Shown: positions 1 to 64,000 of the stretch, piece by piece
Layout: the number at the start of each line of letters is the position of its first letter
Numbering within the stretch: the first letter of the stretch is position 1
Source: a virus
Taxonomy: Duplodnaviria > Caudoviricetes
Reading direction: 5' to 3' (one strand)
Virus record (IMG/VR): IMGVR_UViG_3300021426_000001
Length of the DNA: 64,000 nucleotides
Notes under the pieces: model-generated
The model's input: only the letters and a program-made list of their open reading frames with translations
What the model was told of the DNA's origin: nothing
The model's database searches: none
Made by a program: the position numbers and the translations under genes

Positions 1-159
1 CATGCCAGGAATCGGAGAGATGCCGAGCTCAGACATCACGATGTCTCGAACGCAGCCGCCAACCACGTAAGCTTCGAAGCCGAGTCTACGGATTTCACGG
101 CAGAGTTCCATGCCGCAGTGAAGAGCGTCTGAAGGGATGTGGTTAGTTTCAAATTTCAT
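1..159 (-). CDS. cca: CCA-adding enzyme / tRNA nucleotidyltransferase, N-terminus (runs off window)
   Basis: Manual translation MKFETNHIPSDALHCGMELCREIRRLGFEAYVVGGCVRDIVM...; GFEAYVVGGCVRD is the class II nucleotidyltransferase head motif; ATGA overlap with upstream ORF. Confidence 0.8.
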   Translation of the reverse strand, partial: MKFETNHIPSDALHCGMELCREIRRLGFEAYVVGGCVRDIVMSELGISPIPGM

Positions 160-404
160 TTGAAGAGTTCCTTTATGGATTGGGTGAGAGTGTTGAGATC
201 AATTGCAGAGTTGTGACTCATCGTAAACTTGTCGAACCATTCTACTCCAGCGGTGAAGAGAAATGAGACGCCAACTGCAATAAAGAATAGTGTGAGGAGG
301 ATAAGAGCATCGATAGCGAAGTCCTTGAGATCTTCTTCCACTGTGCGAGGCTTCTCTTTCGATTTTTGAGAGCTAGATATTGCTGCGGCGATTACGTGAA
401 TCAT
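156..404 (-). CDS. small membrane protein
   Basis: One TM segment; directly downstream of promoter 431-459. Confidence 0.75.
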   Translation of the reverse strand: MIHVIAAAISSSQKSKEKPRTVEEDLKDFAIDALILLTLFFIAVGVSFLFTAGVEWFDKFTMSHNSAIDLNTLTQSIKELFK

Positions 405-430
405 AGTTGGTCCCTTTTTGTTACACAGTC

Positions 431-459
431 AATATAGGATTTTCTCTCAGAGTTGTAAA
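431..459 (-). promoter_or_regulatory. early sigma70-type promoter
   Basis: TTTACA-N17-TATATT. Confidence 0.8.
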
Positions 460-468
460 CCCTAAAAA

Positions 469-951
469 TCAAGAAATTCCGAGATGCTGGTAGATTTTCT
501 GAATCGTTCTAGGATCATCAGACCATTCTAGCGTCTCTGGATCCTTCCAGTACGCTGTCTCTTCTGGACAGTACATGATCTCAGCGTGCGCATTTCCGTT
601 CACGATGCAGAACACTGAGTCATCATCTTCAGTGCATCTGCTGAACACTGTGAGCTCCTTGAACTTCGGATAGTCATAGAGGAGACGATCTAGTGATCCT
701 CTGACTGGCTTATTCTCTGGCAAGTAGCCCCAGAATCTGCACTTCATGAAGTCATAGCCAGGATCTTCACTCGGATCTTGTCTGTCAGTGTAGAGAAGCT
801 TCTCGCCCTCTTTGTTTCTCTTGAAGCTCATGATTGAGCTGTCACCGAACTCGTCTATGATGTAGAGCTTGAGGCCAGGTTTGATCTTGTCTCTCATCTG
901 GACTGTCGGCTCGGTCAATGTCAGTCTCTGCTCAAATTGAATTGTGCTCAC
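469..951 (-). CDS. hypothetical protein
   Basis: 160 aa ORF, 4-nt overlap with upstream gene. Confidence 0.75.
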   Translation of the reverse strand: MSTIQFEQRLTLTEPTVQMRDKIKPGLKLYIIDEFGDSSIMSFKRNKEGEKLLYTDRQDPSEDPGYDFMKCRFWGYLPENKPVRGSLDRLLYDYPKFKELTVFSRCTEDDDSVFCIVNGNAHAEIMYCPEETAYWKDPETLEWSDDPRTIQKIYQHLGIS

Positions 952-1454
952 TTTTTGTCTCCCTCGAACTTCTGCTTGAGACGCAGGAACTCTTTGTATT
1001 CCTTCTTCTCTTTAGCGTCTTTGATCTCTTCTGCTCGCTTCTCTTCAGCTTTTCGCTTAGCAGCTTCGATCTTGTCAAGCTTCTTCTGCGCCTTCTCGAC
1101 CAGCTTGTCGATCTCTTCATCAGTCTTCATGAGAAGCTTGATAGAGATCTCGGCGATAGCCCAGTAGTCGCTGTCGTTTCCCTCCACAGTCCTGAATCCG
1201 ACGAATGGCCGATTGCAGTCAAAGTCGAACTCGGAGATGAAGATGTAGATTGCGTCGTGAATGTCTGACTCGTCGAAGAACGTAGAGCAGTCAAGATCGT
1301 CAGGAATGACTGACTCATACTTCTTGAGCTTCTTAGATAGTTCACTCGCTCGCGTGATTAGGTCACGATTGAGTTTATAGCAGACGCTGAAGTCTAGCCG
1401 AGAGAATTTCTTGACTTTTCTGGCGTCAAGTACCTTGATCGGTTTCTTGAACAT
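948..1454 (-). CDS. hypothetical protein, C-terminal coiled coil
   Basis: 168 aa ORF with GGAGG RBS. Confidence 0.8.
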   Translation of the reverse strand: MFKKPIKVLDARKVKKFSRLDFSVCYKLNRDLITRASELSKKLKKYESVIPDDLDCSTFFDESDIHDAIYIFISEFDFDCNRPFVGFRTVEGNDSDYWAIAEISIKLLMKTDEEIDKLVEKAQKKLDKIEAAKRKAEEKRAEEIKDAKEKKEYKEFLRLKQKFEGDKK

Positions 1455-1457
1455 AGT

Positions 1458-1793
1458 TTACCTCCTAGCCTTGTCTGCTAGTCTGAGTTGTTCTTGTAAG
1501 AATGTCCTGAGCTCTACAGGTTCTATCTTCTTGATCATGATGTGTTTCGTTCCAGGAACCTTGACGGGCTGGAGTCGGATGTCCAGCACGTACATTCTGT
1601 ACTCAAGGAACCTCTGATCGAGAAGAAGATCCCAGCCGTGAACACCCTTCTCGTGCTTGAACCACGCATAGTTGTTAGTTCCGAAAGAGCAGGTCGTGAT
1701 TTCTCCACCTGGAACTTCAGTGAATGATGTTATTTGGTCTGGTCGGTCTTTGTAGAGTTCTTTAAGTATAGCTTTAGCTTCATCGTAGTTCAT
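1458..1793 (-). CDS. hypothetical protein
   Basis: 111 aa ORF, coupled junction. Confidence 0.75.
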   Translation of the reverse strand: MNYDEAKAILKELYKDRPDQITSFTEVPGGEITTCSFGTNNYAWFKHEKGVHGWDLLLDQRFLEYRMYVLDIRLQPVKVPGTKHIMIKKIEPVELRTFLQEQLRLADKARR

Positions 1794-2239
1794 TAGAAGT
1801 CTCCCTCTATCGAGTCGAAGAACATCTGTTCCAGTTCTGGTTTGTTCTTGTTGTTGAAAATCCAGTGAATGTCAAGCTCCTTGTCGAATACGCGATGCTT
1901 GTAGATTCCTGGCAAGTCTTCGTAGCACGATCCGTTCAGATTCTGCAAGTATCTCATTCCCGTGAGTCTGAATCTTCCCTCATAGAAGTCGACGATCGAG
2001 CGCAGAATGTACTCGTTAGAGCGAATCGTCATATTTCCCTCGTTGTCTTCAATAGCGCCCAAGTGAGGAACCGGCAAGCAGAGCAGCACGCTCTCCACGA
2101 CACGGCTCTTGAGATCGATGTATAGATCGTCGTACTGGTCCGAGAGAATTATCCTGCCCTCTTCTATTAGCTTCGGGATCCTGTAGATCGAGTACACGTC
2201 GTGCTTGTGCGATAGGATCATTTCAGATTTGTCAGCCAT
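1793..2239 (-). CDS. degenerate DUF262 (ParB/Srx-like) protein
   Basis: KSRVVESVLLCLPVP...EDNEG...FRLTGMRYLQNLNGSCYEDLP resembles DUF262; DGxQR motif replaced by RSNEY. Confidence 0.7.
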   Translation of the reverse strand: MADKSEMILSHKHDVYSIYRIPKLIEEGRIILSDQYDDLYIDLKSRVVESVLLCLPVPHLGAIEDNEGNMTIRSNEYILRSIVDFYEGRFRLTGMRYLQNLNGSCYEDLPGIYKHRVFDKELDIHWIFNNKNKPELEQMFFDSIEGDF

Positions 2240-2673
2240 TACTTCACCCTGTGCATGAGGTCGATCACGTCTTCCATGATCTTCTTGTTGTCTTCAGTTC
2301 CGTAGCGCAGCCAGAGATAGTGGACGTTGTACTCCATGATGCGGCGCTGAAATGGACGCTTGATCTCAGAGTACTTGAGACCCTGGATCCCGTCGATGTA
2401 CCCGCCAGTGATAGCGAACTTGTCTTCTACGAAGTCTGCGATAGTGTTGAAGATGTCGGCACCGTAGACGATCTCAGACTTGTTGTCCCTGAAGTGCTTC
2501 ATCTGAACGAAGCTGAGCTCCAAGAATCTCATCAGGACTGCTTCGATGATCTTAGACTTGTCTTCCACAGAGAGATGCGTAACTTCCTGACGGTTGTCCT
2601 GACGGTGACCGTAGTATTCTTGGAAAGTGGTGTTCTGCGGAGCGTAGTCGTATTGGTCGTAGTCGATCTTCAT
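2239..2673 (-). CDS. second degenerate DUF262-like protein
   Basis: KSKIIEAVLMR...EIVYGADIFNTIADF...GLKYSEIKRPFQRRI aligns with neighbour and DUF262 pattern; no DGxQR. Confidence 0.6.
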   Translation of the reverse strand: MKIDYDQYDYAPQNTTFQEYYGHRQDNRQEVTHLSVEDKSKIIEAVLMRFLELSFVQMKHFRDNKSEIVYGADIFNTIADFVEDKFAITGGYIDGIQGLKYSEIKRPFQRRIMEYNVHYLWLRYGTEDNKKIMEDVIDLMHRVK

Positions 2674-2853
2674 TTAGTGCCTCTTTATGCGAGTGTTAGT
2701 GATTGAGTTGTAGAGCGCGTATGCGTAGTGGAGCGACTCACGATAGGGCGACTCACGATAGGCATTGTAGTCCTTGACTGCCTGTTCGAGATGAGAGATA
2801 GCCTCGTTGAGTCCCAGAGTAGCTAGATAAGCTTCTTTGCTCGGATCTATCAC
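2674..2853 (-). CDS. small hypothetical protein (59 aa, GTG start)
   Basis: Manually translated; fills gap exactly between neighbours; contains 15-bp duplication. Confidence 0.55.
   Translation of the reverse strand: MIDPSKEAYLATLGLNEAISHLEQAVKDYNAYRESPYRESLHYAYALYNSITNTRIKRH
2733..2762. repeat. perfect 15-bp tandem duplication
   Basis: GCGACTCACGATAGG x2. Confidence 0.9.
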
Positions 2854-3197
2854 TTGGCAGCCTCCTTCTCTTCGACATCCATGCTGGCCTTGACGAGAGT
2901 GCCCTTAGCGAAAGCCTTAGCAGCTCGTTCAGCGTCGATCTCGAAGTGAGTCACTCGGTAGAGAGCGCTAGCGAAAACCTTTGCAGCGCACTTCTTGCAG
3001 AAGATCGGATTTTCGACAGCCTTGCCGTACGGGATGCAGAGATAGTCGAACTTCAGTCTCGCGTGGCTCACTTGATCCATGAAGTAAGCGATTGGCGGAT
3101 AGAGAGCGTCCCTGACTTCTTCGAGTTCTTCTTTTGTGATCTCTTCTTCGCACCAGTCGCAGACGATCTTGACGTTTTCGATTTTCTGAATTCCCAT
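2850..3197 (-). CDS. putative Zn-binding protein
   Basis: CDWC and CKKC pairs. Confidence 0.7.
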   Translation of the reverse strand: MGIQKIENVKIVCDWCEEEITKEELEEVRDALYPPIAYFMDQVSHARLKFDYLCIPYGKAVENPIFCKKCAAKVFASALYRVTHFEIDAERAAKAFAKGTLVKASMDVEEKEAAK

Positions 3198-3231
3198 GAT
3201 AGAGTCCCTTGTTGAATTGTTTTACACAGTC

Positions 3232-3268
3232 AATATAAGAAAATCAGGGCTTGTTGTAAACCCTGATT
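3232..3268 (-). promoter_or_regulatory. early promoter within stem-loop
   Basis: TTTACA-N17-TATATT; AATCAGGG/CCCTGATT arms flank the -35. Confidence 0.85.
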
Positions 3269-3297
3269 CTGAGATTTTCTTGATTTTTTCTTGACTG

Positions 3298-3972
3298 TTA
3301 GCCGAGATCTACCGGTAGGGACCAAGAGTTAGTTCCCTCTTGGAGCTTCTCGTTGAGGAAGTCTCTGGCGTCAGATGCCGCAGAGATGATGTTCTGCTTC
3401 TGGACTTCAGTGTCTGCCCTCTCGTCGATCTGGCACATGACCATCCAGCCCTCGTCTGTTTCCGTGAGGTGGCCGTTGCTGCTGTCGTTGTAGTCTGCGA
3501 TCTCGCTCTCGTCGAGCTGGAACTTCGGGCTGTTGAGCTTCACATGGACATAGATGTCTTCGCCGTCTCGACCAGCGCCAGCGCCAGTGATGAAGTCCGG
3601 ATGATCTTCGCGGAGAAGCTTTAGAACCTGATTTGCGACTTCTTCTGGAGTCACTACAGCTTCGTTAGTAGACTCGTTGATGAGCTTAGACTCGCCCTTT
3701 ATTTCGACAGACTCGTTCGACTGCTGAGCGATCTTGAGGATAGTCTCCTTGACGAGATCGAGAGCTTCCTTAGAAGCGCAGCACACAGTGAACCACTCGT
3801 TGACTGGCCAGAACTGGTAGATGTCTCCCTGGATGTCGTAGAGACCCATCGGATCTTCATCTGCGCTAGCGTTGATGAGCTGGTTGAATCGAGTGTTGAT
3901 GTCATTTGCGTCTTGAGCAGACGGAAGCTTGGCGAGAATAGAGCCATTAGAATTGTCGATAATCATTTCCAT
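3298..3972 (-). CDS. acidic late protein, possible virion internal protein
   Basis: 224 aa; TATAAATA at 3993-4000. Confidence 0.7.
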   Translation of the reverse strand: MEMIIDNSNGSILAKLPSAQDANDINTRFNQLINASADEDPMGLYDIQGDIYQFWPVNEWFTVCCASKEALDLVKETILKIAQQSNESVEIKGESKLINESTNEAVVTPEEVANQVLKLLREDHPDFITGAGAGRDGEDIYVHVKLNSPKFQLDESEIADYNDSSNGHLTETDEGWMVMCQIDERADTEVQKQNIISAASDARDFLNEKLQEGTNSWSLPVDLG

Positions 3973-3992
3973 GTTAGAAACTCCGGTTTGTT

Positions 3993-4000
3993 TATTTATA
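3993..4000 (-). promoter_or_regulatory. T4-type late promoter
   Basis: TATAAATA upstream of 3972 start. Confidence 0.7.
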
Positions 4001-4002
4001 CA

Positions 4003-4311
4003 TTAGTCGTTGTGGCGCCAGTCATGTTCTATGACTTCGGATCCAGTGCGGACAGCACGAAGTTCTTGGAAAGCGTATTGAGCCTGATCGCACCAGCCGA
4101 GCGGCCATTTGTCCATAGAGCCGTCAGAAGAGATGTTGATGCGCTGATCCTTCCAGAGGATGTAGTAGCCAGTAGCCTTTTCTTTAGCGATCTGGATCTG
4201 AACATCGTAGAGTTGGAGTTCGTTTTCGATAATGCCGACTAAGCCTTGAGCGCTGTGAAGAGTGCCATAGTCTTCTTGAGCAGTGATGTCGTGGTTGATG
4301 GTGATAGCCAT
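4003..4311 (-). CDS. stand-alone DUF3696-like protein
   Basis: RINISSDGSMDKWPLGWCDQ resembles the DUF3696 I-x-I-x-x-x-G-x-x-x-x-WPxGFFDQ motif. Confidence 0.6.
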   Translation of the reverse strand: MAITINHDITAQEDYGTLHSAQGLVGIIENELQLYDVQIQIAKEKATGYYILWKDQRINISSDGSMDKWPLGWCDQAQYAFQELRAVRTGSEVIEHDWRHND

Positions 4312-4341
4312 TTGAAAGCTCCTTGTTTAAGTTACATTCTC

Positions 4342-4380
4342 AATATAAGAAAATCAGGGCTAACTGTAAACCCTGATTTT
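4342..4380 (-). promoter_or_regulatory. early promoter within stem-loop
   Basis: TTTACA-N17-TATATT; AAAATCAGGG/CCCTGATTTT arms. Confidence 0.85.
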
Positions 4381-4404
4381 TAGATTTTCTCTTTTTTATT
4401 CTAG

Positions 4405-4677
4405 TTAGTCTCTGCGCTTGCGGTACTTGATCATCATGATCGACCAGCCGTTGAGATTGTAAGCGAAGCGCTCGCCACCTCTCGTGCGAATGTGGATGAA
4501 CTTCGTTCCGATGTCGTACTTGTCGACTGCGTGCTCTACGCAGGATTCTCCCGTCTGGTCGCCGATAGAGCAGACTTTGATCGTAGGAAGATCTTCATTG
4601 ACTTTGCACGCATCGCAGTCACAGCCCCAGAAGATGAACGGAATAGCGAAGATTGTCATTAGGAGTTTCTTACGCAT
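4405..4677 (-). CDS. putative lipoprotein
   Basis: MRKK, hydrophobic stretch, FWGC lipobox-like. Confidence 0.65.
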   Translation of the reverse strand: MRKKLLMTIFAIPFIFWGCDCDACKVNEDLPTIKVCSIGDQTGESCVEHAVDKYDIGTKFIHIRTRGGERFAYNLNGWSIMMIKYRKRRD

Positions 4678-5179
4678 TCTTCACCTCACAGAACGGACAT
4701 GGCTGGAGAGCTTCACGGAAGTTTCCCGGCGCTGGCTGCTTCTTCTGAAGTTCTGGATTGAGAACTCTCTTCGCGTGATTGAGAAGCTCGCCCTTCGGAA
4801 GTTCGAGATTCAGACACTCCGAGCGTGAGACTTCTCCAGTCTCTGGGTTGATCTGAAACTTATTGAACCCAGCTGCTCTTGCGGACTCTTCTACCTTAGC
4901 TTCTACCTTAGCCTTAGAGTCTGGCTCTTCGACTTTCTCTGCCAGCTTATCTACCCAGTCAAGAACATCGCTAGGTCTGATCATTCCATTAGAGGCGATG
5001 TTTCTGATGCAGCTGAACTCCCAGACGAGGGCCTTCGTGAATCTGTTGATTAGGAACCCTTGCTTCTCGTCGATAGCTACGGATCTGTTGAGCATGTCTC
5101 TCATAGCGTTCATCTCTCGAAGCGAGAACTCGATGGTCACCTTCGGTACGACTTCTTTGTCAAGTTTAACGATTTTCAT
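4670..5179 (-). CDS. hypothetical protein
   Basis: 169 aa, GGAG RBS, C-terminal CPFC. Confidence 0.75.
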   Translation of the reverse strand: MKIVKLDKEVVPKVTIEFSLREMNAMRDMLNRSVAIDEKQGFLINRFTKALVWEFSCIRNIASNGMIRPSDVLDWVDKLAEKVEEPDSKAKVEAKVEESARAAGFNKFQINPETGEVSRSECLNLELPKGELLNHAKRVLNPELQKKQPAPGNFREALQPCPFCEVKNA

Positions 5180-5197
5180 TGTTTCTCCAGTTAGGTT

Positions 5198-5230
5198 TTG
5201 TCTAAGTCTTGTCTAAGTCTTGTCTATGTC
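5198..5230. repeat. 3 x 11-bp tandem repeat
   Basis: TTGTCTAAGTC x2 plus TTGTCTATGTC. Confidence 0.85.
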
Positions 5231-5416
5231 TCTGAACAGATCGACCAAGCTCTTTATGAAGCACGCAGCAGAGACGAAGAACAGAGCCCATAGCACAATC
5301 ATGTGTCCGAGATCTATGTTCTCTCCGATAGTGCTGTTCAGAATCCCATAGCCTGATCCGACAGTGCAGAGACCAGATATGATCAATTGAGCGAGATCGA
5401 AAAGCATCAGAATCAT
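5213..5416 (-). CDS. small two-TM membrane protein
   Basis: Two hydrophobic segments. Confidence 0.65.
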   Translation of the reverse strand: MILMLFDLAQLIISGLCTVGSGYGILNSTIGENIDLGHMIVLWALFFVSAACFIKSLVDLFRDIDKT

Positions 5417-6834
5417 TCTTTGAACCCCTTGTACTCGACGAACTCCTTGAGCTCATCAATCTTCGGTCTTATGGACGTGATGGCGTCTCTCATCTCGTGC
5501 ATGGACTGACGAGCGTTGTAGTACCAGTCGTAGTACCAGTACTTCTGTCGAGCTCTACACGGCTTGATCAACATCATCTTCTCAGCGTCGTTTTCCCTAG
5601 CGTACTTGAAGCGGTCGTAGACGCCAGCCATAGTCTGGTAGGTAGCGACTCCCTGGACCTTCACTCTGAACTCTTCCTGCTTCTTGGAATCTCTGTAGAA
5701 CTCGATGCTGATGTCGCATGTAGCTGGCTTCCACTTCATCTTAGAGCCAGTCACCTTCGGGAACATGTACGGGATCTTTACAACTACCTCTCCCTTCTCG
5801 TACGTGATCTCAGCTTCAGGGAACATCGTCTTGAAGTCGAATCCGCGAGCAGTCATAGCTCGGAGAGTCTCTTCCATGACTGCTACTCCATTCTTAGCTT
5901 CCCTGACTTTCTTGTCGGCTTCGAGAGACTCGTATTCTGGAGTTCCCTCCTCGTACTTCGGACCTTCCCAGTCCCACTCCTTAGCCTTCCTCCAGTCTCT
6001 AGTTATGCCGTTCTCCTTGGCGATGTCATCATAGCGCTTGTCCCATACAGCTTGAGCGTACTTCATCTTCTCGGCGGCTTCGTCGATGCTGTTGCACTCG
6101 ATCATTCTAGCAGAGCCGTCTCTGCCGTTGCAAGCGAGTGACGGAAGAGCTGGCACTGAGCCAGGGAACATCTCTTTGAGAAACTCGAATGGTCCTTGTG
6201 AGCAGAACTGATCGAGTCCAAAGACCAAGTAGATCTTCTTAGCGTCGTAAGAGACCTGGAATCCGACCTCAGCAGTGTCATTCGCTACGCCGTATTCTTT
6301 CTTGAAGTCGTGAAGATCAGGATCATATTTCAGAATCGGGAAGTAGTGCTTGCTGAGGACGCATCTGTGATCCTTCACCCACGGCTCCATGATTCCATAG
6401 AGAACTTTGTCTCCCTTGTCTACGAAGCATCTCAACTTCTGTGTGAACTCTTTGATGAAGTCTGCGTGGACGATAGCCCACTCTTCTTTTCTCATCTCGA
6501 GAGTTCCGTTTTTCGCTTCTTCAGTGTCGAGCTTGCAGATGGAGTTGATCCATCTCATGAAGTCCTGGAATCCGTCTCGAGTGTCCTCGGTGTTTATCAT
6601 TCTCCCGTCAGTAGTAGCGAAGTACTGGTTGTGATAGGAGATTGCCTTGTAGACGGTAACGATGACAGTCAAGAGCTTTCCGTCGTGTTCGCCCTCGAAG
6701 AAGACCTTAGCTGATCTGTCTTCTACCTGGACCTTAGTTAGCGGTATGATCTTCTCGAGGACCTCACGCTCATGCGACATGTCCTGAAGGTATCTGCTAG
6801 CTTTGATTATGTCTGTTCCTCGATATTCTTTCAT
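5413..6834 (-). CDS. hypothetical protein
   Basis: 473 aa ORF with RBS. Confidence 0.85.
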   Translation of the reverse strand: MKEYRGTDIIKASRYLQDMSHEREVLEKIIPLTKVQVEDRSAKVFFEGEHDGKLLTVIVTVYKAISYHNQYFATTDGRMINTEDTRDGFQDFMRWINSICKLDTEEAKNGTLEMRKEEWAIVHADFIKEFTQKLRCFVDKGDKVLYGIMEPWVKDHRCVLSKHYFPILKYDPDLHDFKKEYGVANDTAEVGFQVSYDAKKIYLVFGLDQFCSQGPFEFLKEMFPGSVPALPSLACNGRDGSARMIECNSIDEAAEKMKYAQAVWDKRYDDIAKENGITRDWRKAKEWDWEGPKYEEGTPEYESLEADKKVREAKNGVAVMEETLRAMTARGFDFKTMFPEAEITYEKGEVVVKIPYMFPKVTGSKMKWKPATCDISIEFYRDSKKQEEFRVKVQGVATYQTMAGVYDRFKYARENDAEKMMLIKPCRARQKYWYYDWYYNARQSMHEMRDAITSIRPKIDELKEFVEYKGFKE

Positions 6835-7220
6835 TCTTCTTCCTTTAAATCAATCTTGAGGTTCGGTTGCGGAAGGTCGTCTGGGTGAACGTATGCCCAC
6901 GCGATGACGTCTTCTTTTGATCCGATGTTGTCGGCGCCGTACTCTGGCGACCAGTGGTCTGCTCGTCCGGATCGGCCGCCATGTGGATTCCAGCGTCCAG
7001 TGCGGTAAGCCAAGAGCGGCGGATAGAACCAGACTCGTCTGCTCGGATCAGGAAGCTCGTTCTTAGTCAGCTTCCATTCTAGCTTGTGATCCCTCTCATA
7101 GGCTTCGATCGCTTCTTTCTTCACGTCCCTGACTATCTTGTTCAAGCGGTCTTCTGTGAGCCAGAGCGAGCCTCGTTCTTTGAGCTCGCGGCGTGCTTCA
7201 TCTTCTGCTGTCCAGATCAT
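6831..7220 (-). CDS. hypothetical protein (DUF551-like)
   Basis: WKLTKNELPD...VIAWAY pattern. Confidence 0.65.
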   Translation of the reverse strand: MIWTAEDEARRELKERGSLWLTEDRLNKIVRDVKKEAIEAYERDHKLEWKLTKNELPDPSRRVWFYPPLLAYRTGRWNPHGGRSGRADHWSPEYGADNIGSKEDVIAWAYVHPDDLPQPNLKIDLKEEE

Positions 7221-7223
7221 CTC

Positions 7224-7610
7224 TTACCTCATGCTCGGTTTCCAGCCATTTAGATCGCGTGTCTGCGGCGGTCTCGGGTACCACCATACGCTGTACTTGC
7301 CCTTTCCGTCTGTCTTGCTTCTAGTGCAGCTGACTTCGAATCCAGCGCTTTCGAGAGCCTTCGTGAGCTGCGGCTCATACTTCATGTCGATGAGCTCGAC
7401 AGTAGCGCCCATGCCCTCTTCGTAGTAGATGTTATCTTTCTCGATGTCGTAATATATGACTTCGGCGTCCGGATTAGCAGCAATCTGGTCTCGGATCTGG
7501 TCCAGAATCTTGTTTGCGACTGGTACCACGATCTTCTCTACTGCTTCAAGAGCGAGCTGCTTCTGTTCACGTTGATACTTTCGAATATCATCAGCACTGT
7601 ATTTGAGCAT
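7224..7610 (-). CDS. hypothetical protein
   Basis: 128 aa; RBS and promoter upstream. Confidence 0.8.
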   Translation of the reverse strand: MLKYSADDIRKYQREQKQLALEAVEKIVVPVANKILDQIRDQIAANPDAEVIYYDIEKDNIYYEEGMGATVELIDMKYEPQLTKALESAGFEVSCTRSKTDGKGKYSVWWYPRPPQTRDLNGWKPSMR

Positions 7611-7634
7611 ATTTAGTCTCCTGTTTGCATTCTC

Positions 7635-7663
7635 AATATAGGTAAATCTTCAGTGTTTGTAAA
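7635..7663 (-). promoter_or_regulatory. early promoter
   Basis: TTTACA-N17-TATATT. Confidence 0.8.
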
Positions 7664-7689
7664 TATGAAGTCTAAAAATTTTAGTAATT

Positions 7690-8035
7690 TTAGTTCGACA
7701 TCAAAGTCGTAACGCTGGAACGAAGCGCAACTCAATGCTGCTATCGGTAAGCGTGCGCCGTTCGCTAGTGAGCTCCTCTAGCATGAATGAACGAACATGG
7801 AGCATCGAAGCAGAAGAGTAGCGTCTTCTGCACACAGCCGCCATTAGCGCCTGAAGATGTAGCTGGAATACAGGATGACCGATCCATAAGCTTCAGGGTG
7901 AGTCTACTCTAAAAGGTCGACGGGCGAAGGAGTCAGCAAAAGACGTTCTTCAGGGTCCAGAGACAATGAGTTTCCTTAATAGGCTCATTGTCTCTGGGCT
8001 CTGGATGTAGCAAAAGAATCCTCAGTCGTCATCAG
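7690..8035 (+). ncRNA. candidate structured non-coding RNA
   Basis: No ORF of 60 aa or more; 14-bp perfect stem 7957-7970/7984-7997 extended by plus-strand G-U pairs; further hairpins at 7810-7831 and 7851-7896. Confidence 0.45.
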
Positions 8036-8059
8036 TATCATAGAGAATCTCAGAATGGC

Positions 8060-8136
8060 TGTTCATAAGATGTTAATAGATTGTTAATAGAATGTTAATA
8101 AGATGTTAATAGATTGTTAATAAGTTGTTCATGAGA
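8060..8136. repeat. 7 x 11-bp AT-rich tandem array (iteron/DnaA-box-like)
   Basis: TGTTCATAAGA TGTTAATAGAT TGTTAATAGAA TGTTAATAAGA TGTTAATAGAT TGTTAATAAGT TGTTCATGAGA. Confidence 0.9.
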
Positions 8137-8163
8137 AAAGAGTCGACGAAGTGGCGCAAAGTT

Positions 8164-8171
8164 TATAAATA
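8164..8171 (+). promoter_or_regulatory. T4-type late promoter
   Basis: TATAAATA upstream of 8198. Confidence 0.75.
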
Positions 8172-8197
8172 TATGGTACAACCATTGGAGAATTTCT

Positions 8198-8917
8198 ATG
8201 GCACAGATGAGTTTTGAACAATCAATGAGAATTCTTGAATCCGCTGGAGTAGAGCTGGAGAGAATCGACGAAGCTAGAGGCGCATTCTCTCAGAGAAGAT
8301 TCGAGAGAGCTCTGAACGCAGCGATGAGAGAAGTCGATCAGTACTATCTCAGCACTAAGTATCACAAGCCCGCTTTCAGGAAAGACGGAAGATCTTACTA
8401 CAGCAGCTTCAAGCCGAACTCTTGGGGCGGACTGACTGTCTATGTTCAGTGCAATCCCGGCTGGTTTGAAGAGGGCGTCATGAGAAGTCTGATCAAGAGT
8501 CTCAATAAGAAGCTTGAAGAGGCTGGAGTCAATCTAGAGGGCAACGAGTCCTGGACGTACTCTTCGACGAAGGACGACATGGGCGAGTATGTCCAGTACG
8601 CTACATTCAATCCTCCGAAAGCACTTGACGTGGATCCCAGAGGGCTTATCAAGAACTGGAACGCTACTGGATCTACAGTTCTCGTCAATGTCGGCGGAAA
8701 GCCGATGAAGTTCAAGCACGAGAAGCAGCTCAGCAGCGAGATCAGAGACAACGGCTATCGTCAGCTCACTGGTCACTCTAGCGATGATCTATGGGTCTCT
8801 ACTGACAGATCTAGAGCTATCCTCGTCCACGCTAGCACCATTCATCCAGCTGCTGGAACTGACTACACTGCTAGACTTCTCGGACCAGAAGAGACGAAGA
8901 AGTATCTAGAGGAGTAG
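8198..8917 (+). CDS. late protein with shared N-terminal leader (putative head internal protein)
   Basis: GGAG RBS; MSFEQSMRILESAGVELE leader. Confidence 0.8.
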   Translation: MAQMSFEQSMRILESAGVELERIDEARGAFSQRRFERALNAAMREVDQYYLSTKYHKPAFRKDGRSYYSSFKPNSWGGLTVYVQCNPGWFEEGVMRSLIKSLNKKLEEAGVNLEGNESWTYSSTKDDMGEYVQYATFNPPKALDVDPRGLIKNWNATGSTVLVNVGGKPMKFKHEKQLSSEIRDNGYRQLTGHSSDDLWVSTDRSRAILVHASTIHPAAGTDYTARLLGPEETKKYLEE

Positions 8918-8956
8918 AGCATGGGAACTGACATGTAAACGGAAACAAGACGGAAA

Positions 8957-8987
8957 GAGGCGGAAGGTCATTCTTCCGCCTCGTTTT
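8957..8987. terminator. intrinsic terminator between convergent genes
   Basis: GAGGCGGAAG/CTTCCGCCTC stem plus T-run. Confidence 0.7.
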
Positions 8988-9024
8988 GTATCATTTCTGA
9001 TACGGCAACTGTATATGGTAAAAA

Positions 9025-9435
9025 TTATGCTTCGTGTTCGAAGTTGTCGAGGAAGTCGTTGTTGCAGTTGAGCGTCTCGCCAGTCCAGAGATCAGTGATC
9101 TTCCACGGAAAGCGAGTGCCGTATCTGAAGGTTTCGACCCTGAAGCTGTGACCCTTGTACTTGCGGCTCTTGGTTGTAGTGCCGAAGACGTGACCGCGAG
9201 GATCCTTCCCTTCGAACGGAGTGCCCTTGAGCCAGTTCATCATGACTGACTTGTCGTAGTCGCTCATAGCCAGCTTGCCGTCAGCAGCGACTTCTGCAAT
9301 CTCGACCGTGAAGAGATCGTAAGTGTCTGTGTAGCTTCCAGCTTTTCGGCGAACTGAGAGGTTCTTGCCCTTTGCCCATTCCTGGATGATTTCCATGAGT
9401 TCGTTTTCGAGCGCCAGAGCTTTTTCTTTATTCAT
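9025..9435 (-). CDS. hypothetical protein
   Basis: 136 aa downstream of promoter. Confidence 0.8.
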   Translation of the reverse strand: MNKEKALALENELMEIIQEWAKGKNLSVRRKAGSYTDTYDLFTVEIAEVAADGKLAMSDYDKSVMMNWLKGTPFEGKDPRGHVFGTTTKSRKYKGHSFRVETFRYGTRFPWKITDLWTGETLNCNNDFLDNFEHEA

Positions 9436-9468
9436 AGGTCAGATCCCTTGGTTGATTGTTACATTTCA

Positions 9469-9497
9469 AATATAGGATCTTCCGAGAGATCTGTAAA
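9469..9497 (-). promoter_or_regulatory. early promoter
   Basis: TTTACA-N17-TATATT. Confidence 0.8.
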
Positions 9498-9506
9498 CCC
9501 TGAAAA

Positions 9507-10082
9507 TCAAGAATTTTCAGAAAATCTCTTGTCGTTGAGGTTTCTGAGCCACTCGTCGCACTTCATGAAGGTTCCGATCTTTCTCATCATCTTCTCGTCA
9601 CCCTCAGAGAATCCGTCATACTTGCAGCGGATCGGATATACTCTCTCGATCTTTCCGTCATCGTCCATCTCCATCTGGATAGCCCAGCCGAAGATGTGCA
9701 GGAACATGTTGATGAATCTGAACAGACCATGCTCTCTGAGCTTCTCCCACGACTCTTCGTACCAGTCAGCTTGCTTCTCCTGGACTTTCTCTTCTGGGAG
9801 CGGCTCTACCTTCTCGCCGTTACCTTCGATGAGCTTCTGGATCTCTCTAGAGATCGTCTCTACGTTCTTCAGCTTGTGCACGGCCTCTGCATCCTCGTAG
9901 AACATCGGATTGTCGTCGTGGATCTCTATGTCGAACTCGTCTTCTAGCTTCATCACTGTCTCAACATAGTCTAGCTCGTCAGCACCGAAGTCTGCTAGCT
10001 CGTCTGCTAGTCCAACTCCAGTCACGTTGAGCTGCTCTTCTATCACTTTAGCTACTCTGCTCTGAATTTCTGCAAGATTCAT
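9507..10082 (-). CDS. acyl-carrier-protein-like domain (Ser to Glu) fused to unknown domain
   Basis: DFGADELDYVETVMKLEDEFDIEIHDD versus canonical DLGADSLDxVELVMxLEEEF; start reassigned to MNLAE with GAGG RBS. Confidence 0.8.
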   Translation of the reverse strand: MNLAEIQSRVAKVIEEQLNVTGVGLADELADFGADELDYVETVMKLEDEFDIEIHDDNPMFYEDAEAVHKLKNVETISREIQKLIEGNGEKVEPLPEEKVQEKQADWYEESWEKLREHGLFRFINMFLHIFGWAIQMEMDDDGKIERVYPIRCKYDGFSEGDEKMMRKIGTFMKCDEWLRNLNDKRFSENS

Positions 10083-10113
10083 AATGTGTCCTCTTTTTTC
10101 TAGCAAATATAGA

Positions 10114-10121
10114 TATAAATA
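10114..10121 (+). promoter_or_regulatory. T4-type late promoter
   Basis: TATAAATA. Confidence 0.7.
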
Positions 10122-10194
10122 ACTCAACGGACGAAAAGTCATGATCGAGTTCAAGCAGAACATGGGAAAGAGAATATACATTCAGAGGAAGCGT

Positions 10195-10791
10195 ATGTCA
10201 TACGGTGAATACGGATTTACAAAGCGTAGCGAAGTTCAGTCTAGCTACCAGGAGTACTCTTGCAAGCCGAGAGAAGAGAAAGAGCAGTCTTACCAGGAGT
10301 ATGGCGATCCGAAGATGAGCGGAACTTGCTCTCTGTTCGGTTCACAGCCAGCTCCAGTCAATCTCGCTGCGTTCGATGAGGAGATGGAGAAGTACTGCGA
10401 GCAGCAGAGAAAGATCAAGGCAGAGCGTCTGGCTAAGAGAACTGCTTACTGCGACTGGCACGACATCCAGGGCGACATGAGAGAGAAGATTCTCAAGGGC
10501 AGAATCTCTATCGAAGAGTTCGAAGCTCTCCAGAAGTCTGCAACAGATGTCACAGAAGCGCCAGAAGGAAGGCAAGAGCCAGTTGTTCTTACTGAAGAAT
10601 TCTTTCATCCTTCAGTAGAGTTCACAAATGCGCCAGAACAGCCTGCAGAAGCTCCGGTAGAGGTTCAGACGGATGTCACTACGGCAGAGACAGAAACTGT
10701 CCCAGAACAGCCGCAAACGGGCAAAAAGAAGAAGTCTAAGAAGAATACAGAGAATACTGAGAATACAGAGGAGGTTTCAGATGCAGAGTGA
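10195..10791 (+). CDS. acidic low-complexity late protein
   Basis: GAGG RBS before MSYGEY; QSYQEY and NTE repeats; alternative start 10141. Confidence 0.7.
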   Translation: MSYGEYGFTKRSEVQSSYQEYSCKPREEKEQSYQEYGDPKMSGTCSLFGSQPAPVNLAAFDEEMEKYCEQQRKIKAERLAKRTAYCDWHDIQGDMREKILKGRISIEEFEALQKSATDVTEAPEGRQEPVVLTEEFFHPSVEFTNAPEQPAEAPVEVQTDVTTAETETVPEQPQTGKKKKSKKNTENTENTEEVSDAE

Positions 10792-11242
10792 GATGTCGTT
10801 AGAGCAAGCTAGAAAGCTAATCGAGGGAAGCGGTCTGGTGATGGAAGCAGAGATTGGATCAGACGAGAGCGTAGATCTATACTCTTTCGCCTTCAACAGC
10901 CTACTAATGGCAGACAAGATCCACGCTTTCCACTTCTCCTGCGAGAGCGGATTCCAGCATACCCACTTCCAAGAGGTCTACGAGACTATTCGTGACTTCG
11001 CTGATGAGCTGACTGAGATAACTCTGTCTGGCGGAGTCGCTTACAAGTACGTCCCGATGACAGACATTCTGAAGCCAGAGCCGTTCACGATGAAGATGGC
11101 TGTCGACACGATCGATGGCTACATCGAGGACCTGGAGAAGATGTCTGAGCTTCACGCTGACAACACTAAGATCGCTAATCTGATCGACGACACGATCGAG
11201 AAGCTCAGCAAAGAAGTCGGACTTCTCAGATCATTCAAGTGA
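10781..11242 (+). CDS. ferritin/Dps-like four-helix protein with shared N-terminal leader
   Basis: HAFHFSCESGFQHTHFQEVYETIRDFADELTE; GGAGG RBS. Confidence 0.75.
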   Translation: MQSEMSLEQARKLIEGSGLVMEAEIGSDESVDLYSFAFNSLLMADKIHAFHFSCESGFQHTHFQEVYETIRDFADELTEITLSGGVAYKYVPMTDILKPEPFTMKMAVDTIDGYIEDLEKMSELHADNTKIANLIDDTIEKLSKEVGLLRSFK

Positions 11243-11243
11243 C

Positions 11244-11276
11244 AAAAAGGCGTCCATTCATCTGGACGCCATTCTT
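11244..11276. terminator. terminator between convergent genes
   Basis: GGCGTCCA/TGGACGCC stem with flanking A-run. Confidence 0.7.
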
Positions 11277-11286
11277 GTGTTAAGAT

Positions 11287-11529
11287 TTATTTACTATTCT
11301 TACTCTTCTTGGTCTTCTTGGTCTTCTGAGGAGTGACAGCTTTGACTTCCTCGATCTGCACCCTGATAGTCAGCGTGTCGTTGAAGTGAGTCTCTCTCTG
11401 GACTTCTTGACTCTCGACTGGATCATCCCTCCAGACTCCGCTGAGATCGATCGTAGCTAGGATAGCGATCAGTGCGCAGATGACTATGCCGATGATCCAG
11501 AAGTGCTTTGGCATCTTTTCTTCTGACAT
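11287..11529 (-). CDS. small membrane protein
   Basis: N-terminal TM, basic tail. Confidence 0.7.
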   Translation of the reverse strand: MSEEKMPKHFWIIGIVICALIAILATIDLSGVWRDDPVESQEVQRETHFNDTLTIRVQIEEVKAVTPQKTKKTKKSKNSK

Positions 11530-11541
11530 TTTCGATTCCCT

Positions 11542-11694
11542 CTAGAGTTTGATGTTGTGTTCATCCAAGACCTTGAGGCAGTGCTTGGAGAAGAGGAGAA
11601 GAACGTTCATGAAGGCGTAGTCCATGTTGGGCTGTCGTTCGCGGACGAACTTTTCCATGTCTCGGATTTCTTCAGGCTTGAGCTCAGTTCTCAT
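11542..11694 (-). CDS. small hypothetical protein
   Basis: GGAGG RBS before MRTELK. Confidence 0.65.
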   Translation of the reverse strand: MRTELKPEEIRDMEKFVRERQPNMDYAFMNVLLLFSKHCLKVLDEHNIKL

Positions 11695-11695
11695 C

Positions 11696-12253
11696 TTATG
11701 CCTCCACCCAGTCAGTGAGGTTGTTGAAGCCATCGGTGTGATTGCCGTAGACTTCTTCGTATTCGTTGTAGGACTTCCTGAGAGAGTCGTAGTGTCTCAC
11801 GCGTTCTTTTACGTCGATGCCGAGAGTGATCGGCTCGGAGACCTGAACAAGACGCTTGAAGCTGAGAGAGCCGTAAGTGGTGTAGTCGTTGCAGTGACGG
11901 ATAGCAGTGCGTTCAGCTTCCTTAGCAGTCTTAGCGTAGACTTCGCCCTTGCGGACAGAAGTTCCGAGCTGCGGATTGTAGCGGTTGTATTCGTAGATCC
12001 AGCGGCGGAGCGGATTCTTTTCACGGCGCTTGCGCTGACGCTTCGGCTTGGGAGCTTCTTCAACAGCAACAGCTCCGATGTTGTGATGTCCAGCGTAGCC
12101 GTAGCCGACTTCGTTGAGAGGAACGGTGTCGCCGTTGTGGAAGTTCACGGAGAGATCTTCGTCGTGGACGGAGACGATGTCACAGTCATACTTCTTGAGG
12201 AGAGCGGAGAGTTCGTTGCGGAAGTCTTGATGGTTGTTGAGGATGTTTTCCAT
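11696..12253 (-). CDS. hypothetical protein
   Basis: Start reassigned to MENILNN (AGGA RBS, downstream of promoter). Confidence 0.8.
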   Translation of the reverse strand: MENILNNHQDFRNELSALLKKYDCDIVSVHDEDLSVNFHNGDTVPLNEVGYGYAGHHNIGAVAVEEAPKPKRQRKRREKNPLRRWIYEYNRYNPQLGTSVRKGEVYAKTAKEAERTAIRHCNDYTTYGSLSFKRLVQVSEPITLGIDVKERVRHYDSLRKSYNEYEEVYGNHTDGFNNLTDWVEA

Positions 12254-12295
12254 ATTGTAGGTCCTTTGAAAGAGGTTGATTTGTTTTACATGTCT

Positions 12296-12324
12296 AATAT
12301 AGGATTTTCTCAACAGTTTGTAAA
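12296..12324 (-). promoter_or_regulatory. early promoter
   Basis: TTTACA-N17-TATATT. Confidence 0.8.
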
Positions 12325-12354
12325 TGGTAAAAATTGAGAAATCTCAATTTTTTC

Positions 12355-12522
12355 TCACAGACGGATTTCGATGTTCTTGACGCCGTGCTTCTTGTAGAGC
12401 TTGGCTAGGTTAGACTTGCACCAGAGCTCGAAGTCGGACATGAGAGACTTGTCGAACTGAGCGATGCAGTGTTCTCTCTTGTACTTGCCGTAGACTTTGC
12501 GGATGACCATTATCGTTGACAT
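12355..12522 (-). CDS. small hypothetical protein (55 aa)
   Basis: Manual translation MSTIMVIRKVYGKYKREHC...; AGGAG RBS. Confidence 0.7.
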   Translation of the reverse strand: MSTIMVIRKVYGKYKREHCIAQFDKSLMSDFELWCKSNLAKLYKKHGVKNIEIRL

Positions 12523-12540
12523 AGTTTCTCCTTTAGAAGT

Positions 12541-12807
12541 TTAGGTGGGCATGGAAGGATCGAGTTCGAGATAGCCCTTGTCGCAGCATACGCAGTTGAA
12601 AGAGCCTTCGTAGTTAGTGAAGCCGAGGAATTCACCTTCTTTGCCAGTGTTGTCAGATCTGTAGTAGAGATAGTCGCCGTAGTCTTCGTCGCAGACTTCA
12701 AGGAACCATTCTCCAGTAGAGGTGTCATAGAAGACGTTGCGGTTGTAGGAAGACAGCGATTTAGTCCATTTCCAGTTGCAGAGGTCGATTTTGCGAAGTT
12801 CTTTCAT
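12541..12807 (-). CDS. hypothetical protein
   Basis: Start MKELRK downstream of promoter. Confidence 0.75.
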   Translation of the reverse strand: MKELRKIDLCNWKWTKSLSSYNRNVFYDTSTGEWFLEVCDEDYGDYLYYRSDNTGKEGEFLGFTNYEGSFNCVCCDKGYLELDPSMPT

Positions 12808-12835
12808 TGTTATGTCCCTTGTTTTGTACATACAC

Positions 12836-12864
12836 AATATAGGATTTTCTCTACGTTTTGTAAA
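12836..12864 (-). promoter_or_regulatory. early promoter
   Basis: TTTACA-N17-TATATT. Confidence 0.8.
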
Positions 12865-12907
12865 TAGAGAAAATCCAAAAACTGTAACAAAGTCTGTATA
12901 GTTTTTG

Positions 12908-13309
12908 TTACTTTCTTACGCAGTGACGATCGCTGAGATCGTATGTCACGGCTTCGCAGGACTCTTTTCTGAAGTCTAGCTCATAGTCGTTCATCGGAAA
13001 GTTCTTCACAGTGCTCACTTCTCTCGGCTCGTTCATCACCAGGTGGCCCCAGCCCCAGATTAGATTCGTGTAAGTGACTGAGATCGTGTTTAGGACTTCA
13101 ACATCTGCGCCTCCAGACAAGAATCCTCCTCCACGCTGAACGTTCAGAGGATTGATTATCTTGGTGTCGCCGCACGGTGTCTGGTACACCAGCATGACTC
13201 CACGACGCTTGACTACTACTCTATCGCCCTTCATCACCTTCGACGTATAGTAGCAGTCAGCAAAAGCCGTGCAGGAGAGCAAGATGATCATCAACAAGAT
13301 CTTACGCAT
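12908..13309 (-). CDS. secreted protein
   Basis: Signal peptide MRKILLMIILLSCTAFA. Confidence 0.75.
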   Translation of the reverse strand: MRKILLMIILLSCTAFADCYYTSKVMKGDRVVVKRRGVMLVYQTPCGDTKIINPLNVQRGGGFLSGGADVEVLNTISVTYTNLIWGWGHLVMNEPREVSTVKNFPMNDYELDFRKESCEAVTYDLSDRHCVRK

Positions 13310-13775
13310 CGCTTACCTCGGCTTCTGGATCTGGATCGTTCCAGTAGTGATGGAAAGCTTCGATTGCTCTCTTGTAGTCGTCTACGTGAGTCACCTGAAT
13401 CTCGTATAGCGGGTACTGATGAGTCTCTGCGATGTAGTTAGCCTCTTCTCCGAGTCCCATGTGCTTTCCGAGTGCTTTGCCATTCTTGTAGCTCTTCTGT
13501 CCGACATCGAAGTAGTAGTCTGAAGACTCAGTCATGACGCCGTAGATCCATTTGTCGCCATCGCCGAGATCGCAGCCCCAGAACTCAGATATCTCTTCGT
13601 ACTCGGAGACTTCAGTGTCCTTGTCCTGATCAAACAGACCCTCGTCGACTGATAAGATAGCCTGGATGTCATCTCTGCTGATCGGCTTGTCAGTCACGTA
13701 CCAGCCCCAGTCTCCGTTCCCAGTCTTGTATATGTAGCCGAATAGCGTCTCTTTCTGCTCTTTCTTTTTCTTCAT
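13302..13775 (-). CDS. hypothetical acidic protein
   Basis: 157 aa, coupled junctions. Confidence 0.8.
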   Translation of the reverse strand: MKKKKEQKETLFGYIYKTGNGDWGWYVTDKPISRDDIQAILSVDEGLFDQDKDTEVSEYEEISEFWGCDLGDGDKWIYGVMTESSDYYFDVGQKSYKNGKALGKHMGLGEEANYIAETHQYPLYEIQVTHVDDYKRAIEAFHHYWNDPDPEAEVSDA

Positions 13776-14032
13776 ACTTTGCTCCTGTCCTCTTCGCCAC
13801 AGTCTACGACAGAAGTGACGACGACTGATGTTACTTCGTCTTTGTTCGGATCAGGAATGCCGAGAATAGTCATTCGCTGCGGAAGCTCGTACTTCTCGTT
13901 CTTAGACTCTTCCATGAAGTACTGAGCTAGCTCTGAGCCTCTCTTGCTAGTCACTCGGATGAAGGCGCCGTTGAAGTTGTACCCGAGCTTAGTTGTGCCC
14001 TGTACACAGATCAGATATGCGTGTGGATTCAC
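13772..14032 (-). CDS. hypothetical protein
   Basis: 86 aa, AGGAG RBS. Confidence 0.7.
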   Translation of the reverse strand: MNPHAYLICVQGTTKLGYNFNGAFIRVTSKRGSELAQYFMEESKNEKYELPQRMTILGIPDPNKDEVTSVVVTSVVDCGEEDRSKV

Positions 14033-14253
14033 TTTTGATTCTCCTTTCGTTCTTTGTCCTGGCAGTCATTGCAGAGCCATCTGCCGTGCATATAGGTCAT
14101 TCCGCCGACTCCAGTCGTTTCTCTTCCACAGCTTTCGCAGATATGATTAGCTGGACGGAGATTCCTCTTCTCGCCAAGCCACGTCTTCGGAAACACTCTG
14201 CGGCGAAATTTAGGAAACCCAGCAATCTTGAATAAATCTTCCAAATGACTCAT
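14029..14253 (-). CDS. small Zn-finger protein
   Basis: CESC...CNDC. Confidence 0.65.
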   Translation of the reverse strand: MSHLEDLFKIAGFPKFRRRVFPKTWLGEKRNLRPANHICESCGRETTGVGGMTYMHGRWLCNDCQDKERKENQK

Positions 14254-14280
14254 CGCATCTCCCTTTTAGTAAGACTTCAT

Positions 14281-14538
14281 CTAGTAGAGACGGAACACCT
14301 TGATCTTTCCGTCTTTCTTCTCTTCGAACACTTCGTAGGTGTAGTCAGTGTGGTCGAATCGGTCCCAGGTCTGACGCTTGACCATCTCTCCAGTGAGAGT
14401 CTTCATGTCGTACTTGCTCACGGGCAAGAGTCCAGACTGTTCCATTCCGTTCTGTAAGCCCACAATGACCAAATCATCGTCAACATTCTCTAATAGCTTC
14501 TTGAGATCTCCAACTTTCATGTCACTCATACCATGCAT
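14281..14538 (-). CDS. hypothetical protein
   Basis: MKVGDLKKLLENVDDD common phage N-terminus. Confidence 0.7.
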   Translation of the reverse strand: MHGMSDMKVGDLKKLLENVDDDLVIVGLQNGMEQSGLLPVSKYDMKTLTGEMVKRQTWDRFDHTDYTYEVFEEKKDGKIKVFRLY

Positions 14539-14921
14539 CTCCTTTCATTCTGCTTCTCAGCAGCGTCATCGCATGAAGCTACGTCGCTGTCTCGGCAGAC
14601 GAGCGCTACGTATCTCTTCAGTGTTCCGAGCGAAGTGCTCCATGCGAACATCTTGCACTTGTACTCGACGTCGTCTTTCTTCACTCGAACATCGATCGTC
14701 TTATTGTTCTCGTAAGCGTCGATCACGGTCTTGCATCCGTGAAGTACACAGAGACAGTCGTATCCGAGATCATCTTCGAGCTTTCCGTGAGCGTAGATCT
14801 CGCTGAAGATCTCAGTCGATCTCTTCAGCTCCAAGTAATATGGATCCATGTCTTTCGTTTCAAAGTCATGTATGTTAGCCAGGATTGGCGTTTCCCAGTC
14901 AGTTTCAATTTTCTTGTCCAT
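14526..14921 (-). CDS. hypothetical protein
   Basis: 131 aa, GGAG RBS. Confidence 0.7.
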   Translation of the reverse strand: MDKKIETDWETPILANIHDFETKDMDPYYLELKRSTEIFSEIYAHGKLEDDLGYDCLCVLHGCKTVIDAYENNKTIDVRVKKDDVEYKCKMFAWSTSLGTLKRYVALVCRDSDVASCDDAAEKQNERRCMV

Positions 14922-15119
14922 TTATGCTCCTCTGTAGAGTTTTGGAAATTCTTTCTTGAGATCGATCAGCTCTGGTTCACCAGTAGGAAGTCTATCGTCC
15001 AGATGGTTGAATGAGTCCAGGTTGTGCTTGATCGTCAGCTTAAGTCGTCTGTAAGCTACACAGACTACCACCGAGATGCATACGCTTACTGTTGCGATTA
15101 GTGCGAATAGTACTGTCAT
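14922..15119 (-). CDS. small membrane protein
   Basis: N-terminal TM. Confidence 0.65.
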   Translation of the reverse strand: MTVLFALIATVSVCISVVVCVAYRRLKLTIKHNLDSFNHLDDRLPTGEPELIDLKKEFPKLYRGA

Positions 15120-15121
15120 AG

Positions 15122-15523
15122 TTAGTTCAACTGTAGATTGCTGTGATTGACACGTACCTCGATGGAGATCTGTTCTTTTTCGAACTTCTCCTTGATCGTC
15201 TTGAGCTCTTCAATCAGATCTTTCGCGACGTATAGACGCTTCCATTCTCCGATAGTGTCGCGGTCTGCGTAGAAGTGCCAATCTTGTGTATCACGGCAGT
15301 CGAAAATGACAGATCGATAGTGGTAAGTCTTGTTTGGATCTTTTGTCATGCCGAGTATTTTCACGATGACCTCTGAGTCATCGCGGATCGATTGCGGCAT
15401 AGCTTTTCCAGCTTTCTTGAAGACCGTTGTCACAGCTGTTCGGAAGATCTCGAAACCATCTTTAGCGCCGAGGCCACGGAGGCTCATGTGCGGATCTGCT
15501 TTTTCCCTATTTGTCATTCTCAT
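15122..15523 (-). CDS. paralog family A member
   Basis: GMTKDPNKTYHYRSVIFDC, similar to 17522-17893. Confidence 0.8.
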   Translation of the reverse strand: MRMTNREKADPHMSLRGLGAKDGFEIFRTAVTTVFKKAGKAMPQSIRDDSEVIVKILGMTKDPNKTYHYRSVIFDCRDTQDWHFYADRDTIGEWKRLYVAKDLIEELKTIKEKFEKEQISIEVRVNHSNLQLN

Positions 15524-15525
15524 AG

Positions 15526-15942
15526 TTAAAACTCCTTATAGCTGTCACTGCCGTTAGAGGTGAGGGAGACTGGGTTGCGGATCTCAGTCTCGATTTCGAT
15601 TTTACGGGATCCCTTTGTGAAAGTCTTCTTGATATTATTGAGCTGAGTGAAGAGAGATTCTACTGTAGCGATGCTCTGCTGAATATGCATCTGATGAGTC
15701 ATGCAGTCGATTAGACCCTGACCTATATCTCTGTTGCATGTGAATGTGACTTCACGGAACTTCTGAGTGCAGCCATTCCAGGACATTCCTGATCCTCGAA
15801 CGATGACTCGGACTTCATATCCTCTCGGCATAGCCTTTGGTAGCTTTGCGCTCGGAAAGATAGAGGTGACTGCGTTGTAGAACATCTCATAGACATCCTT
15901 CGGATTTTCAGCGAGAGCGTAGAAGACTTTTTCTTTAGCCAT
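15526..15942 (-). CDS. paralog family A member
   Basis: YEMFYNAVTSIF...FREVTFTC. Confidence 0.8.
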   Translation of the reverse strand: MAKEKVFYALAENPKDVYEMFYNAVTSIFPSAKLPKAMPRGYEVRVIVRGSGMSWNGCTQKFREVTFTCNRDIGQGLIDCMTHQMHIQQSIATVESLFTQLNNIKKTFTKGSRKIEIETEIRNPVSLTSNGSDSYKEF

Positions 15943-15973
15943 TTTGAGATCCTTGGTTGAGGTTTACATAGTC

Positions 15974-16002
15974 AATATAGGAATAACTACTTGACTTGTA
16001 AA
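15974..16002 (-). promoter_or_regulatory. early promoter
   Basis: TTTACA-N17-TATATT. Confidence 0.8.
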
Positions 16003-16015
16003 CCCTAAATTTTCT

Positions 16016-16537
16016 CTACTTCGGCTGAATTCTCTTGCAGACATCATTCGCCATAGCTGCGAAGTCTGGCCCGTAGTCATCAGCAGAGAGATGATCTTCG
16101 CTGTCCTTTCCGTCGTGGCACTCGCATGTTCCCCAAGCAGACTTGCACTTGTGACAGTACGTGTTGCCGTCCTTCGGGATGTAAGCTCGAATGCGATTGT
16201 CAGGATCCAGGTAGATAGCGAAGTAGACGGGATATTCCCAGTCTCCTCCAGCGAAGGCCCAGAGATAGTCAGTTCCGTCTGAGAGACAGCCCATGCGGCA
16301 CTCGTCAGGAATATCGGAGTTTTCGAAGTCGAAGTCGATCTTCTGAACGTCATCATTAGCTGGACAGTCGCTGTAGGCTATGCAGTGATGAACGTAGTTT
16401 TGAATCACGTCAGTGTCGTCGTTGAAGTCGATGTCCTCGCCGTCGACATATCTCTGCATCCTCTTGCTCTGGAGCTCTTCTGTCATCTTAGCGACGATGT
16501 CAGCTTTCTTTGATCCTGCTTTAGCGTATCTCGGCAT
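16016..16537 (-). CDS. hypothetical phage protein
   Basis: AGGDWEYPVYFAIY...RAYIPKDGN; Cys cluster. Confidence 0.8.
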   Translation of the reverse strand: MPRYAKAGSKKADIVAKMTEELQSKRMQRYVDGEDIDFNDDTDVIQNYVHHCIAYSDCPANDDVQKIDFDFENSDIPDECRMGCLSDGTDYLWAFAGGDWEYPVYFAIYLDPDNRIRAYIPKDGNTYCHKCKSAWGTCECHDGKDSEDHLSADDYGPDFAAMANDVCKRIQPK

Positions 16538-16721
16538 CCTGGGCCTCCTTTGGTCTGTTGTAGTAGTAGTCCATCATGTTTTCCCAAGCAGAGCCAAATC
16601 TCGGCATGAGTTCAAGACGACACATCTCGTAGAATTTCTGTCTGAGACGGATAGTAAACTTCACGTCCATCAGGTTGTACTGAAAATATGCGTCATAGTC
16701 TGGTTGCCACATCTTACTCAT
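16521..16721 (-). CDS. small hypothetical protein
   Basis: 66 aa, coupled. Confidence 0.6.
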   Translation of the reverse strand: MSKMWQPDYDAYFQYNLMDVKFTIRLRQKFYEMCRLELMPRFGSAWENMMDYYYNRPKEAQDAEIR

Positions 16722-17245
16722 CTTTTCATCTCCAGTTTCTTGTTAATGTCTACGTTCATATTTGTGAATACGAATCCCGCTTTCTCAATCTCGGCCTCTT
16801 TCTCTCGTCTCAGCTTCTCTGCGTACATAGCGTCAACTTCTGCTTTGAGCTTCATAGCGTCTTCTATCTTGTCGTGGTACTGAATCTTCCTGCCGAGCGG
16901 ATCCTCCCAGATGCAGTTACGGTCTCCGTAAGGCATCCAGCGCCACTCTTCCCACCCGTCATCTTCTAATGTCACGCCATATCGTCCGATCGCGAAGTGC
17001 CAGACCACGAACTTTCCGTTAGCGCACTGACAAATCTTCGTCTGATATTTGTGCTTGGAAGCGTAGATGCTCTTTGCGACTCCTCGGATGATCGACAGCA
17101 GGATGAAGAAGACTGCGATGAGTAGAAAGCCTGATCCCATCACCTTGTCTGTATCTTTTTGTGACAATTCGATAGATGAGCATACCGCGACTCCGCCGAA
17201 TAGGTATGCTAAAGTGAAGAATCCCCATAGATATATCATTCTCAT
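16718..17245 (-). CDS. membrane protein, family C
   Basis: Two TMs plus Trp-rich domain. Confidence 0.75.
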   Translation of the reverse strand: MRMIYLWGFFTLAYLFGGVAVCSSIELSQKDTDKVMGSGFLLIAVFFILLSIIRGVAKSIYASKHKYQTKICQCANGKFVVWHFAIGRYGVTLEDDGWEEWRWMPYGDRNCIWEDPLGRKIQYHDKIEDAMKLKAEVDAMYAEKLRREKEAEIEKAGFVFTNMNVDINKKLEMKR

Positions 17246-17248
17246 GAT

Positions 17249-17512
17249 CTACTTGACCTCTCTTGCCTGGAACTGGTTGAGCTGTTCTTGACAGAGCTCG
17301 AAGTCCATTCGAGTCGACTTGATCAGTCTGCCGAGACGCTGACGGTTCTGATCTTGAAGCTTGATCATCTCTTCGACTTGAGTCTGAATTTCGATCATCT
17401 TCTTAGCGTCATGCGTCTCCTGAATCAGCATACCTCCCTCTATGCAGCTAACGATCAATACGATGAGCGCTGCGATAGATGCGAAAACGTTAACTTCTAT
17501 TGTCTTTCCCAT
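17249..17512 (-). CDS. TM plus coiled-coil protein
   Basis: 87 aa, GGAG RBS. Confidence 0.7.
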   Translation of the reverse strand: MGKTIEVNVFASIAALIVLIVSCIEGGMLIQETHDAKKMIEIQTQVEEMIKLQDQNRQRLGRLIKSTRMDFELCQEQLNQFQAREVK

Positions 17513-17521
17513 GAGGTTCTC

Positions 17522-17893
17522 CTACTTGATTTTGAATTTGTCTTCTCTGATCGAGATTTCGAGAATGATGCCCTCAGACTTATATTTCGACTTTATGAGC
17601 ACCACGCATTCATCTAAGCGCTTGAGTGTCTTAATTTCTCTCCATGACCTCAAACCATTTCTGTCTTCATAGACAAAAGAGGCATTGCTAGAGACACCGC
17701 ACTGGAAGATGACTTGGTCATATTTGTACTTCGTGTTCGGATCTTTCGTTTCTCCGACAAGACGTATAGTAGCTACGCTGCTCGGTCCTATTCGCATGGG
17801 AAGCTTGTCTGCTATTCCGAAGTGAATGTCTAGAACATCACGGAAGAGATTGTAGGATTTAGCCTGATCATTGAAGTCTTCGTTGATTCTCAT
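17522..17893 (-). CDS. paralog family A member
   Basis: GETKDPNTKYKYDQVIFQC. Confidence 0.8.
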   Translation of the reverse strand: MRINEDFNDQAKSYNLFRDVLDIHFGIADKLPMRIGPSSVATIRLVGETKDPNTKYKYDQVIFQCGVSSNASFVYEDRNGLRSWREIKTLKRLDECVVLIKSKYKSEGIILEISIREDKFKIK

Positions 17894-17902
17894 CTTGCGC
17901 TC

Positions 17903-18325
17903 CTAGATTCCATCGAACGGTTCTTCTTCATCAGCTGGCCAGTACTTGACGCCGTCCATTCCCTCATCAGATACGAAGCTGGTCTTGTAACCCTTCTTCT
18001 CGAAGATCTCAGCAGCGAGTGACTGCTCTTCACAGCTAGTGAAGTAGATCTCGTCGCTGACTGGAGAGCTCTTGATGTGAGCTTCCACTCGTTCTTGAAC
18101 TCGACTGAGACGAACATCTAGAGCACGCTTCGCAGCATCTTTCTGCCATGTAGAGGCGAGTTCGAGTTCGATCTGGTGGTGAAGCATGTCGATGGCTTTG
18201 TGGTCGCCTTCTTTGACTTTGCCGTCTTTGACGATCTTGCCCCAGATGACAGCTTCGATTGCGCCGTCAGCGAGAGTCAAGATCTCGTCCATGTACGGCT
18301 TGAGGTCTATTTCTTGGTGTTGCAT
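17903..18325 (-). CDS. hypothetical protein
   Basis: 140 aa downstream of promoter. Confidence 0.8.
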   Translation of the reverse strand: MQHQEIDLKPYMDEILTLADGAIEAVIWGKIVKDGKVKEGDHKAIDMLHHQIELELASTWQKDAAKRALDVRLSRVQERVEAHIKSSPVSDEIYFTSCEEQSLAAEIFEKKGYKTSFVSDEGMDGVKYWPADEEEPFDGI

Positions 18326-18364
18326 TGGCTGGTCCTTGTTGATGATGAATTGTTTTACACAGTC

Positions 18365-18403
18365 AATATAAGAAAATCAGGGCTCTTTGTAAACCCTGAT
18401 TTT
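18365..18403 (-). promoter_or_regulatory. early promoter within stem-loop
   Basis: Near-identical to the 3232 and 4342 cassettes. Confidence 0.85.
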
Positions 18404-18421
18404 TAGATTTTCTCGAATTCT

Positions 18422-18598
18422 CTATCTCAGAATCTGCTCACGCACAAATCCCTTCGAATCCCAGTACTCGGATAGATATTTTGGAGACTCTGACTCGGTA
18501 GCGCAGGCATTGAAACTCGGTCCATCACGGTTTACATCTCTCATTGATCTCATGCCAGATTCTATCACACGCTGCCATTTCTTTGCGTTGGTATTCAT
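18422..18598 (-). CDS. small hypothetical protein (58 aa)
   Basis: Manual translation MNTNAKKWQ...; GGAGG RBS, ATGA overlap. Confidence 0.6.
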   Translation of the reverse strand: MNTNAKKWQRVIESGMRSMRDVNRDGPSFNACATESESPKYLSEYWDSKGFVREQILR

Positions 18599-18822
18599 TT
18601 CACCTCCTGAGCTTCTTGCTGTCTCCTGCGCTCATATTCACGCTTAGCCCAGTTGTCTTCTGGATTCTCTTCCCAGTCTGGACAGCTGGGATCATAGGTC
18701 GGCCAGTGGTGCTTCTTGCAAAGAGAGATCCACTGCCCAGACATATCCCTGCATCGGTGGTCGTAGCAGTGCTTGCACATCTGGCAGCGCAGAAAGTCAT
18801 CTCTGTTCTTTGGACTAGGCAT
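18595..18822 (-). CDS. small Cys-rich protein
   Basis: CQMCKHC...C...C...C. Confidence 0.7.
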   Translation of the reverse strand: MPSPKNRDDFLRCQMCKHCYDHRCRDMSGQWISLCKKHHWPTYDPSCPDWEENPEDNWAKREYERRRQQEAQEVK

Positions 18823-19189
18823 TCGATCCTCCCATGAGCTTCAGAAGGTACTTGACTCCCTTCTTCTCGCATATCTTCATCGCGTGAGCAGTTCCCTTGC
18901 TCTTTCCGTCCCAGATGATCAGAGCGACGTCAGCCTCTTTGACCATCTCTACGTTCCTTACATATCCAGCAGCTCGACCGTTCTTGTCCCAGTCTGCGGG
19001 ATGCTCTTCATAGGGAATCTTATGCTCGATAGCGTACAGTCTCGCTAGAGTGTCGACTCCCTTAGCGCCACCCTCTATGATGGTAATGTCTTCGCCATTT
19101 AGCATGACGCTCATCATCTCATCTAGCGCCTGGAAGACTTTGTGCTTATCGGTGATAGTTCTACTGCCCGATACGAGAAGCTTCTTCAT
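18815..19189 (-). CDS. SLOG family (YspA-like/DUF2493) protein
   Basis: VSGSR, IEGGAKGVD, ADW...AAGYVRN, WDGKSKGT. Confidence 0.9.
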   Translation of the reverse strand: MKKLLVSGSRTITDKHKVFQALDEMMSVMLNGEDITIIEGGAKGVDTLARLYAIEHKIPYEEHPADWDKNGRAAGYVRNVEMVKEADVALIIWDGKSKGTAHAMKICEKKGVKYLLKLMGGSNA

Positions 19190-19475
19190 ACTGCCTCAAC
19201 CTCTCCAAGAATTCTGGAGTGTCTGGATCTTCGACCTCTTCAAACGTACAATCGAGAAATATCTTCTTGAGGAAGAGCTCGCTCTTCGTACTGAGTGGTC
19301 CCAGCTCACGAGTTCTCATAAATTCTGCTATCTGTTCGAGAGCTGGCTCAAAACAGAAACGAGCAGCCTTGTTGATGTCGTCCGTCAGGTAGTCTTCCAG
19401 CTTCTCGTGGGACTTTCCGATCTCTACAATGAGATATTTCTGTGCTGGTGAATACTTTACTACATGGTTCTTCAT
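19161..19475 (-). CDS. hypothetical protein
   Basis: 104 aa. Confidence 0.7.
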   Translation of the reverse strand: MKNHVVKYSPAQKYLIVEIGKSHEKLEDYLTDDINKAARFCFEPALEQIAEFMRTRELGPLSTKSELFLKKIFLDCTFEEVEDPDTPEFLERLRQYEEASRIGQ

Positions 19476-19774
19476 ATCGCCTCTCCCTCTCGAAGCTCGC
19501 CATTCGTGATGAAGTACGTCAAGTGCTCGACTGCGCCATCGATGCTATCTGGCTTCACGTACTCGTAAGCATAGTCGTCTTTGTAGCGAGTGATGTCGAT
19601 CTTGTCATTGTCAACATCTATCGTGACCATGTTGTCTTCAGCGATATAGATCGCAGCCTGATTCGGACGGTCATAGTAGTGGCGAAAGATAGAGATCTTC
19701 CCCTTCTCTTCTTTCTTCTTCATCTTCTTCTTGCAGAGAAGAGCGTCGATTATTGCGTCTGTAGTGATTTTCAT
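19472..19774 (-). CDS. hypothetical protein
   Basis: 100 aa, ATGA overlap. Confidence 0.75.
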   Translation of the reverse strand: MKITTDAIIDALLCKKKMKKKEEKGKISIFRHYYDRPNQAAIYIAEDNMVTIDVDNDKIDITRYKDDYAYEYVKPDSIDGAVEHLTYFITNGELREGEAI

Positions 19775-20079
19775 ACTGGATTCACCTCTGTTGTTGCGCT
19801 GTACTGGACTTTCAGCGTTATTGAGTCAGTAAACATAGCGAAGTGGACATTCTTATGGCAGAGCTTCCTGAGTGATCCGTAGATGAGAAGCTCACGTAGT
19901 CCCTTGCTAGGACAGCTGATCGTAACGAACGAAGAGCATACAGACGGATCACCTGAGCGGAAGTACACGGGAGGAGTCTTGCCGTAAGTGCTCCAGTCGA
20001 TCTCCAGGTCTGCGAATCCAGACTCTTGTCTGAGCTTCTCTTCGAAGATTGCTTTGTAGTTTTTGCGGGTTATTCTCAT
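19771..20079 (-). CDS. hypothetical protein
   Basis: 102 aa, ATGA overlap. Confidence 0.75.
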   Translation of the reverse strand: MRITRKNYKAIFEEKLRQESGFADLEIDWSTYGKTPPVYFRSGDPSVCSSFVTISCPSKGLRELLIYGSLRKLCHKNVHFAMFTDSITLKVQYSATTEVNPV

Positions 20080-20300
20080 AGCTGTACCTGAGTGAGGTCA
20101 GTGAAAGACTTGGTCTTGCCGATCGTGATGTCGCTGAGCGGAATGTCGAACTCGGTGGCGTTGTCGAACATGTTGTCGCGGTTGTAGAAGTCATCGTCCA
20201 TCATGTACTTCATCTGGTTGACGAGATTCTTTGCCTGTTCGTCGGAGATTTCAGATTTAGTTTCGATTGTGATCGGGAGATAGACGGTCTTAGTTGCCAT
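20076..20300 (-). CDS. hypothetical protein
   Basis: 74 aa downstream of promoter. Confidence 0.75.
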   Translation of the reverse strand: MATKTVYLPITIETKSEISDEQAKNLVNQMKYMMDDDFYNRDNMFDNATEFDIPLSDITIGKTKSFTDLTQVQL

Positions 20301-20340
20301 TTTGAGGTCCTTTGTTGAGGTTGATTGTTGTTACAGTTGA

Positions 20341-20369
20341 AATATAGGAAACTTCAAGAGAATTCTAAA
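20341..20369 (-). promoter_or_regulatory. early promoter
   Basis: TTTAGA-N17-TATATT. Confidence 0.7.
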
Positions 20370-20384
20370 CCTCATTTCTCAACT

Positions 20385-20627
20385 TTATTCATCATCTTCT
20401 TCACATTCTCTTTCATACTGCTCTGCTAGCTCATAGTACAGGTCGCTCGGCATCAATCTGCATACGTATTCATATTTGCCATATCTCTCTTGAATGTGCT
20501 TGTACTCTCTGAGCATGTCAAGGAGATCTTTCATTTTGAATTCGTTAGCGTCTGCATATTGCTTCTTGAACTCTTTATCCTTTTCGAGCGTTTCACAGAA
20601 CTTGATAGCTTGATCTACATTTGCCAT
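20385..20627 (-). CDS. hypothetical protein
   Basis: AGGAG RBS before MANVDQ. Confidence 0.7.
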   Translation of the reverse strand: MANVDQAIKFCETLEKDKEFKKQYADANEFKMKDLLDMLREYKHIQERYGKYEYVCRLMPSDLYYELAEQYERECEEDDE

Positions 20628-20641
20628 ATTTTCTCCTTTTC

Positions 20642-21490
20642 TCAATTAGCCATGAAAAATTTGTCTCTGTTGGCTTCGACGAACCTGAGCATGTCGACAG
20701 TCTCTGTGTATTTGAGCAGATCCATCAGTCTTATCTCATGTTCAATGCGCTTCTTGTGCTGCTCTTCATGGAAGAGCATGTTCGCTGCGTCGTTGTTGTG
20801 GGAGAGCATCCAGTCAGAGTGTTCGATCTCTTCGATAGACTTCCATCTGACCATGAGAGACTCGCTGAACCCGACGTTTGTGACAATCTGATGGATGTCA
20901 GAGTCTGCCTTCGGATAGTAGGTATTATCTCCGATCTTGAAGGAGTACTGCTCGAAAGACTCGCCCCACCCGTCAGAGAACTGACCCTCTGCGTCATCTG
21001 CTATCGCTTTCAGCGTCTTCTTGAACTTCTCAGTGTCCATGACTATGTTCTCGTCGATCAAGTACTCTACGCAGAGCGAGAGTCCCTTCTCGTCGTCGAA
21101 AGAGATGAAGTGCTTCGACGGCTTAACTCCATCTGGCAGATCTTCTTCATTGTGAGGGAAACTTCTCGCAAACCAAGTCGGACTATACCACGCTAAGAGG
21201 TCTGGAAGGATCTTCTTCTGCTCTTCCAGCGACAGCTCCTGAAAGTCATCGCCGTCATCTCTGCGTACCCTCAGATTGTAATAGATCTGAACTTGTTGCC
21301 AGTAGGTTACATTGTCTCTCTTAGCGAGAAGCGGATCTACGTCCTCTTTGCGATAGAACTTCTCTGTGTCGCTGACGCTGCTATACTCTTGTCCGACGAT
21401 AGCGACTGTCTCGCTCGTGTCGTCTATTGAACCTATCTCGAACGAGTATTCACGTAGACCATACTCGTTCAACTCTTCTGAATTGCTCAT
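20642..21490 (-). CDS. hypothetical protein
   Basis: GQFSDGWGESFEQ motif; GGAG RBS before MSNSEE. Confidence 0.8.
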   Translation of the reverse strand: MSNSEELNEYGLREYSFEIGSIDDTSETVAIVGQEYSSVSDTEKFYRKEDVDPLLAKRDNVTYWQQVQIYYNLRVRRDDGDDFQELSLEEQKKILPDLLAWYSPTWFARSFPHNEEDLPDGVKPSKHFISFDDEKGLSLCVEYLIDENIVMDTEKFKKTLKAIADDAEGQFSDGWGESFEQYSFKIGDNTYYPKADSDIHQIVTNVGFSESLMVRWKSIEEIEHSDWMLSHNNDAANMLFHEEQHKKRIEHEIRLMDLLKYTETVDMLRFVEANRDKFFMAN

Positions 21491-21500
21491 TTTAAGCTCC

Positions 21501-21947
21501 TTAGACTTTTCCAAGTTCGATCTTCATAGTGTCGAGGATCTTCTTGATGACTGTGCGTAGACCCTTGCTGAACAACTCGATGTCGGAAGTCCATGTAAAT
21601 GCGTCCATCTCCTGGATCCAGAATCCGCGATCGTTCTTGAATGTAGACTTGCAGTAGACCTGTTCGATCAAATCATCATCGGCTCGTGCTACGAAGAGAT
21701 GAATGTCCTTTGTCTTGAGATACGGCATTACACCAGGGTCAAATTCGAGCTGGACTCTCGGATCACAGATGTTCGTCTCTTCATCTAGCTCGCGAAGAGC
21801 TACATCGAAGTCGTTACTCTCATTCGTCATCTTCATCCCCTTTGGGACATTCCAGCTTCCCTCGTTGAATGATGCGCCAGTAGGATGACATGCTAGAATT
21901 TCATTCTTGCTGTTGAGAATGAGAAATCCACAACTGATACTGTTCAT
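21501..21947 (-). CDS. Nudix hydrolase
   Basis: WNVPKG...VALRELDEETNI Nudix box. Confidence 0.9.
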   Translation of the reverse strand: MNSISCGFLILNSKNEILACHPTGASFNEGSWNVPKGMKMTNESNDFDVALRELDEETNICDPRVQLEFDPGVMPYLKTKDIHLFVARADDDLIEQVYCKSTFKNDRGFWIQEMDAFTWTSDIELFSKGLRTVIKKILDTMKIELGKV

Positions 21948-21994
21948 AATTTCTCCCTATTTGAGTTCACAGACTGAAGTTGTTTTACAGTTGA

Positions 21995-22023
21995 AATATA
22001 AATAAATCGTAGCTTTTTCTAAA
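21995..22023. promoter_or_regulatory. overlapping divergent promoters (early minus, late plus)
   Basis: Minus TTTAGA-N17-TATATT; plus TATAAATA at 21997-22004 overlaps the -10. Confidence 0.7.
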
Positions 22024-22044
22024 CCCATATTTTGAGAGAATCTT

Positions 22045-22320
22045 ATGAGACTATCAGAATCTTTTACACATCTGATCAAGAGCGGCGCAAAGTTCTTGAC
22101 TGAAGCAGAAGAGCGAGAGGCTCAGTACATCGCTGAGCTCAGACAGGCAGTGATGGTCAGAGCCGAGGCTGAGAACTTCGACAAGACGATCGATCAAGAC
22201 TATCTAGAGTCAGTCATGTTCGAAGCTTATAGCAGAGGAATGCCTCTAGAAGAGGCAAAAGAGCAGGTATGGCTCGCTGTCTATGTAGACAAAGATGCTG
22301 GTCCGGAGGTGATCGAATGA
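22045..22320 (+). CDS. late protein with degenerate shared leader
   Basis: MRLSESFTHLIKSGAKFLTE. Confidence 0.75.
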   Translation: MRLSESFTHLIKSGAKFLTEAEEREAQYIAELRQAVMVRAEAENFDKTIDQDYLESVMFEAYSRGMPLEEAKEQVWLAVYVDKDAGPEVIE

Positions 22321-23315
22321 CCATTCTAGACATGATCCTAGAGCGTGAGTTGACGCCTGAGCAGAGAGAAGCTAAGAGACTTCGCGCAAAGGCGAGAAGA
22401 GAGAAGCGCAGAGAGCAGACCGGAAGTGCAAGTCCAGCTCCAGCTCCCTCAAGAGACGATTCTCATCTTGACGACGTGGTCCGAAACAGAGAGCCAGATC
22501 CAGACTCCTCAGTAGAGATCTCATCTGGATTCCTTAGAGTTCAGTGGAGAAAGTACAACGAGAAGTACTTCGGTGGAGAGCTCAGAGAGCCGAAGTTCTT
22601 CATGCCGAAGAGCGGAAGTGGCTCTATGGGTGTCTGCACTCACGACTACGATCCGAGGTCCAACGAGATTTACTGCTCAGCTATCCGCATAAACGAGAAG
22701 CTCGAGAACTATCAGACCTTCAGAAACGTGATGGTTCACGAGATGGTTCACCAGTGGGCTTACCAGCAGCTCGACGAAGAAGACATCAGAAGAGCTAACG
22801 GATACGGCATGGCGAGAAGCCGAAAGTGGTGGAACGCTCTGACGAGTCCGATGGGCAGGGACGGACATCACGGCACATGGCTTCAGAAGTGCGAAGAACT
22901 TACCAGTAAGTTCCCTTATCTGAAGCTCACTAAGTATGGTCAGAAGGACGAGCTAGAGCTAGAGGGCGAAGAGAAGAGCGCTGCTGTCGAAGCTGCTAAG
23001 GGCAATCACATCGTTCTGTGTGAGCCTGGCGGAGGAAGACACAAGTACTTCTACTACCTCACAGACAGCGGATTCCAGGAGCTGAAGAGCGAGATCGAAG
23101 CTGGAAAGAGAGCTGGAAAGTGGGTCGAGTACGAGTTCGATCCAGAGAAGCTATCGAAAGAGAAGATCACTGCTCTCACTAGCGCCGGAAAGAGCGCATA
23201 CAAGGGCAGCTACCTCGATGACCTAATCGAGAGAGGAGTCGTGAGCAAGTGGAACTCTAAGCATCTCGGCGGAGAGAAGAGCACAGCAAGAAGAGTCAGA
23301 TTCTCATGGTTCTGA
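22317..23315 (+). CDS. SprT-like zinc metalloprotease
   Basis: YNEKYFGGEL, VMVHEMVHQW (HEXXH), GHHGTW; GGAGG RBS before MTILD. Confidence 0.85.
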   Translation: MTILDMILERELTPEQREAKRLRAKARREKRREQTGSASPAPAPSRDDSHLDDVVRNREPDPDSSVEISSGFLRVQWRKYNEKYFGGELREPKFFMPKSGSGSMGVCTHDYDPRSNEIYCSAIRINEKLENYQTFRNVMVHEMVHQWAYQQLDEEDIRRANGYGMARSRKWWNALTSPMGRDGHHGTWLQKCEELTSKFPYLKLTKYGQKDELELEGEEKSAAVEAAKGNHIVLCEPGGGRHKYFYYLTDSGFQELKSEIEAGKRAGKWVEYEFDPEKLSKEKITALTSAGKSAYKGSYLDDLIERGVVSKWNSKHLGGEKSTARRVRFSWF

Positions 23316-23323
23316 TATAAATA
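23316..23323 (+). promoter_or_regulatory. T4-type late promoter
   Basis: TATAAATA. Confidence 0.75.
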
Positions 23324-23337
23324 GAACGAGGTTTAAT

Positions 23338-23652
23338 ATGGAGATGAATTTTAGTCAAGCGAAAGAGCTCCTAGAGAGCGTTGGAATGAGGATAGAGGAA
23401 GATACTCTAGAAGCCAAGAGTGAGCTCGCAGATACCTTCATTCACTCTATCATGCTAGAGATAGAAAAATACACTTCTGGAAGAACTTCAAAGTATTTTA
23501 AACACTACGAAATAGAGATCATGCGACAGATAATGGCTTTTGTATATGAGTATGCACAGAGAACATGCGAACTGAGCGGAAGTCCATGTAACTTGGAAAC
23601 TCTAAAGCAAGTGATAAAATCAGAATATGATGCAAATCATGTAGGAAAGTGA
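23338..23652 (+). CDS. late protein with shared leader
   Basis: MNFSQAKELLESVGMRIE. Confidence 0.8.
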   Translation: MEMNFSQAKELLESVGMRIEEDTLEAKSELADTFIHSIMLEIEKYTSGRTSKYFKHYEIEIMRQIMAFVYEYAQRTCELSGSPCNLETLKQVIKSEYDANHVGK

Positions 23653-23653
23653 T

Positions 23654-24025
23654 ATGGCTATGACATTTGAGCAAGCGATCGACATCCTGGCATCTGAGCC
23701 AGTCATCCTAGAGTCTAAGGGACCGAGAACGGCAGAAGACTGGAAGAAGATCTCAGAGATCTGGCTGAAGAAGAGAGACGAGCAAGTCAAGCTTCTTCAG
23801 GACAACCCTCAGTGGATCGGAAGACCAGCTGAGCTGAGCACTAAGAAGCTCATCGCCAAGTACAACGGCTACTACAAGAGAGCCCTCGAAGAGTTGAAGA
23901 ACTGCGAGGACTACGATGAGCGCATGAGAGAAGAGCAGCGCCAGGCTGACCTCGAGTGGGAGCAGCAGTGCGAGCTAGAGACGATGCGCAACTATGACTT
24001 CGATCGCGGAGACTGGAGATACTAG
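23654..24025 (+). CDS. late protein with shared leader
   Basis: MTFEQAIDILASEPVILE. Confidence 0.8.
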   Translation: MAMTFEQAIDILASEPVILESKGPRTAEDWKKISEIWLKKRDEQVKLLQDNPQWIGRPAELSTKKLIAKYNGYYKRALEELKNCEDYDERMREEQRQADLEWEQQCELETMRNYDFDRGDWRY

Positions 24026-24033
24026 GTTGAATC

Positions 24034-24195
24034 ATGTCACTAGCGAATTGGCGAAAGATGAGGCCAGAGAACTGCCAGATGAAGAACTTCGATCCCGAGA
24101 AGGCGTTCATTAGCCTGCTGCGGACAAGATCGAACGTCAGCACTTTCTGGCTGTCTGAAGTCATACCGAGGATTCTCGGAAAGAAGAAGCTGTAG
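24034..24195 (+). CDS. small hypothetical protein (53 aa)
   Basis: Manual translation MSLANWRKMRPENC...; ends at terminator. Confidence 0.55.
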   Translation: MSLANWRKMRPENCQMKNFDPEKAFISLLRTRSNVSTFWLSEVIPRILGKKKL

Positions 24196-24228
24196 AAAAA
24201 GAGGATGAGAAAGATCTCATCCTCTTTT
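24196..24228. terminator. bidirectional intrinsic terminator
   Basis: AAAAGAGGATGAGA/TCTCATCCTCTTTT. Confidence 0.85.
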
Positions 24229-24229
24229 G

Positions 24230-25315
24230 TTATAGTTCCAGATTTAGCGCTTCATCGATAGTGTCATCCATGTCGAAGTACTTGTATTGACCGAGTCTTC
24301 CGACGAATACCACCTTATCATTCACGATCGCCTTGTACTTTTCGTATAGGGCATTATTCTTTTCATTATTGACTGGATAGTATGGGACTTCTCCCTTCTT
24401 CCATTCTGAGCTGAACTCCCTACTTACGATCGTCTTGTCGCTTCCACGGTCGTTGAACCACTTGTGTTCGATGCTTCGAGTGTATGGTTCTTCGTTTGAA
24501 GTGTAGTTGACGACAGCATTGCCTTGATAGTTCTTCTTGTCATACTCTACCGTCTCGAATCTCACTGAGCGATACTCAAGAGGTCCAAAGCAATAGTCGT
24601 AGTACTCGTCAATGCATCCCGAGTAGTAGATCTTGTCTGCCATCTTGATCCACTTCTCCTTGTCTGCCAAGAAGTCAGTGTTCAGCAAGATGTCTGCTCC
24701 ATCGAACATCCTAGCTATGAGAGCAGTGTAGCCCTCTATCGGAATGCCCTGATACTTGTCGTTGAAGTAGTTGTTGTCGTAAGTGAATCTGAGAGGTATG
24801 CGCTTGATGATCTCCGGTGGAAGCTCTGTGCACTTTCTGCCCCATTGCTTCTCTGTGTAGCCCTTGATCAACTTCTCATAGATCGTTCTGCCCACCATAG
24901 AGATCGCTTGCTCTTCCAAGTTCGTAGGGAAGCACATATTCTCTTTCATCTTCTCATTCAGAATAGCCTCTTCTGCCTGATGCGGAGTGACTACGCCGAA
25001 GAGCTTGCTGAACGTGTTCATGTTGAACGGAAGATTGTAGATCTCGTCTCTGTAGTTAGCGATGGGACTGTTTACGAAGTTGTTGAACTCACCGAACTTG
25101 TTGATGAAGTTCCAGACGTTCTCGTTAGAAGTGTGAAAGATGTGAGCGCCATACTTGTGGACATCAATGCCATCTTTTCGATATGTAAAGCAGTTGCCAG
25201 CGATATGATTGCGCTTTTCGATGACAAGAACATTCTTGCCTTTGTTGATTAGTCTCCATGCAAGGACTGCATTGAAGAGTCCTGCGCCGACTAGCAAAAC
25301 GTCATAATGCTTCAT
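24230..25315 (-). CDS. glf: UDP-galactopyranose mutase
   Basis: VGAGLF, HKYGAHIFHT, YTEKQWG, YFNDKYQGIP, LEYRS, PYYP, GRLGQYKYFDMD; ORF open upstream to 25402. Confidence 0.95.
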   Translation of the reverse strand: MKHYDVLLVGAGLFNAVLAWRLINKGKNVLVIEKRNHIAGNCFTYRKDGIDVHKYGAHIFHTSNENVWNFINKFGEFNNFVNSPIANYRDEIYNLPFNMNTFSKLFGVVTPHQAEEAILNEKMKENMCFPTNLEEQAISMVGRTIYEKLIKGYTEKQWGRKCTELPPEIIKRIPLRFTYDNNYFNDKYQGIPIEGYTALIARMFDGADILLNTDFLADKEKWIKMADKIYYSGCIDEYYDYCFGPLEYRSVRFETVEYDKKNYQGNAVVNYTSNEEPYTRSIEHKWFNDRGSDKTIVSREFSSEWKKGEVPYYPVNNEKNNALYEKYKAIVNDKVVFVGRLGQYKYFDMDDTIDEALNLEL

Positions 25316-25404
25316 TTCAATTTCTCTCTCAACAGTGTAGTTGAAATTCCTTGTGTAAATGGTAAAATCTGTGCCACCGCAATTATTACAAATAACATTC
25401 ATAC

Positions 25405-25848
25405 TTAATTCTCTAATAATTTATTTCTAAATAATGTTGAACTATAATCGTGCTTTCTTTCATTATAATAAATTTCAATTCCTTCCAAATCCCAGCCCGT
25501 GTGTTTCGTTCCTTTATACTCTTCACCAACGAAACGAATATCAGGTTTGATTATTTTGAGCATATTTAGCAAATCACGTTCTGTATCAAACGGAATAATT
25601 AAATCAGCGTATTTAATAGATGTGATTTGAATCCAGCGTTCAAACGTCGTTTGACAAGGTTTATTTTTTTCATTTCTGTCATTTGTTGGGTCAGTCAATA
25701 AGCCTACAACCAAAAAATCACAATTTCGTTTTGCTTCAGCTAGCATAATATCATGGCCGCAATGGGGACCGAGTTCAAAAGTTGAACAAGTAAATCCTAT
25801 CTTCTTTCCTTCTTTTCTAGCTTGTTCAATCGTATCTAAACTGTCCAT
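25405..25848 (-). CDS. cytidylyltransferase (TagD/RfaE-like HxGH family)
   Basis: GFTCSTFELGPHCGH, LVVGL, GEEY, RKHDYSST. Confidence 0.85.
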   Translation of the reverse strand: MDSLDTIEQARKEGKKIGFTCSTFELGPHCGHDIMLAEAKRNCDFLVVGLLTDPTNDRNEKNKPCQTTFERWIQITSIKYADLIIPFDTERDLLNMLKIIKPDIRFVGEEYKGTKHTGWDLEGIEIYYNERKHDYSSTLFRNKLLEN

Positions 25849-26861
25849 AATTTAATCATTTCCTTAATTTCGTTTAATGTTCTTTGCTTTAATTCATCGG
25901 TGCTATATTTATAAATACGAATCCACTGTGTAAGTTCAGCGATATAGATTTGTTTTTTATAATTCTTGTAATAATTCAATACTACAGCATATTCGTCAGT
26001 TTTATTATATCGTTTCAGCGAATGAAGTAATTTGCCTATATCTAATAACCAAGACGAATATAATTTTTCACTATAAATTGGGTCTATTAAATACAGCTTA
26101 TCATTCATTTTTAGAACATTATCAAGTGAAAAGTCTCCATGACTAAAAGTAATATGCTCATCAAAAAACTTTTGCTCAATCTTCATAGCAGTTATGATAG
26201 ATTTCTTTTCATCCTCAGTTAATGGAATATTACTAAGATGTGAACTTATCCTATCAATATAAGTTTGAAATTGTGCTGCTGAAATAGATTTGATATACTG
26301 TTCTTTATCAAGTAACTCTATGATTTCAAAAATTGTTGGCTCGCTATCGCTTTTAATGTATTCCATAGCAATAGTGTTTCCTATTACACTATGAATTTTT
26401 GGAACATTGAAAAATTTTTTTGAAATTTCAAACCAAGCTATTACATCTTTTGTGTCGTCAGCAGTTTTATAAATTTTTCCATCACGAAGTTCTATTTTAG
26501 CCCCGCTCATACCAGTCTTAATAGTTTCAAATGATATGTCCATAAACTCGTCAGGTTTATATCCCTTATCATCAATATAATAAGAAGCAAGCTTCTTTTG
26601 AAAACTGAGTTCAGTATATTTCACACCGTGCTTCTTAAACCAGTTTCTTATACTTTCTCCATATTTTAGTTCTGCTTCTTCACGCGACGAACAACTTAAA
26701 CTTCCTCTCGCAGTAACATAATAAATGTCCCAGCCCTCATCGTATAACTTATTTAATTTTTCAATAAGTTTTAGATTGGGTTCAGCATTATCAAAATCAT
26801 GATTTAGCGTGAATGAAATACAATCATCAATGTCAACACATATACTGTTAGGATAAGCCAT
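25836..26861 (-). CDS. HAD phosphatase fused to APH-like kinase
   Basis: VDIDD, TARG, YIDDK; HGDFSLDN, LIDP. Confidence 0.85.
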   Translation of the reverse strand: MAYPNSICVDIDDCISFTLNHDFDNAEPNLKLIEKLNKLYDEGWDIYYVTARGSLSCSSREEAELKYGESIRNWFKKHGVKYTELSFQKKLASYYIDDKGYKPDEFMDISFETIKTGMSGAKIELRDGKIYKTADDTKDVIAWFEISKKFFNVPKIHSVIGNTIAMEYIKSDSEPTIFEIIELLDKEQYIKSISAAQFQTYIDRISSHLSNIPLTEDEKKSIITAMKIEQKFFDEHITFSHGDFSLDNVLKMNDKLYLIDPIYSEKLYSSWLLDIGKLLHSLKRYNKTDEYAVVLNYYKNYKKQIYIAELTQWIRIYKYSTDELKQRTLNEIKEMIKLWTV

Positions 26862-26866
26862 ACTTG

Positions 26867-27565
26867 TTATTCCAATGTATTTTTTGTTATCCTTCCGTTA
26901 TCCAAATAAGAATATACTGGAGGATTACATGTTATTAAATGATTTGATTGAACCCATAGTGTGAATAGTAATAATTCAGCTAAATGAGCTATACTTCTAT
27001 TTACAACAGTATATTTCGTCAAATCACATTTATTTAATAGCAAATCAAACAACCATTCACAATAGGAATTAAAAATTTTTCCTGTTGTTATAAACATATT
27101 GTGTCTATAATGCCAGTTATTATTTAAAATAGTTATAGCATCATTATACATATTAGGATAATGGGTGTGTATCACATCTAATATATCAAACAATTGAGTT
27201 TTTAAGCATCCACAGCATATACCATTATTTGACATAAAACGCTCAGCTAATGTGACTTGATACATACAATTAGAGTCAAATGTACTGCTATGAACTATAA
27301 TATCGTTGGATTTTAATTTTTCTTTTATATCGTTTTCGGATAATCTAAACGTTCTTTTTCTTTGTTCAAACCCAACTATATCTTCATCTTTTACTATATT
27401 TTTCCAACCATAATATAACCCAGTTAATTCACAAAAATATGGGTTATACTTATCAATATTATCTTTATCGTGTGTTATGTCGGAAAAATATGTTTCATGC
27501 ATAGGAGTCAATGGAATGTTTATCCCATGTGAATTTCCGGCTACTATTATTTTTATATTACTCAA
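26867..27565 (-). CDS. DUF4422 glycosyltransferase (divergent)
   Basis: DNIDKYNPYFCELTGLY, NMFI, YCEWLF. Confidence 0.8.
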   Translation of the reverse strand: MSNIKIIVAGNSHGINIPLTPMHETYFSDITHDKDNIDKYNPYFCELTGLYYGWKNIVKDEDIVGFEQRKRTFRLSENDIKEKLKSNDIIVHSSTFDSNCMYQVTLAERFMSNNGICCGCLKTQLFDILDVIHTHYPNMYNDAITILNNNWHYRHNMFITTGKIFNSYCEWLFDLLLNKCDLTKYTVVNRSIAHLAELLLFTLWVQSNHLITCNPPVYSYLDNGRITKNTLE

Positions 27566-27572
27566 AATATAC

Positions 27573-28223
27573 CTATCTAGTTATTTTCATACCAATAAAT
27601 TTGTTCTTTTTATTTTTCCAAATGAGCCAGGCACCAAAAAGAAATTCAGTAAAATAACCACAAATTCTACACGGAAGTTCCCTTCCAAAAGTTTTTTCAG
27701 CTAACCTATAGTTTTCAAGCACATCAAAAATAAATGAGCAATACTCATTTATAACTTCTTTCTTTGCTATAAACATATTACACATAATATGATAATCACC
27801 ATTTAGGAAATTAGTACATATATCATAATATTCTTGTCCGACATAATGTTTAGCAAAAATCAAGAATTTCTGTGTATCTAACCATTTGCCATTTCTAATA
27901 AGCCAAGTTTTAATAGGTTTCATAGTTGAATAACCTATAGAACGATTAGACAATATGTCATTATCTTTAAGGATCTCTTTAATCTCATTTTCAGAAAGTA
28001 AGTTTCCATTATCATTAACAAAATATCTTCTATAATGTTCAAGTCCGACAATATCATCATCAACATGCTTCCATAAATAGTAAAGCCCAGTGAGCTCACA
28101 GTACCACGGATTCAGAAAGTCAATGTTGTCGCCCTCATGCGGCTGATCAATCAAGAACTTCTCTCTGATGTTGTCTAATGGCAGAAAACGATTCCTGCTG
28201 CTTCCCACGACGTAAATCTTCAT
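27573..28223 (-). CDS. DUF4422 glycosyltransferase (galactofuranosyltransferase-like)
   Basis: GDNIDFLNPWYCELTGLY, GLEHYRRYF, NMFIAKK. Confidence 0.88.
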   Translation of the reverse strand: MKIYVVGSSRNRFLPLDNIREKFLIDQPHEGDNIDFLNPWYCELTGLYYLWKHVDDDIVGLEHYRRYFVNDNGNLLSENEIKEILKDNDILSNRSIGYSTMKPIKTWLIRNGKWLDTQKFLIFAKHYVGQEYYDICTNFLNGDYHIMCNMFIAKKEVINEYCSFIFDVLENYRLAEKTFGRELPCRICGYFTEFLFGAWLIWKNKKNKFIGMKITR

Positions 28224-28224
28224 T

Positions 28225-29523
28225 TTATACGTGTCCCTTCATTGTGAATTTCAGGTCACGATCGAACGTGACTCTGTTGCAGTTGAAAATTCTCTTTTTC
28301 TTATATATCATCCAAGGTCCGAGGAGATACTCTCCAATGTAGCCGTCAATCCTCGGAATCTTGAACTTGTGTCGATTGTCGAACTCTCTTAGCACCGGAA
28401 ACAGGAACTGGCAGTACTCGTCAAGCAGCTCTCTGCGGCAGATGAGCATGTTGCCCTCGTAGACGCCAGGACATACCATTATGTACTCGAAGAAGTCAGC
28501 CATCTCTTTTCCGTGCATATCTTGGACGACTTTGAGAGCTAGCTTCAGCTCATCTCCCTTCTTTGCGTAGATCATGCTCTGGAATGCTGTGTCGTATGGC
28601 CACTTGTACATGATGGCGTCACCCTGAGGAAGGATCTGCTCTATCTCACGCTTTCCTAGAATCATACGCTGATCTAAGCAGAAGTATCTGCGATAGTGGC
28701 ATAGACCTACGATGTCGGCAATAGAGTGCTTCCACAGATGATAGAGACCAGTCAGCTCGCAGTACCACGGATTGAGATTATCGATGTTGTCGCCATCGTG
28801 TGGCTGATCGACATAGAATCTAGTAAAAGTGTCGGTCGGAAGGTCTAGAAACTTGTTCTTCGAGCTGCCGACGATGTAGATCTCTACAGAATCCTTTTTC
28901 TCTTCTTTATGTTCAAAAAATTTCATTATGCGTTCATAGTGTTCATGTGCGAACCACTCCACTGATCTATGTCCAGCACCCTCGTAACCTGCGGCGTGTC
29001 CGTGCGGATCATAGATGACCTTGATCTTTGGATTGCTAGTAATCAAATTTGGGTTATGCGTTATGACGACAAGCTTATATTTCAGATTTTCCTTTTCTAT
29101 CTGCCAAAAAGCATGTTCATCATAGTCCATGTGTTCCCACTCAGTTATGAAAGCTGGATCTTCATTTCGATCTAGCATCCTTTTCAGGCGCTCTTTGTAT
29201 TTTTCAATAGCGTATAGCCAAATCCTAGATGATTTTATGTCTGGACCTTCTCGCTTGACACCATCGACATCAGGATCATATAGATAGTGAACGAATCTAA
29301 GATGGACCTTATTTTCTATCACTATCTCGAACATGTCGCCATCCTGATAGGGATGTTTTACACAGGCAACTGAGAAATCATTCCAATTCACCTTTTCCCA
29401 GTTCGTAATGAGATAGAACATCGATTTGAAGTCAAGATCTATCCATGCAAAAGGATTTGTGTTACCTTCTCCAGCGATCTTAGAAATGAAGTTGCTTATG
29501 CAGCAGTTGCCTATTAAATTCAT
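28225..29523 (-). CDS. unknown N-terminal domain fused to DUF4422 glycosyltransferase
   Basis: GDNIDNLNPWYCELTGLY, GLCHYRRYF, RIDGYIGE. Confidence 0.85.
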   Translation of the reverse strand: MNLIGNCCISNFISKIAGEGNTNPFAWIDLDFKSMFYLITNWEKVNWNDFSVACVKHPYQDGDMFEIVIENKVHLRFVHYLYDPDVDGVKREGPDIKSSRIWLYAIEKYKERLKRMLDRNEDPAFITEWEHMDYDEHAFWQIEKENLKYKLVVITHNPNLITSNPKIKVIYDPHGHAAGYEGAGHRSVEWFAHEHYERIMKFFEHKEEKKDSVEIYIVGSSKNKFLDLPTDTFTRFYVDQPHDGDNIDNLNPWYCELTGLYHLWKHSIADIVGLCHYRRYFCLDQRMILGKREIEQILPQGDAIMYKWPYDTAFQSMIYAKKGDELKLALKVVQDMHGKEMADFFEYIMVCPGVYEGNMLICRRELLDEYCQFLFPVLREFDNRHKFKIPRIDGYIGEYLLGPWMIYKKKRIFNCNRVTFDRDLKFTMKGHV

Positions 29524-29529
29524 ACAGTC

Positions 29530-29537
29530 TATTTATA
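29530..29537 (-). promoter_or_regulatory. T4-type late promoter of glycan operon
   Basis: TATAAATA 6 nt before ATG. Confidence 0.65.
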
Positions 29538-29606
29538 TCAAGTCCGATTGTTGATCGCGTGCATTCTCTGCTTCTTAAGCTCATTCTGAAAATCCATATC
29601 TTTTCC

Positions 29607-30140
29607 TTAATACTTCAGGTCTTCTCTGTAGCCGTCTAGCAGCTTCTTTCTAACTTCGTCGAGCACTTTGCCGAGACGGTTCTGACCCTTCCAATTCTTC
29701 TCATCATCAGCTAGGGGATCTCCCTCTCGAAGTCCGATGCCCCAGATCAGATCTACTGGGCTAGCCTCTACGAATCTCTTTCCGTCAAGCGCTGGATCAG
29801 TGATCTTGTCGAACAAGACTTTGTTCTGGCTGAACTTGCTTAAGCACGCCTTGAGCATGATGTCGTAAGAGACAGCGTTCCAAGCCTCTTGGTCAAAGCC
29901 CTTAGTCGTTCTGCCTAGCTTCTTAGCCAGATCGGATCTTCCCTCGTAGAAGTCCAGCTTCTCGATCAGCTCCACCGTCTCTATGTCGCAGAAGTACAGA
30001 GCCTTGCTCCATGCGTAGCACTGCTCTACGCTGAAGAAGCGTCTTCTGTGTCCATCGAACGTTGTAGCATCCATCGGAGACCATGCGAAGTTGCTCGGCC
30101 ACTGGCCCCAGAACAGGATGTGCTTATCAGTTATAACCAT
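29607..30140 (-). CDS. NADAR family protein
   Basis: SNF, SVEQ, AKKLGR, KFSQN, EASPVDLIWGIG, GQNRLGKVLDEVR. Confidence 0.92.
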   Translation of the reverse strand: MVITDKHILFWGQWPSNFAWSPMDATTFDGHRRRFFSVEQCYAWSKALYFCDIETVELIEKLDFYEGRSDLAKKLGRTTKGFDQEAWNAVSYDIMLKACLSKFSQNKVLFDKITDPALDGKRFVEASPVDLIWGIGLREGDPLADDEKNWKGQNRLGKVLDEVRKKLLDGYREDLKY

Positions 30141-30165
30141 ATCTTTTCCTTACTGAAAGTGTCCC

Positions 30166-30375
30166 TTAGTGAAAGTCGAGAAGAATTCTCTTGTCTCGCT
30201 CTTTCTTGAATGACAGATCTTCCCATGCCTTAGCGGCATCATCATATCGGCTGAACTTTGTACACCCGACTTCAGACGCTAGCCAAGTCACGAATTTTCC
30301 GTCTCCAAGGTAGTACTTCTTCTGACCATGTTCATCTACATAATATAGAAAATATTCAGGATGCTTCATCTTCAT
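30166..30375 (-). CDS. small protein, family B
   Basis: FLYY...YYL...TKFSRYDDA. Confidence 0.7.
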   Translation of the reverse strand: MKMKHPEYFLYYVDEHGQKKYYLGDGKFVTWLASEVGCTKFSRYDDAAKAWEDLSFKKERDKRILLDFH

Positions 30376-30578
30376 TCATGTCCTATCTCTAGTCCCATGT
30401 TGCGCTCAAGCTTAGACATTCTCTCCGTCCAGTACGATGCTTCGCTGTATGTGTTGAACAGTGTCTTCTTGTTCTCATCATAAACAAAGTCAGTCAAGAA
30501 GGTAGTAGAGCCGATCCTCAGATATGCTCTGTCACCGGTCTTGTTTGTGTAGTATACGAAGAATCTGTCTGGATTCAC
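30372..30578 (-). CDS. small protein, family B
   Basis: FFVYY...AYL...TLFNTYSEA. Confidence 0.7.
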   Translation of the reverse strand: MNPDRFFVYYTNKTGDRAYLRIGSTTFLTDFVYDENKKTLFNTYSEASYWTERMSKLERNMGLEIGHE

Positions 30579-30748
30579 TTCACCTCTCCATAATGATCGA
30601 CGATGTAGCGTGCGATCATTCCGCGTCTCTTGATCATCCCTGGCGTGATAGTGTTCACGTCAGCGTGATCCATAGCGTCATCGAACAGCTTCTCCCAGAT
30701 GCTTCTGTCGTCTTTCTTCTCGAAGTCCACTTTCATAGTCATGTCCAT
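30575..30748 (-). CDS. small hypothetical protein (57 aa)
   Basis: Manual translation; fills gap with coupled junctions. Confidence 0.6.
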   Translation of the reverse strand: MDMTMKVDFEKKDDRSIWEKLFDDAMDHADVNTITPGMIKRRGMIARYIVDHYGEVK

Positions 30749-31437
30749 CAGATCTTTCCTCCAAACTGTCTCTGCACTTCCGAGAGACAGATGTTTCTCG
30801 CAGCGATTAGCTGCTCTACGTTCGCGTGTATCGGCTCGTTCTCGTCATGGAACGTGAACGGCTTGCGCTCGGAGACGCATACGAACGGAATTCTCAGGTA
30901 GTACGCGAGAGCGCCGTAGTACAGGTCGTCGTTAGCAGACTCCAGGATCTTGTCTGATAGGCACTGAACGCCGATCAGATGGAAGCATCCAGGCGGATAG
31001 AGAGTAGCTGGTCCGCAAGGGAACTGACACGGCCAAGAGCCCCTGTCGACTGCGTAGCCGTGAATCTGGTGAACTCTCTCGCAGCTAACCCATGACTGGT
31101 AGAGCTTCTCTGCGTAGTTCTCTGTGTAGAGACAGTCGTCATCAGCAGAGATCACTGGGAGTTGAGGATATCTCAATAGCGCGTAGAAGACCTTCTTGAA
31201 CGCCTTGACATTCTTCGAGATCCAGATGATCTCGAACTTGTTAGCCTTCTCCAGATCCGTCAGACTTCTCGGAAGAGAAAATACTCCATTCGGAAACTCT
31301 TCTAAGCTCAGAGTCAGGCAGATGTGGAATCCAGGGCACATAGTCAGCAAGTTCTCGATCGTCTTGTGCACAGTGTCAATTCTAGCCTTCCACGAGGTCA
31401 GACTGATAATAGCTTTCTCACCGTTGTACTTCTTCAT
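30748..31437 (-). CDS. GT-A fold glycosyltransferase-like protein
   Basis: ISLTSWKARI, ISADDDCLY, LYPPG, NDDLY. Confidence 0.8.
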   Translation of the reverse strand: MKKYNGEKAIISLTSWKARIDTVHKTIENLLTMCPGFHICLTLSLEEFPNGVFSLPRSLTDLEKANKFEIIWISKNVKAFKKVFYALLRYPQLPVISADDDCLYTENYAEKLYQSWVSCERVHQIHGYAVDRGSWPCQFPCGPATLYPPGCFHLIGVQCLSDKILESANDDLYYGALAYYLRIPFVCVSERKPFTFHDENEPIHANVEQLIAARNICLSEVQRQFGGKI

Positions 31438-31575
31438 CTATTGTTCCTTTGGCTTGTACTTTGGGACTGCTTTCCATGCTGCTTCTATCACATCTTCTGG
31501 CTTGGGCTTCGGATCCCAGCCATACAGCTCACAGAGAGTTTCGTAGAGTCCCTTAGGCTTCGTTTCATTGTTCAC
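31438..31575 (-). CDS. small hypothetical protein (45 aa)
   Basis: GTG start; ends EAAWKAVPKYKPKEQ. Confidence 0.55.
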   Translation of the reverse strand: MNNETKPKGLYETLCELYGWDPKPKPEDVIEAAWKAVPKYKPKEQ

Positions 31576-31766
31576 TTATCATATCTCCAGTTCACGTAGT
31601 TGAAGCATATTCCCATGATCCAGAAGCTTCCGTCGTAGCATCGATCTTTTCCCTTGACAGCGCCATTGTTGTGCATCTTGAGAAAGCACCGAAAGAAGTG
31701 CCTAGGATACCAGTTGATAGAGAATGTCTTAGTGCCGTGGTCCCACCACTTCTCGAAGATCTTCAC
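31572..31766 (-). CDS. small hypothetical protein
   Basis: 64 aa, GGAG RBS. Confidence 0.6.
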   Translation of the reverse strand: MKIFEKWWDHGTKTFSINWYPRHFFRCFLKMHNNGAVKGKDRCYDGSFWIMGICFNYVNWRYDK

Positions 31767-31915
31767 AGCTTAGGTCTCCTTAGATTTTTCGTAGTTCTTC
31801 GTATAGTTGCATCTTGGGCATTCCCATCTGACCCAGCCTGGACCAAGATAGACATAGGCATTGAGTAAATTTACTTCTTCTTTACAGTTTTCGCACTTAC
31901 TCATATCATCTTCCT

Positions 31916-32506
31916 TTAGTTAGCGCTGAGCTCGTAAGGTCCGTAGCAGTCGGCGCGTTCGAACTTGCCCTCTTCGACATACGGCTTCACGTAGCGGAAG
32001 TAGATGTCGCTGAAGAACTCGTCGAGATCGTCAGCCAAGTCGTAGGTCTCGCCAGTCTCTTCGAGGTCAGAGTCTTCGACATAGTACTCAGACTTCTCCC
32101 AGTCCTCAGCGTCAGCGTTCTGAACCATGAAGCTGAAGCGTGCGATAGAGCTATCGTTGTCAGTTCCGATAGAGCCGCTAGAGTCTCCCATACTGACCTT
32201 CTTGAAGAGCTTCTCCATCTGGTCGACGTAGACAGTAGCGCCAGGGATGAACTCGTGGTTGATCTCGATGAGCTCCATCTCTTCCTTGTGCTTCTCCCAC
32301 TCTGGAGCTTCGAAGTACTTCTTGAAGTCTTCGACGATCTTCTTTGTGAAGTACACGTAGTCATGATACTCGCCGTCACCGTCTCCGAGCATGACCTCGA
32401 AGAAGATCTTGTAGCCCGTAGCTGCATCTTCACGCTGCTTCTTGTATGCCTTGAACTCGTCCAAGAGACCCTTGCTCTTGATGAAGTCAATTTCTAGATT
32501 TTCCAT
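31916..32506 (-). CDS. highly acidic hypothetical protein
   Basis: 196 aa, D/E-rich. Confidence 0.8.
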   Translation of the reverse strand: MENLEIDFIKSKGLLDEFKAYKKQREDAATGYKIFFEVMLGDGDGEYHDYVYFTKKIVEDFKKYFEAPEWEKHKEEMELIEINHEFIPGATVYVDQMEKLFKKVSMGDSSGSIGTDNDSSIARFSFMVQNADAEDWEKSEYYVEDSDLEETGETYDLADDLDEFFSDIYFRYVKPYVEEGKFERADCYGPYELSAN

Positions 32507-32741
32507 TAGTTGTTCCTCTCAGTAGCGGACAGCGCTTCGGCTTGTGATACTCCAAGCCGTCATATCCGATGTTTTCTCTCTGGTAGCGGTTCTTGTTGTG
32601 AGAAGTCTTCACGACTTCGAAGCTAGCCAGATCAATGTTGAAGTTTCCGAGACCGCAATAGCGTCTCCAGTTGTGAGGCGTGCCCTTGAGCTCTACCTCG
32701 ACGAAGTGTTCGCAGTCTTCACAGCCCTTTTCTAAGCTCAT
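32487..32741 (-). CDS. small Cys-rich protein
   Basis: CEDC...C...CPL. Confidence 0.7.
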   Translation of the reverse strand: MSLEKGCEDCEHFVEVELKGTPHNWRRYCGLGNFNIDLASFEVVKTSHNKNRYQRENIGYDGLEYHKPKRCPLLRGTTNGKSRN

Positions 32742-33055
32742 ATCTTACCACTCGCGTATGCATTAGAGAGATCTATCAAGTCACCACCATTAGTAGTGAA
32801 GCAGAGAACCTCTCCTATGCTGTATTTGTTCACTATAGCCGTAATATTGTCTCTGAATTCCTTCGTGAACTCGTCGTGCTTCTGTATCACTTGGCGTGCT
32901 TCATCTTCGAGTCTCTTCTTGATGTCGCACAGCTTAGCGTCAGATCCAAAGGTGCTCTGAAGATCTTCCACATTGCTGATTGCGTCGAACTTCTCTGTCA
33001 TCTCCATGACAAGCTCTTTAGTCTTAGCTTCGTACTCTTCTTTGTTCTCGATCAC
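32738..33055 (-). CDS. hypothetical protein
   Basis: 105 aa. Confidence 0.75.
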   Translation of the reverse strand: MIENKEEYEAKTKELVMEMTEKFDAISNVEDLQSTFGSDAKLCDIKKRLEDEARQVIQKHDEFTKEFRDNITAIVNKYSIGEVLCFTTNGGDLIDLSNAYASGKI

Positions 33056-33327
33056 TGGATTTCCCTCACAGTGATGACTCCAGATCCCTCTGCGACGAAC
33101 TCATAATCGCCCACGTCGTGTCCGTAGTAGTGCTCCTTAGCCATGCTGAGCTTGCTTCTTGCAGCGCCGAGAGACTTGAAGTGAGTAGCTTGTGCGAGAT
33201 CGTCAGTCCATGAGCCGTAGCCCTTCTTAGAGCCCCAGTACACGATCTTCTCTTTCTTCGTCTTAGAGTCGATGGTCTTCTTGCCTACGATCCAGAACTT
33301 GACTGGATCTCCGTATTGTGGAATCAT
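33052..33327 (-). CDS. small protein, family B
   Basis: WTDDLAQATHFKSLGAA. Confidence 0.75.
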   Translation of the reverse strand: MIPQYGDPVKFWIVGKKTIDSKTKKEKIVYWGSKKGYGSWTDDLAQATHFKSLGAARSKLSMAKEHYYGHDVGDYEFVAEGSGVITVREIQ

Positions 33328-33349
33328 AAGAGATCTCCTTGATGTTGAA

Positions 33350-33398
33350 AATATACAATAATTGCGCCCCTTTCTAAATGGTAGAGGCGCAAATTATT
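33350..33398 (-). promoter_or_regulatory. early promoter within stem-loop
   Basis: TTTAGA-N17-TATATT; TTGCGCC/GGCGCAA arms. Confidence 0.75.
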
Positions 33399-33409
33399 TT
33401 TTCTTTAAG

Positions 33410-34195
33410 CTAGATCTTGAACTGCTCTGGGTGGTCGTGCTTGAAGTTCTCGAACATCTTCTGGCAGAGCTGATTGAACTTGTTCATCGGCAGCTTAGAG
33501 CTATTCGAGAAGTCAACGATAGATCTGAAGTTCCTGATGAAGTCCACGAGTGTCAGATCTTTTACCCTAGTAGCGCTAGTGATCTCCCATACGCCCTCTT
33601 CGTTAGCGTAGTGCAGAGACCAGCAATCTGAGTGGTTGTACATGTCATCCACGTAGCTCTCTACACGGCTCATCGGAAGTCTAGACAGAACGCCGACGAC
33701 CATCTTAGCTCGATCTGGATTCAGAGGAATAGATCCAGTGAGCTTCTCATCGTCTTTGAGGCTGCGGATCTCTTCGTAGAGCTTGTTGTAAGCTTCAACT
33801 CGGCTGTCTGTAATGTCACGATGGACATCTACCTTGGACACGTCGAGAGCTTCTTTTACAAGGAATGCGATAGCCTCTCTGTTCTCGTCTGTGAGCTTCT
33901 CATGAAGTCTATCAGCGACGAACTTCTCGGATGCTTCCTGAACGGTGTTTACCATTCTCTCCTCTACTGCTTCGAGCGCAGCGTCTTTATCCTTGGAAAA
34001 CTTTGCGCAGTACTCTGCGATGTACTGATGAGCAGCATCTTCCAGCTTGTCAGAGTGATCCTTTACTCTGGCTTCCATAGCGCCTTCGAGCTCTCGGATG
34101 AACCCGTTATACTCTTCGATAGCGTGCTGGTCATTTCCGCACTTAGACTCGAACAGCTTCTTAAGGTCATCGAGCACTTCTCTCATTGATCTCAT
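33410..34195 (-). CDS. helical acidic protein
   Basis: 261 aa, coiled-coil N-half. Confidence 0.8.
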   Translation of the reverse strand: MRSMREVLDDLKKLFESKCGNDQHAIEEYNGFIRELEGAMEARVKDHSDKLEDAAHQYIAEYCAKFSKDKDAALEAVEERMVNTVQEASEKFVADRLHEKLTDENREAIAFLVKEALDVSKVDVHRDITDSRVEAYNKLYEEIRSLKDDEKLTGSIPLNPDRAKMVVGVLSRLPMSRVESYVDDMYNHSDCWSLHYANEEGVWEITSATRVKDLTLVDFIRNFRSIVDFSNSSKLPMNKFNQLCQKMFENFKHDHPEQFKI

Positions 34196-34875
34196 TTCAC
34201 TTCCCTCCCTGATTCTGCGTAGACACAGAAGAATCCAGGATCTGCGTCATCATCCCAGTCTTGAACGTTGATGATTAGCTGCTTGTCTGTAACTAATGTG
34301 TCGAATAGGCTGTCCATGAGCGCTTCCCACGTGTCATAGACGTTCTGGTCATCTTCGTCTGGTCTTATGTATTTGTTCGTGCTCTTGTTGAAGCACTTTC
34401 TCTTGAAGTCTGCCATGTACTTCTCGACTTTCGGCCACATAGCGCTGAAGTCGTCGCCGAGATACATCAGCTTCGGCTTGTCCATGCTCATAGCGCCAGA
34501 TCCCTGATCGATGACGCAGTAGACATGATCTCTCGTGATCTGCTCGCGCTTGTAAGCCTTCGTGGCCCTCATCTCTTCCATGATGCTCGGCCAAACCTCG
34601 CGCATGAACAGTTCAGAGACCGAATTATACTCATGAGCACAGAGCTGAATAGACTCCAGCGAGAAGCTGTGTCCAGCGAGATTGATGTCGCTCTTAGCTG
34701 CCCATTTCGGAATCGAGACTTGAACTGCCTCTTGATCAAGCTGTTTGATGTCGTCTGATCTTCTCACGTTAGTCGGCTCGTTTCTCAACAGCCATCTGAA
34801 ATTGATCCTTGGACTGAAGTCGTTTGGATCAAAGATGCGGTCGAACACTAGCCACATATCTTCAAATTCACCCAT
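34192..34875 (-). CDS. hypothetical protein
   Basis: 227 aa. Confidence 0.8.
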   Translation of the reverse strand: MGEFEDMWLVFDRIFDPNDFSPRINFRWLLRNEPTNVRRSDDIKQLDQEAVQVSIPKWAAKSDINLAGHSFSLESIQLCAHEYNSVSELFMREVWPSIMEEMRATKAYKREQITRDHVYCVIDQGSGAMSMDKPKLMYLGDDFSAMWPKVEKYMADFKRKCFNKSTNKYIRPDEDDQNVYDTWEALMDSLFDTLVTDKQLIINVQDWDDDADPGFFCVYAESGREVK

Positions 34876-34877
34876 TT

Positions 34878-35444
34878 TTAGTCATCCTCGTTTTCTTCTT
34901 TCCATTTCTTGTAAGCCTCGGCCCTGTGCTTGTTGAAGGTCCTCAGGTCGACTTCTTGCAGCTTCGCGTAGTCACGATTGCACCAGTAGTCGACATAGAG
35001 ATTGCCGTCCTTGCCGATGTTGAACATCTCTTCTGACGCGTAGTTGATCTCAGCGAACGGAGTGATGCGCATAGCCTTCAGCTCTTCACTTTCCTGGAGA
35101 TGAGAGTAGTCAGGGAATCGCCAACCATCACTGCACTTCTCTACCTTCTCGTAGATGAACTCATGCCAGAGCTTAGACTCGTTCCAGTACTTATTGTCTC
35201 TGTCGCTTCTGAGACCGAGGATCTTGATGATGTAGTTTCCACCGAACGGAGACTTGAAGCATCTCCCAACGAGCTGCTGAACTGTCTCTTCAGACGCATC
35301 GAAAAAGTCCATAATGCGCAGAAAGAAGTAGTCCTCTAAGTCGAAAGGCTTTCCATCTCTCATCAATTTGAGCCCCTCAGGAAGGTCTTCGACCTTAGTA
35401 CTCAGCTCATGGAGCTGTTGAAGGTTCATATCTTCTAGTTTCAT
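34878..35444 (-). CDS. hypothetical protein
   Basis: 188 aa, GGAG RBS. Confidence 0.8.
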   Translation of the reverse strand: MKLEDMNLQQLHELSTKVEDLPEGLKLMRDGKPFDLEDYFFLRIMDFFDASEETVQQLVGRCFKSPFGGNYIIKILGLRSDRDNKYWNESKLWHEFIYEKVEKCSDGWRFPDYSHLQESEELKAMRITPFAEINYASEEMFNIGKDGNLYVDYWCNRDYAKLQEVDLRTFNKHRAEAYKKWKEENEDD

Positions 35445-35453
35445 TGTTTCTCC

Positions 35454-35804
35454 CTACAGGTGTCCCTGCTTTCTCATGAACTCGTACCACTTCCCTCTAG
35501 CAGTCTCAGCTTCCTCTGGCGTCGAGAAGGCTGCTAGTCTATAGCCCTGATAGTCGGAATCCTCGAACTTCCAGCTTCCGTCTTTCTTGATCTTGTAGTA
35601 GGTTCTGCACCAGTCCCAGTCCCAGTCTTCCCAGGTGCCAGCACGGCAGTACACTTCCAAGAACCACATTCCGTGCTGTCTCACGATCCTGGCCTGATAC
35701 ATATTCTTATAGTGAAGCGTTTTCTTTCGCTCAGGAAGAACGACTGATACCAAGATCGCCAGAATGCACATAACGATCGATAATAAGATCCCAGCTGTGT
35801 TCAT
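35454..35804 (-). CDS. membrane protein, family C
   Basis: TM plus WEDWDWDW. Confidence 0.75.
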   Translation of the reverse strand: MNTAGILLSIVMCILAILVSVVLPERKKTLHYKNMYQARIVRQHGMWFLEVYCRAGTWEDWDWDWCRTYYKIKKDGSWKFEDSDYQGYRLAAFSTPEEAETARGKWYEFMRKQGHL

Positions 35805-36376
35805 TCAGCTTTCTCCTCGGATTTCTCTTTGGATTTCTCTTCCTTCAGTCTCCAGAACTCTCTAGCGATAGTGTCAGTGACTCTGAAGTTGTTGCCGTCG
35901 TAGATGTCGCAGCAGAGACCAACCTCGGAAGCGGGCCTGCACTTCTCGTAGACAGCCTCCCAGAACTTCTCACGATCTTCCCAGTCAGGGAGATCGAATC
36001 CCTCGTCTGTCTGGTTCTCGTACCAGAACGGACGAAGATTAACGTTCTCCTTGAGGAACTTGGCTGTGCTGTTCGACGGGAAGAACTGGATAGCGACATA
36101 GTTGACGCCGTCAATGGTCTTAGCGAATACGACAGCCTGGAGCTGGTAGTCCCAGACTCCGCCCTTGCGAGGATCTTTCGTATCTTTCTCTAGAGCTTCT
36201 ATCACGTCGAACTCACCTTCCATGTTCCTGTAGAAGCAGTCCCATCTGAGCATGTCCTTCGGGACCCACTCGATGAACTTCTCTCGCAGATCAGCCAGAT
36301 ATTCTCTAGCTCTGTCCACGTCCGCGAACTCTGCGTTCTCTTTGAAGAGATATGCGTAGAACACTTTCATCGACAT
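35801..36376 (-). CDS. hypothetical protein
   Basis: GGAG RBS before MSMKVF; YENQTD motif. Confidence 0.8.
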   Translation of the reverse strand: MSMKVFYAYLFKENAEFADVDRAREYLADLREKFIEWVPKDMLRWDCFYRNMEGEFDVIEALEKDTKDPRKGGVWDYQLQAVVFAKTIDGVNYVAIQFFPSNSTAKFLKENVNLRPFWYENQTDEGFDLPDWEDREKFWEAVYEKCRPASEVGLCCDIYDGNNFRVTDTIAREFWRLKEEKSKEKSEEKAE

Positions 36377-37794
36377 GTGTGTGTCTCCCTGAACTGCTTG
36401 ATGAACTCTTCCTTCCTCGGCGTCTTCTCGTTCACATTGAAGTACCACTCGAGTCTCTGGTCTGTGTTGTACTCTTGCTCGTTAGCGGCGTTCTTGATGT
36501 CCAAGCAGCGCTTCTCCATGTACTCTTCGAGCGACTTAGTGCCGTAGTGCTCGATGAAGCCGTTCGAGAAGTCTGGCGGAACGACCTGACCAGACATCGG
36601 ATTCTGTGGCTTTCCAGTTGCGCTGAGGCAGGCGTGAGGAGAGCTGATGAGAGCCGAGTGAATGATGTGCTGGCGCATTGGAAGTCCAGTTCTGATCATC
36701 GGCTTGCAGTACCAGTCTTCTGGGAACGGCTGAGCGTACTTCACGTCTGCCGGGCACGGAGTTCTGAATCTCTGACGCACTGGCTTGTCCTCGTACAGGA
36801 CGTGACCGTTGTCGCCGTAGTACATCCAGTTGAACTTGATGATGCTAGCGCAAGCGAACGTGTGGCGGTTCTCAGACATCCACTCCTGAAGTGTCTTTCC
36901 GTTGAGATTCAAGAACTCGTCAGCGTCCAAGAAGAGCATCCAGTCGTAGTCATCGCCGAATGTCTCGTAAGCCCACTTGTAGATTCCAGCTTGGTAGCCC
37001 ATGCTAGCGAGTCTGGTTCTGCCGCGACAGTCGAACTGATGAATGTCGTTGTGAGCGAGATCGTTGAGGCTGTTGAAGACTTGCTCCTGACCAGTCTCTC
37101 CCTCGTCATCGTTGTTGAACACGTAGAAGTGATTGACGCCGAGATTGCGGTAGTACTCTACCCACTCTTTGATGTATCTCTCTTCGTGCTTCATGATTGT
37201 GACGACAGCGAAGCGAGTGCCCTTGAGAACGACTTTCTCGTAGATCTCAAGGAACTTCTTCCATGCCTGGCTCGGATCATCTGCGTTTTCTTCGTAGCGG
37301 CCAAAGCAAGCTACTGGCGCTTCTTCCAAGAGTCCCTGTTCGAACCACATGCGGTCAGCCTTTCTCTCGATGCAGCTGAGAATTCTCTTAGCAGCGTTCA
37401 CATTCATGACGAAGCCGTTGAACCAGCAGACATGCTTATCCTTAGAGACCATCGGTGCGAAGGCGCCAGCGATGTGAGCAGTCTGAGCATTCTCTGCCTT
37501 GGCGAAGTAGAGTTCGCAGTCACGACCGAACTCTCTCTTCCATACGTCTCGGACCATCGGCTGTGCATTGTTCTGCATAGCTGCGCCCTTTGTGTGAAGA
37601 TAGAGAACTGGCTGATCCAGCTGGACTGAGAGGTTAGCTGCCATAGTGAGACCGGGCAGCTCGTAGAGTTCACCAGGCGCTTCTTGTTCGACAGCTATGA
37701 CTTCGTATTTCTTAGAGAGCCACTTGAGCATCTCTTCTTTGATCTTGAGACCTTGCTCGGTCTTGAGAACGCCGAGCACGCATCTTCTCTTCAT
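36367..37794 (-). CDS. two-domain glycosyltransferase (GT2-like/GT92-like C-domain)
   Basis: LYLHTKG; MKHEERYIKEWVEYYRNLGVNHFYVFNND; WMLFLDADEF; HYGTKS. Confidence 0.88.
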   Translation of the reverse strand: MKRRCVLGVLKTEQGLKIKEEMLKWLSKKYEVIAVEQEAPGELYELPGLTMAANLSVQLDQPVLYLHTKGAAMQNNAQPMVRDVWKREFGRDCELYFAKAENAQTAHIAGAFAPMVSKDKHVCWFNGFVMNVNAAKRILSCIERKADRMWFEQGLLEEAPVACFGRYEENADDPSQAWKKFLEIYEKVVLKGTRFAVVTIMKHEERYIKEWVEYYRNLGVNHFYVFNNDDEGETGQEQVFNSLNDLAHNDIHQFDCRGRTRLASMGYQAGIYKWAYETFGDDYDWMLFLDADEFLNLNGKTLQEWMSENRHTFACASIIKFNWMYYGDNGHVLYEDKPVRQRFRTPCPADVKYAQPFPEDWYCKPMIRTGLPMRQHIIHSALISSPHACLSATGKPQNPMSGQVVPPDFSNGFIEHYGTKSLEEYMEKRCLDIKNAANEQEYNTDQRLEWYFNVNEKTPRKEEFIKQFRETHTCR

Positions 37795-37822
37795 AAGTTG
37801 AATTTCCTTTTAAGTTATGCGC

Positions 37823-37830
37823 TATTTATA
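37823..37830 (-). promoter_or_regulatory. T4-type late promoter
   Basis: TATAAATA upstream of glycosyltransferase. Confidence 0.7.
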
Positions 37831-37836
37831 GACTAG

Positions 37837-38439
37837 CTAGACGCCCAACAGATTGCGAATCATAGCGAAGCCCTTGTTTATGCCCTGCTGGGTCTTGAGC
37901 TCCTTCAAGAGATGCTTCACGTCGTTGAGGTGTGCCTTGATGGCTGTGAGATTCTCAGCGTCTGCCTTGTCAGCTACGTCTTGGTCAGTGAGCTTGTCGA
38001 GGTCGATCACGTGATCTGCTGGACGATCCATCGGATCCCAGCTTGACGTGATGACTTGGAACAGCTTGTGGTCTCGTGTAGCGAAGTAGCAACGGTACCA
38101 GTAGCAGTTCGTGCAGTCGTAGTTTTCATTCATGAAGTCAGGGAAGGAGCTGTCGATCTCCTTGCGGAATGCTTCGAAGTCCTTCTTGAAGTCTTCCCAG
38201 ATCTGAAGATCTTCGTCTTTGTCGTCGTGACCGTAAGGATACGGATCTAGAACGTGTCTGTCTTCGTAGTGGTTGAAGTTCTCCATCTTCTCGTAGAGAT
38301 CCGAGAACCACATGTAGCTCCATTCGTCCATTCCGCCGTCTTCGTCGCCCTGCTTGCATGCGCCGAGGAAGATATACTTGTCGCTCGGCTTTCCATACTT
38401 GCTGAATAGAGAGTCGATCATGTTAGTGTACTTGTTCAT
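37837..38439 (-). CDS. acidic hypothetical protein
   Basis: 200 aa. Confidence 0.8.
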   Translation of the reverse strand: MNKYTNMIDSLFSKYGKPSDKYIFLGACKQGDEDGGMDEWSYMWFSDLYEKMENFNHYEDRHVLDPYPYGHDDKDEDLQIWEDFKKDFEAFRKEIDSSFPDFMNENYDCTNCYWYRCYFATRDHKLFQVITSSWDPMDRPADHVIDLDKLTDQDVADKADAENLTAIKAHLNDVKHLLKELKTQQGINKGFAMIRNLLGV

Positions 38440-38749
38440 CTGCGAACAGCTCCTTGTACTTGTTCATAAAAGCTTCGATAGATAGAGCGATTGGGAAGTA
38501 TGCCTGTTCCTTCTTGCAGTCTTCGTAGATCTCCTTGACCTTTCCGAATGCACCGAGCTTGATGCAGAACGCTACACGATTCGGAAGCGGTAGAGTAGCA
38601 ATTATCTCTTCGAACTGTGGACTCTTGTGAAACTCTTTGATGACTTCCCTTGGTGGATGCACTGGATCACAGCCGGGATGATTCTTGTCTAAGAACTCGT
38701 GCCACTTTTCTCTGGCTATTTGTCCATTGCGTTTCTTTTCTTCTATCAT
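38423..38749 (-). CDS. hypothetical protein
   Basis: Start MIEEK downstream of promoter, AGGA RBS. Confidence 0.75.
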   Translation of the reverse strand: MIEEKKRNGQIAREKWHEFLDKNHPGCDPVHPPREVIKEFHKSPQFEEIIATLPLPNRVAFCIKLGAFGKVKEIYEDCKKEQAYFPIALSIEAFMNKYKELFADEQVH

Positions 38750-38779
38750 GTCTATTCCTTGTTGAAGTTTTGCATATAC

Positions 38780-38818
38780 AATATAGGAAAAGAGCACGGC
38801 TTTGTAAACCGTGCTCTT
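38780..38818 (-). promoter_or_regulatory. early promoter within stem-loop
   Basis: TTTACA-N17-TATATT; AAGAGCACGG/CCGTGCTCTT. Confidence 0.85.
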
Positions 38819-38844
38819 AAAAGTTCAGGAAAATTTACAGAAGT

Positions 38845-39192
38845 CTATGGAGCATCAGTAGCTTCTGGTGCGACTTGCGACTCGGCTTTAGCCTTCTCTT
38901 CCTCTGCGACTTCCTTCTCCATAGCAGCAGTGAGCTTCTTGGACGGATAGAAGACGACGTTGTCAGCGTCTACGATCTTCGCGAAGATAGGGACGATCTT
39001 GCCCTCTATAGACACGAAAGCCATAGCGTTCACGACGAAGTCTTCGCCAGCAGAGACTGCGAACGGGAACGGGAACACTGACTTTCTGTCTGGATCGTTC
39101 ACCATCTTCATCATCTCGCTGTAGCTGAGCATCTTCTTCTCTACGAGAGCCATCAGCTTCTTGTTCTCTTCTTGTGTCAGATTGTCTGGCAT
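38845..39192 (-). CDS. hypothetical protein
   Basis: GGAG RBS before MPDNLT. Confidence 0.75.
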   Translation of the reverse strand: MPDNLTQEENKKLMALVEKKMLSYSEMMKMVNDPDRKSVFPFPFAVSAGEDFVVNAMAFVSIEGKIVPIFAKIVDADNVVFYPSKKLTAAMEKEVAEEEKAKAESQVAPEATDAP

Positions 39193-39194
39193 TG

Positions 39195-39425
39195 TCAATT
39201 CTCCATGTACTTGATGCCCTGATAGTCGCATCCGAGACTGTTTCTAGCTGTCTCGACTCCCTTCAGAGCGGTGTTCTGGCAGACCTGTTCAGGCCAGCCC
39301 TCGGATCTGCACTCGCCGAAGATCGCGTTTCCGAACTGCTGCAGGGCCTGATCTTTGTCAGTTCCCAGATAGTAGATCTTGGTGTCGTCTTCTTCGTGCT
39401 TATAGACTAGGTATGCTTTATTCAT
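39195..39425 (-). CDS. hypothetical protein
   Basis: GAGG RBS before MNKAYL. Confidence 0.7.
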   Translation of the reverse strand: MNKAYLVYKHEEDDTKIYYLGTDKDQALQQFGNAIFGECRSEGWPEQVCQNTALKGVETARNSLGCDYQGIKYMEN

Positions 39426-39853
39426 TTGAAAACCTCGAAAGGTAGCTTCTCTTTGACGCAGTTCTTGAGCCCCTCCCACTTGATGAGTCTCGTGGTAGAG
39501 TTAGTGTCGGTGATGTGGCCGATGAGCAGAGTCTCTGGATCGATAGCGTCTTCATCTACGAGATAGACTTTGATCACGCCGTTCAAGAGTCCGATCTGGC
39601 CATCTTCCTTCATCGGTGTGAAGATCGGACAAGCAGCGCCGAGAATAGTTCCGATGAGCGGACCACAGATGATAGTGTCGCCGCAATATCCACAAGCTGG
39701 CTGGATGTTGTTCGACTCCATGATGATCTTCGCTACGAAAGATCCTATTCTCTGCTGTGACCATTTTCCGATGTCATCTTCACATGTAGAAGTGTACTTG
39801 ATGACAGGAGCAGCGTAGCTGAGTCGCTCTACATCGCATTTTAAGTATTTCAT
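39422..39853 (-). CDS. fragment resembling C-terminal part of T4 gp23-type major capsid protein
   Basis: KIIMESNNI...GDTIICGP...GLLNGVIKVYL...LLIGH versus gp23-type ANxI..GNxIICS..GxLNGxxKVYID..xxVGY. Confidence 0.55.
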   Translation of the reverse strand: MKYLKCDVERLSYAAPVIKYTSTCEDDIGKWSQQRIGSFVAKIIMESNNIQPACGYCGDTIICGPLIGTILGAACPIFTPMKEDGQIGLLNGVIKVYLVDEDAIDPETLLIGHITDTNSTTRLIKWEGLKNCVKEKLPFEVFK

Positions 39854-39870
39854 AGTTGTACCTCTCTCAG

Positions 39871-40302
39871 TTAAAATAGGATCTTTTTGAGCTTCTCTAA
39901 AAAGCTGAGCTTCTTCTGCTTGATCTCTATTGGGTCACGTTTTGGAGGTACATACTTTGGAACATCCTTCCATGCTGCATCTACAGCCTGACCATCTGAG
40001 GGATTAGCAGCAGTCTGGCCGCAGAATCCAGTCTCTTCTGGCGGATCGGGATCATAGACGATCTTTCCAGTAGGAACAACTCGGACTTGAACGAGAACGC
40101 AGTCTTTAGTGTTCTCTGGATCTGACTCTTTGATGGCCATCAAGCGCTTCTTAGCGAGACCGAAGTCGACATCTAAGACGACAGAGTCATCTAGCTCTCT
40201 AGGAGATCCGTCTTTACTATTAGACACGAGAGTGACTATCGTGTCTGATTTTCCTCTTCTTCCGATCGTATATAGCGGTAGATTGTCAAGCATCGCTGCC
40301 AT
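39871..40302 (-). CDS. hypothetical protein
   Basis: 143 aa; DAAWKDVPKYVP. Confidence 0.75.
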   Translation of the reverse strand: MAAMLDNLPLYTIGRRGKSDTIVTLVSNSKDGSPRELDDSVVLDVDFGLAKKRLMAIKESDPENTKDCVLVQVRVVPTGKIVYDPDPPEETGFCGQTAANPSDGQAVDAAWKDVPKYVPPKRDPIEIKQKKLSFLEKLKKILF

Positions 40303-40313
40303 TTTCAGTTCTC

Positions 40314-40565
40314 CTATAGTCTCGGTCCGTCGTAGTTGACTGGAGAGATGTTCTTGATTCCGATGGTCGTCTTCGGCTTCTCTTCTCTTCTTTCTTCTCG
40401 TTCTCTGAATATGATGTAGGAGTTCTTCGACTTGATTTCTTCACGGATCTTCGACGCCATTTTTCCGATCTTCCTAGAGATCAAGTTGTCGATCTCGGAC
40501 TCGGTTGCTCCGTCTGGAATTTCGAGACTGTCAGTGAATGTGTACTCAAAGCTTAGTTTTCTCAT
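40314..40565 (-). CDS. hypothetical protein
   Basis: 83 aa. Confidence 0.7.
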   Translation of the reverse strand: MRKLSFEYTFTDSLEIPDGATESEIDNLISRKIGKMASKIREEIKSKNSYIIFREREERREEKPKTTIGIKNISPVNYDGPRL

Positions 40566-40914
40566 TGTTCATGACCTCTAGTTCAAGGTTCAAGCTGTCT
40601 GCTCTATATCTATACCACTTCTGCTGACAGAGAATAGTCTTCATGTCCGGGCACTCGTGTAGAAGATTCTCACGACTGATGCTCTTCTTGTGTTCGAGAT
40701 GAGCACGATCGAGCTTGTCGCCGAAGAGGCCGTTGATCGTAGCCATTCCGCCACCGCCGCTGACAGCTAGGAAGAGAACGACTGCTGACCAGATCTTCTC
40801 TACTCTCCTGCTGAACTTCTTGATAGAGTCGATGAGACAGCCCACCGCGAAGATGAGCAAGCAGAGTAGCAGACCTGCAGCGAAGATAGTCTCGTAGTTC
40901 AGAATATTGCTCAT
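40546..40914 (-). CDS. two-TM membrane protein
   Basis: Two hydrophobic segments. Confidence 0.75.
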   Translation of the reverse strand: MSNILNYETIFAAGLLLCLLIFAVGCLIDSIKKFSRRVEKIWSAVVLFLAVSGGGGMATINGLFGDKLDRAHLEHKKSISRENLLHECPDMKTILCQQKWYRYRADSLNLELEVMNNEKTKL

Positions 40915-41543
40915 TATTTCTCCTCTGTGTAGATTTTTCGGATTGCGTATCCGAGACGAACAGGTCCGTCTATTGGTTCGACAGAGACTAGCTGGGAAGC
41001 GAGAGTGCCTGGAGCAGGTCTCTTGTCTTTCTTCTCTTTTGCCTTCTTGTTGGAATCTTCTGGCATCGGGACGGATTCCATTGCTTTCGCCATAAGCATC
41101 GGTTTCCAGGGCTTTTTGAGCAAGGCTGTAGGGATATCCGGGAGCTTGCCCATGTTCGCTCTAGCACGCTCCTGCATCTTCCTACGGTGCATCCTGAGTT
41201 CAGCTTCCCAGACGCCTAGAGCCTTCCAGTCATTCTTGAAGATAGCTCTGTTCCCGTCGATCTCGACGATGCAGAAAGACGGCTGTCGGAACGTTTCTGG
41301 CTTTCCTGCGTAGACTGGAGCCCATGCCACGTTGCCCCAAGTGTTGGTCTCCACAAATGAGAGCTTTCCGGGCTCGTCAGACTCTACGACGTCCCAGTGC
41401 CAGCCCTCCATGAAGCCGTGAACGACAACGAAGTTCGCTGGCATCTGATTGCCGAGTCTATCTTCGAGCCAGACTTCCTTCTCGCCCTCGTTCTTGTAGA
41501 GGTTTCGAAGGAACTCGACACGGTAGTAATTAGGAATTCTCAT
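40914..41543 (-). CDS. hypothetical protein with C-terminal gp23-like peptide
   Basis: PGTLASQLVSVEPIDGPVRLGYAIRKIY. Confidence 0.7.
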   Translation of the reverse strand: MRIPNYYRVEFLRNLYKNEGEKEVWLEDRLGNQMPANFVVVHGFMEGWHWDVVESDEPGKLSFVETNTWGNVAWAPVYAGKPETFRQPSFCIVEIDGNRAIFKNDWKALGVWEAELRMHRRKMQERARANMGKLPDIPTALLKKPWKPMLMAKAMESVPMPEDSNKKAKEKKDKRPAPGTLASQLVSVEPIDGPVRLGYAIRKIYTEEK

Positions 41544-42405
41544 TGTTCTTGACCTTCTCTTCGGCTGCAGCTCGAATCTCGTCGATCACAGACTTGTGCT
41601 CAAGGTTCTTAGCTTCGCGGTTGAGCTTAGCTTCATGCATAGTCTCAAAAGAAGTGTAGCTTCTTGTGACTGTTTCTGGATAGTCGAACTGAATGTCACG
41701 GACTTTCTTCTCAGCAGTAGAAGAAGTGTTAATAGAGTCGTTAGCCATGCAGCTGATCAAGTATTCGCGGTACTCGTTCAGATACTTGAGATTGAGAGGC
41801 TTGAGATGTTCGATGATCGCGTTGAGACGATCAGGACGAACGACTGTCTCGATGATGAAGTCGTAGCCAGTCCAGCGTAGCTTCGAGAACTGCGGCATCA
41901 AGAGGGTCTTGTCTGTAGTAGCGATATATGCTCTGAGATTTTCGAGAGCCTTGTAGTACTTGTCGCACCAGTCAGTGAGGTTATTGACGTCATGAATGTC
42001 AGTCATGTACTGCTTGTTGAGGTATTTCACTCGTTCGTGTGTGGTCTTGCCGTCATAGTAGCACTTTCCGAGATCGACCTGATAGAATCCAGTCTGGTCG
42101 ATGAAAGCAACCATTGCGCAGTTGTGGATGCCGATAGAGCACTCACGTTCATAGTTGCTGGAGTAGATGAAGAACTTGCTCAAGAGAGGAGTGCCGTCGA
42201 AGAGCTTAGCTTCGACCAGATCTTGGAGAATCGCCAATCCGTTGGGATTGTATCGTCTCGATGCCATGAAGGAGCAGAATCTCTGAACCTGGCCGACATC
42301 GAACATAGAGCTCTTGAGCTGACCGATAGCTCTAGATGCGAGCTCGTTCCATTCTTTTTCCTTTCTCTCTTCTTCTTTCTTTGCCTTTGACTTAAAGAAC
42401 AGCAT
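41530..42405 (-). CDS. hypothetical protein
   Basis: 291 aa. Confidence 0.85.
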   Translation of the reverse strand: MLFFKSKAKKEEERKEKEWNELASRAIGQLKSSMFDVGQVQRFCSFMASRRYNPNGLAILQDLVEAKLFDGTPLLSKFFIYSSNYERECSIGIHNCAMVAFIDQTGFYQVDLGKCYYDGKTTHERVKYLNKQYMTDIHDVNNLTDWCDKYYKALENLRAYIATTDKTLLMPQFSKLRWTGYDFIIETVVRPDRLNAIIEHLKPLNLKYLNEYREYLISCMANDSINTSSTAEKKVRDIQFDYPETVTRSYTSFETMHEAKLNREAKNLEHKSVIDEIRAAAEEKVKNNENS

Positions 42406-42818
42406 TAGTTGCCTCCCTTGATGAGTTTGATGATTGTTTCGACCGCTTCCTGATGTGGAAGCGGAGTGCGTTCAGTGACGCGACTGTTGTCTTTGAAGAC
42501 GCTTACGGAGAACTTGTCTGCGAGGAATCCGTTGTTGAGTGCTGGATCCACCATCTTGATGATCGTGATCATCCAGTCGGGCTTGATGTAGAGCGTAGCC
42601 ATCACGCAGTCAAGTCCGCATCCGACTCCGAGCTCTACCAAGCAGTCTTTGATGGGAAGAACGCATGCGTAGTCGCGAATTGTGTTGAATGCGGGTTCGA
42701 ACTTGCTCTTGTCAAGCTCTGGACGAGTGTAGAAGTTCTTTCGGAATTCGGCGTCGAGAATCTTCTTGCTCTGGTGAATGTAGGGATTAGTCTCCCTGGC
42801 TTTTGGACCTCTCTTCAT
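42405..42818 (-). CDS. hypothetical protein
   Basis: 137 aa downstream of promoter. Confidence 0.8.
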   Translation of the reverse strand: MKRGPKARETNPYIHQSKKILDAEFRKNFYTRPELDKSKFEPAFNTIRDYACVLPIKDCLVELGVGCGLDCVMATLYIKPDWMITIIKMVDPALNNGFLADKFSVSVFKDNSRVTERTPLPHQEAVETIIKLIKGGN

Positions 42819-42840
42819 TGAGTCTCCTGTTTTTGTGGAA

Positions 42841-42880
42841 AATATACAACAAATTCTGGATCTTGTAAACCCAGAATTTG
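42841..42880 (-). promoter_or_regulatory. early promoter within stem-loop
   Basis: TTTACA-N17-TATATT; CAAATTCTGG/CCAGAATTTG. Confidence 0.85.
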
Positions 42881-42890
42881 AACTTTTTTC

Positions 42891-43169
42891 TTATTTCCAC
42901 TCTTCAGGCTTGAATCCGTACTGCGAGAAGAACCTGTAGTAGTGCCAGCGCGCAGTCTCTAGCTCTCTAGCTTCCTCATACTGTTTCTGTGTAGAGAAAC
43001 ATGTGATCTTGCCGTCGTAGTTTAGAATGCTGCCTTGCGGATCTCTTGCGATGACATATCGATTCAGCTGCTTGTTCCATACACACGGACGAGTTGCAGA
43101 AATGATAGGGCCTTTCGCAGCAGCGATCTGTCTGAGAAAGTTGCCAGGAAGTTTTTTCAAAGTTACCAC
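42891..43169 (-). CDS. hypothetical protein
   Basis: 92 aa; start uncertain. Confidence 0.6.
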   Translation of the reverse strand: MVTLKKLPGNFLRQIAAAKGPIISATRPCVWNKQLNRYVIARDPQGSILNYDGKITCFSTQKQYEEARELETARWHYYRFFSQYGFKPEEWK

Positions 43170-43351
43170 CAGAAGAACCCTCCGACTACGAGAACGGCTA
43201 CTATCATGATCACTACCGAGACTACGATAGCGAAGTCTCTGTCTGAGCCCAGGTAGCCAGATGCTGAGCTAGATGTGAGAATCCATACTCCGAGAATCAC
43301 TCCCAGAGCTATGAGAATTATCCACGGAAGAGATAGTGTTACGCTGATCAA
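43163..43351 (-). CDS. small two-TM protein
   Basis: Ends GGFFWW. Confidence 0.7.
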   Translation of the reverse strand: MISVTLSLPWIILIALGVILGVWILTSSSASGYLGSDRDFAIVVSVVIMIVAVLVVGGFFWW

Positions 43352-43680
43352 TTTATGATCTCCCTGCTGCGAGACTTTCCACGGTAGCCCTGAGGCTCGT
43401 CTTCTTGGATAGCCTGGTCGCTGAAGTTGATGAGACAGATCTGTCCCTTTCCGTTGATGAAGCAGAAGCGGTTGATTACGCTGCCGTCGTCTTGCTTCTG
43501 AAGGACGCAGTGAGTCGCGATCATCTCTTGTCCGTCAGCTCCGATTCCGACTCTCATCGAACACGGAAGCGGGAACACGAAGACATCATCGCTCTTCGGA
43601 ATGCCCTTCTTGAAGTCCTTGCAGCTCACCAGCTGGTTGACTGCTATCCTCTTGTTTTCCTTGATCTGTTTCTTTGCCAT
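43348..43680 (-). CDS. hypothetical protein
   Basis: 110 aa, AGGA RBS. Confidence 0.75.
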   Translation of the reverse strand: MAKKQIKENKRIAVNQLVSCKDFKKGIPKSDDVFVFPLPCSMRVGIGADGQEMIATHCVLQKQDDGSVINRFCFINGKGQICLINFSDQAIQEDEPQGYRGKSRSREIIN

Positions 43681-43769
43681 TTGTGTTCCTTTCGTATCCG
43701 AGATCTGACATGCCGCTGAGCAAGTTCTTGAGCTCTGTCAAGATCTCTGCGTTCGCTTTTTTCTGTTTC

Positions 43770-44096
43770 TTAGTTATTCGTTGCTTTCGGCTCATAAGTC
43801 GTCTTGTCCGTCATCCCATACATCAGCTGGGTCTGCTTGATGAGATACCCGTTCTCTGCCAGCGCCTGAATGAACTGAGCGAGACAGTCCTCATCCTTGA
43901 GATAGGCGCCTTCTCTGTATGGCTCTTTGCATCTGACCTCGCCATTCTGCGCTATCATCTCTATATCATTTACAGACTTTCTCTTGTGAAAGATTATAGA
44001 GAGCTGAGCACGGTCGAAGTAGTACCGAGCCATCTCAGGCTTCTGGAAGTCTGGATAGTGCTCTTTGATTAGCTTAACTATAGTAGTCGGAGTCAT
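43770..44096 (-). CDS. hypothetical protein
   Basis: Start MTPTT (ORF open to 44147). Confidence 0.65.
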   Translation of the reverse strand: MTPTTIVKLIKEHYPDFQKPEMARYYFDRAQLSIIFHKRKSVNDIEMIAQNGEVRCKEPYREGAYLKDEDCLAQFIQALAENGYLIKQTQLMYGMTDKTTYEPKATNN

Positions 44097-44162
44097 TCCA
44101 TTACACCTTGATGTTAACGTGTTCAACAATGTACTTATCCATGTCAAAATTCTGATCTCACG

Positions 44163-45221
44163 TTAGGACTTGAAAGCATCAGTTTTTCTCTCTAGATGCT
44201 CAGCGAGATAGACGCCGAGGTCATAGACGGTCACGAGGTTCTTGAAGTCCTCGATCTCGTAGGACTTCTTGTTGCCGAAGAGATTGTAAGCGTCTTTCAT
44301 GAGATTCACGAAATCACTCACCTGCATAGAGTAACGTAGAATGTACTCGGTCGTGATCAAATCTCGCTGAACATGATCGTGATAGACGAGCCAGTCAACG
44401 ATGAACTTGAAGTACGGAGTTCCGTCTGCTGGCTTCTCTTCTGTATCTTTAACATTGGTCAGAGTGTGGTTTTTGAAATACATCACAAGCCCGCCAACTG
44501 TATGCAGAAAGTCCATTATCTCATTGACGAAGGAATCACCATTTTGGCCGAACTTGGCAAATGTCGACGTCATAAGATCCAAATAGTCTGACTGCGTAAG
44601 TTCTAGCTTAGATAGCTCGGTTTTGTCGAAGTCTTTAGTGTCGAAGATGGAGATATTGCCCAATACTTTGCGACAATGTTCCTGCAGCCAAGATCTTACG
44701 AAGGCTCCGACCGAGTCATCTTCTTCAACTTCTACCTTGTCGCCGACAGCCTCTTCGTTAGCGAGATCTGGCCAGTCAGCTATGCTCTTATTGAATGTCT
44801 CCATCGGAGCAGCTCTGAGATCGGGAACTCCAGCAGCGTCCATCATTTCTTGAATATTCTGCTCTACCTCTTCGAGATCCTTCATAGGTGTACCAGCGAA
44901 GCCAGGAATAGCTTGGATCTTCTCATCAGTAACTGGAGTAGGTTCGATGTCCATGCCCTGAACTGCCGTGACTCGGGCAATTCCAGTCTTCTTTGCTAGT
45001 TCTGCCTCTTTCTTGATCTTCTCTCTGGCATCGAGTCGTTCGATGACAGCATCTGCGTGACCGAACTCACGAAAGAAGTTGAAAGCTTCTTCGAAGCCGA
45101 GCTCGAAGCCCTGCTGGAACTTAGCGTCTGGCTTGTCGCATACGGACTCCATCTTGAGAATCGCCATGCGAGTACCCATCGCGTGAATCATCGCTCTTGT
45201 GAACTGATTTTCAAAATCCAT
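44163..45221 (-). CDS. protein with two degenerate ACP-like C-terminal repeats
   Basis: SDYLDLM..FAKFG..LHTVGGLVMYFKNH and SDFVNLM..YNLFG..LVTVYDLGVYLAEH. Confidence 0.65.
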   Translation of the reverse strand: MDFENQFTRAMIHAMGTRMAILKMESVCDKPDAKFQQGFELGFEEAFNFFREFGHADAVIERLDAREKIKKEAELAKKTGIARVTAVQGMDIEPTPVTDEKIQAIPGFAGTPMKDLEEVEQNIQEMMDAAGVPDLRAAPMETFNKSIADWPDLANEEAVGDKVEVEEDDSVGAFVRSWLQEHCRKVLGNISIFDTKDFDKTELSKLELTQSDYLDLMTSTFAKFGQNGDSFVNEIMDFLHTVGGLVMYFKNHTLTNVKDTEEKPADGTPYFKFIVDWLVYHDHVQRDLITTEYILRYSMQVSDFVNLMKDAYNLFGNKKSYEIEDFKNLVTVYDLGVYLAEHLERKTDAFKS

Positions 45222-45634
45222 TACTTGTTCTCTCCGTTCTTGAGTTCGTCAATGACTCGCTGGCACTCTTCCTTAGCCACTTCTTCGCCCATCTTGCGGA
45301 GAAGTTCGTCGCCAGGGTTGTCTTCCTTCGGCTGGTCTGGAGTAATGGTCAGATAGACCTTGTTTACTGCGACGCCAGAGTTGAAGATTGCGTCAACGAT
45401 CTTGCGGAGGTGATCTTCGTCGGTGATGTCTGTCGTGGTCATGAAGCGCTTGTAGTGCATTCTGCCTCCCTCTTCAAGACAGAGCCACTCTTCAGTCCAC
45501 GGACCAGAGCTGCCAGTGCCGAATGTGATGCCCACGCTCGAGATCTTGTCAGTGAAATCTCTCACTCGTTCGAAGTCGATCTTGATGAGCGGGAACTTCT
45601 CGATTACGATGTTCAAAAATTCCTTTGGATTCAT
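45221..45634 (-). CDS. hypothetical protein
   Basis: 137 aa downstream of promoter. Confidence 0.8.
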   Translation of the reverse strand: MNPKEFLNIVIEKFPLIKIDFERVRDFTDKISSVGITFGTGSSGPWTEEWLCLEEGGRMHYKRFMTTTDITDEDHLRKIVDAIFNSGVAVNKVYLTITPDQPKEDNPGDELLRKMGEEVAKEECQRVIDELKNGENK

Positions 45635-45656
45635 CTATTCCTCTTTGTTTTTATAA

Positions 45657-45693
45657 AATATAGGAAAAGCGCACAGCTTCGTAAACCGTGCGC
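45657..45693 (-). promoter_or_regulatory. early promoter within stem-loop
   Basis: TTTACG-N17-TATATT; GCGCAC/GTGCGC. Confidence 0.75.
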
Positions 45694-45719
45694 ATCAATT
45701 ATTTCAGAAAGTTTACAAA

Positions 45720-46028
45720 TCAGTTGTCGTCAGTAGTTTGACGCTGATCATCTGGAAGGACGTACTTCGTCTTCAGGGTGTCTGCTCCGAAATCTACTAT
45801 TGGAATCTGGCATCCATAGAGGGCAACGATAGAGTCTTTGTGCCTCTCTCCGAACCTCTCTAAGTCTTTCCAGAGGTCTTCGTTGCCGATCTTCTTCTCT
45901 GGCTCTATCTTAGACGGCTCGATCTTGACTGGTCCCAAGCACTTATCTAATGCTCCACTCTTGACTATCTGATCGAACTCTTCTGGTGAGCCCTCGAACT
46001 CGAACATTCCGCACTTGATCTTCATCAT
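45720..46028 (-). CDS. hypothetical protein
   Basis: 102 aa. Confidence 0.75.
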   Translation of the reverse strand: MMKIKCGMFEFEGSPEEFDQIVKSGALDKCLGPVKIEPSKIEPEKKIGNEDLWKDLERFGERHKDSIVALYGCQIPIVDFGADTLKTKYVLPDDQRQTTDDN

Positions 46029-46357
46029 TCCTCCGTAGATTCGAACTCGAACTCGATGCCGAGAGCCGTGAAATTTTCTGGATCGATCTTCAGAGCCATC
46101 TTAGAAGTCTTGAAGCAGTTTTTGCTCAGGATCTTGTTCATCTCGTTGCGGAACTTAGCAGCTCTCATGTCTGCTTCACGGTCTCTGCTTCCGAAGAGGA
46201 ACTCCCCGTGCTTAGTTACGAACTGGATGATGGCTGGATCGACGTTCTCTCTGAAGCGCGTGATCTGCCTGGACTGGCCGATAGTGCCCTCAGAGTCATC
46301 TATGATCTGTCCGTGCCATACGTGATTCCCGTCTACTGACAGTAAGTACTTAACCAT
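46025..46357 (-). CDS. hypothetical protein
   Basis: 110 aa. Confidence 0.75.
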   Translation of the reverse strand: MVKYLLSVDGNHVWHGQIIDDSEGTIGQSRQITRFRENVDPAIIQFVTKHGEFLFGSRDREADMRAAKFRNEMNKILSKNCFKTSKMALKIDPENFTALGIEFEFESTEE

Positions 46358-46901
46358 TCTTTCTCTCCTTTCGTGCTTGCTCCACGATGTCGGGCTTTGC
46401 GATCTTCAGGCATTCTCCGATGAAGTTAGAAGTCTTGATGTCGAGCTTGTTCAGATACTCGATAACCTCGCTCTCCTTCATGATCTGGATGCACGCTTCT
46501 TCGTGAACCTCTGTGTTGCTGTCGCTAGACATGCTTACGTAGGCGCTCTTGCTTTCCTCTTCGTCCTGTTCGATAGAGATCATCTTCGAGTACTTGATTG
46601 CAAACTTCTCTCTGTGCGTGAAGATGTCAGTGCACTTAAGAATTCGGAAAGTCTCGAAGGTCGGATTCTTAGTGTCAGTCTCGTGAACCCAGAGTCCGTT
46701 GATCTTGAGCCACTTTCCAGTGTAGCGCTCTTTCACCATCTCGTTGCAAGCGTTGTACAGCTTATATCTCTCCTCACTGATCTTCTTGTCGATCTTTGAA
46801 CGGACTTTCTCAAGACGCTTGATAGACTTGAGACAGTTGTTGCATATCTGCTTGTCTGTGAGCTTCTTCTTGGTAGGCTTGGTAGTTTTCGAATTCTTCA
46901 T
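46350..46901 (-). CDS. hypothetical protein
   Basis: 183 aa, GGAG RBS. Confidence 0.8.
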   Translation of the reverse strand: MKNSKTTKPTKKKLTDKQICNNCLKSIKRLEKVRSKIDKKISEERYKLYNACNEMVKERYTGKWLKINGLWVHETDTKNPTFETFRILKCTDIFTHREKFAIKYSKMISIEQDEEESKSAYVSMSSDSNTEVHEEACIQIMKESEVIEYLNKLDIKTSNFIGECLKIAKPDIVEQARKERKNG

Positions 46902-46954
46902 TTTGTTCTCCTAGTAGGATGCTGACTTCTTCTGGCTGAAGCTTAGCGAGCCAG

Positions 46955-47491
46955 TCAATTAGGCTTCTCGGACTCGTCGGATTCATTCTCGGATCCTCTG
47001 ACTGCCTTCCAGAACGAGTGCTGCATCTGCTCGAATGCGTAGTTGAACTCTCCGATTGCGCCAGACACGTCGTCATCGCTCAAGCTGAAGATGTCTTCCT
47101 TTGGAATTCTCAGCTGGTTCGTGTGATAGATCTTCGCAGTGATCTTGTCAAGGTTGCTGTCAGCGATGTGGTCCGCTACGTCTCGATATGTAGTGTCTCT
47201 GAACAGATCGAACACAGTGCCCTGCACCACGATCTCGTTGCCATACTCACGTACAACATTCTCTATGAAGACGATCTCCATGTCTTCCTCACGCTCACGC
47301 TTGTTGAGAGGACTCAATCCGCAATCCCAGAGTCGGACATGAACGATCTTGCCCTTGTACTGCTTGTTGAGCTCTTCTAGAGCGCCAGACTCTTGCCTGT
47401 TGCGGTACTCGTGTAGCTCTTTGTCTTTCTGGAGATACTGCTGGTACAGATCATCTCTCTCTTTTCTCAGTTGTGCTTCTTTCTCAGTCAT
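46955..47491 (-). CDS. hypothetical protein
   Basis: Start MTEKEAQ with GGAG RBS. Confidence 0.75.
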   Translation of the reverse strand: MTEKEAQLRKERDDLYQQYLQKDKELHEYRNRQESGALEELNKQYKGKIVHVRLWDCGLSPLNKREREEDMEIVFIENVVREYGNEIVVQGTVFDLFRDTTYRDVADHIADSNLDKITAKIYHTNQLRIPKEDIFSLSDDDVSGAIGEFNYAFEQMQHSFWKAVRGSENESDESEKPN

Positions 47492-47882
47492 GTGGTCTTT
47501 CTCCGTGTGCGAACTGGTCGAGGTACTTGACCAGCTTCTCGTCTCCGAGGTAGTTCGATTCTGGAATGCATCCAAGGAAGTTGACTAGCAGCTGACCGAA
47601 TCGCCAGTCAGGGAAGAACTCTCTGTGAAGATCTCGGAACTTGTCGTAAGTGTCAGACTTGAAGTTAACATTTCCGTCCCACTCTGGCTGCGTGCGTCCC
47701 TTAGCCCACTTTTCGACAGCTTTGAGATACTCGTCTTCTTCAGGGAAGAACGGATCTCGATTGTACTGCTTCAGGAAGTCATAGTTGAACTTCTCAAAGG
47801 TGAGATCTGGACAGTAAGTTGACTGGATCTTCTGGAGTTCCGAGTAGAATTTGTAGAGGCGATCTGGGTCACGCATTGTCAT
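47484..47882 (-). CDS. tandem-duplicated YihD/DUF1040-like phage domain
   Basis: MRDPDR...PDLTFEKF and PDWRFGQL repeats. Confidence 0.7.
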   Translation of the reverse strand: MTMRDPDRLYKFYSELQKIQSTYCPDLTFEKFNYDFLKQYNRDPFFPEEDEYLKAVEKWAKGRTQPEWDGNVNFKSDTYDKFRDLHREFFPDWRFGQLLVNFLGCIPESNYLGDEKLVKYLDQFAHGERPHD

Positions 47883-48391
47883 TCTCCATACTGCTTGTTC
47901 TGCTTTGCTTTTTCACGGTTGAGAGATTCGAAGTGGATCACGTCCCAGCCGATAGAGCCGTCAAGCCAGTCTTGATAGTTGTATTCCCATGTCTGGTACT
48001 GTTCGTAGGAGAAGTCGAGAGCCCTGATCAATAGCTTCTTGTCCTTCTTCCACTGGTGAAGGTTGTACATGTAGCCATCGCCATTTCCGTAGATGTAGCT
48101 CACAGTGTCAAACGGCTTACAGTGAATTCCAGAACAGTTGAGACGAACCTCAACATGTCGTGCGAACTCTACGACTAGTGGAACGACTGTATCTTGGAAC
48201 GGACCAAAGCCTAGACGGATGAACCATCTGTCGTCAGTCTTTTCTGGATAGTACGGGTTGTAGTAGTCTTTAGTTTTCAGATTGTCTTCTTTGTGAAGGT
48301 CGAAACGGAGCTTGTAAGTGTTGATGAGATCACAGACTTCTCGGTAAATGTCTTCGCCTGAGATCTTGCGGAAACGGTCAAAAATTCCCAT
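47879..48391 (-). CDS. hypothetical protein
   Basis: 170 aa. Confidence 0.8.
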   Translation of the reverse strand: MGIFDRFRKISGEDIYREVCDLINTYKLRFDLHKEDNLKTKDYYNPYYPEKTDDRWFIRLGFGPFQDTVVPLVVEFARHVEVRLNCSGIHCKPFDTVSYIYGNGDGYMYNLHQWKKDKKLLIRALDFSYEQYQTWEYNYQDWLDGSIGWDVIHFESLNREKAKQNKQYGE

Positions 48392-48420
48392 TTTCAGTTC
48401 CTTTGTGTAAGTTTGATGTA

Positions 48421-48460
48421 AAAATAAGAAATTCCGTCCGAGTTGTAAACCCAGACGGAA
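48421..48460 (-). promoter_or_regulatory. early promoter within stem-loop
   Basis: TTTACA-N17-TATTTT; TTCCGTC/GACGGAA. Confidence 0.7.
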
Positions 48461-48466
48461 GAGTTT

Positions 48467-49027
48467 TTAGAATCCGTGGCCCTCGAAACACTCGAGCCAC
48501 TCTTGGTTGTCTGGATCTTTTGCAGTCTCCTCGCTGACTTCGAGGTTGCCGAGCCATTCTCTCAACATATCTTCAGTCGGAGGATTGTCGAATCCGAACT
48601 TGTCGAAGTCGTAGCAGCGGTCCACGTCTTCCTTGAGGTCTCCGTTGACAAAAGACAGCAACTTGTCGCAGAGGAGATCGAAGTGATAGCAGTCCTTGAG
48701 CTTGATGTTCATCTTCGGATCTGGCTGGTAGTCCATACGTGCTGGATCCCTGTAGTCGAACGGGAGTAGATCTTCGTTCGTTACGAAGTAACCCCAAGAC
48801 ATCGTGTCGTTGAACCTGTTACCGCTAGACTCGTAGCAGCAGCGAGTGTAGTGGCCTTCCCAGAAGAACACGCGATTCACGAGTGGCTGTTCCTGCTTCG
48901 CTTTGATCTTGTCCTGTTCCTGTTTCACGTAGCGAGGCTGGCACCATTCGCCGCATTCCTCGTAGAGTCCCTTCTCTTTTAAGAAGGCGATGAGATTTTC
49001 TTTAGTTAGTGCTTGTTCAGAGAACAT
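48467..49027 (-). CDS. hypothetical protein
   Basis: 186 aa. Confidence 0.8.
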   Translation of the reverse strand: MFSEQALTKENLIAFLKEKGLYEECGEWCQPRYVKQEQDKIKAKQEQPLVNRVFFWEGHYTRCCYESSGNRFNDTMSWGYFVTNEDLLPFDYRDPARMDYQPDPKMNIKLKDCYHFDLLCDKLLSFVNGDLKEDVDRCYDFDKFGFDNPPTEDMLREWLGNLEVSEETAKDPDNQEWLECFEGHGF

Positions 49028-49039
49028 TTTGAGTTTCCT

Positions 49040-50338
49040 TTAGATAGAGTAGTTCGGGTTCTTCACTTTGAATGACACGTTGTAGTCGTCTCTGAGACGG
49101 AGAACGAAGCCCTCACGCTTGTGAGACAAGTTCTTTCCGAAGCAGGTGTTCTTGTCGGACTGCTGGAGCATGATGTCCACGCCAGTGACCTTGACGCCCT
49201 TGTCGTTGATCATCTCGCCAGGCAGCTTGTAGTGCTCGTCGAGAACTGGAACGAACTTCAGATCGTGCTCAGCAGCGAACTTGACAGACTGCTCGTAGTT
49301 GAGCTTGTTCCATCTGACCTTCCACTTCTTGCCGTTCGTGGTGTCGAGGTACTTCTCCTTCCAGTAGAAGTCGAAGAAGATTACATCCGTCTCGTCCAGC
49401 TTGTATATGTTCCCCTGGATGCCCGGACCCACGTGCTCGCCACGGCAGAACCACTCGCCCGGAATAGCCTCGATCTTCTTGTCTAGACCGAGTCTCTTCA
49501 CAGTGTCCCAGAAGTTCTTGCCAGTCCCCTTCGGGTTGAGCTCACGGGTGCGAGAGCAGACGCCGACGTGCTTCTTCTTGCGTCCGAAGATCCCTTTCTT
49601 CTTCATCTCTGTGAAGATGGTGATGTTCTGACCCTCGAGCTTCTCGGTAGCTACCCACTCTCTGTCCTTGTACTGCTCGTACATTCTCGTGTAGAGCTTC
49701 TGGACGTTCTCTTCGTCAGACTTGCCAGGGTGAGTCGGATCCCATGTTTCTGAGATGTGACGAGACTTTCTGAGGTTTCTGAACCACTTGAATCTCATCA
49801 GGAATCGGAGAATGAAGCCGTCTCTCGAGGTGTCAAGCTTCTGAGCTGCGAGACCAGCCTCCTCTTCGTCCTCGACCATCTCCCTTATCTCGAACTGAGC
49901 AGTGAAGTCCTGACCGAGCTTATACTTAGTCAGACCGACGTCCTCGGGCTTGAATAGAATGCCCTGAGAGATAACGCCGAACTTGCTTAGCTTCATAGAC
50001 TTGATCTTGAACTTCTTTCCGCGCAAGAACTCGAAGTACGGGTACTTGTGCATGTCCATAATCGTCTTGACAGCAGCGTGGATAGACTCCTCAGACCAAG
50101 AAGCATATTCGCCGTCGTGCTGAGAGAGCTTGACGAGCTTGTCTGCTAGATCTGGAGTCAGTCCGTCAGGCAGAACAGAGTCTACCTCGACATAGAGACC
50201 GAGATCTCCAGGCTTGAACTCGTTCTTCTTCACGACTACAGTGTAGTCCATGACGGATGCGAGTTCGATTCTGTCGGCGCCAGGAATCTCCCTGATCTCG
50301 CCGATCTTTACGATGTAAGCTAATGGCTTTCCATACAT
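49040..50338 (-). CDS. RNA ligase, Rnl2/DRB0094 type with N-terminal OB-like domain
   Basis: IPGADRIELA; TEKLEG; RGEHVGPGIQGNIY; FFDF; REGFV; SFKVKN. Confidence 0.9.
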   Translation of the reverse strand: MYGKPLAYIVKIGEIREIPGADRIELASVMDYTVVVKKNEFKPGDLGLYVEVDSVLPDGLTPDLADKLVKLSQHDGEYASWSEESIHAAVKTIMDMHKYPYFEFLRGKKFKIKSMKLSKFGVISQGILFKPEDVGLTKYKLGQDFTAQFEIREMVEDEEEAGLAAQKLDTSRDGFILRFLMRFKWFRNLRKSRHISETWDPTHPGKSDEENVQKLYTRMYEQYKDREWVATEKLEGQNITIFTEMKKKGIFGRKKKHVGVCSRTRELNPKGTGKNFWDTVKRLGLDKKIEAIPGEWFCRGEHVGPGIQGNIYKLDETDVIFFDFYWKEKYLDTTNGKKWKVRWNKLNYEQSVKFAAEHDLKFVPVLDEHYKLPGEMINDKGVKVTGVDIMLQQSDKNTCFGKNLSHKREGFVLRLRDDYNVSFKVKNPNYSI

Positions 50339-50341
50339 AGT

Positions 50342-50623
50342 TTATCTTTCCTCTACTAGTTCTAGTTTAGATGTGTAAGTCAAAAGTCTGATCTTGTCGC
50401 AGCCTTTCTTCTCTGTTTTGATTCTCTTCTCAGCCCAGGACTTCATGCTGTAGTGTGTGCCCTCGTGAGGACTGTCCTTCCACTTGTAGCCCTTTCCAGA
50501 GCAATAGTACTTGACCTTGTCGCCATAACCCTTCGGTGTAGCTTCGATCACGTAGAATGTGAATCCGTTTCTCTCAGCCATCAGTGGCACTCCATCCTTT
50601 CGATTATCCAGTTGTTCACTCAT
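50342..50623 (-). CDS. small protein, family B
   Basis: FYVI...YY...W...THYSMKSWA. Confidence 0.7.
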   Translation of the reverse strand: MSEQLDNRKDGVPLMAERNGFTFYVIEATPKGYGDKVKYYCSGKGYKWKDSPHEGTHYSMKSWAEKRIKTEKKGCDKIRLLTYTSKLELVEER

Positions 50624-51095
50624 TTGGCTTTCCCACCTCTATTGTCAGTAGACAGTGCTCTTTCTTAGTCTTAGACGACTGTCTCTGAAGCTCGTTGTAC
50701 TTGTCGGGAATTCCGAGCTTAGTCTGAACTTCCCTCTCGATCCACGGCATCACGTAGGATTCTCCATTGATGACGATGTATGCGATGTCTCTTCTCATTC
50801 TGAGCTCGTTGATGGCCTCGCAGCCGTCATCCCAGACAGTTACATCTCCATCTACCGTTCTAGGCGTGTGAGAGAAGCACTTGACTTCCTCCAGATCGAC
50901 CGTCATGGTGAAGAACTTGACTTTGTGACCGTGCAGGAGATCCTTTCTGTTCGGATCGAATGAGAAGGTCTCGCCATCTGTCTCGAACCAGAGATTCTTG
51001 ATAGCCCAGTAGTCTACCTTGACGGTGACCGGGTCATTGAAGACGATCTCGATGTGCTGGTCGTGGATCTCGATAGTCTTCATTCTTAGCTCCAC
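50616..51095 (-). CDS. hypothetical protein
   Basis: 159 aa. Confidence 0.75.
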   Translation of the reverse strand: MELRMKTIEIHDQHIEIVFNDPVTVKVDYWAIKNLWFETDGETFSFDPNRKDLLHGHKVKFFTMTVDLEEVKCFSHTPRTVDGDVTVWDDGCEAINELRMRRDIAYIVINGESYVMPWIEREVQTKLGIPDKYNELQRQSSKTKKEHCLLTIEVGKPNE

Positions 51096-51250
51096 ATCAG
51101 CTCGTTCATCTTGTTGAACACAGCTTCGACTGACTGTCCCTTAGCCCACTCTAGCGATGCACGGTCCTGCGTGAAGTTTCTCACTTGCTGGCTCATCATC
51201 ATGAGCTGCTCTGGCACTAGAAAGTCTCCATCTTTACACTGAATCTTCAT
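51086..51250 (-). CDS. small hypothetical protein
   Basis: Start MKIQCK; TATAAATA at 51278-51285 may drive it. Confidence 0.6.
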   Translation of the reverse strand: MKIQCKDGDFLVPEQLMMMSQQVRNFTQDRASLEWAKGQSVEAVFNKMNELMWS

Positions 51251-51818
51251 CTTTCTTTTCCTCTTTTGATTCGTCACTATTTATAGATGCCTTGGCCTCA
51301 GCGACGATGACAGAGAGCTCATCGCTGGCAGCTAGAAGATACTTGGCTTCCTCCTGCAGGCTCTCGATGCGCTCATTGCACTTGTCGATGTCGAGGACAG
51401 CGCCAGCCCTCTCCAGCATCTTAGCGATCCATTCGCCAGACTTCTCGAAGTCGATCTCCTTGAAAGACTCCATCTTCTCTTGAGCGTAGACTGCGTCAAT
51501 TCCGCACTCGCGTTCAGGAATGTATGCGTCCACTCTGTATGATTTCAGCACCTTTCCCGACCAGTAGTCTTCGTGCTCGTCGAAGTCCTCGACTAGCTTA
51601 ATTCCAGACATTGATTCTCTCATGTAGTCGATCAGATCGTCGGATGCGAAGTTGTGGTCTCCGTGGTAATTGTCGTATTTCCTCTTGTCTTCTGGACTTT
51701 CGATCATCTTTGGAAACTTATACCACAGGTTGAAGCGGTAGTTGCTGTTTCCGATCTTCGGATAGTCGCCACGGTCTGGCACATTTTCTGGTTCTGGAAT
51801 TACGTCAAATTTTTCCAT
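51234..51818 (-). CDS. hypothetical protein
   Basis: 194 aa. Confidence 0.8.
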   Translation of the reverse strand: MEKFDVIPEPENVPDRGDYPKIGNSNYRFNLWYKFPKMIESPEDKRKYDNYHGDHNFASDDLIDYMRESMSGIKLVEDFDEHEDYWSGKVLKSYRVDAYIPERECGIDAVYAQEKMESFKEIDFEKSGEWIAKMLERAGAVLDIDKCNERIESLQEEAKYLLAASDELSVIVAEAKASINSDESKEEKKDEDSV

Positions 51819-52061
51819 TTATCCCTCTCGTTGTATAACTTCTTCTAGTGTCTTTGGCTCTTCTAACACTTCAATCTCGTCTTCGGGACGAATTTTGATC
51901 TTTCCCCACGTACCGTAGAGATCGCCTATGCCTCCAATGGAAGTGACCCGGCCAGTCTTTCCTATGAACTTCGCTTCGTAGGCGAAGATCTTTCCGTCAC
52001 TGTCTGATTTGAATCCGAGAATCCTGATAGTGTCGCCAACTTTTGGATTATAAATGCGCAT
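51819..52061 (-). CDS. small SH3-like/DUF4314-like protein
   Basis: KVGDTIRI...GKTGRVTSI..GDLYGTWG. Confidence 0.7.
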   Translation of the reverse strand: MRIYNPKVGDTIRILGFKSDSDGKIFAYEAKFIGKTGRVTSIGGIGDLYGTWGKIKIRPEDEIEVLEEPKTLEEVIQREG

Positions 52062-52356
52062 TGATTGCCTCCATCTGGTTCATAGCCGTGTCGACTATGG
52101 TAGAAGCGTCTGCCAGAGAGCAGATCTGTAGCTCTTGAAGAGTCATTTTCTGAGGCACTCCGTCGAGCCAAGCGTTGAGACTGAGATCCTGAAGTCGGTT
52201 AGCGATCTTCGTGCAGAACTCGTCGTATGCTATGTCTAGCTCTTCTACGCTAGAGTTCGGATCATGCTTCATCGTATAGAATGTAGCCAAGTCTTCCCTG
52301 AACTGATCAATGTACTTGGCAGTGTCGAGACTATACGGCTTCGGAAAATACTTCAT
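52048..52356 (-). CDS. hypothetical protein
   Basis: 102 aa downstream of promoter. Confidence 0.75.
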   Translation of the reverse strand: MKYFPKPYSLDTAKYIDQFREDLATFYTMKHDPNSSVEELDIAYDEFCTKIANRLQDLSLNAWLDGVPQKMTLQELQICSLADASTIVDTAMNQMEAINAHL

Positions 52357-52393
52357 CTATATCTCCATATTGAAGTTTAACGGTTACATATAG

Positions 52394-52422
52394 AATATAG
52401 GATTTCGAAGCGATTTTGTAAA
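52394..52422 (-). promoter_or_regulatory. early promoter
   Basis: TTTACA-N17-TATATT. Confidence 0.8.
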
Positions 52423-52440
52423 CCCGAAAACTGAAAAATA

Positions 52441-52974
52441 TTATAGTTCCTTGCAGTTGTCGCGAATGCAGAAGTTTATGAGTCCATCTGATGTGTTCTC
52501 TCGCTTGCACTTCTTGATGCACTGTTCTCTAGATGGGCTGGACTCTTCTCTGCTAGAACCGCTCTTAGTTTCAATTTTAGAGCTGATTGCAGACGCTTCG
52601 CCCTGTGGGAGTACCAAGTACACAGTGTCGCGCTTTTCGACGTATACAGTGTCTTTACGGACCGTCTGGCGCCCCTTTGCTTCATCCAGTATCGCAGCGA
52701 TCTTCGCGATCGGAATGTTCTGAGAGTGTCTGCCAGAGCAGTAGCTCTCGTCTCCGCCGCATACTGTGATCACTGCGGTCTTCAGATCACGGTCGTTGCA
52801 CTTATCGGGATGTGAGAGACATGCTCTGAGATAGAGATCCCAGTCTTCCGCTTTGCATTTTTCCATGTCAGACGCGCACTTCATACCGAAGAGCTTTGGA
52901 ACTGCTACGGCAGCTAGAATGAGGATGATTACGATGACTACCATGAGTTCGATCAGTGTAAATCCCTTTTTCAT
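52441..52974 (-). CDS. type IV prepilin-like protein with Cys-rich body
   Basis: MKKG|FTLIELMVVIVIILILAAVAVPKLFGM N-methylation motif. Confidence 0.9.
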   Translation of the reverse strand: MKKGFTLIELMVVIVIILILAAVAVPKLFGMKCASDMEKCKAEDWDLYLRACLSHPDKCNDRDLKTAVITVCGGDESYCSGRHSQNIPIAKIAAILDEAKGRQTVRKDTVYVEKRDTVYLVLPQGEASAISSKIETKSGSSREESSPSREQCIKKCKRENTSDGLINFCIRDNCKEL

Positions 52975-53324
52975 TATTTCTCCTTGCATAGTATTTCAAT
53001 GCACTTGTCGATGTCGGATTTGATGTAGTGGGTAGACTTGCATGTCTCTTCGCAGTTCTCGTCGATCAAGACCTCATCGAACAACGTCGGATCAGACGGA
53101 ACGGCTCTAAGAGATCTGCCGTTGGTTCTAGACTCGTACTTCTTCGGAGGGATGTTCTCACGAACCTTGACTCTTTCCTGGATCTGATTTCTCTCTTGCT
53201 TCTCCAGGAGAGCAGCAATTCTGTCAAGCGTCTGCTCGATGTGGCGTAGCTTATCCATGCACAGCATGTCGCAGCTGTATGAGCTCACGACGACTGCGAA
53301 GACTATCATCATCAACTTCTTCAT
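52974..53324 (-). CDS. secreted Cys-containing protein
   Basis: Signal peptide; CEETC...C..ILC tail like the pilin's tail. Confidence 0.7.
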   Translation of the reverse strand: MKKLMMIVFAVVVSSYSCDMLCMDKLRHIEQTLDRIAALLEKQERNQIQERVKVRENIPPKKYESRTNGRSLRAVPSDPTLFDEVLIDENCEETCKSTHYIKSDIDKCIEILCKEK

Positions 53325-53328
53325 GTCC

Positions 53329-53598
53329 CTATCTCCTTCCGATGATGTTCTTTATGAATATTCCAGACAAGAGCACTGTGAAGAATCCTAGGATCCAGAT
53401 AGCGCCCATGTAAGAAGAGTCGACTGGCTTGTGCGGATCTACTACGAATGTCGTCTTCGTAGGAACCTGGATCTCTGCCATAGAAGAGTATGTGTAAGCG
53501 GGAAGGTTCAGCTGCTTCGGTTTGCTGTCGTGGATCTCTACGTCGTCCTTGAATACTGGCAGCTTTGAGAGGTGAAACTCGAACGTCTCTTGTTCCAT
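53329..53598 (-). CDS. C-terminally anchored membrane protein
   Basis: C-terminal TM. Confidence 0.7.
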   Translation of the reverse strand: MEQETFEFHLSKLPVFKDDVEIHDSKPKQLNLPAYTYSSMAEIQVPTKTTFVVDPHKPVDSSYMGAIWILGFFTVLLSGIFIKNIIGRR

Positions 53599-53630
53599 TT
53601 TGTCTCCTATTGTCTCCTAGTTTGTTTTGA

Positions 53631-53676
53631 AATATAGAAAAAAGAGGAAGCGCTTGAAAATTATAGCAGCTTCCTC
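53631..53676 (-). terminator. terminator hairpin containing a promoter variant
   Basis: GAGGAAGC/GCTTCCTC plus T-run on minus; TTTCAA-N17-TATATT. Confidence 0.75.
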
Positions 53677-53679
53677 GGT

Positions 53680-53855
53680 AAGTATTATCTCCGCGTCTAT
53701 CGGAAGACCATTGGCTGGTCGCGATAGACCATTGGGGCGGAGTTTGTCACCTTAGCAGCTCCCAACGCTGCGGGTGGACTAGTTCGCTTATTTCGTTTCT
53801 GAGCCTTCTCAGGGCTCGGTCCTGTAGCACTAACTGGGGCTACGACCGGTCTGGA
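53680..53855 (-). ncRNA. candidate structured RNA downstream of SPFH gene
   Basis: GC-rich, no ORF in track; four stem-loops and a possible pseudoknot; strand inferred from context. Confidence 0.45.
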
Positions 53856-53858
53856 ATC

Positions 53859-55139
53859 TCACTTGGAGGAGAGCTTGTTGGTGATCTCCATTAGCATGTT
53901 GAGACCAACAGCGTCCATAGCGTTTGCGCCCTTAGAGTCGGATCCGTTGAGCATGATTTCAGGTACGAGCGGATGAGCGGAGTTAGCGAGAGCCTGAGCC
54001 ACGCCGACCTTAGTCTTATATTCCCATTCAGCTCTTTCTTGCGGAGTAAGACCAGCTCTTACGAGTGCCATGTTAGCAGCAGCTTCTGCTTCCTTTTCGG
54101 CCTTGATCTTCTTAGCGACTTCGTTTGCTCTCTTAGCTTCGTATTGTGCCACTTCGAAGTCCTTCTGAGCTTGTAAGACTGCCACTTCCTTTTCCTTCTC
54201 AGCGATTGTAGTCGCCTTGATCTTTTCCACGAGCTGTTGTGCCTGTTCACGTGCTACGTCTGCCTTGCCCTTTTCACGAGCGGTGATAGCTTCCTGCTTA
54301 GCAGCTTCAGCTTCTGTAGCCTTGGAGACACGTTCCATTTCTCTCTTCTTTACCACGTCCAACTGATCCTGAGCGATCTTGTCTAGCTTGACCTTCTGAA
54401 TGACGCACTGAGTGATCTGGATGCCTGCCTTAGTGAGAGCAGACGGCTTCAAGATGATGCGGCGGCCGTTAGTGTCGAGCTTGAGCTTCGTGATCGTATA
54501 TTCTTGGTATTCAGCCTTCTTAATGACCTTTCCATTCGAGTCGAGTTCATCTGGGCCTGTCGGTTCCTTGATGACGTTAGTCTGTGTGAGGTATTCACCT
54601 TCAACGACCTGGTCATTGAACATGCGGTTCATTTCAGCGAACTTAGTGACCTTTGCCTCTTCTGCTGTGTATAGCGGAGCAGTCTTACGGACAGCGGATA
54701 GCACTTCGTTTCTCACGAGGTTGTGCTTGATGTTCTTAGAGCTGCCGTAGATTCGATGTAGCGCTAGGAGCTTTTCGCAGTCTGTTGGAAGTTCATAGAG
54801 AACGTAGCCTGACATAGAAGCGCCAGCGTTTCGAGACAGAGTCACGTCGACATCGTCTTCGTCAGTGTCATCGCCTTCCCAGCCCTCACCACGGACCTTT
54901 TCCGTAGATGAGTTGAAGTAGAACGCCTTAGCACGTTCGTAAACGTAGATGTCTGCGAAGCCCTTGACGTACCAGCCCTGACCTTCTACGCAGCTCATGG
55001 TTCCGAACGGGCTCTGCTTGATGATGAGCTCGGTCGAGTTCTTGTGACCCACGAGCATGTTGAAGAGGATGATTCCCAGGATGATGGTGGCCACGAGAGC
55101 GCCAGCGATAATCTTGGTCTTTGTGGAAAGATTTTCCAT
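53859..55139 (-). CDS. SPFH/band-7 membrane protein
   Basis: N-terminal TM, SPFH core, Ala/Glu/Lys coiled coil, LVPEIM tail. Confidence 0.85.
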   Translation of the reverse strand: MENLSTKTKIIAGALVATIILGIILFNMLVGHKNSTELIIKQSPFGTMSCVEGQGWYVKGFADIYVYERAKAFYFNSSTEKVRGEGWEGDDTDEDDVDVTLSRNAGASMSGYVLYELPTDCEKLLALHRIYGSSKNIKHNLVRNEVLSAVRKTAPLYTAEEAKVTKFAEMNRMFNDQVVEGEYLTQTNVIKEPTGPDELDSNGKVIKKAEYQEYTITKLKLDTNGRRIILKPSALTKAGIQITQCVIQKVKLDKIAQDQLDVVKKREMERVSKATEAEAAKQEAITAREKGKADVAREQAQQLVEKIKATTIAEKEKEVAVLQAQKDFEVAQYEAKRANEVAKKIKAEKEAEAAANMALVRAGLTPQERAEWEYKTKVGVAQALANSAHPLVPEIMLNGSDSKGANAMDAVGLNMLMEITNKLSSK

Positions 55140-55241
55140 TGAGTTATCTCCTTGTTAAGAGTTTGAGGTTTGTTGAATTTGATGAAGTAAACTTAGATAT
55201 TTTTCTCGGTTTCTAAATATCCCAAGTATGTAAAGTTTTTG

Positions 55242-55952
55242 TTACTTGTTCATCATCTTGATCTGATCTTCAGTCAAGCGCTGAACGCCATACTTCTTGA
55301 GATCTTCTTCTGTCGCTTCATGGAACTTGGCCATGCTGTCGAAGTAGACGTACTTGTCGACGTGAATGCGCTCATGGTTCGGACAGAGGATGTACGAGAG
55401 GTAGTTGAAGTCACGATCGTGACCGTTGTCCTTGAGCTCTTCTGACATTCTCACGCGCCACGGATAGCGTGGAGGACAGTACGGGAACTTGATTTCTAGA
55501 GCTTCTGGGCAGTACTTCTTGAGAACCTTGTCAGTTCTGTTAGTGCCGAGAGCCATAGCGTGACCGTCTGCCAGCTTGACTTCGTCAAGAACCGTGTTGT
55601 CGATGTCGTGATAAGAGACATTGCCGTCTGCGTCTATCTCCTTGAACAGAGAAGATCTGCGAACGCACTGGAAGTGCTTTCTCTTGTCGTTCTCTCCAAG
55701 GCCGTAGCTGTCGCCCCAGGACTCTGGAACGTCCTCGATCGGAGTCAGCGGAATGTCGTGCATGAGACACTCTAGGATGCTGCGAGTGATGGAGAAGGAC
55801 ATGCCTGAGTGGCCGTCCTCACAGAGAGACTTGTAAGCCTTAAGCGCAGAGTCGAGACAGCCGTTGACATACGGAGTCCAGCCGCAAGCTTCTTTTCCCT
55901 CGAATTCCTTCTTGAGCTTGATTTCGTTTTCTGCCCATTCAACAAGTGACAT
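55242..55952 (-). CDS. conserved phage hypothetical protein
   Basis: SALKAYKSLCEDGHSGMS...PLTPIED...QCVRRSSLFK. Confidence 0.85.
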   Translation of the reverse strand: MSLVEWAENEIKLKKEFEGKEACGWTPYVNGCLDSALKAYKSLCEDGHSGMSFSITRSILECLMHDIPLTPIEDVPESWGDSYGLGENDKRKHFQCVRRSSLFKEIDADGNVSYHDIDNTVLDEVKLADGHAMALGTNRTDKVLKKYCPEALEIKFPYCPPRYPWRVRMSEELKDNGHDRDFNYLSYILCPNHERIHVDKYVYFDSMAKFHEATEEDLKKYGVQRLTEDQIKMMNK

Positions 55953-55959
55953 AGTTTGT

Positions 55960-55989
55960 TTCCTCTTAGTTAGTTTCCTCTTAGTTAGT
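55960..55989. repeat. 15-bp tandem duplication containing RBS
   Basis: TTCCTCTTAGTTAGT x2. Confidence 0.8.
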
Positions 55990-56182
55990 TCTTCTTGGTT
56001 AGTTTGAGATAGAGATTGTAGAGGAGAGTGAACAACAGCTCGCCGATCTTCTGGATTGATAACATAATGAAGATGGCGAGAAGTACAGCGATAGCGAGCC
56101 AGAGAGTAGTAGAGCTGTAAATTGTGCTCTCCACGTTTCCCTGCGCAAGATGAAGCGCTAACGCGGTGTTCATCTCATTCAT
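55985..56182 (-). CDS. small membrane protein
   Basis: Hydrophobic 65 aa. Confidence 0.65.
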   Translation of the reverse strand: MNEMNTALALHLAQGNVESTIYSSTTLWLAIAVLLAIFIMLSIQKIGELLFTLLYNLYLKLTKKN

Positions 56183-56430
56183 CGCTTGACCCTCGGGACT
56201 CTGTGCACGATCGGCTGCTCGTGATGAACTGGATATTCCTTCTTAGCTGGACCCTTCTCTTGGACGAGCGGATCTGGGAGCCAGAATACGTTTCCGTCAA
56301 CAGTCACCTTTCGAATATTTGTCCACTTAGCTACCGTCTCGACAGCCTGACGCAATGCGCGCTCGATGGCGTCCAAGACGATCTCGTTGGTGATCTGGTC
56401 TTCGAAGTCGATCTCGATTTTCTTTTTCAT
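56179..56430 (-). CDS. hypothetical protein
   Basis: 83 aa. Confidence 0.7.
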   Translation of the reverse strand: MKKKIEIDFEDQITNEIVLDAIERALRQAVETVAKWTNIRKVTVDGNVFWLPDPLVQEKGPAKKEYPVHHEQPIVHRVPRVKR

Positions 56431-56663
56431 TATTCACCCTTTGTGTGATAAGTTTTTGGATCGAACCCTAGCTTAATCGCTTGGGCGAGTAGTTTGTCGA
56501 TATTCTTTGCGTGCTTCTCAGACTTCTCCTTCATCTTCGCAGCAGTGACGAAGTCTCCGAGAGCTGCCAAGTTGCAGGAGATCATGTGAAACTTCTGAGA
56601 CTCAGCAGTAGCTCTGAGTGAGCGCTGTAGCCATAGTGCGATCTTAAGCTGCTGTTCCGTCAT
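56430..56663 (-). CDS. hypothetical protein
   Basis: 77 aa. Confidence 0.7.
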   Translation of the reverse strand: MTEQQLKIALWLQRSLRATAESQKFHMISCNLAALGDFVTAAKMKEKSEKHAKNIDKLLAQAIKLGFDPKTYHTKGE

Positions 56664-57159
56664 CTTCTACCTTCTTCTTGCGTCCGCGAGTCGGCTTCTT
56701 CGGAGCTTCAGCTTCTGCCTTCTCTGCTAGCATCTTGTCCAAGATCTGCTGACAGAGCTCCGTCGTGCTAGACATGTCGAGGATCTCGTGAACGTCGATG
56801 GACTTGAGATACTTCTCAGAGTTCTTCATCTTCTGAGACTCAGTCTGGCTGTCCTGAATGCTCTTGAACTTGAACTGAGCCATCAGCTCGCAGTAAGCGT
56901 TCTTGACTTCCTTCTCAGTCTTGTAAGTGGTCGGAAGATTCTGCCAGATCCACTTGCCTGGCTCGCCCTCCTTGGTGACGAAAGTGTAGTTCTGAATGCA
57001 GAACTGGTTGAGCCCGTTTCTGATCACTCGATACGGATTAGCGAGATACTTTTCGTGTTCACGCTGCTCTCGTGTAGTCTTTATGTCGTTCACTGCATTG
57101 ATGATCAAGTAGCATACGACGAAGATGAAAAAGATTGCGATAATTGCTATTCCAAGCAT
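56644..57159 (-). CDS. membrane protein, family C
   Basis: TM plus YRVIRNG...WIWQN. Confidence 0.8.
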   Translation of the reverse strand: MLGIAIIAIFFIFVVCYLIINAVNDIKTTREQREHEKYLANPYRVIRNGLNQFCIQNYTFVTKEGEPGKWIWQNLPTTYKTEKEVKNAYCELMAQFKFKSIQDSQTESQKMKNSEKYLKSIDVHEILDMSSTTELCQQILDKMLAEKAEAEAPKKPTRGRKKKVEDDGTAA

Positions 57160-57180
57160 GTTGTCTCCTGTTTATAGGAC

Positions 57181-57215
57181 AATATAGTAAAAAGAGGCCA
57201 CTTTGTAAATGGCCT
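57181..57215 (-). promoter_or_regulatory. early promoter within stem-loop
   Basis: TTTACA-N17-TATATT; AGGCCA/TGGCCT. Confidence 0.8.
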
Positions 57216-57324
57216 AATTGAAATATTTGTTGTAGATTATGATTCCGACACAGATTGCGCTCAATACGACGCAGAGCCAAATTACTATGTCGTAGACTAG
57301 AGTAGACTTGTGAAACAGCTTCAT
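57214..57324 (-). CDS. 36-aa single-TM peptide
   Basis: MKLFHKSTLVYDIVIWLCVVLSAICVGIIIYNKYFN; GATAAATA just upstream. Confidence 0.5.
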   Translation of the reverse strand: MKLFHKSTLVYDIVIWLCVVLSAICVGIIIYNKYFN

Positions 57325-57363
57325 GCCTTATTTATCGTAGATGCACTCATCAGTATGCACTTA

Positions 57364-57624
57364 TCAGTAGATAGTCTTGATCTTGTCAAGGAACTCTTCA
57401 ACGTCTTGGCGCATCTTGAGCGAAGCGCCGTGAGGAAGTCCCTCTAGCACATGCCACTTCCAGACTTTCAGATTGTCTGTCTCGATCTCCGACAGCGGAT
57501 TCGTGACTGATACTGCGTTTTCGATTTCTCTTCTTAGGTCTTCTGCCGTCTCGATTAGATCATCCAGTGATCTCAGTGCGCTTCTCTTCTCGATTCGGAC
57601 TTCTTCTTCGTATGAGTTGTACAT
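57364..57624 (-). CDS. hypothetical protein
   Basis: GGAGG RBS lies within hairpin 57632-57663. Confidence 0.7.
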   Translation of the reverse strand: MYNSYEEEVRIEKRSALRSLDDLIETAEDLRREIENAVSVTNPLSEIETDNLKVWKWHVLEGLPHGASLKMRQDVEEFLDKIKTIY

Positions 57625-57690
57625 AAAAAAGCCTCCATGATCCAATATAGTAAATCATGGAGGATATTGATTTTGTCTCTATAGATGTCT

Positions 57691-58659
57691 TTACGGCACG
57701 TAGAGGATTGTAGGGTTGTCCTTGTGCATATCAAAGCACTTCATGAAGAAGCGTTGCGAGACGCAGTAGTTGTGCCATTCACGAACTAACTTCACAGCAT
57801 CGAACGGACAGTCGATCTTTACGAGAGTCTTGTTCTGGTCCATCTTCACGATCTCGATAGCGCCAGTCGGATTGCACTTAGCAGTGCGGAGGCACTCTTT
57901 GAGACCCTCTGCGTGGTTGATGTACTTGTCCGTGAGACTGAAGACCGTTCTGCCCTTTTCGTATTCCTTGTTCTGGGGAATCGGAGCAGTGATCTGGTAC
58001 TGAGTCGTGTACTGTTCCCAGAGATCTTTGAAAGTCTTCGTGTTGAACGGACGAGAGATGATGTGAATGCCGTGCTTCGTCGGCACTTCGGCAAAGTTCT
58101 CTTCTGCGAAGATGCCGTGATGACGTTCCCACGGAATCTGAGAGTGAGTGTCCTGAAACTCTTTCCACTTCGGAGAGATTGGATCACACTGGAAGATCAT
58201 GTCGTAGATGACGCTCTTGTGCTGAAGATATTCTTCATCCAAGTCTAGGATCCATGTCTTTCCTTCTCCTGCGCAGTTGGCGTTTCCAGCAGCGCTAGCC
58301 ACGAGACTGAACGGGCTGTTGAAGGACTGGCCAGACACGAGCTGCTCTGTGATGTGCTTCATGATAGCGAAGCTGATCTGCTGATAGTTTCGCTTGTTGA
58401 GGCGGATGTAAGCGCGAACGTTGAAGACGTCGCAGAGTTTCTTGATTTCGTCTTCTTTCTGGTCGAAGTATTCGAGAGACGGAATGAAGTAGTCCTTGAT
58501 GCTGCGGCTGTGCATGTTGCCGTGATAGTTCGGATCAGGCTTGCCGTCAATCATCGGATCGTCGGACTGACGACGGAGAAGCTGGAGGTAATAGCAGTCT
58601 CCTGGATTTTCGAACTTGAGAAGCTTGCGGATGATTGCGAAATTGTCTACTTTAGCCAT
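57691..58659 (-). CDS. AEP (primase-polymerase) superfamily-like protein
   Basis: RAYI; WILDLD (DxD); PTKHGIHII (TxxGxH); HKDNPTILY. Confidence 0.6.
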   Translation of the reverse strand: MAKVDNFAIIRKLLKFENPGDCYYLQLLRRQSDDPMIDGKPDPNYHGNMHSRSIKDYFIPSLEYFDQKEDEIKKLCDVFNVRAYIRLNKRNYQQISFAIMKHITEQLVSGQSFNSPFSLVASAAGNANCAGEGKTWILDLDEEYLQHKSVIYDMIFQCDPISPKWKEFQDTHSQIPWERHHGIFAEENFAEVPTKHGIHIISRPFNTKTFKDLWEQYTTQYQITAPIPQNKEYEKGRTVFSLTDKYINHAEGLKECLRTAKCNPTGAIEIVKMDQNKTLVKIDCPFDAVKLVREWHNYCVSQRFFMKCFDMHKDNPTILYVP

Positions 58660-58663
58660 TTAG

Positions 58664-59188
58664 TTAGTCCTTTGTTGAAGTTGCAGATACAATATAGGAA
58701 TTTCTCAACAGCTTGTAAACCGTATTTTTGAGATTTTCTAGCTCTTCTGGGCTGTTGTTCTTTGCTTCGACTAGCTTCTTCTTATAGAATTTCTTCTTAA
58801 ACTCACAGATGCCCTCTAGGACGCGGCATCCGCACCACCAGCAGTCATCGAACTTCTTAGCTTTCTCAAATGAAAAAGTTCCATCGTCGAGAAGTTTTAG
58901 AAGATAGTGAGCGTCTTTAGAGTTGTTCTCGATATGTCCGTAGAATCCGTGACAATTGGGACGCCTGCCTGCTACTGTCCACTTCAGGGTGATGTAGTAT
59001 GGCTGATACTTCTCGCCAGGCCAGTCCTTAGCGAAGAACAGATCTACCCACTTGAACAGCTCTGGACGCTCGCTGCTGTTCGTGATCTTTCCAGTGTCTG
59101 CGATATTGCACAGCTCTTCGTAAGCTTTTGGAAACTCATCCAGACACTTGATTCTGTACTCGATTTCTTCTATCGTATCTCTACTCAT
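58664..59188 (-). CDS. hypothetical protein
   Basis: 174 aa; 3' end reads through a promoter. Confidence 0.75.
   Translation of the reverse strand: MSRDTIEEIEYRIKCLDEFPKAYEELCNIADTGKITNSSERPELFKWVDLFFAKDWPGEKYQPYYITLKWTVAGRRPNCHGFYGHIENNSKDAHYLLKLLDDGTFSFEKAKKFDDCWWCGCRVLEGICEFKKKFYKKKLVEAKNNSPEELENLKNTVYKLLRNSYIVSATSTKD
58691..58719 (-). promoter_or_regulatory. early promoter (intragenic)
   Basis: TTTACA-N17-TATATT. Confidence 0.8.
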
Positions 59189-59714
59189 CGCACTTCCTCT
59201 TGTCGCTTGCGTTCTCTATGTCTTCTTGGATAGCCTTGAGAACATTCTTCATTATCTCGCTCATCTGATCAACTGAGACGAAGAGCTCGGTGTTGATCGC
59301 GTACTTGTTGTCGCAGCGCTTCATCCAGGCTTCGAATTCTGGTATGGGCATAATGTCAGCTGCTACGCCCTGCCCGTACATGAAAGAGATCACGGACTTC
59401 TTGCCGTTGTTCTCCACGATGAAGAACTCTAACGGAAAGACAGACTCTTCTATGTTCTGAAACGGAAGATGCTGAGTGACTACGCTAGTGAGTCCAGTCC
59501 AGAGATCTGCGAACTTGTGCTTCTCTGGATCTTCCGAGTAAACACACTCTTCGTCGCCGAGACATAGCTGCTTGTCTATTGCCTCTCTCAGCAGATCGGG
59601 ATTGAACTTCGGAATAGCCTCCAAGTCATGCTCATATCGCATCTTCAGCAGATCTCTAGGAGACTTGCTGTCGAACCATTTCCTCATAGCCGCGAGATTC
59701 TCTTCCAGATTCAT
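59181..59714 (-). CDS. hypothetical protein
   Basis: 177 aa. Confidence 0.8.
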   Translation of the reverse strand: MNLEENLAAMRKWFDSKSPRDLLKMRYEHDLEAIPKFNPDLLREAIDKQLCLGDEECVYSEDPEKHKFADLWTGLTSVVTQHLPFQNIEESVFPLEFFIVENNGKKSVISFMYGQGVAADIMPIPEFEAWMKRCDNKYAINTELFVSVDQMSEIMKNVLKAIQEDIENASDKRKCDE

Positions 59715-59984
59715 CTACTTTTCTCCGTAGTAGTACCAGTACTTGCCCTTAGTCGATAGGTTCAAGTTCAAGAACTTGAGTCCCACCATGTTCACTGGCA
59801 TGTTCTGTGGACCGTTGCACTCGACGATAGCGTAGCGCTTGTACTTGACGTACTCGTCGTAGTAGTCCTCTTCCCACTTGACCAAGCTGCAGCCCTTGCG
59901 TGCGACTGAGACCTGAAAGTCAAGCTTGATGTCTGCGAATGCTGCGACTGCGAAAGCGAGCAGCAACAGAGCGATCTTCTTCAT
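59715..59984 (-). CDS. secreted protein
   Basis: Signal peptide MKKIALLLLAFAVAAFA. Confidence 0.8.
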   Translation of the reverse strand: MKKIALLLLAFAVAAFADIKLDFQVSVARKGCSLVKWEEDYYDEYVKYKRYAIVECNGPQNMPVNMVGLKFLNLNLSTKGKYWYYYGEK

Positions 59985-59985
59985 A

Positions 59986-60264
59986 TCATCTCCTATGTGA
60001 AAGTTTGAGGTCGATCATTTCTCTATCGACCTTGAGCTTTAGCTCGTATAGTTCTCGGTAGTCAAGAAGCACTTCCAGTCTCGGAAGAATCTCCCTGAAG
60101 TCATTCTTGAACAGAAGCGTATCTGACTTGTAGAATCCCCAGAACCACTTATTTATCCTTCTCTGGACTTCGAACTGGACCGTGACTGTAACATGCTTCA
60201 GCGGGAACGGCCTGCGGTAGTACTTCACCGAGAACAGCTTCTGCTTGAAGAACTCACTTCTCAC
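59986..60264 (-). CDS. hypothetical protein
   Basis: 92 aa. Confidence 0.65.
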   Translation of the reverse strand: MRSEFFKQKLFSVKYYRRPFPLKHVTVTVQFEVQRRINKWFWGFYKSDTLLFKNDFREILPRLEVLLDYRELYELKLKVDREMIDLKLSHRR

Positions 60265-61057
60265 GCTTGGCCTTCCTGAACGAGGTCTTTGGATCGAACC
60301 CGTGAGACTTGATTCTCACTAGATCGTCTCCGACTGGAACGACTGCGTCATCTGGACGAGCGTGCGAGTCTATCCAGTTGTCTATCTCCCAGAGAGCAGT
60401 GAACGGATCCTTGACCTTCTGGAATCCGAAAGTCTGAAGTCTCGGATTCTTCACGATCGTGATAGCTTTCTGCTCTGCCTGACGGCAAGTGTATGCGATG
60501 ACTGGATAGATCATCAAGAAGATCGGCCCGAACTCTTCGAAAGCTCTGTCTTTCCAATACTCGCACTCTTCTGGATTTCTGAAGTCTCCGTCAAATGTCG
60601 GCTTGATTCCGCACTTGCTATTGAAGTCCCACGAGAAGCTAGAGTACTTCCTGACATCTTCGAATGTAGATGGCTCGCATGTCCATCTAACGCCGTCTCT
60701 GATCATCTCTGGATATAGATTTCCAGCAGCTGCCTTCGAATCTCCGTGAACGATCTCGCCGATAGAGCCAGACGGAGTCACGAACGGATAGTACTTCCCG
60801 CAGAAGCCGATCCAGAAGCTGTATAGCTGTGCGTCGAGTCTGAACTTGTCGCTGATCTCCTTGCGGAAGAGATCTGGATGATTCAGCATGAAGCCCTGAT
60901 GACTGGTTATTCTGCCGTCAAAGTCCTTGCCGAGCTCCCGGTGGTCTTTGTAGCTGAGAAAGTGAAGCTCTGGGCTTCTGTTGAATCTCACTTCGGACTC
61001 CGTGAATGAGCCGAGCGCCGAGTCATAATAGTCTTTGAACTTAGAGTAGATCTTCAT
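60254..61057 (-). CDS. conserved phage hypothetical protein
   Basis: MKIYSKFKDYYD...IGFCGKYYP...HGFDPKTSFRK; ATG 7 nt after -10 box. Confidence 0.8.
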   Translation of the reverse strand: MKIYSKFKDYYDSALGSFTESEVRFNRSPELHFLSYKDHRELGKDFDGRITSHQGFMLNHPDLFRKEISDKFRLDAQLYSFWIGFCGKYYPFVTPSGSIGEIVHGDSKAAAGNLYPEMIRDGVRWTCEPSTFEDVRKYSSFSWDFNSKCGIKPTFDGDFRNPEECEYWKDRAFEEFGPIFLMIYPVIAYTCRQAEQKAITIVKNPRLQTFGFQKVKDPFTALWEIDNWIDSHARPDDAVVPVGDDLVRIKSHGFDPKTSFRKAKREK

Positions 61058-61064
61058 ATTTTGA

Positions 61065-61093
61065 AATATAGAAAAAGTCTGTGATTTTGTAAA
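61065..61093 (-). promoter_or_regulatory. early promoter (leaderless transcript)
   Basis: TTTACA-N17-TATATT. Confidence 0.8.
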
Positions 61094-61110
61094 TGGTAAA
61101 AACATAGGAG

Positions 61111-61138
61111 GGGACTGGCTCAATACGAAACCAGTCCC
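61111..61138 (-). terminator. hairpin downstream of DUF2828 gene
   Basis: GGGACTGG/CCAGTCCC. Confidence 0.5.
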
Positions 61139-61171
61139 GCACCCCTTTCCAAAAATCCGTTTCCAGATTTT

Positions 61172-62671
61172 TTACTTGATCTGCTCATAGCGAGCAGAGA
61201 GAAGCACATCCTTCAATACCTCGAACGGATCGAACTTGTTGGACATAGCCATCTTCAAGATGTTCTGGCTGAAGCCCGAGAGCAGCTTGAGACCTTGGTC
61301 GTTCTGCTGCAGCGGCATAGCGTTCGTTCTGGAGTTGACGTTCCAGAAGAGCAAGCCAGGCATCTTGTAGCCCTTAGCCTTGAACTTTCCAGCGATCGTC
61401 TCGAAGAGAGTCTTCCAGCGATCCTTAGAGCGGTCGTACTTGAGGGTCGTTGCGCCGTTGAACTCCATGTCGGAGATGATCAAGACGTCCGGGATGTCCT
61501 CCTGCTTCATCTTGTTGTCGACGGCAGTTCTGAGGATCAAGTTCATTGTAGCCTCGATGTTCGTAGAGCCGCATGAGTCCTCCTTGAATGTTCTCACGAG
61601 CTTGTCGTGGAGAGACATCTGGTCGCTGAGCTTGATGAGAGTCGGATGATCATCGAAGGTGATGAAGGTGTTCTTGAATCCACCAACGTTTCTCTCAGCG
61701 CAGTAGATTGCGAGAGCCGTAGCCACGTCCTCTGCCTGAATGTTGGAGTTCGGGATCGTAACGTCCATAGAGCCAGAGCCGTCGCGGACGACGATGAGAG
61801 GCTTAGACATGTCGATCTTCGGCAAGTTCTTCCACATACCCTCGAGAGCTGCGTCATACGGCTTTGCGGTCGGATTCCAGCCGCTCACAGTCTTGTAAGC
61901 GTGGACGATGTCGTGCGGGAACGCGACAGCGGAGTTGATCTTGACCTCGCCCTTGTCCAGAGCGTTCAAGAACTCGCGGCGGCGTGCCTCGTCGTGCTTG
62001 AGGAAGGAGTCCTTGTACTTCAGGTTGGCCTTAGACGGCACAGTCTGGTAGTTGATCTCGTCCCACTTGTTAGCACAGAGCTTGACCTCGATGACGTTCG
62101 AGTAAGCGCGAAGCTTAGAGAGTGTCTTGCGGTACTGAGCCGGGTGCATGCCGAGAGCCTTGCAGAGCAGGTGAGCCTTTGCGACAGTCTCCTTAGAGGA
62201 GGTGTTCACAGACGGCAGCCACTTGCCGAGCAGAGAGATCGGCTTGTTATCCTTGAGCGCCTTCAAGTCAGTGTCGAGCTGAGTCTTGATGAGAGCGATA
62301 GCGTCATCTTCTGCTGTAGTGCCGAAGAGCTCTGTCACGATGTCCCAGCGAGAGTACTCGGGAATGAGCTTGATGAGGTGCTTGTACTTCGGAAGAACGT
62401 TCTTCACGAGGATCTTGAAGAGACGGCGCTCGCCGAGACCCTGACGAACGTCGCCAGCGTAGAACATCCACTTCAGGGCGAGGACCGGATCCTCTGCGAA
62501 AGCTGCCAAGAAGTCCGAAAGAATTGTCTCCTCAGTAGCGCCACGGTAAGACGGAACCTTGAAGTTCATATCCACGAGAGCGTTGCCAGAAGTAGCGAAC
62601 GAGACTGCACCGTTCTCGGTACGAGTCGTGCGCTTGTTGAGAATTTTCTCCATTTGAGAGTAGAATGACAT
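61172..62671 (-). CDS. DUF2828 family protein (TROVE/Ro60-like helical domain plus vWA)
   Basis: TENGA, GDVRQGLGER, KWLPS, DGSGSM MIDAS, STN, ISDMEF, FWNV, LSGFS; start MSFYSQ with AAGGA RBS. Confidence 0.85.
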   Translation of the reverse strand: MSFYSQMEKILNKRTTRTENGAVSFATSGNALVDMNFKVPSYRGATEETILSDFLAAFAEDPVLALKWMFYAGDVRQGLGERRLFKILVKNVLPKYKHLIKLIPEYSRWDIVTELFGTTAEDDAIALIKTQLDTDLKALKDNKPISLLGKWLPSVNTSSKETVAKAHLLCKALGMHPAQYRKTLSKLRAYSNVIEVKLCANKWDEINYQTVPSKANLKYKDSFLKHDEARRREFLNALDKGEVKINSAVAFPHDIVHAYKTVSGWNPTAKPYDAALEGMWKNLPKIDMSKPLIVVRDGSGSMDVTIPNSNIQAEDVATALAIYCAERNVGGFKNTFITFDDHPTLIKLSDQMSLHDKLVRTFKEDSCGSTNIEATMNLILRTAVDNKMKQEDIPDVLIISDMEFNGATTLKYDRSKDRWKTLFETIAGKFKAKGYKMPGLLFWNVNSRTNAMPLQQNDQGLKLLSGFSQNILKMAMSNKFDPFEVLKDVLLSARYEQIK

Positions 62672-62702
62672 TTTGAAGTTTTCCTTCGGTTCAAAGTTGA
62701 TC

Positions 62703-62756
62703 AAGATGGAATTTTGATTGTGCGAACCAAGCATATCAAATTGCTGTTACCATCTT
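62703..62756 (-). ncRNA. bulged stem-loop in 5' leader of DUF2828 gene (Y-RNA-like candidate)
   Basis: AAGATGG-TAACAGC-AATTTGAT-ATGC-TTGGTTC-GCAC-A-ATCAAAATT-CCATCTT. Confidence 0.5.
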
Positions 62757-62775
62757 TCGATTTGTTTGTAAGCCA

Positions 62776-62804
62776 ATTATAGAAACAATTGCTAGATTTG
62801 TAAA
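62776..62804 (-). promoter_or_regulatory. early promoter
   Basis: TTTACA-N17-TATAAT. Confidence 0.85.
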
Positions 62805-62827
62805 CCGAATTCTTTGTAAATTCAAGT

Positions 62828-63964
62828 TTACAAATCATCATCTTCATCATTGAACTTCGTCTTTAGCTCGTCTACGACATGACGGAAGATCTTCTCGTTG
62901 ACGGACTTGCCGCAAGCGACTTGGATAGCCATGTTGCCTACGAACTTTCCGCCGAGAGAGATAGCCTGCTCGTAGCGCTCACGACCAGTCAGACCAGAGA
63001 TCTGGTAGACGACCGTAGAGATCTGAGCGAGCAGAGAGCGGCATCCCTCGTCGAGGTTCTCAGCGTAGTACTTCATCTGCGGGAGCTCTTCCGGAATAGC
63101 AGCCTTGTACTCCGGATCGACCTTGAGAGTCTTTACGTCGAAGTGCAAGCGGATGTCCTTCTTAGTGATCCCAGAGATCATGTGGAACTTAGAGAGGTAT
63201 TCCAAGCCCTTGACCTTTACCTTGAAGCCAGAGTCGAAAGTGACTACGAAGCCCTCGTGATCCACGTCAAGCGCTCTCGCGTACTTGACCATCTCCTGGT
63301 AAGTCTTGAACTCCTTCATGGTAGAATAGCGGACTCCGATGCGGCCAGCGATCTCTATGATGTCGATCATCTCAGACTCTTCATGATTCTCGTCGAGAGC
63401 GCCCAATAGAACCAGACCCTCGTAGTTGTAGTGACATACGTGCTGATCTTCCCTAGAGACGATCTCGAAGCAGTAAGTCCAGCCGTAGTCCAAGTAGCGG
63501 TCGCAGATTTCCTGCCCTACGCACTTGTCAAGCCACTTCTGAGCCCACTTAGCCTGATCAGAGGTGAATGAGCCGCCAGTCTTGATGATCCACTTGCCGT
63601 CGTAGTAGAATAAGATGCCGAGCGAGCCGTCGATCTTGTCCATAGCTCTGAAGAATCTCGTCATCTTCGGCTCGAAGCCGTGACCGAGCTTCTGAAGGAT
63701 CTTTCCGACTTCAGCGAGCTGACCGTCTTCTGTCCAGATCTCTTCAGTGTTGAAGAACTTGTTGAACGGCCAAGCGACGATGTCGCCAGTAGCCTTGTCG
63801 AACACGATGCCACGGCAGCAGAGAGTGATCTCGTCCCACGCGTGGTCATAGACAGTCTGTAGAGAGTACTTGAAGCCGATGAGCTTGCCGTCTTCGGACT
63901 CGTGTGAGTTTAGCCAGCCGAGCTTTTCATATTCTAAGCACTTTTCAAGAGTTAAGCAGTTCAT
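62828..63964 (-). CDS. RNA ligase 1 (T4 RnlA-like)
   Basis: CRGIVF, PFNKFFN, DKIDGSLG, CFEI, EGFVV, KVKVK. Confidence 0.9.
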   Translation of the reverse strand: MNCLTLEKCLEYEKLGWLNSHESEDGKLIGFKYSLQTVYDHAWDEITLCCRGIVFDKATGDIVAWPFNKFFNTEEIWTEDGQLAEVGKILQKLGHGFEPKMTRFFRAMDKIDGSLGILFYYDGKWIIKTGGSFTSDQAKWAQKWLDKCVGQEICDRYLDYGWTYCFEIVSREDQHVCHYNYEGLVLLGALDENHEESEMIDIIEIAGRIGVRYSTMKEFKTYQEMVKYARALDVDHEGFVVTFDSGFKVKVKGLEYLSKFHMISGITKKDIRLHFDVKTLKVDPEYKAAIPEELPQMKYYAENLDEGCRSLLAQISTVVYQISGLTGRERYEQAISLGGKFVGNMAIQVACGKSVNEKIFRHVVDELKTKFNDEDDDL

Positions 63965-64000
63965 ACCAGTTCATTTCCTTTCCACTTCAGAACCGGAGTG

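Follow-up and report, generated by a model that had tools for sequence, protein, structure and literature searches.

Three small genes of an uncultured rumen T4-like giant phage, called P1, P2, and P3 here, lie close together in the 64-kb stretch of DNA that we analyzed (the window). An earlier note made from the bare sequence had drawn attention to two adjacent genes and a third gene of 102 aa, and all three open reading frames were indeed present on the minus strand. In the direction of reading, the features of the locus are as follows.

4342 to 4371, minus strand: consensus of a T4-type early promoter (GTTTACA-N17-TATATT), preceding P3
4003 to 4311, minus strand: P3, 102 aa, stand-alone NsnB C-terminal module
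3298 to 3972, minus strand: 224-aa acidic protein of unknown family, after P3 with no promoter consensus between
3232 to 3261, minus strand: second early-promoter consensus, at the head of the P2-P1 unit
2674 to 3197, minus strand: pair of small genes (115 and 59 aa) that separates the second early promoter from P2
2239 to 2673, minus strand: P2, 144 aa, P1 paralog, single-domain ParB-DUF262
1793 to 2239, minus strand: P1, 148 aa, an NsnA-type ParB-DUF262 domain on its own

The unit behind the promoter at 3232 to 3261 is tightly packed and runs in the order 115 aa, 59 aa, P2, P1, 111 aa, 168 aa, and 160 aa. Within it, the start codon of P1 overlaps the stop codon of P2 (TAATG), and SD-like sequences occur upstream of both starts (AGGGTGAAG for P1 and AAGAGG for P2). 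The 115-aa and 59-aa genes had no family match, and the gene for the 224-aa acidic protein is missing in the relative L015. The window had 20 early-promoter consensus sites, every one of them on the minus strand, compared to 0.04 expected by chance. The site closest to P3 lies 30 bases upstream of its start codon, so the claim that this gene sits directly behind an early promoter holds at the level of the consensus. Contigs from the RNA libraries of four studies spanned parts of P1, P2, and P3, but DNA carry-over is possible and the contigs are no proof of transcription. Judging only from the promoter consensus and these contigs, the three genes, which encode catalysis-free homologs of defense subunits (see below), are probably expressed early. 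A hairpin at 4350 to 4380 encloses the P3 early-promoter consensus.

The homology leads to Menshen (NsnABC), which occurs in at least 27 bacterial phyla and whose mechanism is known from predictions only (PMC12065111). Among the 5027 models of PADLOC, the sole match of both P1 and P2 was NsnA, the Menshen sensor (E = 9.4e-16 and 1.3e-12, respectively), with coverage restricted to positions 47 to 181 of 385. The two proteins are paralogs (26% identity; E = 1e-8). In pairwise comparison, P1 and an NsnA encoded in an operon shared 33% of residues across 132 aa (E = 2e-18), and P2 matched NsnA P0040 with an E value of 1e-6. At E values up to 1, neither protein reached the GmrSD, BrxU, SspE, or PD-T4-2_A models or the Pfam profile DUF262/GmrSD_N (PF03235), which is matched by their full-length relatives; a PDB sequence search with the P1/P2 profile gave nothing relevant. 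In an exhaustive search with P1/P2, all 50 best long relatives matched NsnA (best E = 5.9e-142), and 47 of these 50 matched PD-T4-2_A too. When the context of three long relatives was inspected, the two best were found in NsnA-NsnB(AAA_15+DUF3696)-NsnC operons. In 72 out of 80 Menshen loci, the P1/P2 profile also matched the gene immediately preceding that for NsnB, and DG.QR was kept in 69 of the 72.

P1 and P2 have in common with NsnA the ParB-DUF262 domain, the KSxxIES helix, and an F-x-L-x-G-x-x-Y-L-x-x-L-N-G segment after motif II. However, the phage proteins are one-third of the length of NsnA and lack both its N-terminal sensor domain and its C-terminal ParBDB DNA-binding domain: P1 ends 3 residues past the position of motif III, and P2 ends similarly. 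They also differ in the motifs of the DUF262 nucleotide-binding center, QRxxxW, DGxQR, and FxxxN (PMC12065111). In motif I of P1, DD stands in place of QR, and "xxxW" is lost to a deletion (Y-D-D-L-Y plus a 3-residue gap, compared to Y-Q-R-K-F-V-W in NsnA). Motif II of P1 is replaced by S74-N75-E76-Y77-I78, which aligns to DGQQR of NsnA, and its motif III reads FDSIE instead of FERIN, with the Asn replaced. P2 has Y-G-A-D-I aligned to DGQQR and no alignable region for motif I. The earlier observation that DGxQR is replaced was thus correct for both proteins and exact for P2 (YGADI), whereas the RSNEY given for P1 is one residue out of register.

The AF2 model of P1 (pLDDT, 94.4) has a predicted ParB/sulfiredoxin-like fold of the DUF262 type. 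In a VIA-align wide search of solved structures, the best match was the DUF262 domain of BrxU (Z = 8.2 over 134 aa), with SspE at a Z of 6.5 over 133 aa and sulfiredoxin, PadC, and ParB next; against viral DUF262 proteins, E values went down to 4.6e-10. The likeness to BrxU and SspE surfaced only in this search and not in Foldseek, where P1 gave weak ParB/Noc rows only on the PDB (E of about 0.07). While the fold is common to P1 and the DUF262 domains of BrxU/GmrSD and SspE (PDB 7P9K and 6JIV), P1 has neither the DUF1524/HNH nuclease domain nor the NTP-binding motifs, and identity is 8 to 10%.

P3 matched the PADLOC NsnB profile with an E value of 0.002 at positions 288 to 342 of 345, and all 15 members of its family did so as well (best E = 3.7e-6). 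Nine of the 15 members matched Pfam DUF3696 (PF12476; best E = 3.9e-6), P3 itself being below the Pfam threshold, and hhalign of P3 against 80 NsnB C termini gave a probability of 92% (E = 6e-7). The module extends from about the H-loop strand through a helix, a beta-hairpin, and the WP-loop to the DUF3696 helix. It aligns to the last 55 to 80 or so residues of NsnB, a stretch that contains the terminal helix as well as the G-x-x-D-x-W-P-x-G-F-F-D-Q signature. Unlike NsnB, P3 lacks an ATPase core: the alignment begins at the Walker B position or beyond it, and Walker A, Q-loop, signature motif, and Walker B are all missing. The His of the H-loop is exchanged (ENEL for ETHS), and P3 has about 20 N-terminal residues of its own and a conserved C-terminal D-W-R-H-N-D end. 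A shape search of ESM-Atlas with P3 returned DUF3696 ATPases (predicted models) that matched over residues 19 to 86, and a feature search with P3 returned only unnamed viral clusters below 0.8. Among solved structures, no chain reached a Z of 5 (best, 4.5). Four of the 15 family members had weak matches to the PDC-M55A model.

The profile, hhalign, and alignment results agree that the 102-aa protein is, as proposed, DUF3696-like without Walker A/B. Together with the altered motifs of P1 (I to III) and P2 (II), this bears out the claim of the earlier note that the catalytic parts are gone. Its view that the proteins resemble both Menshen subunits is likewise confirmed by profile, pairwise, and fold evidence. 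In contrast to nsnA, the phage genes have no intact nsnB or nsnC alongside: neither the ten neighboring genes nor the 64-kb window contained a complete NsnB ATPase and NsnC effector in an operon with P1/P2. PADLOC matched none of these ten genes, and the two search profiles matched only P1, P2, and P3 in the whole window.

Purifying selection acts on P1, P2, and P3 (dN/dS of about 0.10 to 0.25 at dS of 0.3 to 1.2). The stretch TIRSNEYILRS was unchanged in 11 P1 orthologs (70 to 97% identity), indicating that the motif loss is fixed. DG.QR was kept in 84 out of 92 long relatives of P1/P2 and was absent anywhere in 34 out of 54 short matches. In a quick tree, DG.[QH]R was missing from the aligned domain of 24 of the 34 short cluster representatives (200 aa or less), and the short motif-less DUF262 proteins fell mostly outside the cellular NsnA clade, which suggests an old, diverged phage family and not a recent capture, a point against the decoy reading given below.

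DUF262-like and DUF3696-like genes were linked in three diverged phage lineages. The order in L015 is P3, 54 aa, P1, and in L014 it is P2-like, 87 aa, P3-like, with 46% identity in P3. Each of the three genes was also found without the others in relatives. The P2-like cassette of L014 is not present in its sister L013, and P3 did not occur within 4.5 kb in L016 and L017. Such presence/absence variation fits accessory counter-defense genes. Three short DUF262 family members (L099, L104, and L105) had no DUF3696-like gene nearby, which, like the occurrence of each gene without the others, speaks against the decoy reading. In three relatives, a gene close to P1-like genes has a precomputed "Gad2 (weak)" label; a Pfam scan did not reproduce this label, and we rejected it. 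Cultured phages contained no DNA match to the P1-P3 region or to 24 kb of the window, and tblastn of P3 found nothing in them. No close relative of P1 or P3 came up when 185,579 species genomes were scanned for patterns, and a P1/P2 pattern scan of IMG/VR found nothing.

We interpret P1, P2, and P3 as functional phage proteins reduced from two Menshen-type subunits and as candidates for dominant-negative interference, a reading to which we assign a probability of about 45%. P1 and P2 appear to keep the ParB-DUF262 fold of NsnA minus the nucleotide-binding residues and ParBDB, and P3 retains the last 80 or so residues of the NsnB transducer ATPase, DUF3696 tail included. Their most likely action would be competitive. 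P3 would take the surface of NsnC (the inactive-PIN N-domain) that would otherwise dock between two NsnB tails, and the NsnC effector would thereby be uncoupled from activation or kept inactive. P1 and P2 would take whatever the NsnA ParB domain contacts, be it NsnB or another NsnA; we propose that signaling is blocked because they could bind neither nucleotide nor DNA. Tentatively, the three proteins may attack one immune system with two kinds of decoy, a dead sensor domain (in two paralogs) and an effector-holding tail. Both the binding to host Menshen proteins and the inhibition of defense are inferred.

The decoy reading is plausible and agrees with published predicted structures, where the NsnC effector is bound by the DUF3696 tail of NsnB; in 23 of the 24 systems modeled with AlphaFold 3, such tails lie at the contact between NsnB and NsnC (PMC12065111). 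NsnA-NsnB, NsnA-NsnC, and NsnA-NsnA contacts are not predicted (PMC12065111), and the lack of NsnA-NsnB and NsnA-NsnA contacts counts against the decoy reading. DUF262 and the DUF3696 ATPase, described earlier as partner subunits, are therefore parts of one system with no known direct contact between them. Our predicted complex of P3 with the NsnC N-terminal domain of an Undibacterium-type Menshen locus (a stand-in for that of the host) scored 0.00 in a run without controls and bears on binding in neither direction. Inhibition by a subunit mimic has a precedent in CRISPR, where AcrIB4 is proposed as a Cas11 replacement (bioRxiv 10.1101/2025.06.06.658234). Like P1 to P3, AcrIB4 is a small non-catalytic viral homolog of one subunit of a defense complex, and it is proposed to act by subunit replacement; here, the candidate target is Menshen, and two different subunits would be mimicked.

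No anti-Menshen protein or counter-defense was found in the literature searched, and P1 to P3 are plausibly the first candidate phage inhibitors of Menshen. If the decoy reading is true, they are the first anti-Menshen proteins, they mark the interaction surfaces of NsnA and NsnB, giving a handle on how NsnA signals to NsnB/NsnC, and the short motif-less phage DUF262 family is a large unrecognized class of counter-defense. This broad family may be a general source of inhibitors. As natural single-module fragments of a sensor and a transducer that have been under selection, P1 to P3 would also be ready-made probes of subunit communication. If they do bind Menshen subunits and inhibit the system, subunit-mimic counter-defense would reach from CRISPR to ATPase-toxin systems.

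A somewhat unlikely alternative is that P1 to P3 serve the phage's own biology and are unconnected to host defense. P1 and P2 could, for example, be nucleotide-independent adaptors or regulators of the ParB fold and P3 a small structural or regulatory protein, with the likeness to Menshen due to nothing more than the common descent of folds that are widespread. Phages often encode proteins of the ParB/Srx fold, short DUF262-like proteins were present in many viral records, among them BFVD entries of 141 to 162 aa from cultured phages, and the age and diversity of the short family point in the same direction. However, this explanation does not account for linked fragments of two subunits of one defense system in diverged phages, for the accessory-like variation between sister phages, or for the conservation of exactly the non-catalytic modules.

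The proteins could also inhibit other defenses that contain these domains and not canonical Menshen, which we consider unlikely. P1 and P2 would then act on DUF262 generally (GmrSD/BrxU-type type IV restriction enzymes, SspE, and DUF262+HEPN pairs) and P3 separately on NsnA-less DUF3696 ATPase-effector modules. GmrSD/BrxU-type type IV restriction enzymes attack modified T4-like DNA. The NsnA-type DUF262 clade includes DUF262+HEPN two-gene systems, and DUF3696 tails occur in NsnA-less ATPase-effector pairs as well, so the target may extend beyond canonical Menshen or be another system altogether. The PD-T4-2_A matches of long relatives, the structural matches of P1 to BrxU and SspE, the weak PDC-M55A matches in the P3 family, and the mutual independence of the three genes in relatives are all consistent with other targets. 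Against them stand the exclusive match of P1 and P2 to NsnA among the models and the linkage of DUF262-like and DUF3696-like genes, the pair that defines Menshen, in three lineages.

Full-length DUF262 defense genes are carried by phages and prophages (phrog_2598 and phrog_1583), but we rejected the very improbable idea that P1 to P3 are decaying remnants of a phage-borne Menshen, given their low dN/dS, intact frames that are translationally coupled and have SD sequences of their own, invariant substituted motifs, lengths kept in phages down to 46% identity, two paralogs, and a gene order unlike nsnA-nsnB. In cultured phages, the only match of P1 by tblastn was the full-length DUF262 gene of Ralstonia phage YO101_3.

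Neither P1 (148 aa; 1793-2239) nor P2 (144 aa; 2239-2673), two minus-strand paralogues, had a Pfam match. In PADLOC each matched a single family, NsnA, the DUF262 sensor of the Menshen (NsnABC) anti-phage system (P1, E = 9.4e-16; P2, E = 1.3e-12; profile positions 47 to 181 of 385), and their PHROGs matches, phrog_2598 and phrog_1583, are both unannotated families. We scored a two-family profile of P1 and P2 against 1.84 billion representative proteins and obtained 1774 matches at E values up to 0.001. Among the best 150 of these, DG.QR was kept in 84 of 92 long proteins and in only 20 of 54 proteins of 200 aa or shorter. The NsnA model matched all of the 50 best long relatives (best E = 5.9e-142), and PD-T4-2_A also matched 47 of the 50. 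Genomic context was examined for three long relatives. P0040 and P0043, the two best, are both encoded in operons of canonical Menshen make-up, where a DUF262 protein is accompanied by an AAA_15/AAA_21/DUF3696 ATPase and a ~310-aa protein; the third was a DUF262 plus HEPN pair, as was the single match among cultured phages. In bacterial genomes, the profile matched the gene directly upstream of NsnB, the Menshen ATPase, in 72 of 80 Menshen loci.

Three DUF262 motifs have been defined: QRxxxW (motif I), DGxQR (motif II, which forms the nucleotide-binding centre), and FxxxN (motif III) (PMC12065111). When P1 was aligned with the operon-encoded NsnA P0040 (33% identity; E = 2e-18), Y-Q-R-K-F-V-W of motif I corresponded to Y-D-D-L-Y plus a three-residue gap, D-G-Q-Q-R of motif II to S-N-E-Y-I, and F-E-R-I-N of motif III to F-D-S-I-E, with the P1 C terminus three residues further on. 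P2 has Y-G-A-D-I at the motif II position, and the P1 replacement there was unchanged in 11 orthologues (70 to 97% identity). The best solved match of the P1 AF2 model (pLDDT 94.4) was the DUF262 domain of BrxU (Z = 8.2; 134 aa; rmsd 3.3), followed by that of SspE (Z = 6.5) and then by sulfiredoxin and ParB proteins; in BFVD the model matched viral DUF262 proteins (E down to 4.6e-10). P1 and P2 thus adopt the ParB-DUF262 fold without the nucleotide-binding residues of the family and, unlike NsnA, without a ParBDB DNA-binding domain.

P3 (102 aa; 4003-4311, minus strand) matched the PADLOC NsnB profile weakly (E = 0.002; positions 288 to 342 of 345). Across its family, NsnB was matched by 15/15 members and Pfam DUF3696 by 9/15, and one relative carries a precomputed PF12476 label. 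An hhalign comparison with 80 NsnB C termini gave a probability of 92% (E = 6e-7) over P3 residues 41 to 89. In the alignment, S-D-G-S-M-D-K-W-P-L-G-W-C-D-Q of P3 pairs with the NsnB signature G-R-L-D-x-W-P-x-G-F-F-D-Q, and I-I-E-N-E-L may be the counterpart of the H-loop strand of NsnB (V-I-x-E-T-H-S) with its histidine lost. Neither Walker A nor Walker B is present in P3. The P3 model (pLDDT 82) had no convincing solved-structure match. In the ESM Atlas, 7 of the 10 listed shape matches were AAA_15/AAA_21/DUF3696 ATPases or DUF3696 proteins, these seven spanning P3 residues ~19 to 86 (TM by query, 0.44 to 0.49). We consider the homologies and motif losses of all three proteins very probable.

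In predicted Menshen complexes, NsnB is tetrameric and holds the effector NsnC by its N-terminal inactive-PIN domain, which is clamped between two DUF3696 tails (23/24 systems); the NsnA-NsnB contact could not be predicted (PMC12065111). Given these predictions, the best-supported reading is one of competition: P3, as an unattached copy of the tail that holds the effector, would compete for NsnC, and P1 and P2, as signalling-dead copies of the sensor domain, would compete for NsnA's partner surface. We place the candidate anti-Menshen function of the three proteins slightly below even odds (roughly 0.45). The target could also be wider than, or different from, Menshen, given that the DUF262 clade of P1 and P2 also serves DUF262 plus HEPN pairs, and that ATPase-effector modules lacking NsnA can have DUF3696 tails as well; with regard to the latter, four P3 relatives weakly matched PDC-M55A.

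Full-text literature searches found no anti-Menshen protein, and Menshen is absent from a compendium published in 2025 that covers 268 anti-defence proteins, although subunit replacement is described there as a mechanism for an anti-CRISPR protein (bioRxiv 10.1101/2025.06.06.658234). Competition by P1, P2, and P3 would thus be a known mode, counter-defence by subunit mimicry, with a new target, and if true would extend that mode to a system for which these searches yielded no inhibitor. The mimicry of two subunits would be unusual.

Gene order in the window phage and its relatives.
Window phage: P3, 224 aa, promoter, 115 aa, 59 aa, P2, P1
L015 (257 kb; P1 71% identical): P3, 54 aa, P1; P2 absent
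L016 and L017: 115 aa, P2, P1; P3 absent within 4.5 kb
L014 (more distant T4-like IMG/VR phage; P3 46% identical): P2-like, 87 aa, P3-like
L013 (sister of L014): P3-like alone; three-gene cassette absent from the same spot

DUF262-like and DUF3696-like genes are therefore repeatedly close together, yet either can be gained or lost by itself, a pattern expected for accessory counter-defence genes with separate actions. For short motif-less DUF262 proteins that are more distant, the phage-like contigs showed no DUF3696-like neighbour. The difference between L014:9035-9922 and L013:9913-10000 is one cleanly delimited cassette of three genes (57 aa, P2-like 145 aa, and 87 aa), whose insertion in L014 separates the P3-like gene from the gene for a 298-aa terminase-like fragment. 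In three relatives, a ~315-aa gene (L016:7573-8529, L017:7441-8406, and L099:1906-2850) with the precomputed Pfam label "Gad2 (weak)" lies 0.3 to 2.6 kb downstream of P1-like genes. Gad2 is an anti-Gabija protein, and the position of the labelled gene is a hint of clustered anti-defence genes; our own Pfam scan did not return this match.

A quick tree joined the P1 family to five short motif-less DUF262 representatives (support 99), and three were joined to the P2 family (support 88). The cellular NsnA-type proteins formed a well-supported clade that excluded most short motif-less forms, from which we conclude that the phage family is old and does not stem from a recent capture. Three metagenomic proteins, P0055, P0068, and P0084, are long (340 to 345 aa), yet have DGxQR replaced by SGAEF, SGFEV, and SGIDI; they had no Pfam match at all and are placed, with weak support, as sister to the P1 clade.

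The window belongs to a T4-like jumbo phage that is uncultured. The same genes are found on contigs of 257 to 262 kb in rumen metagenomes of sheep and cattle, and no close relative was found among 50,697 deposited phage records. The first 8 kb holds close-packed genes, nearly all on the minus strand. A consensus similar to early promoters of the T4 type, GTTTACA-N17-TATATT, is present at 20 sites in the window, all on the minus strand (chance expectation, 0.04).

Promoter consensus sites.
431-62805, minus: 20 sites, e.g., 431-460, 3232-3261, 4342-4371, and 18365-18394
4342-4371, minus: 30 bases ahead of P3, which is followed by the 224-aa gene
3232-3261, minus: at the head of the unit 115 aa, 59 aa, P2, P1, 111 aa, 168 aa, 160 aa

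SD-like sequences are present for both P2 and P1, whose start codons either adjoin or overlap the stop codon of the gene before. A terminator-like inverted repeat, AATCAGGG...CCCTGATT, called at 3240-3270 and 4350-4380, encloses the promoter consensus, with the -35 hexamer lying within its loop; the arm CCCTGATTTT is also present at the 18365 site. When the window was compared pairwise with diverged relatives, dN/dS was 0.10 to 0.25 (pairs with unsaturated dS). RNA-library contigs from four rumen or gut studies, in which DNA carry-over is possible, covered parts of P1, P2, and P3 and lend weak support to their expression.

Elsewhere in the window, GC drops sharply to 0.29 (about 0.48 elsewhere) at 26001-28000, an island that may be recently acquired DNA and is overlain by three genes.

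Genes over the low-GC island.
25836-26861, minus
26867-27565, minus
27573-28223, minus

An RNA-repair-like gene set (1-159, 49040-50338, 61172-62734, and 62828-63964) comprises a CCA-adding/poly(A) polymerase family enzyme, two RNA ligases, and a DUF2828 gene (PHROG "RNA-binding protein"). In L104, a DUF2828 gene related to this one is found close to another short DUF262-like gene.

Follow-up and report, generated by a model that had tools for sequence, protein, structure and literature searches.

A shared targeting peptide on diverse proteins of the head interior is an established concept for the T-even phages (PMC3012670; PMC9026906). In T4, a capsid-targeting sequence (CTS) is found on the internal proteins IPI, IPII and IPIII, and Alt and gp21 carry propeptides (Mullaney and Black 1996; reviewed in PMC9026906 and PMC3012670). 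Alt and gp21 show terminal propeptides at both ends (PMC9026906), and at T-even internal-protein loci the cargo turns over between related genomes (PMC3012670). In phiKZ and SPN3US, propeptides of head and inner-body proteins are cut by a gp21-like protease (PMC5694885; PMC7411985; PMC9026906).

Here we describe an 18-residue tag that is a portable peptide of a clade of uncultured rumen T4-like giant phages. The window, that is, the whole stretch of 64,000 nucleotides of viral DNA that was analysed, holds four copies, in the proteins starting at 8198, 10781, 23338 and 23654 (Table 1), which are named below by their start positions. The tag follows the pattern M-x-(F/L/I/V)-x-(E/Q)-A-x-x-(I/L)-(I/L)-x-x-x-G-h-x-h-h (h = hydrophobic) and corresponds to an acidic amphipathic helix that leads through a Gly turn into a short strand. 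The four copies scored 17-29 bits with a profile HMM, against best scores of 8.4-8.8 bits in a reversed six-frame database and 7.7 bits after shuffling. At 9 bits or more, there were 35 hits in the window plus three relatives (G001-G003) and none in the reversed database, and when the motif was written as a loose regular expression, these four were the only matches among the 1607 candidate starts in the window. The first-pass annotation had proposed a shared N-terminal leader on five late proteins with unrelated bodies. The bodies are indeed unrelated (best pairwise BLASTP E-value 0.64) and four of the proteins carry the leader, but the 22045 protein has no N-terminal match, its best score (1.1 bits) falling elsewhere in the protein.

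In these four genes, ATGs upstream of the conserved tag Met (8207, 10793, 23344 and 23660) have the better Shine-Dalgarno spacing, so that the motif begins 2-4 residues inside the proteins and translation does not start at its Met, which is conserved as a residue. Between copies, DNA identity within the tag is only 44-59% and third codon positions lack conservation, indicating that the motif is maintained as protein and does not reflect a recent DNA copy. The tag is conserved across homologues that are 64-95% identical, and the placement of its N- and C-terminal copies is exact. Nested translation starts were rejected as a general explanation of internal tags, the conserved Met persisting 2-10 residues inside N-termini.

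The helix-Gly-strand pattern is generic enough for weak matches to unrelated folds. Among PDB sequences the profile found only generic stretches of this kind, such as the N-terminus of succinyl-CoA synthetase (10-13 bits per stretch), and weak Pfam matches to PASTA, ApbA_C and Glyoxalase were dismissed as generic. HicA-like, SHOCT and SAP/HeH readings were dropped because nothing is conserved after the 18-mer and the C-terminal copies end there.

Table 1. Tagged genes, tags and regulatory features of the four cassettes (window coordinates; ↓ marks a candidate cut)
Feature	Coordinates	Strand	Remark
Late promoter TATAAATA, cassette 1	8164..8171	+	34 nt before ATG at 8198
Tagged late protein, 239 aa, no known family	8198..8917	+	No Pfam/PHROG match
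18-residue tag, copy 1	8207..8260	+	HMM 22-27 bits, null maximum 8.8
R-I-D-E, candidate prohead-protease site	8261..8272	+	Expected cut between Glu 8270-8272 and Ala
Terminator-like hairpin closing cassette 1	8957..8982	+	11 pairs, then T-rich tail
Late promoter TATAAATA, cassette 2	10114..10121	+	TATAAATA match
First gene of cassette 2, 216 aa, no known family	10141..10791	+	No tag by profile
Tagged Dps-like (DUF5856 / phrog_858) protein, 153 aa	10781..11242	+	PHROG E = 5e-12
18-residue tag, copy 2	10793..10846	+	HMM 17-24 bits
Bidirectional hairpin closing cassette 2	11249..11270		
Late promoter TATAAATA, cassette 3	21997..22004	+	TATAAATA match
Late protein, 91 aa, untagged by profile	22045..22320	+	No N-terminal HMM match
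SprT-like metalloprotease candidate	22317..23315	+	Pfam SprT-like 23.5 bits, cut-off 25.6; HEMVH motif
Late promoter TATAAATA, cassette 4	23316..23323	+	TATAAATA match
Tagged late protein, 104 aa, no known family	23338..23652	+	No Pfam/PHROG match
18-residue tag, copy 3	23344..23397	+	HMM 24.6-29 bits
Tagged late protein, 123 aa	23654..24025	+	
18-residue tag, copy 4, ending I-L-E↓S	23660..23713	+	HMM 21.5-26 bits
Hairpin closing cassette 4	24197..24228	+	14 pairs

As the first-pass annotation had stated, all the units lie downstream of TATAAATA, a T4-type late promoter with 10 matches in the window where 0.57 would be expected, and unit-closing hairpins are found at the positions given in Table 1. 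Directly behind TATAAATA we found 15 of the 25 tagged ORFs, compared with 101 of 1012 other ORFs (Fisher p = 2.9e-9), and the remaining tagged ORFs are downstream genes of late units. The tag is confined to late transcription units: none of the other ORFs of the genomes, early genes included, carries it.

The tagged families differ in how far they can be followed. The 8198 protein has no counterpart in G001-G003 and no relative was found in IMG/VR; it has 35 metagenome homologues, with the tag in 21 of 22 aligned sequences (P0042 was called from an internal Met inside the tag), and in long forms of the family an extra domain is joined via VNE↓S. The 10781 protein scored 29.3 bits against Pfam DUF5856, under the cut-off of 34.6, and its homologues carry PF19174. 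Its AlphaFold model (pLDDT 85.6) contains a four-helix bundle from residue 27, with values above 90 in the bundle, and was matched by Foldseek to Dps structures (TM 0.6-0.69, probability 1.00). The predicted fold is the Dps-like fold of DUF5856 and the ferritin superfamily. In the same model the tag forms a helix at residues 7-16 (pLDDT ~70), followed by a coil linking it to the bundle, and only a subset of the DUF5856 homologues has the tag. Among the three relatives, the 22045 protein has an ortholog in G002 only, and the SprT-like candidate, which has an N-terminal Arg-rich helix and lacks the full tag, has orthologs in G001 and G002 (66-71% identical). In the 23338 family the tag is present in every homologue with its N-terminus retained; language-model features gave histone-fold look-alikes for the 23338 protein at just 0.87, which is no more than a lead. 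Among homologues of the 23654 protein, P0097, P0098 and P0101 have an N-terminal tag, in the fused multi-domain proteins P0099 and P0100 it is internal, and the G001 counterpart is without it. The tag is modular and detachable, as seen from its partial presence in DUF5856, its loss in the G001 counterpart and its separate helix in the AlphaFold model.

The profile scan of the genome and its relatives, suggested earlier, was extended to two complete IMG/VR relatives (248 and 243 kb), and compared with the four copies of the window it recovered 13-14 copies in each. Every genome has about a dozen tagged, otherwise unrelated late proteins, and the set differs between related genomes. Some copies in relatives and metagenome homologues stand at true C-termini or at the domain junctions of fused proteins, so that the tag is more than an N-terminal leader. 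At the C-terminal copies, the stop codon comes 2-4 residues past the strand and no cleavage site precedes the tag; for most of them a read-through junction was ruled out, since terminator hairpins come after. Several tagged proteins have an Arg-rich helix of the T-P-E-Q-I-A-R-R-R type immediately after the tag. Pfam and PHROG scans of every cargo protein of the relatives gave no functional match. A near-identity DNA search of the window's two islands against 50,697 cultured phage records returned nothing, an exact 40-mer of the window had no match in IMG/VR, and the major capsid protein of the lineage shares no more than 31% identity with that of any isolate. The AlphaFold model of P0001, a tandem-repeat protein in which two tag-like units might pair, was too low in confidence to read (pLDDT 38.8).

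The gp21 and head genes were examined in two complete relatives. G001 encodes a gp21 prohead protease (Peptidase_S77 PF03420, 106.6 bits) with an ortholog in G002. The last gene of its late operon in G001 encodes a tagged, Arg-rich protein of 150 aa, and the G002 operon has two tagged proteins; the tag is linked to the head core through this operon. In the 8198 family, I23, D24 and E25 are invariant after the tag among 22 homologues and A26 is nearly so, and RIDE↓A agrees with the [ILV][ND]E pattern seen at canonical N-termini of late proteins in the relatives, which suggests that the 8198 protein would be cut there. INE↓S stands ahead of the Dps-like body in G001, G002 and the metagenome proteins P0017, P0022 and P0023, and at a junction of the fused form P0100. 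Sites of this type after the tag are conserved in some families, such as that of 8198, but not in all, and their enrichment in tagged proteins is modest (0.41 [ILV][ND]E per 100 aa vs 0.16 for the reversed motif). The Glu closing the 18-mer is not conserved and the alignment of the 23338 family shows no conserved canonical site; general removal of the leader after its Glu, as first proposed, therefore stays hypothetical.

The classic T4-type targeting sequence, MKxFxxF-I/L/V-N/D-E, also occurs on other late proteins of the relatives. Canonical CTS-like N-termini were found on 18 of 90 late proteins and on 40 of 752 others (p = 8.6e-6), gp21 itself bears one, and both signals are combined on single proteins of G001 (165218-165952 and 12644-13540). 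The separate CTS on other late proteins implies that the tag is a second signal beside it and not the version of the CTS used by these phages.

We propose, with about even confidence, that the tag would recruit late proteins into the prohead core as a second signal beside the CTS. It is probably a second, position-independent signal for head loading or docking, a variant of the T4 capsid-targeting idea. As a portable docking peptide, acting next to the classic T4-type CTS, it would draw tagged proteins into the assembling prohead core, and these would end up within the head together with the DNA. Where a gp21-type site (I/L/V-x-E) follows, for example RIDE↓A, the tag would probably lie in a propeptide removed by the prohead protease; C-terminal tags and those of the 23338 family may remain attached. 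Head localisation, a docking partner, cleavage and co-injection of the tagged proteins are what we infer from these sequence patterns. The original idea of a leader routing cargo into the head retains the support of late-only occurrence, modularity, unrelated and fast-changing cargo, the gp21 operon and I-D-E↓A, but has to be amended in that the tag stands beside the CTS and is not equivalent to it. More tentatively, the tag may represent a second, position-independent capsid-loading code, placed at N- and C-termini and at polyprotein-like junctions, which would load changing DNA-associated effectors for co-injection; candidates for such effectors are the Dps-like protein, the SprT-like protease partner set and the Arg-rich proteins.

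Some observations count against head-core targeting. A canonical CTS is already present, so that the tag may serve another job, and the lack of a T4 sequence match, the modest protease-site enrichment, the poorly conserved sites (the Glu closing the 18-mer, the 23338 family), the siteless C-terminal copies and the generic character of the helix-Gly-strand pattern also weigh against it. A rather unlikely alternative is that docking or hetero-oligomerisation through the tag serves a late assembly other than the prohead core. Candidates are the capsid exterior (decoration), the neck, the tail or baseplate, a late assembly chaperone common to the tagged proteins, and a network held together by tag-tag pairing. 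Occurrence at N-termini, C-termini and junctions is typical of docking peptides, a CTS coexisting with the tag, at times within one protein, suggests a different job, and a head-cluster protein of the relatives has two tandem look-alike repeats of the tag. However, the gp21 operon includes two tagged genes, several cargoes look DNA-associated (a Dps-like fold, and Arg-rich helices right after the tag), protease-type sites are found at tag ends and junctions, and no tagged protein matches tail, fibre or decoration families in Pfam or PHROGs.

On a further, improbable reading, the 18-mer has no targeting role and was inherited by descent as the leading half of a small element that binds nucleic acid or is structural, for example a helix-extension-helix unit formed with the Arg-rich helix behind the tag. 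Such helices do follow the tag directly in several proteins, the SprT-like protein combines an Arg-rich part with a shortened leader, and there are weak matches to PASTA and ATP-grasp N-termini. Nevertheless, the sequence after most tags is unrelated, C-terminal copies end too soon past the strand to leave a second helix, the tag itself is acidic, and it is missing from all other ORFs. Finally, a chance or compositional resemblance among amphipathic N-terminal helices has a negligible probability: although one early gene (1458-1793, minus strand) starts with a partly similar helix (6.7 bits), the reversed and shuffled controls refute it, and the exact terminal placement, the conservation among homologues and the strong late-promoter association speak against it.

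If the tag is a head-loading signal, a dozen or more uncharacterised proteins per genome become candidates for injection with the DNA. In T4, anti-restriction and host-takeover factors such as Alt and IPI belong to the class of co-injected proteins. It would also mean that T4-type heads read more than one loading signal, at either protein end, and would provide a new peptide for loading foreign proteins into phage capsids. If the tag binds something else, it would still mark an interaction hub of late proteins in abundant, uncultured gut phages.

Like the T4 CTS, the tag is a short acidic or hydrophobic peptide on unrelated, fast-evolving proteins behind late promoters, the relatives share with T4 a prohead protease of the gp21 family, and in some tag families Glu-terminated I/L/V-x-E sites stand behind the peptide. 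It differs in its length (18 residues with a helix-Gly-strand pattern vs 10), in being found not only at N-termini but also at C-termini and domain junctions, in having no cleavage site as a fixed part, and in occurring alongside a bona fide T4-like CTS in the same phages; packaging and cleavage of the tagged proteins are putative. The T4 CTS is MKTYQEFIAE, and the tag profile found nothing in the T4 genome at E-values up to 10. The similarity with phiKZ and SPN3US lies in giant phages with many different head-loaded proteins, cleavage after Glu at short motifs and multi-site or polyprotein-like processing, but the lineage and the cleavage motif are others, and we know of no shared sequence tag reported for their propeptides. 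Encapsulin cargo-loading peptides are short N- or C-terminal peptides that bring unrelated cargo, ferritin-like proteins included, into an HK97-fold shell. Encapsulins are not viruses, their peptides and the tag have no sequence resemblance, and binding of the tag to a capsid protein is putative. One cargo here, the 10781 protein, is Dps/ferritin-like.

Four genes in the late units of the window share an 18-residue motif, hereafter the tag. Their probable start codons lie two to four codons 5' of its conserved Met, with proper Shine-Dalgarno spacing, and coincide with the starts in the first-pass annotation, which had proposed a shared leader with a capsid-targeting role on five late proteins with unrelated bodies. 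For four of the five the leader was borne out, since the tag profile scored them at 17-29 bits and gave no more than 8.8 in six-frame databases that had been reversed or shuffled; the weaker fifth, on the 91-aa protein at 22045, had no score. A loose pattern for the tag matched exactly these four among 1607 candidate starts. No significant similarity was found among the bodies, as had been claimed, and the silent positions of the tag DNA showed no conservation among the copies.

The DNA of the window comes from an uncultured T4-like giant phage. Minus-strand genes occupy most of its 64 kb, and among the encoded products are a Ro-like protein and RNA ligases of the RnlA and Rnl2 types. The window has 10 matches to the T4 late-promoter motif TATAAATA, where 0.57 would be expected, and hairpins lie 3' of genes in three of the four plus-strand late units. 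Where early and late units diverge, 11-bp repeats containing TTAACA follow one another in a run, which gives rise to several overlapping promoter-like matches. Elsewhere, a block with a G+C content of 0.29, compared with about 0.48 in the rest of the window, holds genes beside a UDP-galactopyranose-mutase-like ORF and was probably gained by horizontal transfer, with a role in sugar modification. Close cultured phages were not found: none gave a DNA match, and the capsid protein shares no more than 31% identity with its counterpart in any isolate. The relatives used here are G001 (IMG/VR contig 3300028886_000037, 248 kb, 98% complete), reached through the SprT-like protein of the window, and G002 (243 kb, terminal repeats, 100% complete) and G003 (120 kb), both reached through the G001 capsid protein. 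Their alignment with the window extends to no more than some 10 kb, with an identity of roughly 75%.

Coordinates of the features discussed in the window and its relatives
Feature	Genome	Position	Strand
Late unit starts at TATAAATA	window	8164, 10114, 21997, 23316	plus
Probable starts of tagged genes	window	8198, 10781, 23338, 23654
Conserved Met of the tag	window	8207, 10793, 23344, 23660
TTAACA repeat run	window	8037-8120	minus
3.7-kb block	window	8025-11760
Gene within block	window	9025-9435	minus
Acyl-carrier-like gene within block	window	9507-10181
Adjoining flanks of block	G001	167613-167740
Half-tag family	window	1458-1793	minus
Half-tag family	G002	116078, 117652
Body compared with histone folds	window	23338-23652
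UDP-galactopyranose-mutase-like ORF	window	24230-25402
Low-G+C block	window	26001-28000
Arg-rich helix	window	22317-22420
Arg-rich helix	G001	213536-213988
Arg-rich helix	G002	57042-57494, 144634-145341, 128805-129794
Prohead protease	G001	214441-215130
Scaffold and major capsid genes	G001	84982-87378 (scaffold 86362-87378, capsid protein 84982-86331)
Tag and classic signal on one protein	G001	12644-13540, 165218-165952
C-terminally tagged 103-aa gene	G001	136528-136839
Tandem-unit protein, 132 aa	G001 (L008:15191-15589)	55191-55589	minus
Its orthologs		L064:15219-15620, L060:2125-2535
Tandem-unit protein, 341 aa	G001	161471

A scan of the window and its three relatives with a profile of 26 tags (alignment A4) revealed 35 copies at or above 9 bits (4 in the window, 13 in G001, 14 in G002 and 4 in G003) and none in the reversed database. 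The pattern they have in common is M-x-(F/L/I/V)-x-(E/Q)-A-x-x-(I/L)-(I/L)-(E/K/N)-(S/E)-x-G-h-x-h-h, with h standing for a hydrophobic amino acid. Three placements occur: close to the N-terminus; at the C-terminal end itself, with 2-4 residues between tag and stop codon and mostly a terminator hairpin or non-coding sequence next downstream; and at domain junctions of longer ORFs. The junction copies are explained by metagenome homologues: in the 23654 family the tag is N-terminal in P0097, P0098 and P0101, and in P0099 and P0100 the family domain is the last module of a fusion with a tag ahead of each module. In one C-terminally tagged G001 gene, TAA and one codon precede the next gene in the same frame, and read-through would place the tag at a junction. 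An apparently non-late family with the N-terminus M-x-(F/Y)-(D/E)-E-A-K resembles the first half of the tag without its L-L-E-S-x-G part; the window member scored 6.7 bits, under the null maximum, and G002 116078 scored 10.4 bits over the first nine profile positions only.

Of 25 tagged ORFs, 15 stand immediately 3' of a TATAAATA, compared with 101 of 1012 other ORFs (Fisher p = 2.9e-9), and the remainder are second or third genes in such units. An equal frequency in early genes, which the first-pass annotation had named as contrary to its reading, is therefore not what the tag shows. The Peptidase_S77 prohead protease of G001 (gp21; 106.6 bits) has its own late promoter and is followed in its operon by a 118-aa protein and then a 150-aa protein whose N-terminal part consists of the tag plus an Arg-rich helix, while the G002 operon has an additional 198-aa protein with the tag at its C-terminus. 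The T4-type scaffold (PF25623) and capsid protein are encoded elsewhere in the genome, outside this operon; in G001 the distance is about 130 kb. In T4, genes 21, 22 and 23 are neighbours.

The cargo varies from genome to genome. The 8198 and 10141 proteins are absent in G001-G003, the 23338 protein occurs among them in G001 only and the 23654 and 22045 proteins in G002 only; the neighbouring SprT-like gene is present in G001 and G002 at 66-71% identity. In G001, the counterpart of the 23654 protein shares its C-terminus and differs from it at the N-terminus. Among DUF5856 homologues of the Dps-like protein (10781), only those nearest the window carry the tag, and the majority 142-aa form lacks both the tag and the hydrophobic-x-Glu found after it. 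When the 10781 protein is modelled with AlphaFold (pLDDT 85.6), the tag forms a helix at residues 7-16 (pLDDT about 70), joined by a coil to a four-helix bundle (above 90) with a TM of 0.6-0.69 to Dps structures. The flanks of the first two late cassettes of the window adjoin in G001, and therefore the 3.7-kb block that holds these tagged cassettes, a minus-strand gene and an acyl-carrier-like gene is an insertion or deletion between relatives. The language-model features of the 23338 body are nearest to histone-fold families (0.87-0.88, under the 0.9 level that counts); if this likeness is true, the head would contain a packaged histone-like protein. In several proteins the tag leads straight into a T-P-E-Q-I-A-R-R-R-W-R-A-K-type Arg-rich helix, possibly a nucleic-acid-binding arm, and in the SprT-like protein of the window such a helix stands behind a shortened leader, M-T-I-L-D-M-I-L-E.

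T4 gp21 cuts after L/I-x-E, and in IPIII the first 10 residues make up the targeting sequence (PMC9026906). Late genes of the relatives are enriched for products that begin with MKxFxxF-(I/L/V)-(N/D)-E (18/90 vs 40/752, p = 8.6e-6), gp21 itself being among the bearers (LLNE·A, the dot marking the site), and therefore a classic signal exists beside the tag; two G001 proteins carry both. Evidence for protease sites after the tag is mixed across families. Across 22 homologues of the 8198 family, I-D-E is invariant and Ala comes next, and the long forms of this family attach an extra C-terminal domain via VNE·S. The Dps-like family (G001, G002, P0017, P0022, P0023) has INE·S ahead of the body, no canonical site is conserved in the 23338 family, and Glu ends the 18-mer in only part of the copies. 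Per 100 residues, [ILV][ND]E occurs 0.41 times in tagged proteins compared with 0.16 for the reversed motif, against 0.24 and 0.23 in other non-late proteins. In fused multi-domain homologues from metagenomes (P0100, P0099, P0022, P0023 and the long forms P0042, P0045, P0053, P0054, P0059, P0064, P0066, P0069), every junction carries a tag or an (I/V)-N-E·S site; as polyprotein-like precursors, they could be split by a prohead protease.

The best reading is that the tag is a portable docking peptide: it would dock late proteins to a putative partner and so bring them into the prohead core, where in some families the prohead protease would then cut it off. Packaging, partner and cleavage are all three inferred. 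In the main rival reading, the tag docks instead to a common chaperone or to a different late structure, a serious possibility because tag and classic signal coexist. In a cluster of T4-type targeting-sequence genes, G001 encodes a 132-aa late protein with an acidic tail, in which a look-alike of the tag (E-A-I-E-V-A-x-A-H-G-Y-K-V-V) occurs twice in tandem; G002 and G003 have this protein at 70-77% conservation, and a second G001 protein has the same pair. The tag profile gave no score on either; such proteins may serve the tag as partner or hub.

The tag differs from the T4 targeting sequence in being longer and unrelated in sequence, and its profile had no match in T4. As a docking peptide for the prohead core it would also operate in parallel with the classic signal and, unlike it, is not bound to one position; C-terminal propeptides do exist in T4, on Alt and gp21 (PMC9026906).

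Follow-up and report, generated by a model that had tools for sequence, protein, structure and literature searches.

The window, a 64,000-nucleotide stretch of phage DNA, encodes a two-domain protein whose N-terminal domain has the sequence and predicted fold of an AcpP-type acyl carrier protein (ACP) and carries glutamate at the position of the phosphopantetheine serine. We consider it very probable that this protein is no carrier and works in some way as a binding module. Our preferred reading, which we hold tentatively and at slightly under an even chance, is that the N-domain would be a dead-end mimic of the host ACP, occupying the ACP site of a client. The evidence is the strict conservation of the glutamate in the protein family, the preservation of the ACP docking helix, and the recurrence of acidic replacements at the same position in other phages and in bacteria.

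A Two-Domain Phage Protein with Glutamate at the Phosphopantetheine Site

The coordinates of the gene and its parts are given in Table 1. The reading frame is open as far as position 10181, and we take the ATG at 10082 to be the real start because the sequence AGAGGA precedes it at a 6-nt spacing and because the alignment places the same methionine at the start of every full-length homolog. The motif GADELD occupies residues 33 to 38, and its fourth codon is GAG (ctc on the plus strand), which bears out the reading in the earlier note of a glutamate in place of the phosphopantetheine serine.

Table 1. Features of the gene for the two-domain protein and its surroundings, in positions of the window
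Feature	Position	Strand	Basis
Two-domain protein CDS, 191 aa	9507..10082	-	ORF and translation, stop codon included
Shine-Dalgarno sequence AGAGGA	10089..10094	-	Sequence reading; 6 nt before ATG
GAG (Glu) at codon 36, aligned with AcpP Ser36	9975..9977	-	Sequence and AcpP alignment
N-terminal AcpP-type ACP-fold domain, residues 1-90	9813..10082	-	Pfam, phmmer, Foldseek, VIA
Helix II (partner-docking "recognition helix"), residues 35-50	9933..9980	-	Model secondary structure (H36-50), column counts
Family-specific helix II-helix IV connection, residues 57-73	9864..9914	-	Alignment; no helix in model
Acidic, Pro-containing flexible linker, residues 91-108	9759..9812	-	pLDDT <50 at residues 96-102
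C-terminal phrog_16397 domain, residues 109-191	9510..9758	-	Profile match and stand-alone model
Candidate sigma-70-like promoter (ATGACA, 17 nt, TATATT; 10/12)	10173..10201	-	Consensus scan; ~90 nt upstream of ATG
Co-oriented downstream gene, 136 aa	9025..9435	-	ORF; own sigma-70-like site at 9497-9469

The N-Terminal Domain Resembles AcpP

The Pfam family PF00550 (PP-binding) matched residues 9 to 57 with 22.5 bits, which passes the family threshold of 20.8, and residues 26 to 58 matched two PHROG families annotated as acyl carrier protein. A phmmer search of all PDB sequences retrieved ACPs only, the best being the AcpP proteins of V. harveyi, E. coli, and B. subtilis (E values of 7.7e-8 to 3e-7), with Glu36 aligned to Ser36 and the alignments ending at residue 59. 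An HMM built from 15 phage ACPs scored the ORF at 51.9 bits (E value of 2e-15) and detected no other ACP-like frame in the six frames of the 64-kb window. Candidate tandem ACP-like domains at 44193-44711 were rejected, as they gave no PP-binding signal with Pfam at E ≤ 0.1 or with the phage-ACP HMM.

The AlphaFold2 model of the whole protein (mean pLDDT of 82.7) shows two domains, both predicted well, with a linker of low confidence between them, and its pTM of 0.52 leaves the relative orientation of the domains undefined. Structure prediction had been proposed in the earlier note as a check, and the modeled N-domain (pLDDT about 90) can be superposed on ACPs of solved structure: Foldseek gave target-normalized TM scores of 0.76 to 0.85 at 36 to 40% identity to type II ACPs, and VIA gave Z scores of 10 to 12.9 with an rmsd of 1.4 to 2.4 over 73 to 79 residues. 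The top VIA match was 8xqx_J, the ACP subunit of the Ycf2-FtsHi motor (Z of 12.9, rmsd of 1.4 over 79 residues), followed by ACP subunits of complex I; E. coli AcpP (4ihf_G) had a Z of 10.7 and 41% identity. The predicted domain therefore has the four-helix carrier-protein fold. It is like AcpP in this fold (36 to 41% identity), in its residue numbering through helix II, and in being strongly acidic, and like apo-ACP it is without the prosthetic group. It differs from AcpP in Glu36, in the longer connection between helices II and IV, in being phage encoded, and in having ~100 residues of linker and foreign domain attached.

Helix II is the surface through which AcpP docks onto AcpS and the Fab, Lpx, and Pls enzymes. 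Its preservation, noted earlier from the sequence, is evident in the 18 of 26 residues between positions 31 and 56 that are identical to E. coli AcpP. The connection that follows is ~9 residues longer than its AcpP counterpart and is itself conserved, with P59, M60, and L71 invariant and K72 near-invariant (≥90%) among the aligned full-length members. The linker behind the domain is the least conserved segment of the protein (mean pairwise identity of 0.59), and its length differs in the homologs P0031 and P0032.

The N-domain has a net charge of -17 and a pI of 4.1, which would suit a polyanionic decoy, such as a nucleic acid mimic of the Ocr/ArdA type directed against a DNA-binding defense or host protein, with the ACP fold serving as an acidic scaffold. 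There is a parallel in the DNA mimic T7 gp5.9, which inhibits MukBEF (PMC7617805). However, AcpP is equally acidic, so that charge alone does not discriminate, and the conservation of G-A-D-E-x-D and of the hydrophobic positions of helix II goes beyond what charge mimicry needs. Neither Ocr, ArdA, nor any other known DNA mimic was among the fold matches, the lists being filled by ACPs. We regard a decoy as quite improbable.

Glu36 Is Invariant among Full-Length Homologs

A word-indexed search of 5.8 billion proteins retrieved 31 relatives with 45 to 97% identity. All but one are full-length two-domain proteins (187 to 211 aa), the exception being P0030, which consists of the C-domain only (106 aa). 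Glutamate is present at position 36 in the query and in 30 of the 30 homologs that have an N-domain, and serine in none; of these 31 sequences, query included, 28 read G-A-D-E-L-D, two have Ile in place of the Leu, and one has Val there. The earlier note had asked for this comparison and had named serine throughout the close homologs as the outcome that would speak for recent decay or error. The opposite pattern was found, which rules out both recent decay and a sequencing error. Residues G33, A34, D35, E36, D38, M44, E47, F50, E53, I54, P59, and M60 are invariant in the aligned full-length members, and D56 is kept along with D35, D38, and E47. Position 41 varies, with Glu in 15 sequences, Lys in three, and Asn in two.

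When 1.84 billion cluster representatives were searched exhaustively with HMMER, the fusion of the two domains was confined to two clusters at 50% identity. Two stand-alone relatives of the N-domain were also found, one having Glu at the serine position (P0072) and the other Gln (P0036). P0036 is a singleton cluster from a 2.7-kb contig and is given little weight. The sole relative found in IMG/VR was a stand-alone C-domain, none was found in the GTDB genomes, and a metagenome scan with C-domain patterns gave no full-length relative among the matches listed. Separate ACP-like and C-domain genes within one phage were not seen in four IMG/VR records.

PF00550 is defined in part by the serine of a D-S-L motif that receives 4′-phosphopantetheine, and glutamate is aligned there in the window protein, which therefore should not be annotated as a working carrier. 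With Ser36 replaced by Glu, conversion to the holo form by AcpS or Sfp would be blocked. On the strength of the alignments, the domain is derived from AcpP and is predicted to be blocked from phosphopantetheinylation at the canonical site; the proposal of a nonmodifiable ACP is thus supported for the query and for all 30 homologs.

Acidic Replacements of the Serine Recur in Viruses and Cells

Ordinary phage ACPs keep the serine, as in Burkholderia phage BCSR5 and most of 26 IMG/VR loci. The frequency of other residues was surveyed in IMG/VR with a strict helix II DNA pattern in which only the codon at the serine position was varied, over TCN, the codons beginning with C or G, and AAN, ACN, and ATN; the resulting numbers apply to strict-motif ACPs and count contigs rather than independent events. 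Serine (TCN) was found in at least 120 contigs and glutamate (GAR) in 10. Codons beginning with C or G (Val, Ala, Asp, Glu, Gly, Leu, Pro, His, Gln, and Arg) were found in 15 contigs, these 10 included, and specified Glu in 10, Asp in four, and Ala in one. Codons AAN, ACN, and ATN (Lys, Asn, Thr, Ile, and Met) were found in no contig. Within this strict-motif survey, then, replacements of the serine are almost all acidic. Glutamate is at least two base changes away from every serine codon, so the acidic replacement is not explained by mutation pressure; its recurrence and specificity suggest a selected property of these sequences rather than decay.

The glutamate form of the pattern was also found in 34 stretches among 185,579 species-representative genomes. 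Sequences without the serine fall into 32 clusters at 60% identity (blastp), and since at least 12 of these have a serine-type nearest neighbor, the change has arisen repeatedly. The N-domain of the window protein is no nearer to other glutamate types than to serine types.

Seven of the 10 glutamate contigs encode members of one family, a protein of 107 to 109 aa. Using tblastn, the 107-aa family was found in 272 phage records, by name mostly phages of Salmonella, Klebsiella, Escherichia, and Dickeya, where it is often annotated as acyl carrier protein; the record that was read, Salmonella phage pertopsoe, belongs to the Ackermannviridae. This protein (pertopsoe gp059, Det7 gp45; G-G-D-E-L-D) likewise has Glu for Ser and a preserved helix II, to which its homology with AcpP is limited, and it aligns with the window protein over helix II and the following loop only (47% identity over 49 residues, BLASTP). 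It differs in consisting of one domain preceded by a long extension, in having no phrog_16397 domain, and in belonging to phages of Enterobacterales; in pertopsoe, its gene follows that of a vWA protein. Ackermannviridae phages were not retrieved by tblastn with the window protein. From these comparisons, we treat the two proteins as similar in kind but independent in lineage.

A cellular glutamate-type ACP paralog was found in Oscillospiraceae, located between plsX and rnc. In these Oscillospiraceae/Eubacteriales metagenome-assembled genomes (MAGs), the paralog is a full-length PP-binding domain (49 bits) in which Glu takes the place of the serine, and a canonical serine ACP is present as well; of five genomes searched, three yielded AcpS. 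Unlike the phage protein, it is cellular, a single domain of 77 aa, and encoded in a housekeeping plsX-acp-rnc locus, and it has no specific kinship with the window protein. Its linkage to plsX fits an interaction of glutamate-type ACPs with the ACP clients of phospholipid synthesis.

A strictly conserved acidic side chain at the attachment position would be compatible with a domain that is still a carrier, with covalent attachment on Glu36 or another residue. In the amino-group carrier protein LysW, whose fold differs from that of ACP, substrates are carried on a glutamate carboxyl. The conserved side chain is the sole support for a carrier of this kind, against which stand the presence of Asp and Ala at the site in other lineages and the lack of recognized ligase, ATP-grasp, or biosynthetic genes beside the gene. 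We find such a function scarcely credible.

The C-Terminal Domain Belongs to a Family of Small Phage Proteins

The fused C-terminal domain, described in the earlier note as unrelated to ACP, matched phrog_16397 (E value of 1.9e-20), with residues 105 to 174 aligned to profile positions 9 to 78 of 90. A profile built from 92 relatives scored the window ORF at 114 bits; all 92 sampled relatives match phrog_16397, and 37 of them also match phrog_3954. With the small phage proteins of these two families (e.g., Sundance gp81), the C-domain shares the conserved positions W, G-L, N, L-H-x-F-G, P-x-R, and G-F; most of those proteins are stand-alone or have other extensions, the ACP fusion being confined to the two clusters. 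Among 50,697 deposited phage genomes, a detectable member is present only in Brevibacillus phage Sundance, within a run of small genes flanked by replication genes.

The 653 HMMER hits are mostly stand-alone C-domains in proteins of 75 to 135 aa. In other hits, the C-domain is at the C terminus of unrelated N-terminal extensions, and no Pfam domain was found in the extensions of ten long members examined. A few proteins of the family carry two tandem copies, which suggests that the C-domain pairs with itself. The tandem-copy members and the variety of N-terminal partners lead us to infer, from sequence, that its role is probably dimerization, oligomerization, or anchoring.

Predicted alone with the 92 relatives, the C-domain has a pLDDT of 92.2 and the order helix-helix-β hairpin-helix(-helix). 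No solved relative was found, the best match to the PDB having an E value of 0.16 in Foldseek and the best of 48,161 chains in VIA a Z of 3.3. Several weak matches to MADS-box proteins have the same helix/hairpin/helix order and were given no weight at a TM score of about 0.2. Foldseek against BFVD returned uncharacterized viral proteins and weak DUF7415 matches (probability 0.5 to 0.8, TM scores of 0.38 to 0.46); there was no Pfam match at E ≤ 1, DUF7415 included, and the ESM Atlas returned unnamed viral clusters only.

The C-domain is the best conserved part of the protein, with a mean pairwise identity of 0.84 vs. 0.69 for the N-domain, and the main function of the protein could therefore lie there. 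Taken further, the ACP-like domain might be a decaying remnant without function, selection acting on the phrog_16397 domain, which is alone in most phages; most of the 653 relatives are indeed stand-alone, and the close relative P0030 has no N-domain. Against this, the N-domain is open and full length in each of the 30 homologs, no substitution is seen at its core and helix II positions even in homologs of 45% identity, and it is confidently modeled. The glutamate, moreover, is not one step from serine and is never replaced within the fused family. A remnant is accordingly very unlikely.

Genomic Setting

The window derives from a large phage, in which small genes on the minus strand predominate, and encodes T4-type RNA ligases; no close relative of it was found among deposited phages. 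For the T4 late-promoter motif TATAAATA, 10 occurrences were counted in the window vs. 0.57 expected. The motif precedes both flanking plus-strand genes, at 8164 and 10114, whereas the two-domain gene has none on its strand. The sigma-70 consensus scan gave two sites in the region vs. 1.5 expected, with no enrichment over shuffled sequences, and the argument for these candidates is one of position, not number. They would fit early or middle expression, the time of host take-over functions. The co-oriented gene downstream, which has no PHROG or Pfam family and no relative in IMG/VR, is a possible candidate for a functional partner. The neighboring genes gave no functional clue in searches of PHROG and Pfam.

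How an ACP without the Serine Could Act

According to the preferred reading of a dead-end ACP mimic, the gene would be expressed from the candidate nonlate promoter, and the ACP-like domain would fill the ACP-binding site of one or more clients. Occupancy would block or redirect the client, the glutamate carboxylate would place a negative charge where holo-ACP has the phosphodiester, and the flexible acidic linker would tether the domain to the phrog_16397 domain. Candidate clients are PlsB, PlsX, or PlsC at the phospholipid acyltransferase step, AcpS, or a client that does not depend on phosphopantetheine. Competition for host ACP partners, which the earlier note had suggested, is plausible by analogy: apo-ACP inhibits glycerol-3-phosphate acyltransferase more than holo-ACP does, with growth stopped (PMC3896788), and apo-AcpP stimulates MukB as much as holo-AcpP does (PMC8602292). 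SpoT, also among the partners suggested, was reported not to bind apo-ACP (PMC3896788). MukB and the lipid A enzymes may be absent from the phage host. Two features argue against a mimic: E41, which is important in many AcpP-enzyme contacts, varies in the family, and the longer conserved segment at residues 57 to 73, absent from AcpP, may make a different binding surface.

The same two features favor the main rival reading, that the ACP fold now serves as an adaptor or structural component in a complex encoded or remodeled by the phage, where it would bind a dedicated partner, possibly a phage protein, and would not compete with the host ACP; the covalent tether to another conserved phage domain and the co-oriented gene directly downstream also agree with it. 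Organellar ACPs show that the fold can likewise serve as a protein-binding subunit, and those of the Ycf2-FtsHi motor and of complex I are the top fold matches. The Plasmodium mitochondrial ACP (mACP) works without the serine. It binds Isd11-Nfs1 and is a precedent for such a role (PMC8547962). Organellar ACPs differ from the window protein in being eukaryotic, in having LYR-type or motor partners, and in that most still carry acyl-phosphopantetheine, and none is known to combine an acidic replacement with an attached phage domain. Against an adaptor, the best preserved part of the N-domain is helix II, the generic client-docking surface, and the recurrence of the acidic replacement in unrelated lineages and architectures suggests a property shared with the host ACP rather than one private partner; nor is a co-occurring partner gene known. 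We judge the adaptor to be rather unlikely and continue to prefer a mimic of the host ACP.

A broader proposal, which we put forward as speculation and consider unlikely as a whole, is that the Glu/Asp ACP look-alikes form a widespread and undescribed class of "phosphomimetic" holo-ACP mimics with many origins in phages and bacteria. Such proteins would regulate or block ACP clients without acyl carriage, the acidic side chain standing in for the phosphodiester, and the fusion in the window would be a bivalent, tethered version for early shutdown or redirection of host membrane-lipid synthesis.

Significance

A literature search, which was not exhaustive, found no described phage ACP look-alike without the serine. 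New here are a separate lineage of such proteins from an uncultured phage, its phrog_16397 fusion, and a quantified acidic bias with cellular counterparts. ACP is a highly connected protein, serving fatty acid, phospholipid, lipid A, biotin, and lipoate synthesis and having MukB, IscS, and SpoT among its clients. With the docking helix intact, a phage-made copy that cannot be loaded would offer an easy way to interfere with this hub, and we know of no characterized phage strategy of that kind. The substitution of a carboxylate for the phosphodiester is a clear, testable hypothesis. Hundreds of phage genes annotated as acyl carrier protein are probably misannotated, and the search for the target could start in the laboratory from the Ackermannviridae counterpart, which is experimentally tractable.

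Sequence Context of the ACP-like Gene

The T4-type late promoter motif TATAAATA occurs 10 times in the window versus 0.57 occurrences expected, and both plus-strand genes flanking the ACP-like gene carry it just upstream of their starts (positions in the table). The C-terminal part of the plus-strand ORF at 10673-11242 has a hit to phrog_858 (annotated "starvation-inducible transcriptional regulator") at E 7.8e-12, along with weak similarity to DUF5856. Its frame and that of another ORF, 10141-10791, overlap, which leaves the gene boundaries here uncertain. Tandem serine-less ACP-like domains proposed at 44193-44711 were set aside, as neither Pfam (E ≤ 0.1) nor a phage-ACP HMM gave a PP-binding signal anywhere in the 352-aa minus-strand ORF that contains them (44163-45221).

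ACP-like Proteins of Other Phages and of Cells

A 107-aa "acyl carrier protein" with the sequence G-G-D-E-L-D is present in 272 phage records, the single one of these that was read belonging to the Ackermannviridae. In Salmonella phage pertopsoe, its gene directly follows that of a 733-aa vWA-domain protein. Fusion of an ACP domain to a domain of unknown function with a conserved G-L-H-F/I-C motif also recurs in phages (L008, L023, and L167), the ACP serine position being Ser in two and Asp in one; this fusion is distinct from the one encoded at 9507-10082.

ACP-like domains with Glu at the serine position (Glu-type) are found, C-terminally or internally, in proteins of 200-255 aa from cyanobacterial genomes (L172, L174, L178, L199, and L201; L176, L183, L193, and L202), and in the Microcystis versions the domain is preceded by low-complexity Ser/Tyr-rich repeats. 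The 78-aa protein of L197 is nearly identical to enterobacterial AcpP but carries Glu at position 36. Its gene is adjoined by a DDE transposase, and may represent a Glu-type AcpP copied by a mobile element or introduced as a contaminant.

Locations of features discussed in this section
Feature	Location	Source
TATAAATA sites	3993, 8164, 10114, 21997, 23316, 25906, 25910, 29530, 37823, 51278	window
107-aa "acyl carrier protein" (G-G-D-E-L-D)	L038:5129-5452; NC_049507.1 58816-59139 (one of the 272 phage records)	
ACP domain fused to G-L-H-F/I-C domain	L008:4599-5957; L023:3990-5375; L167:3-854	viral contigs
Glu-type AcpP-like protein, 78 aa	L197:6058-6294	contig labelled Nostoc sp. MAG
plsX, Glu-type ACP, rnc	L181:1105-3092	Oscillospiraceae MAG SVMT01000001.1

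On five cellular contigs (L179, L181, L185, L191, and L198), the housekeeping gene order plsX, ACP, rnc is occupied at its center by a full-length, 77-aa ACP in which Glu replaces the serine. Five genomes were searched: a canonical Ser ACP is encoded elsewhere in four (G005-G008), and AcpS was found in three of the five. The remaining genome, G009, which may be incomplete, yielded the Glu-type ACP alone, with AcpS not detected. The plsX-linked Glu-type ACP may act in the cell to regulate phospholipid synthesis, and would then be a regulator not yet described.
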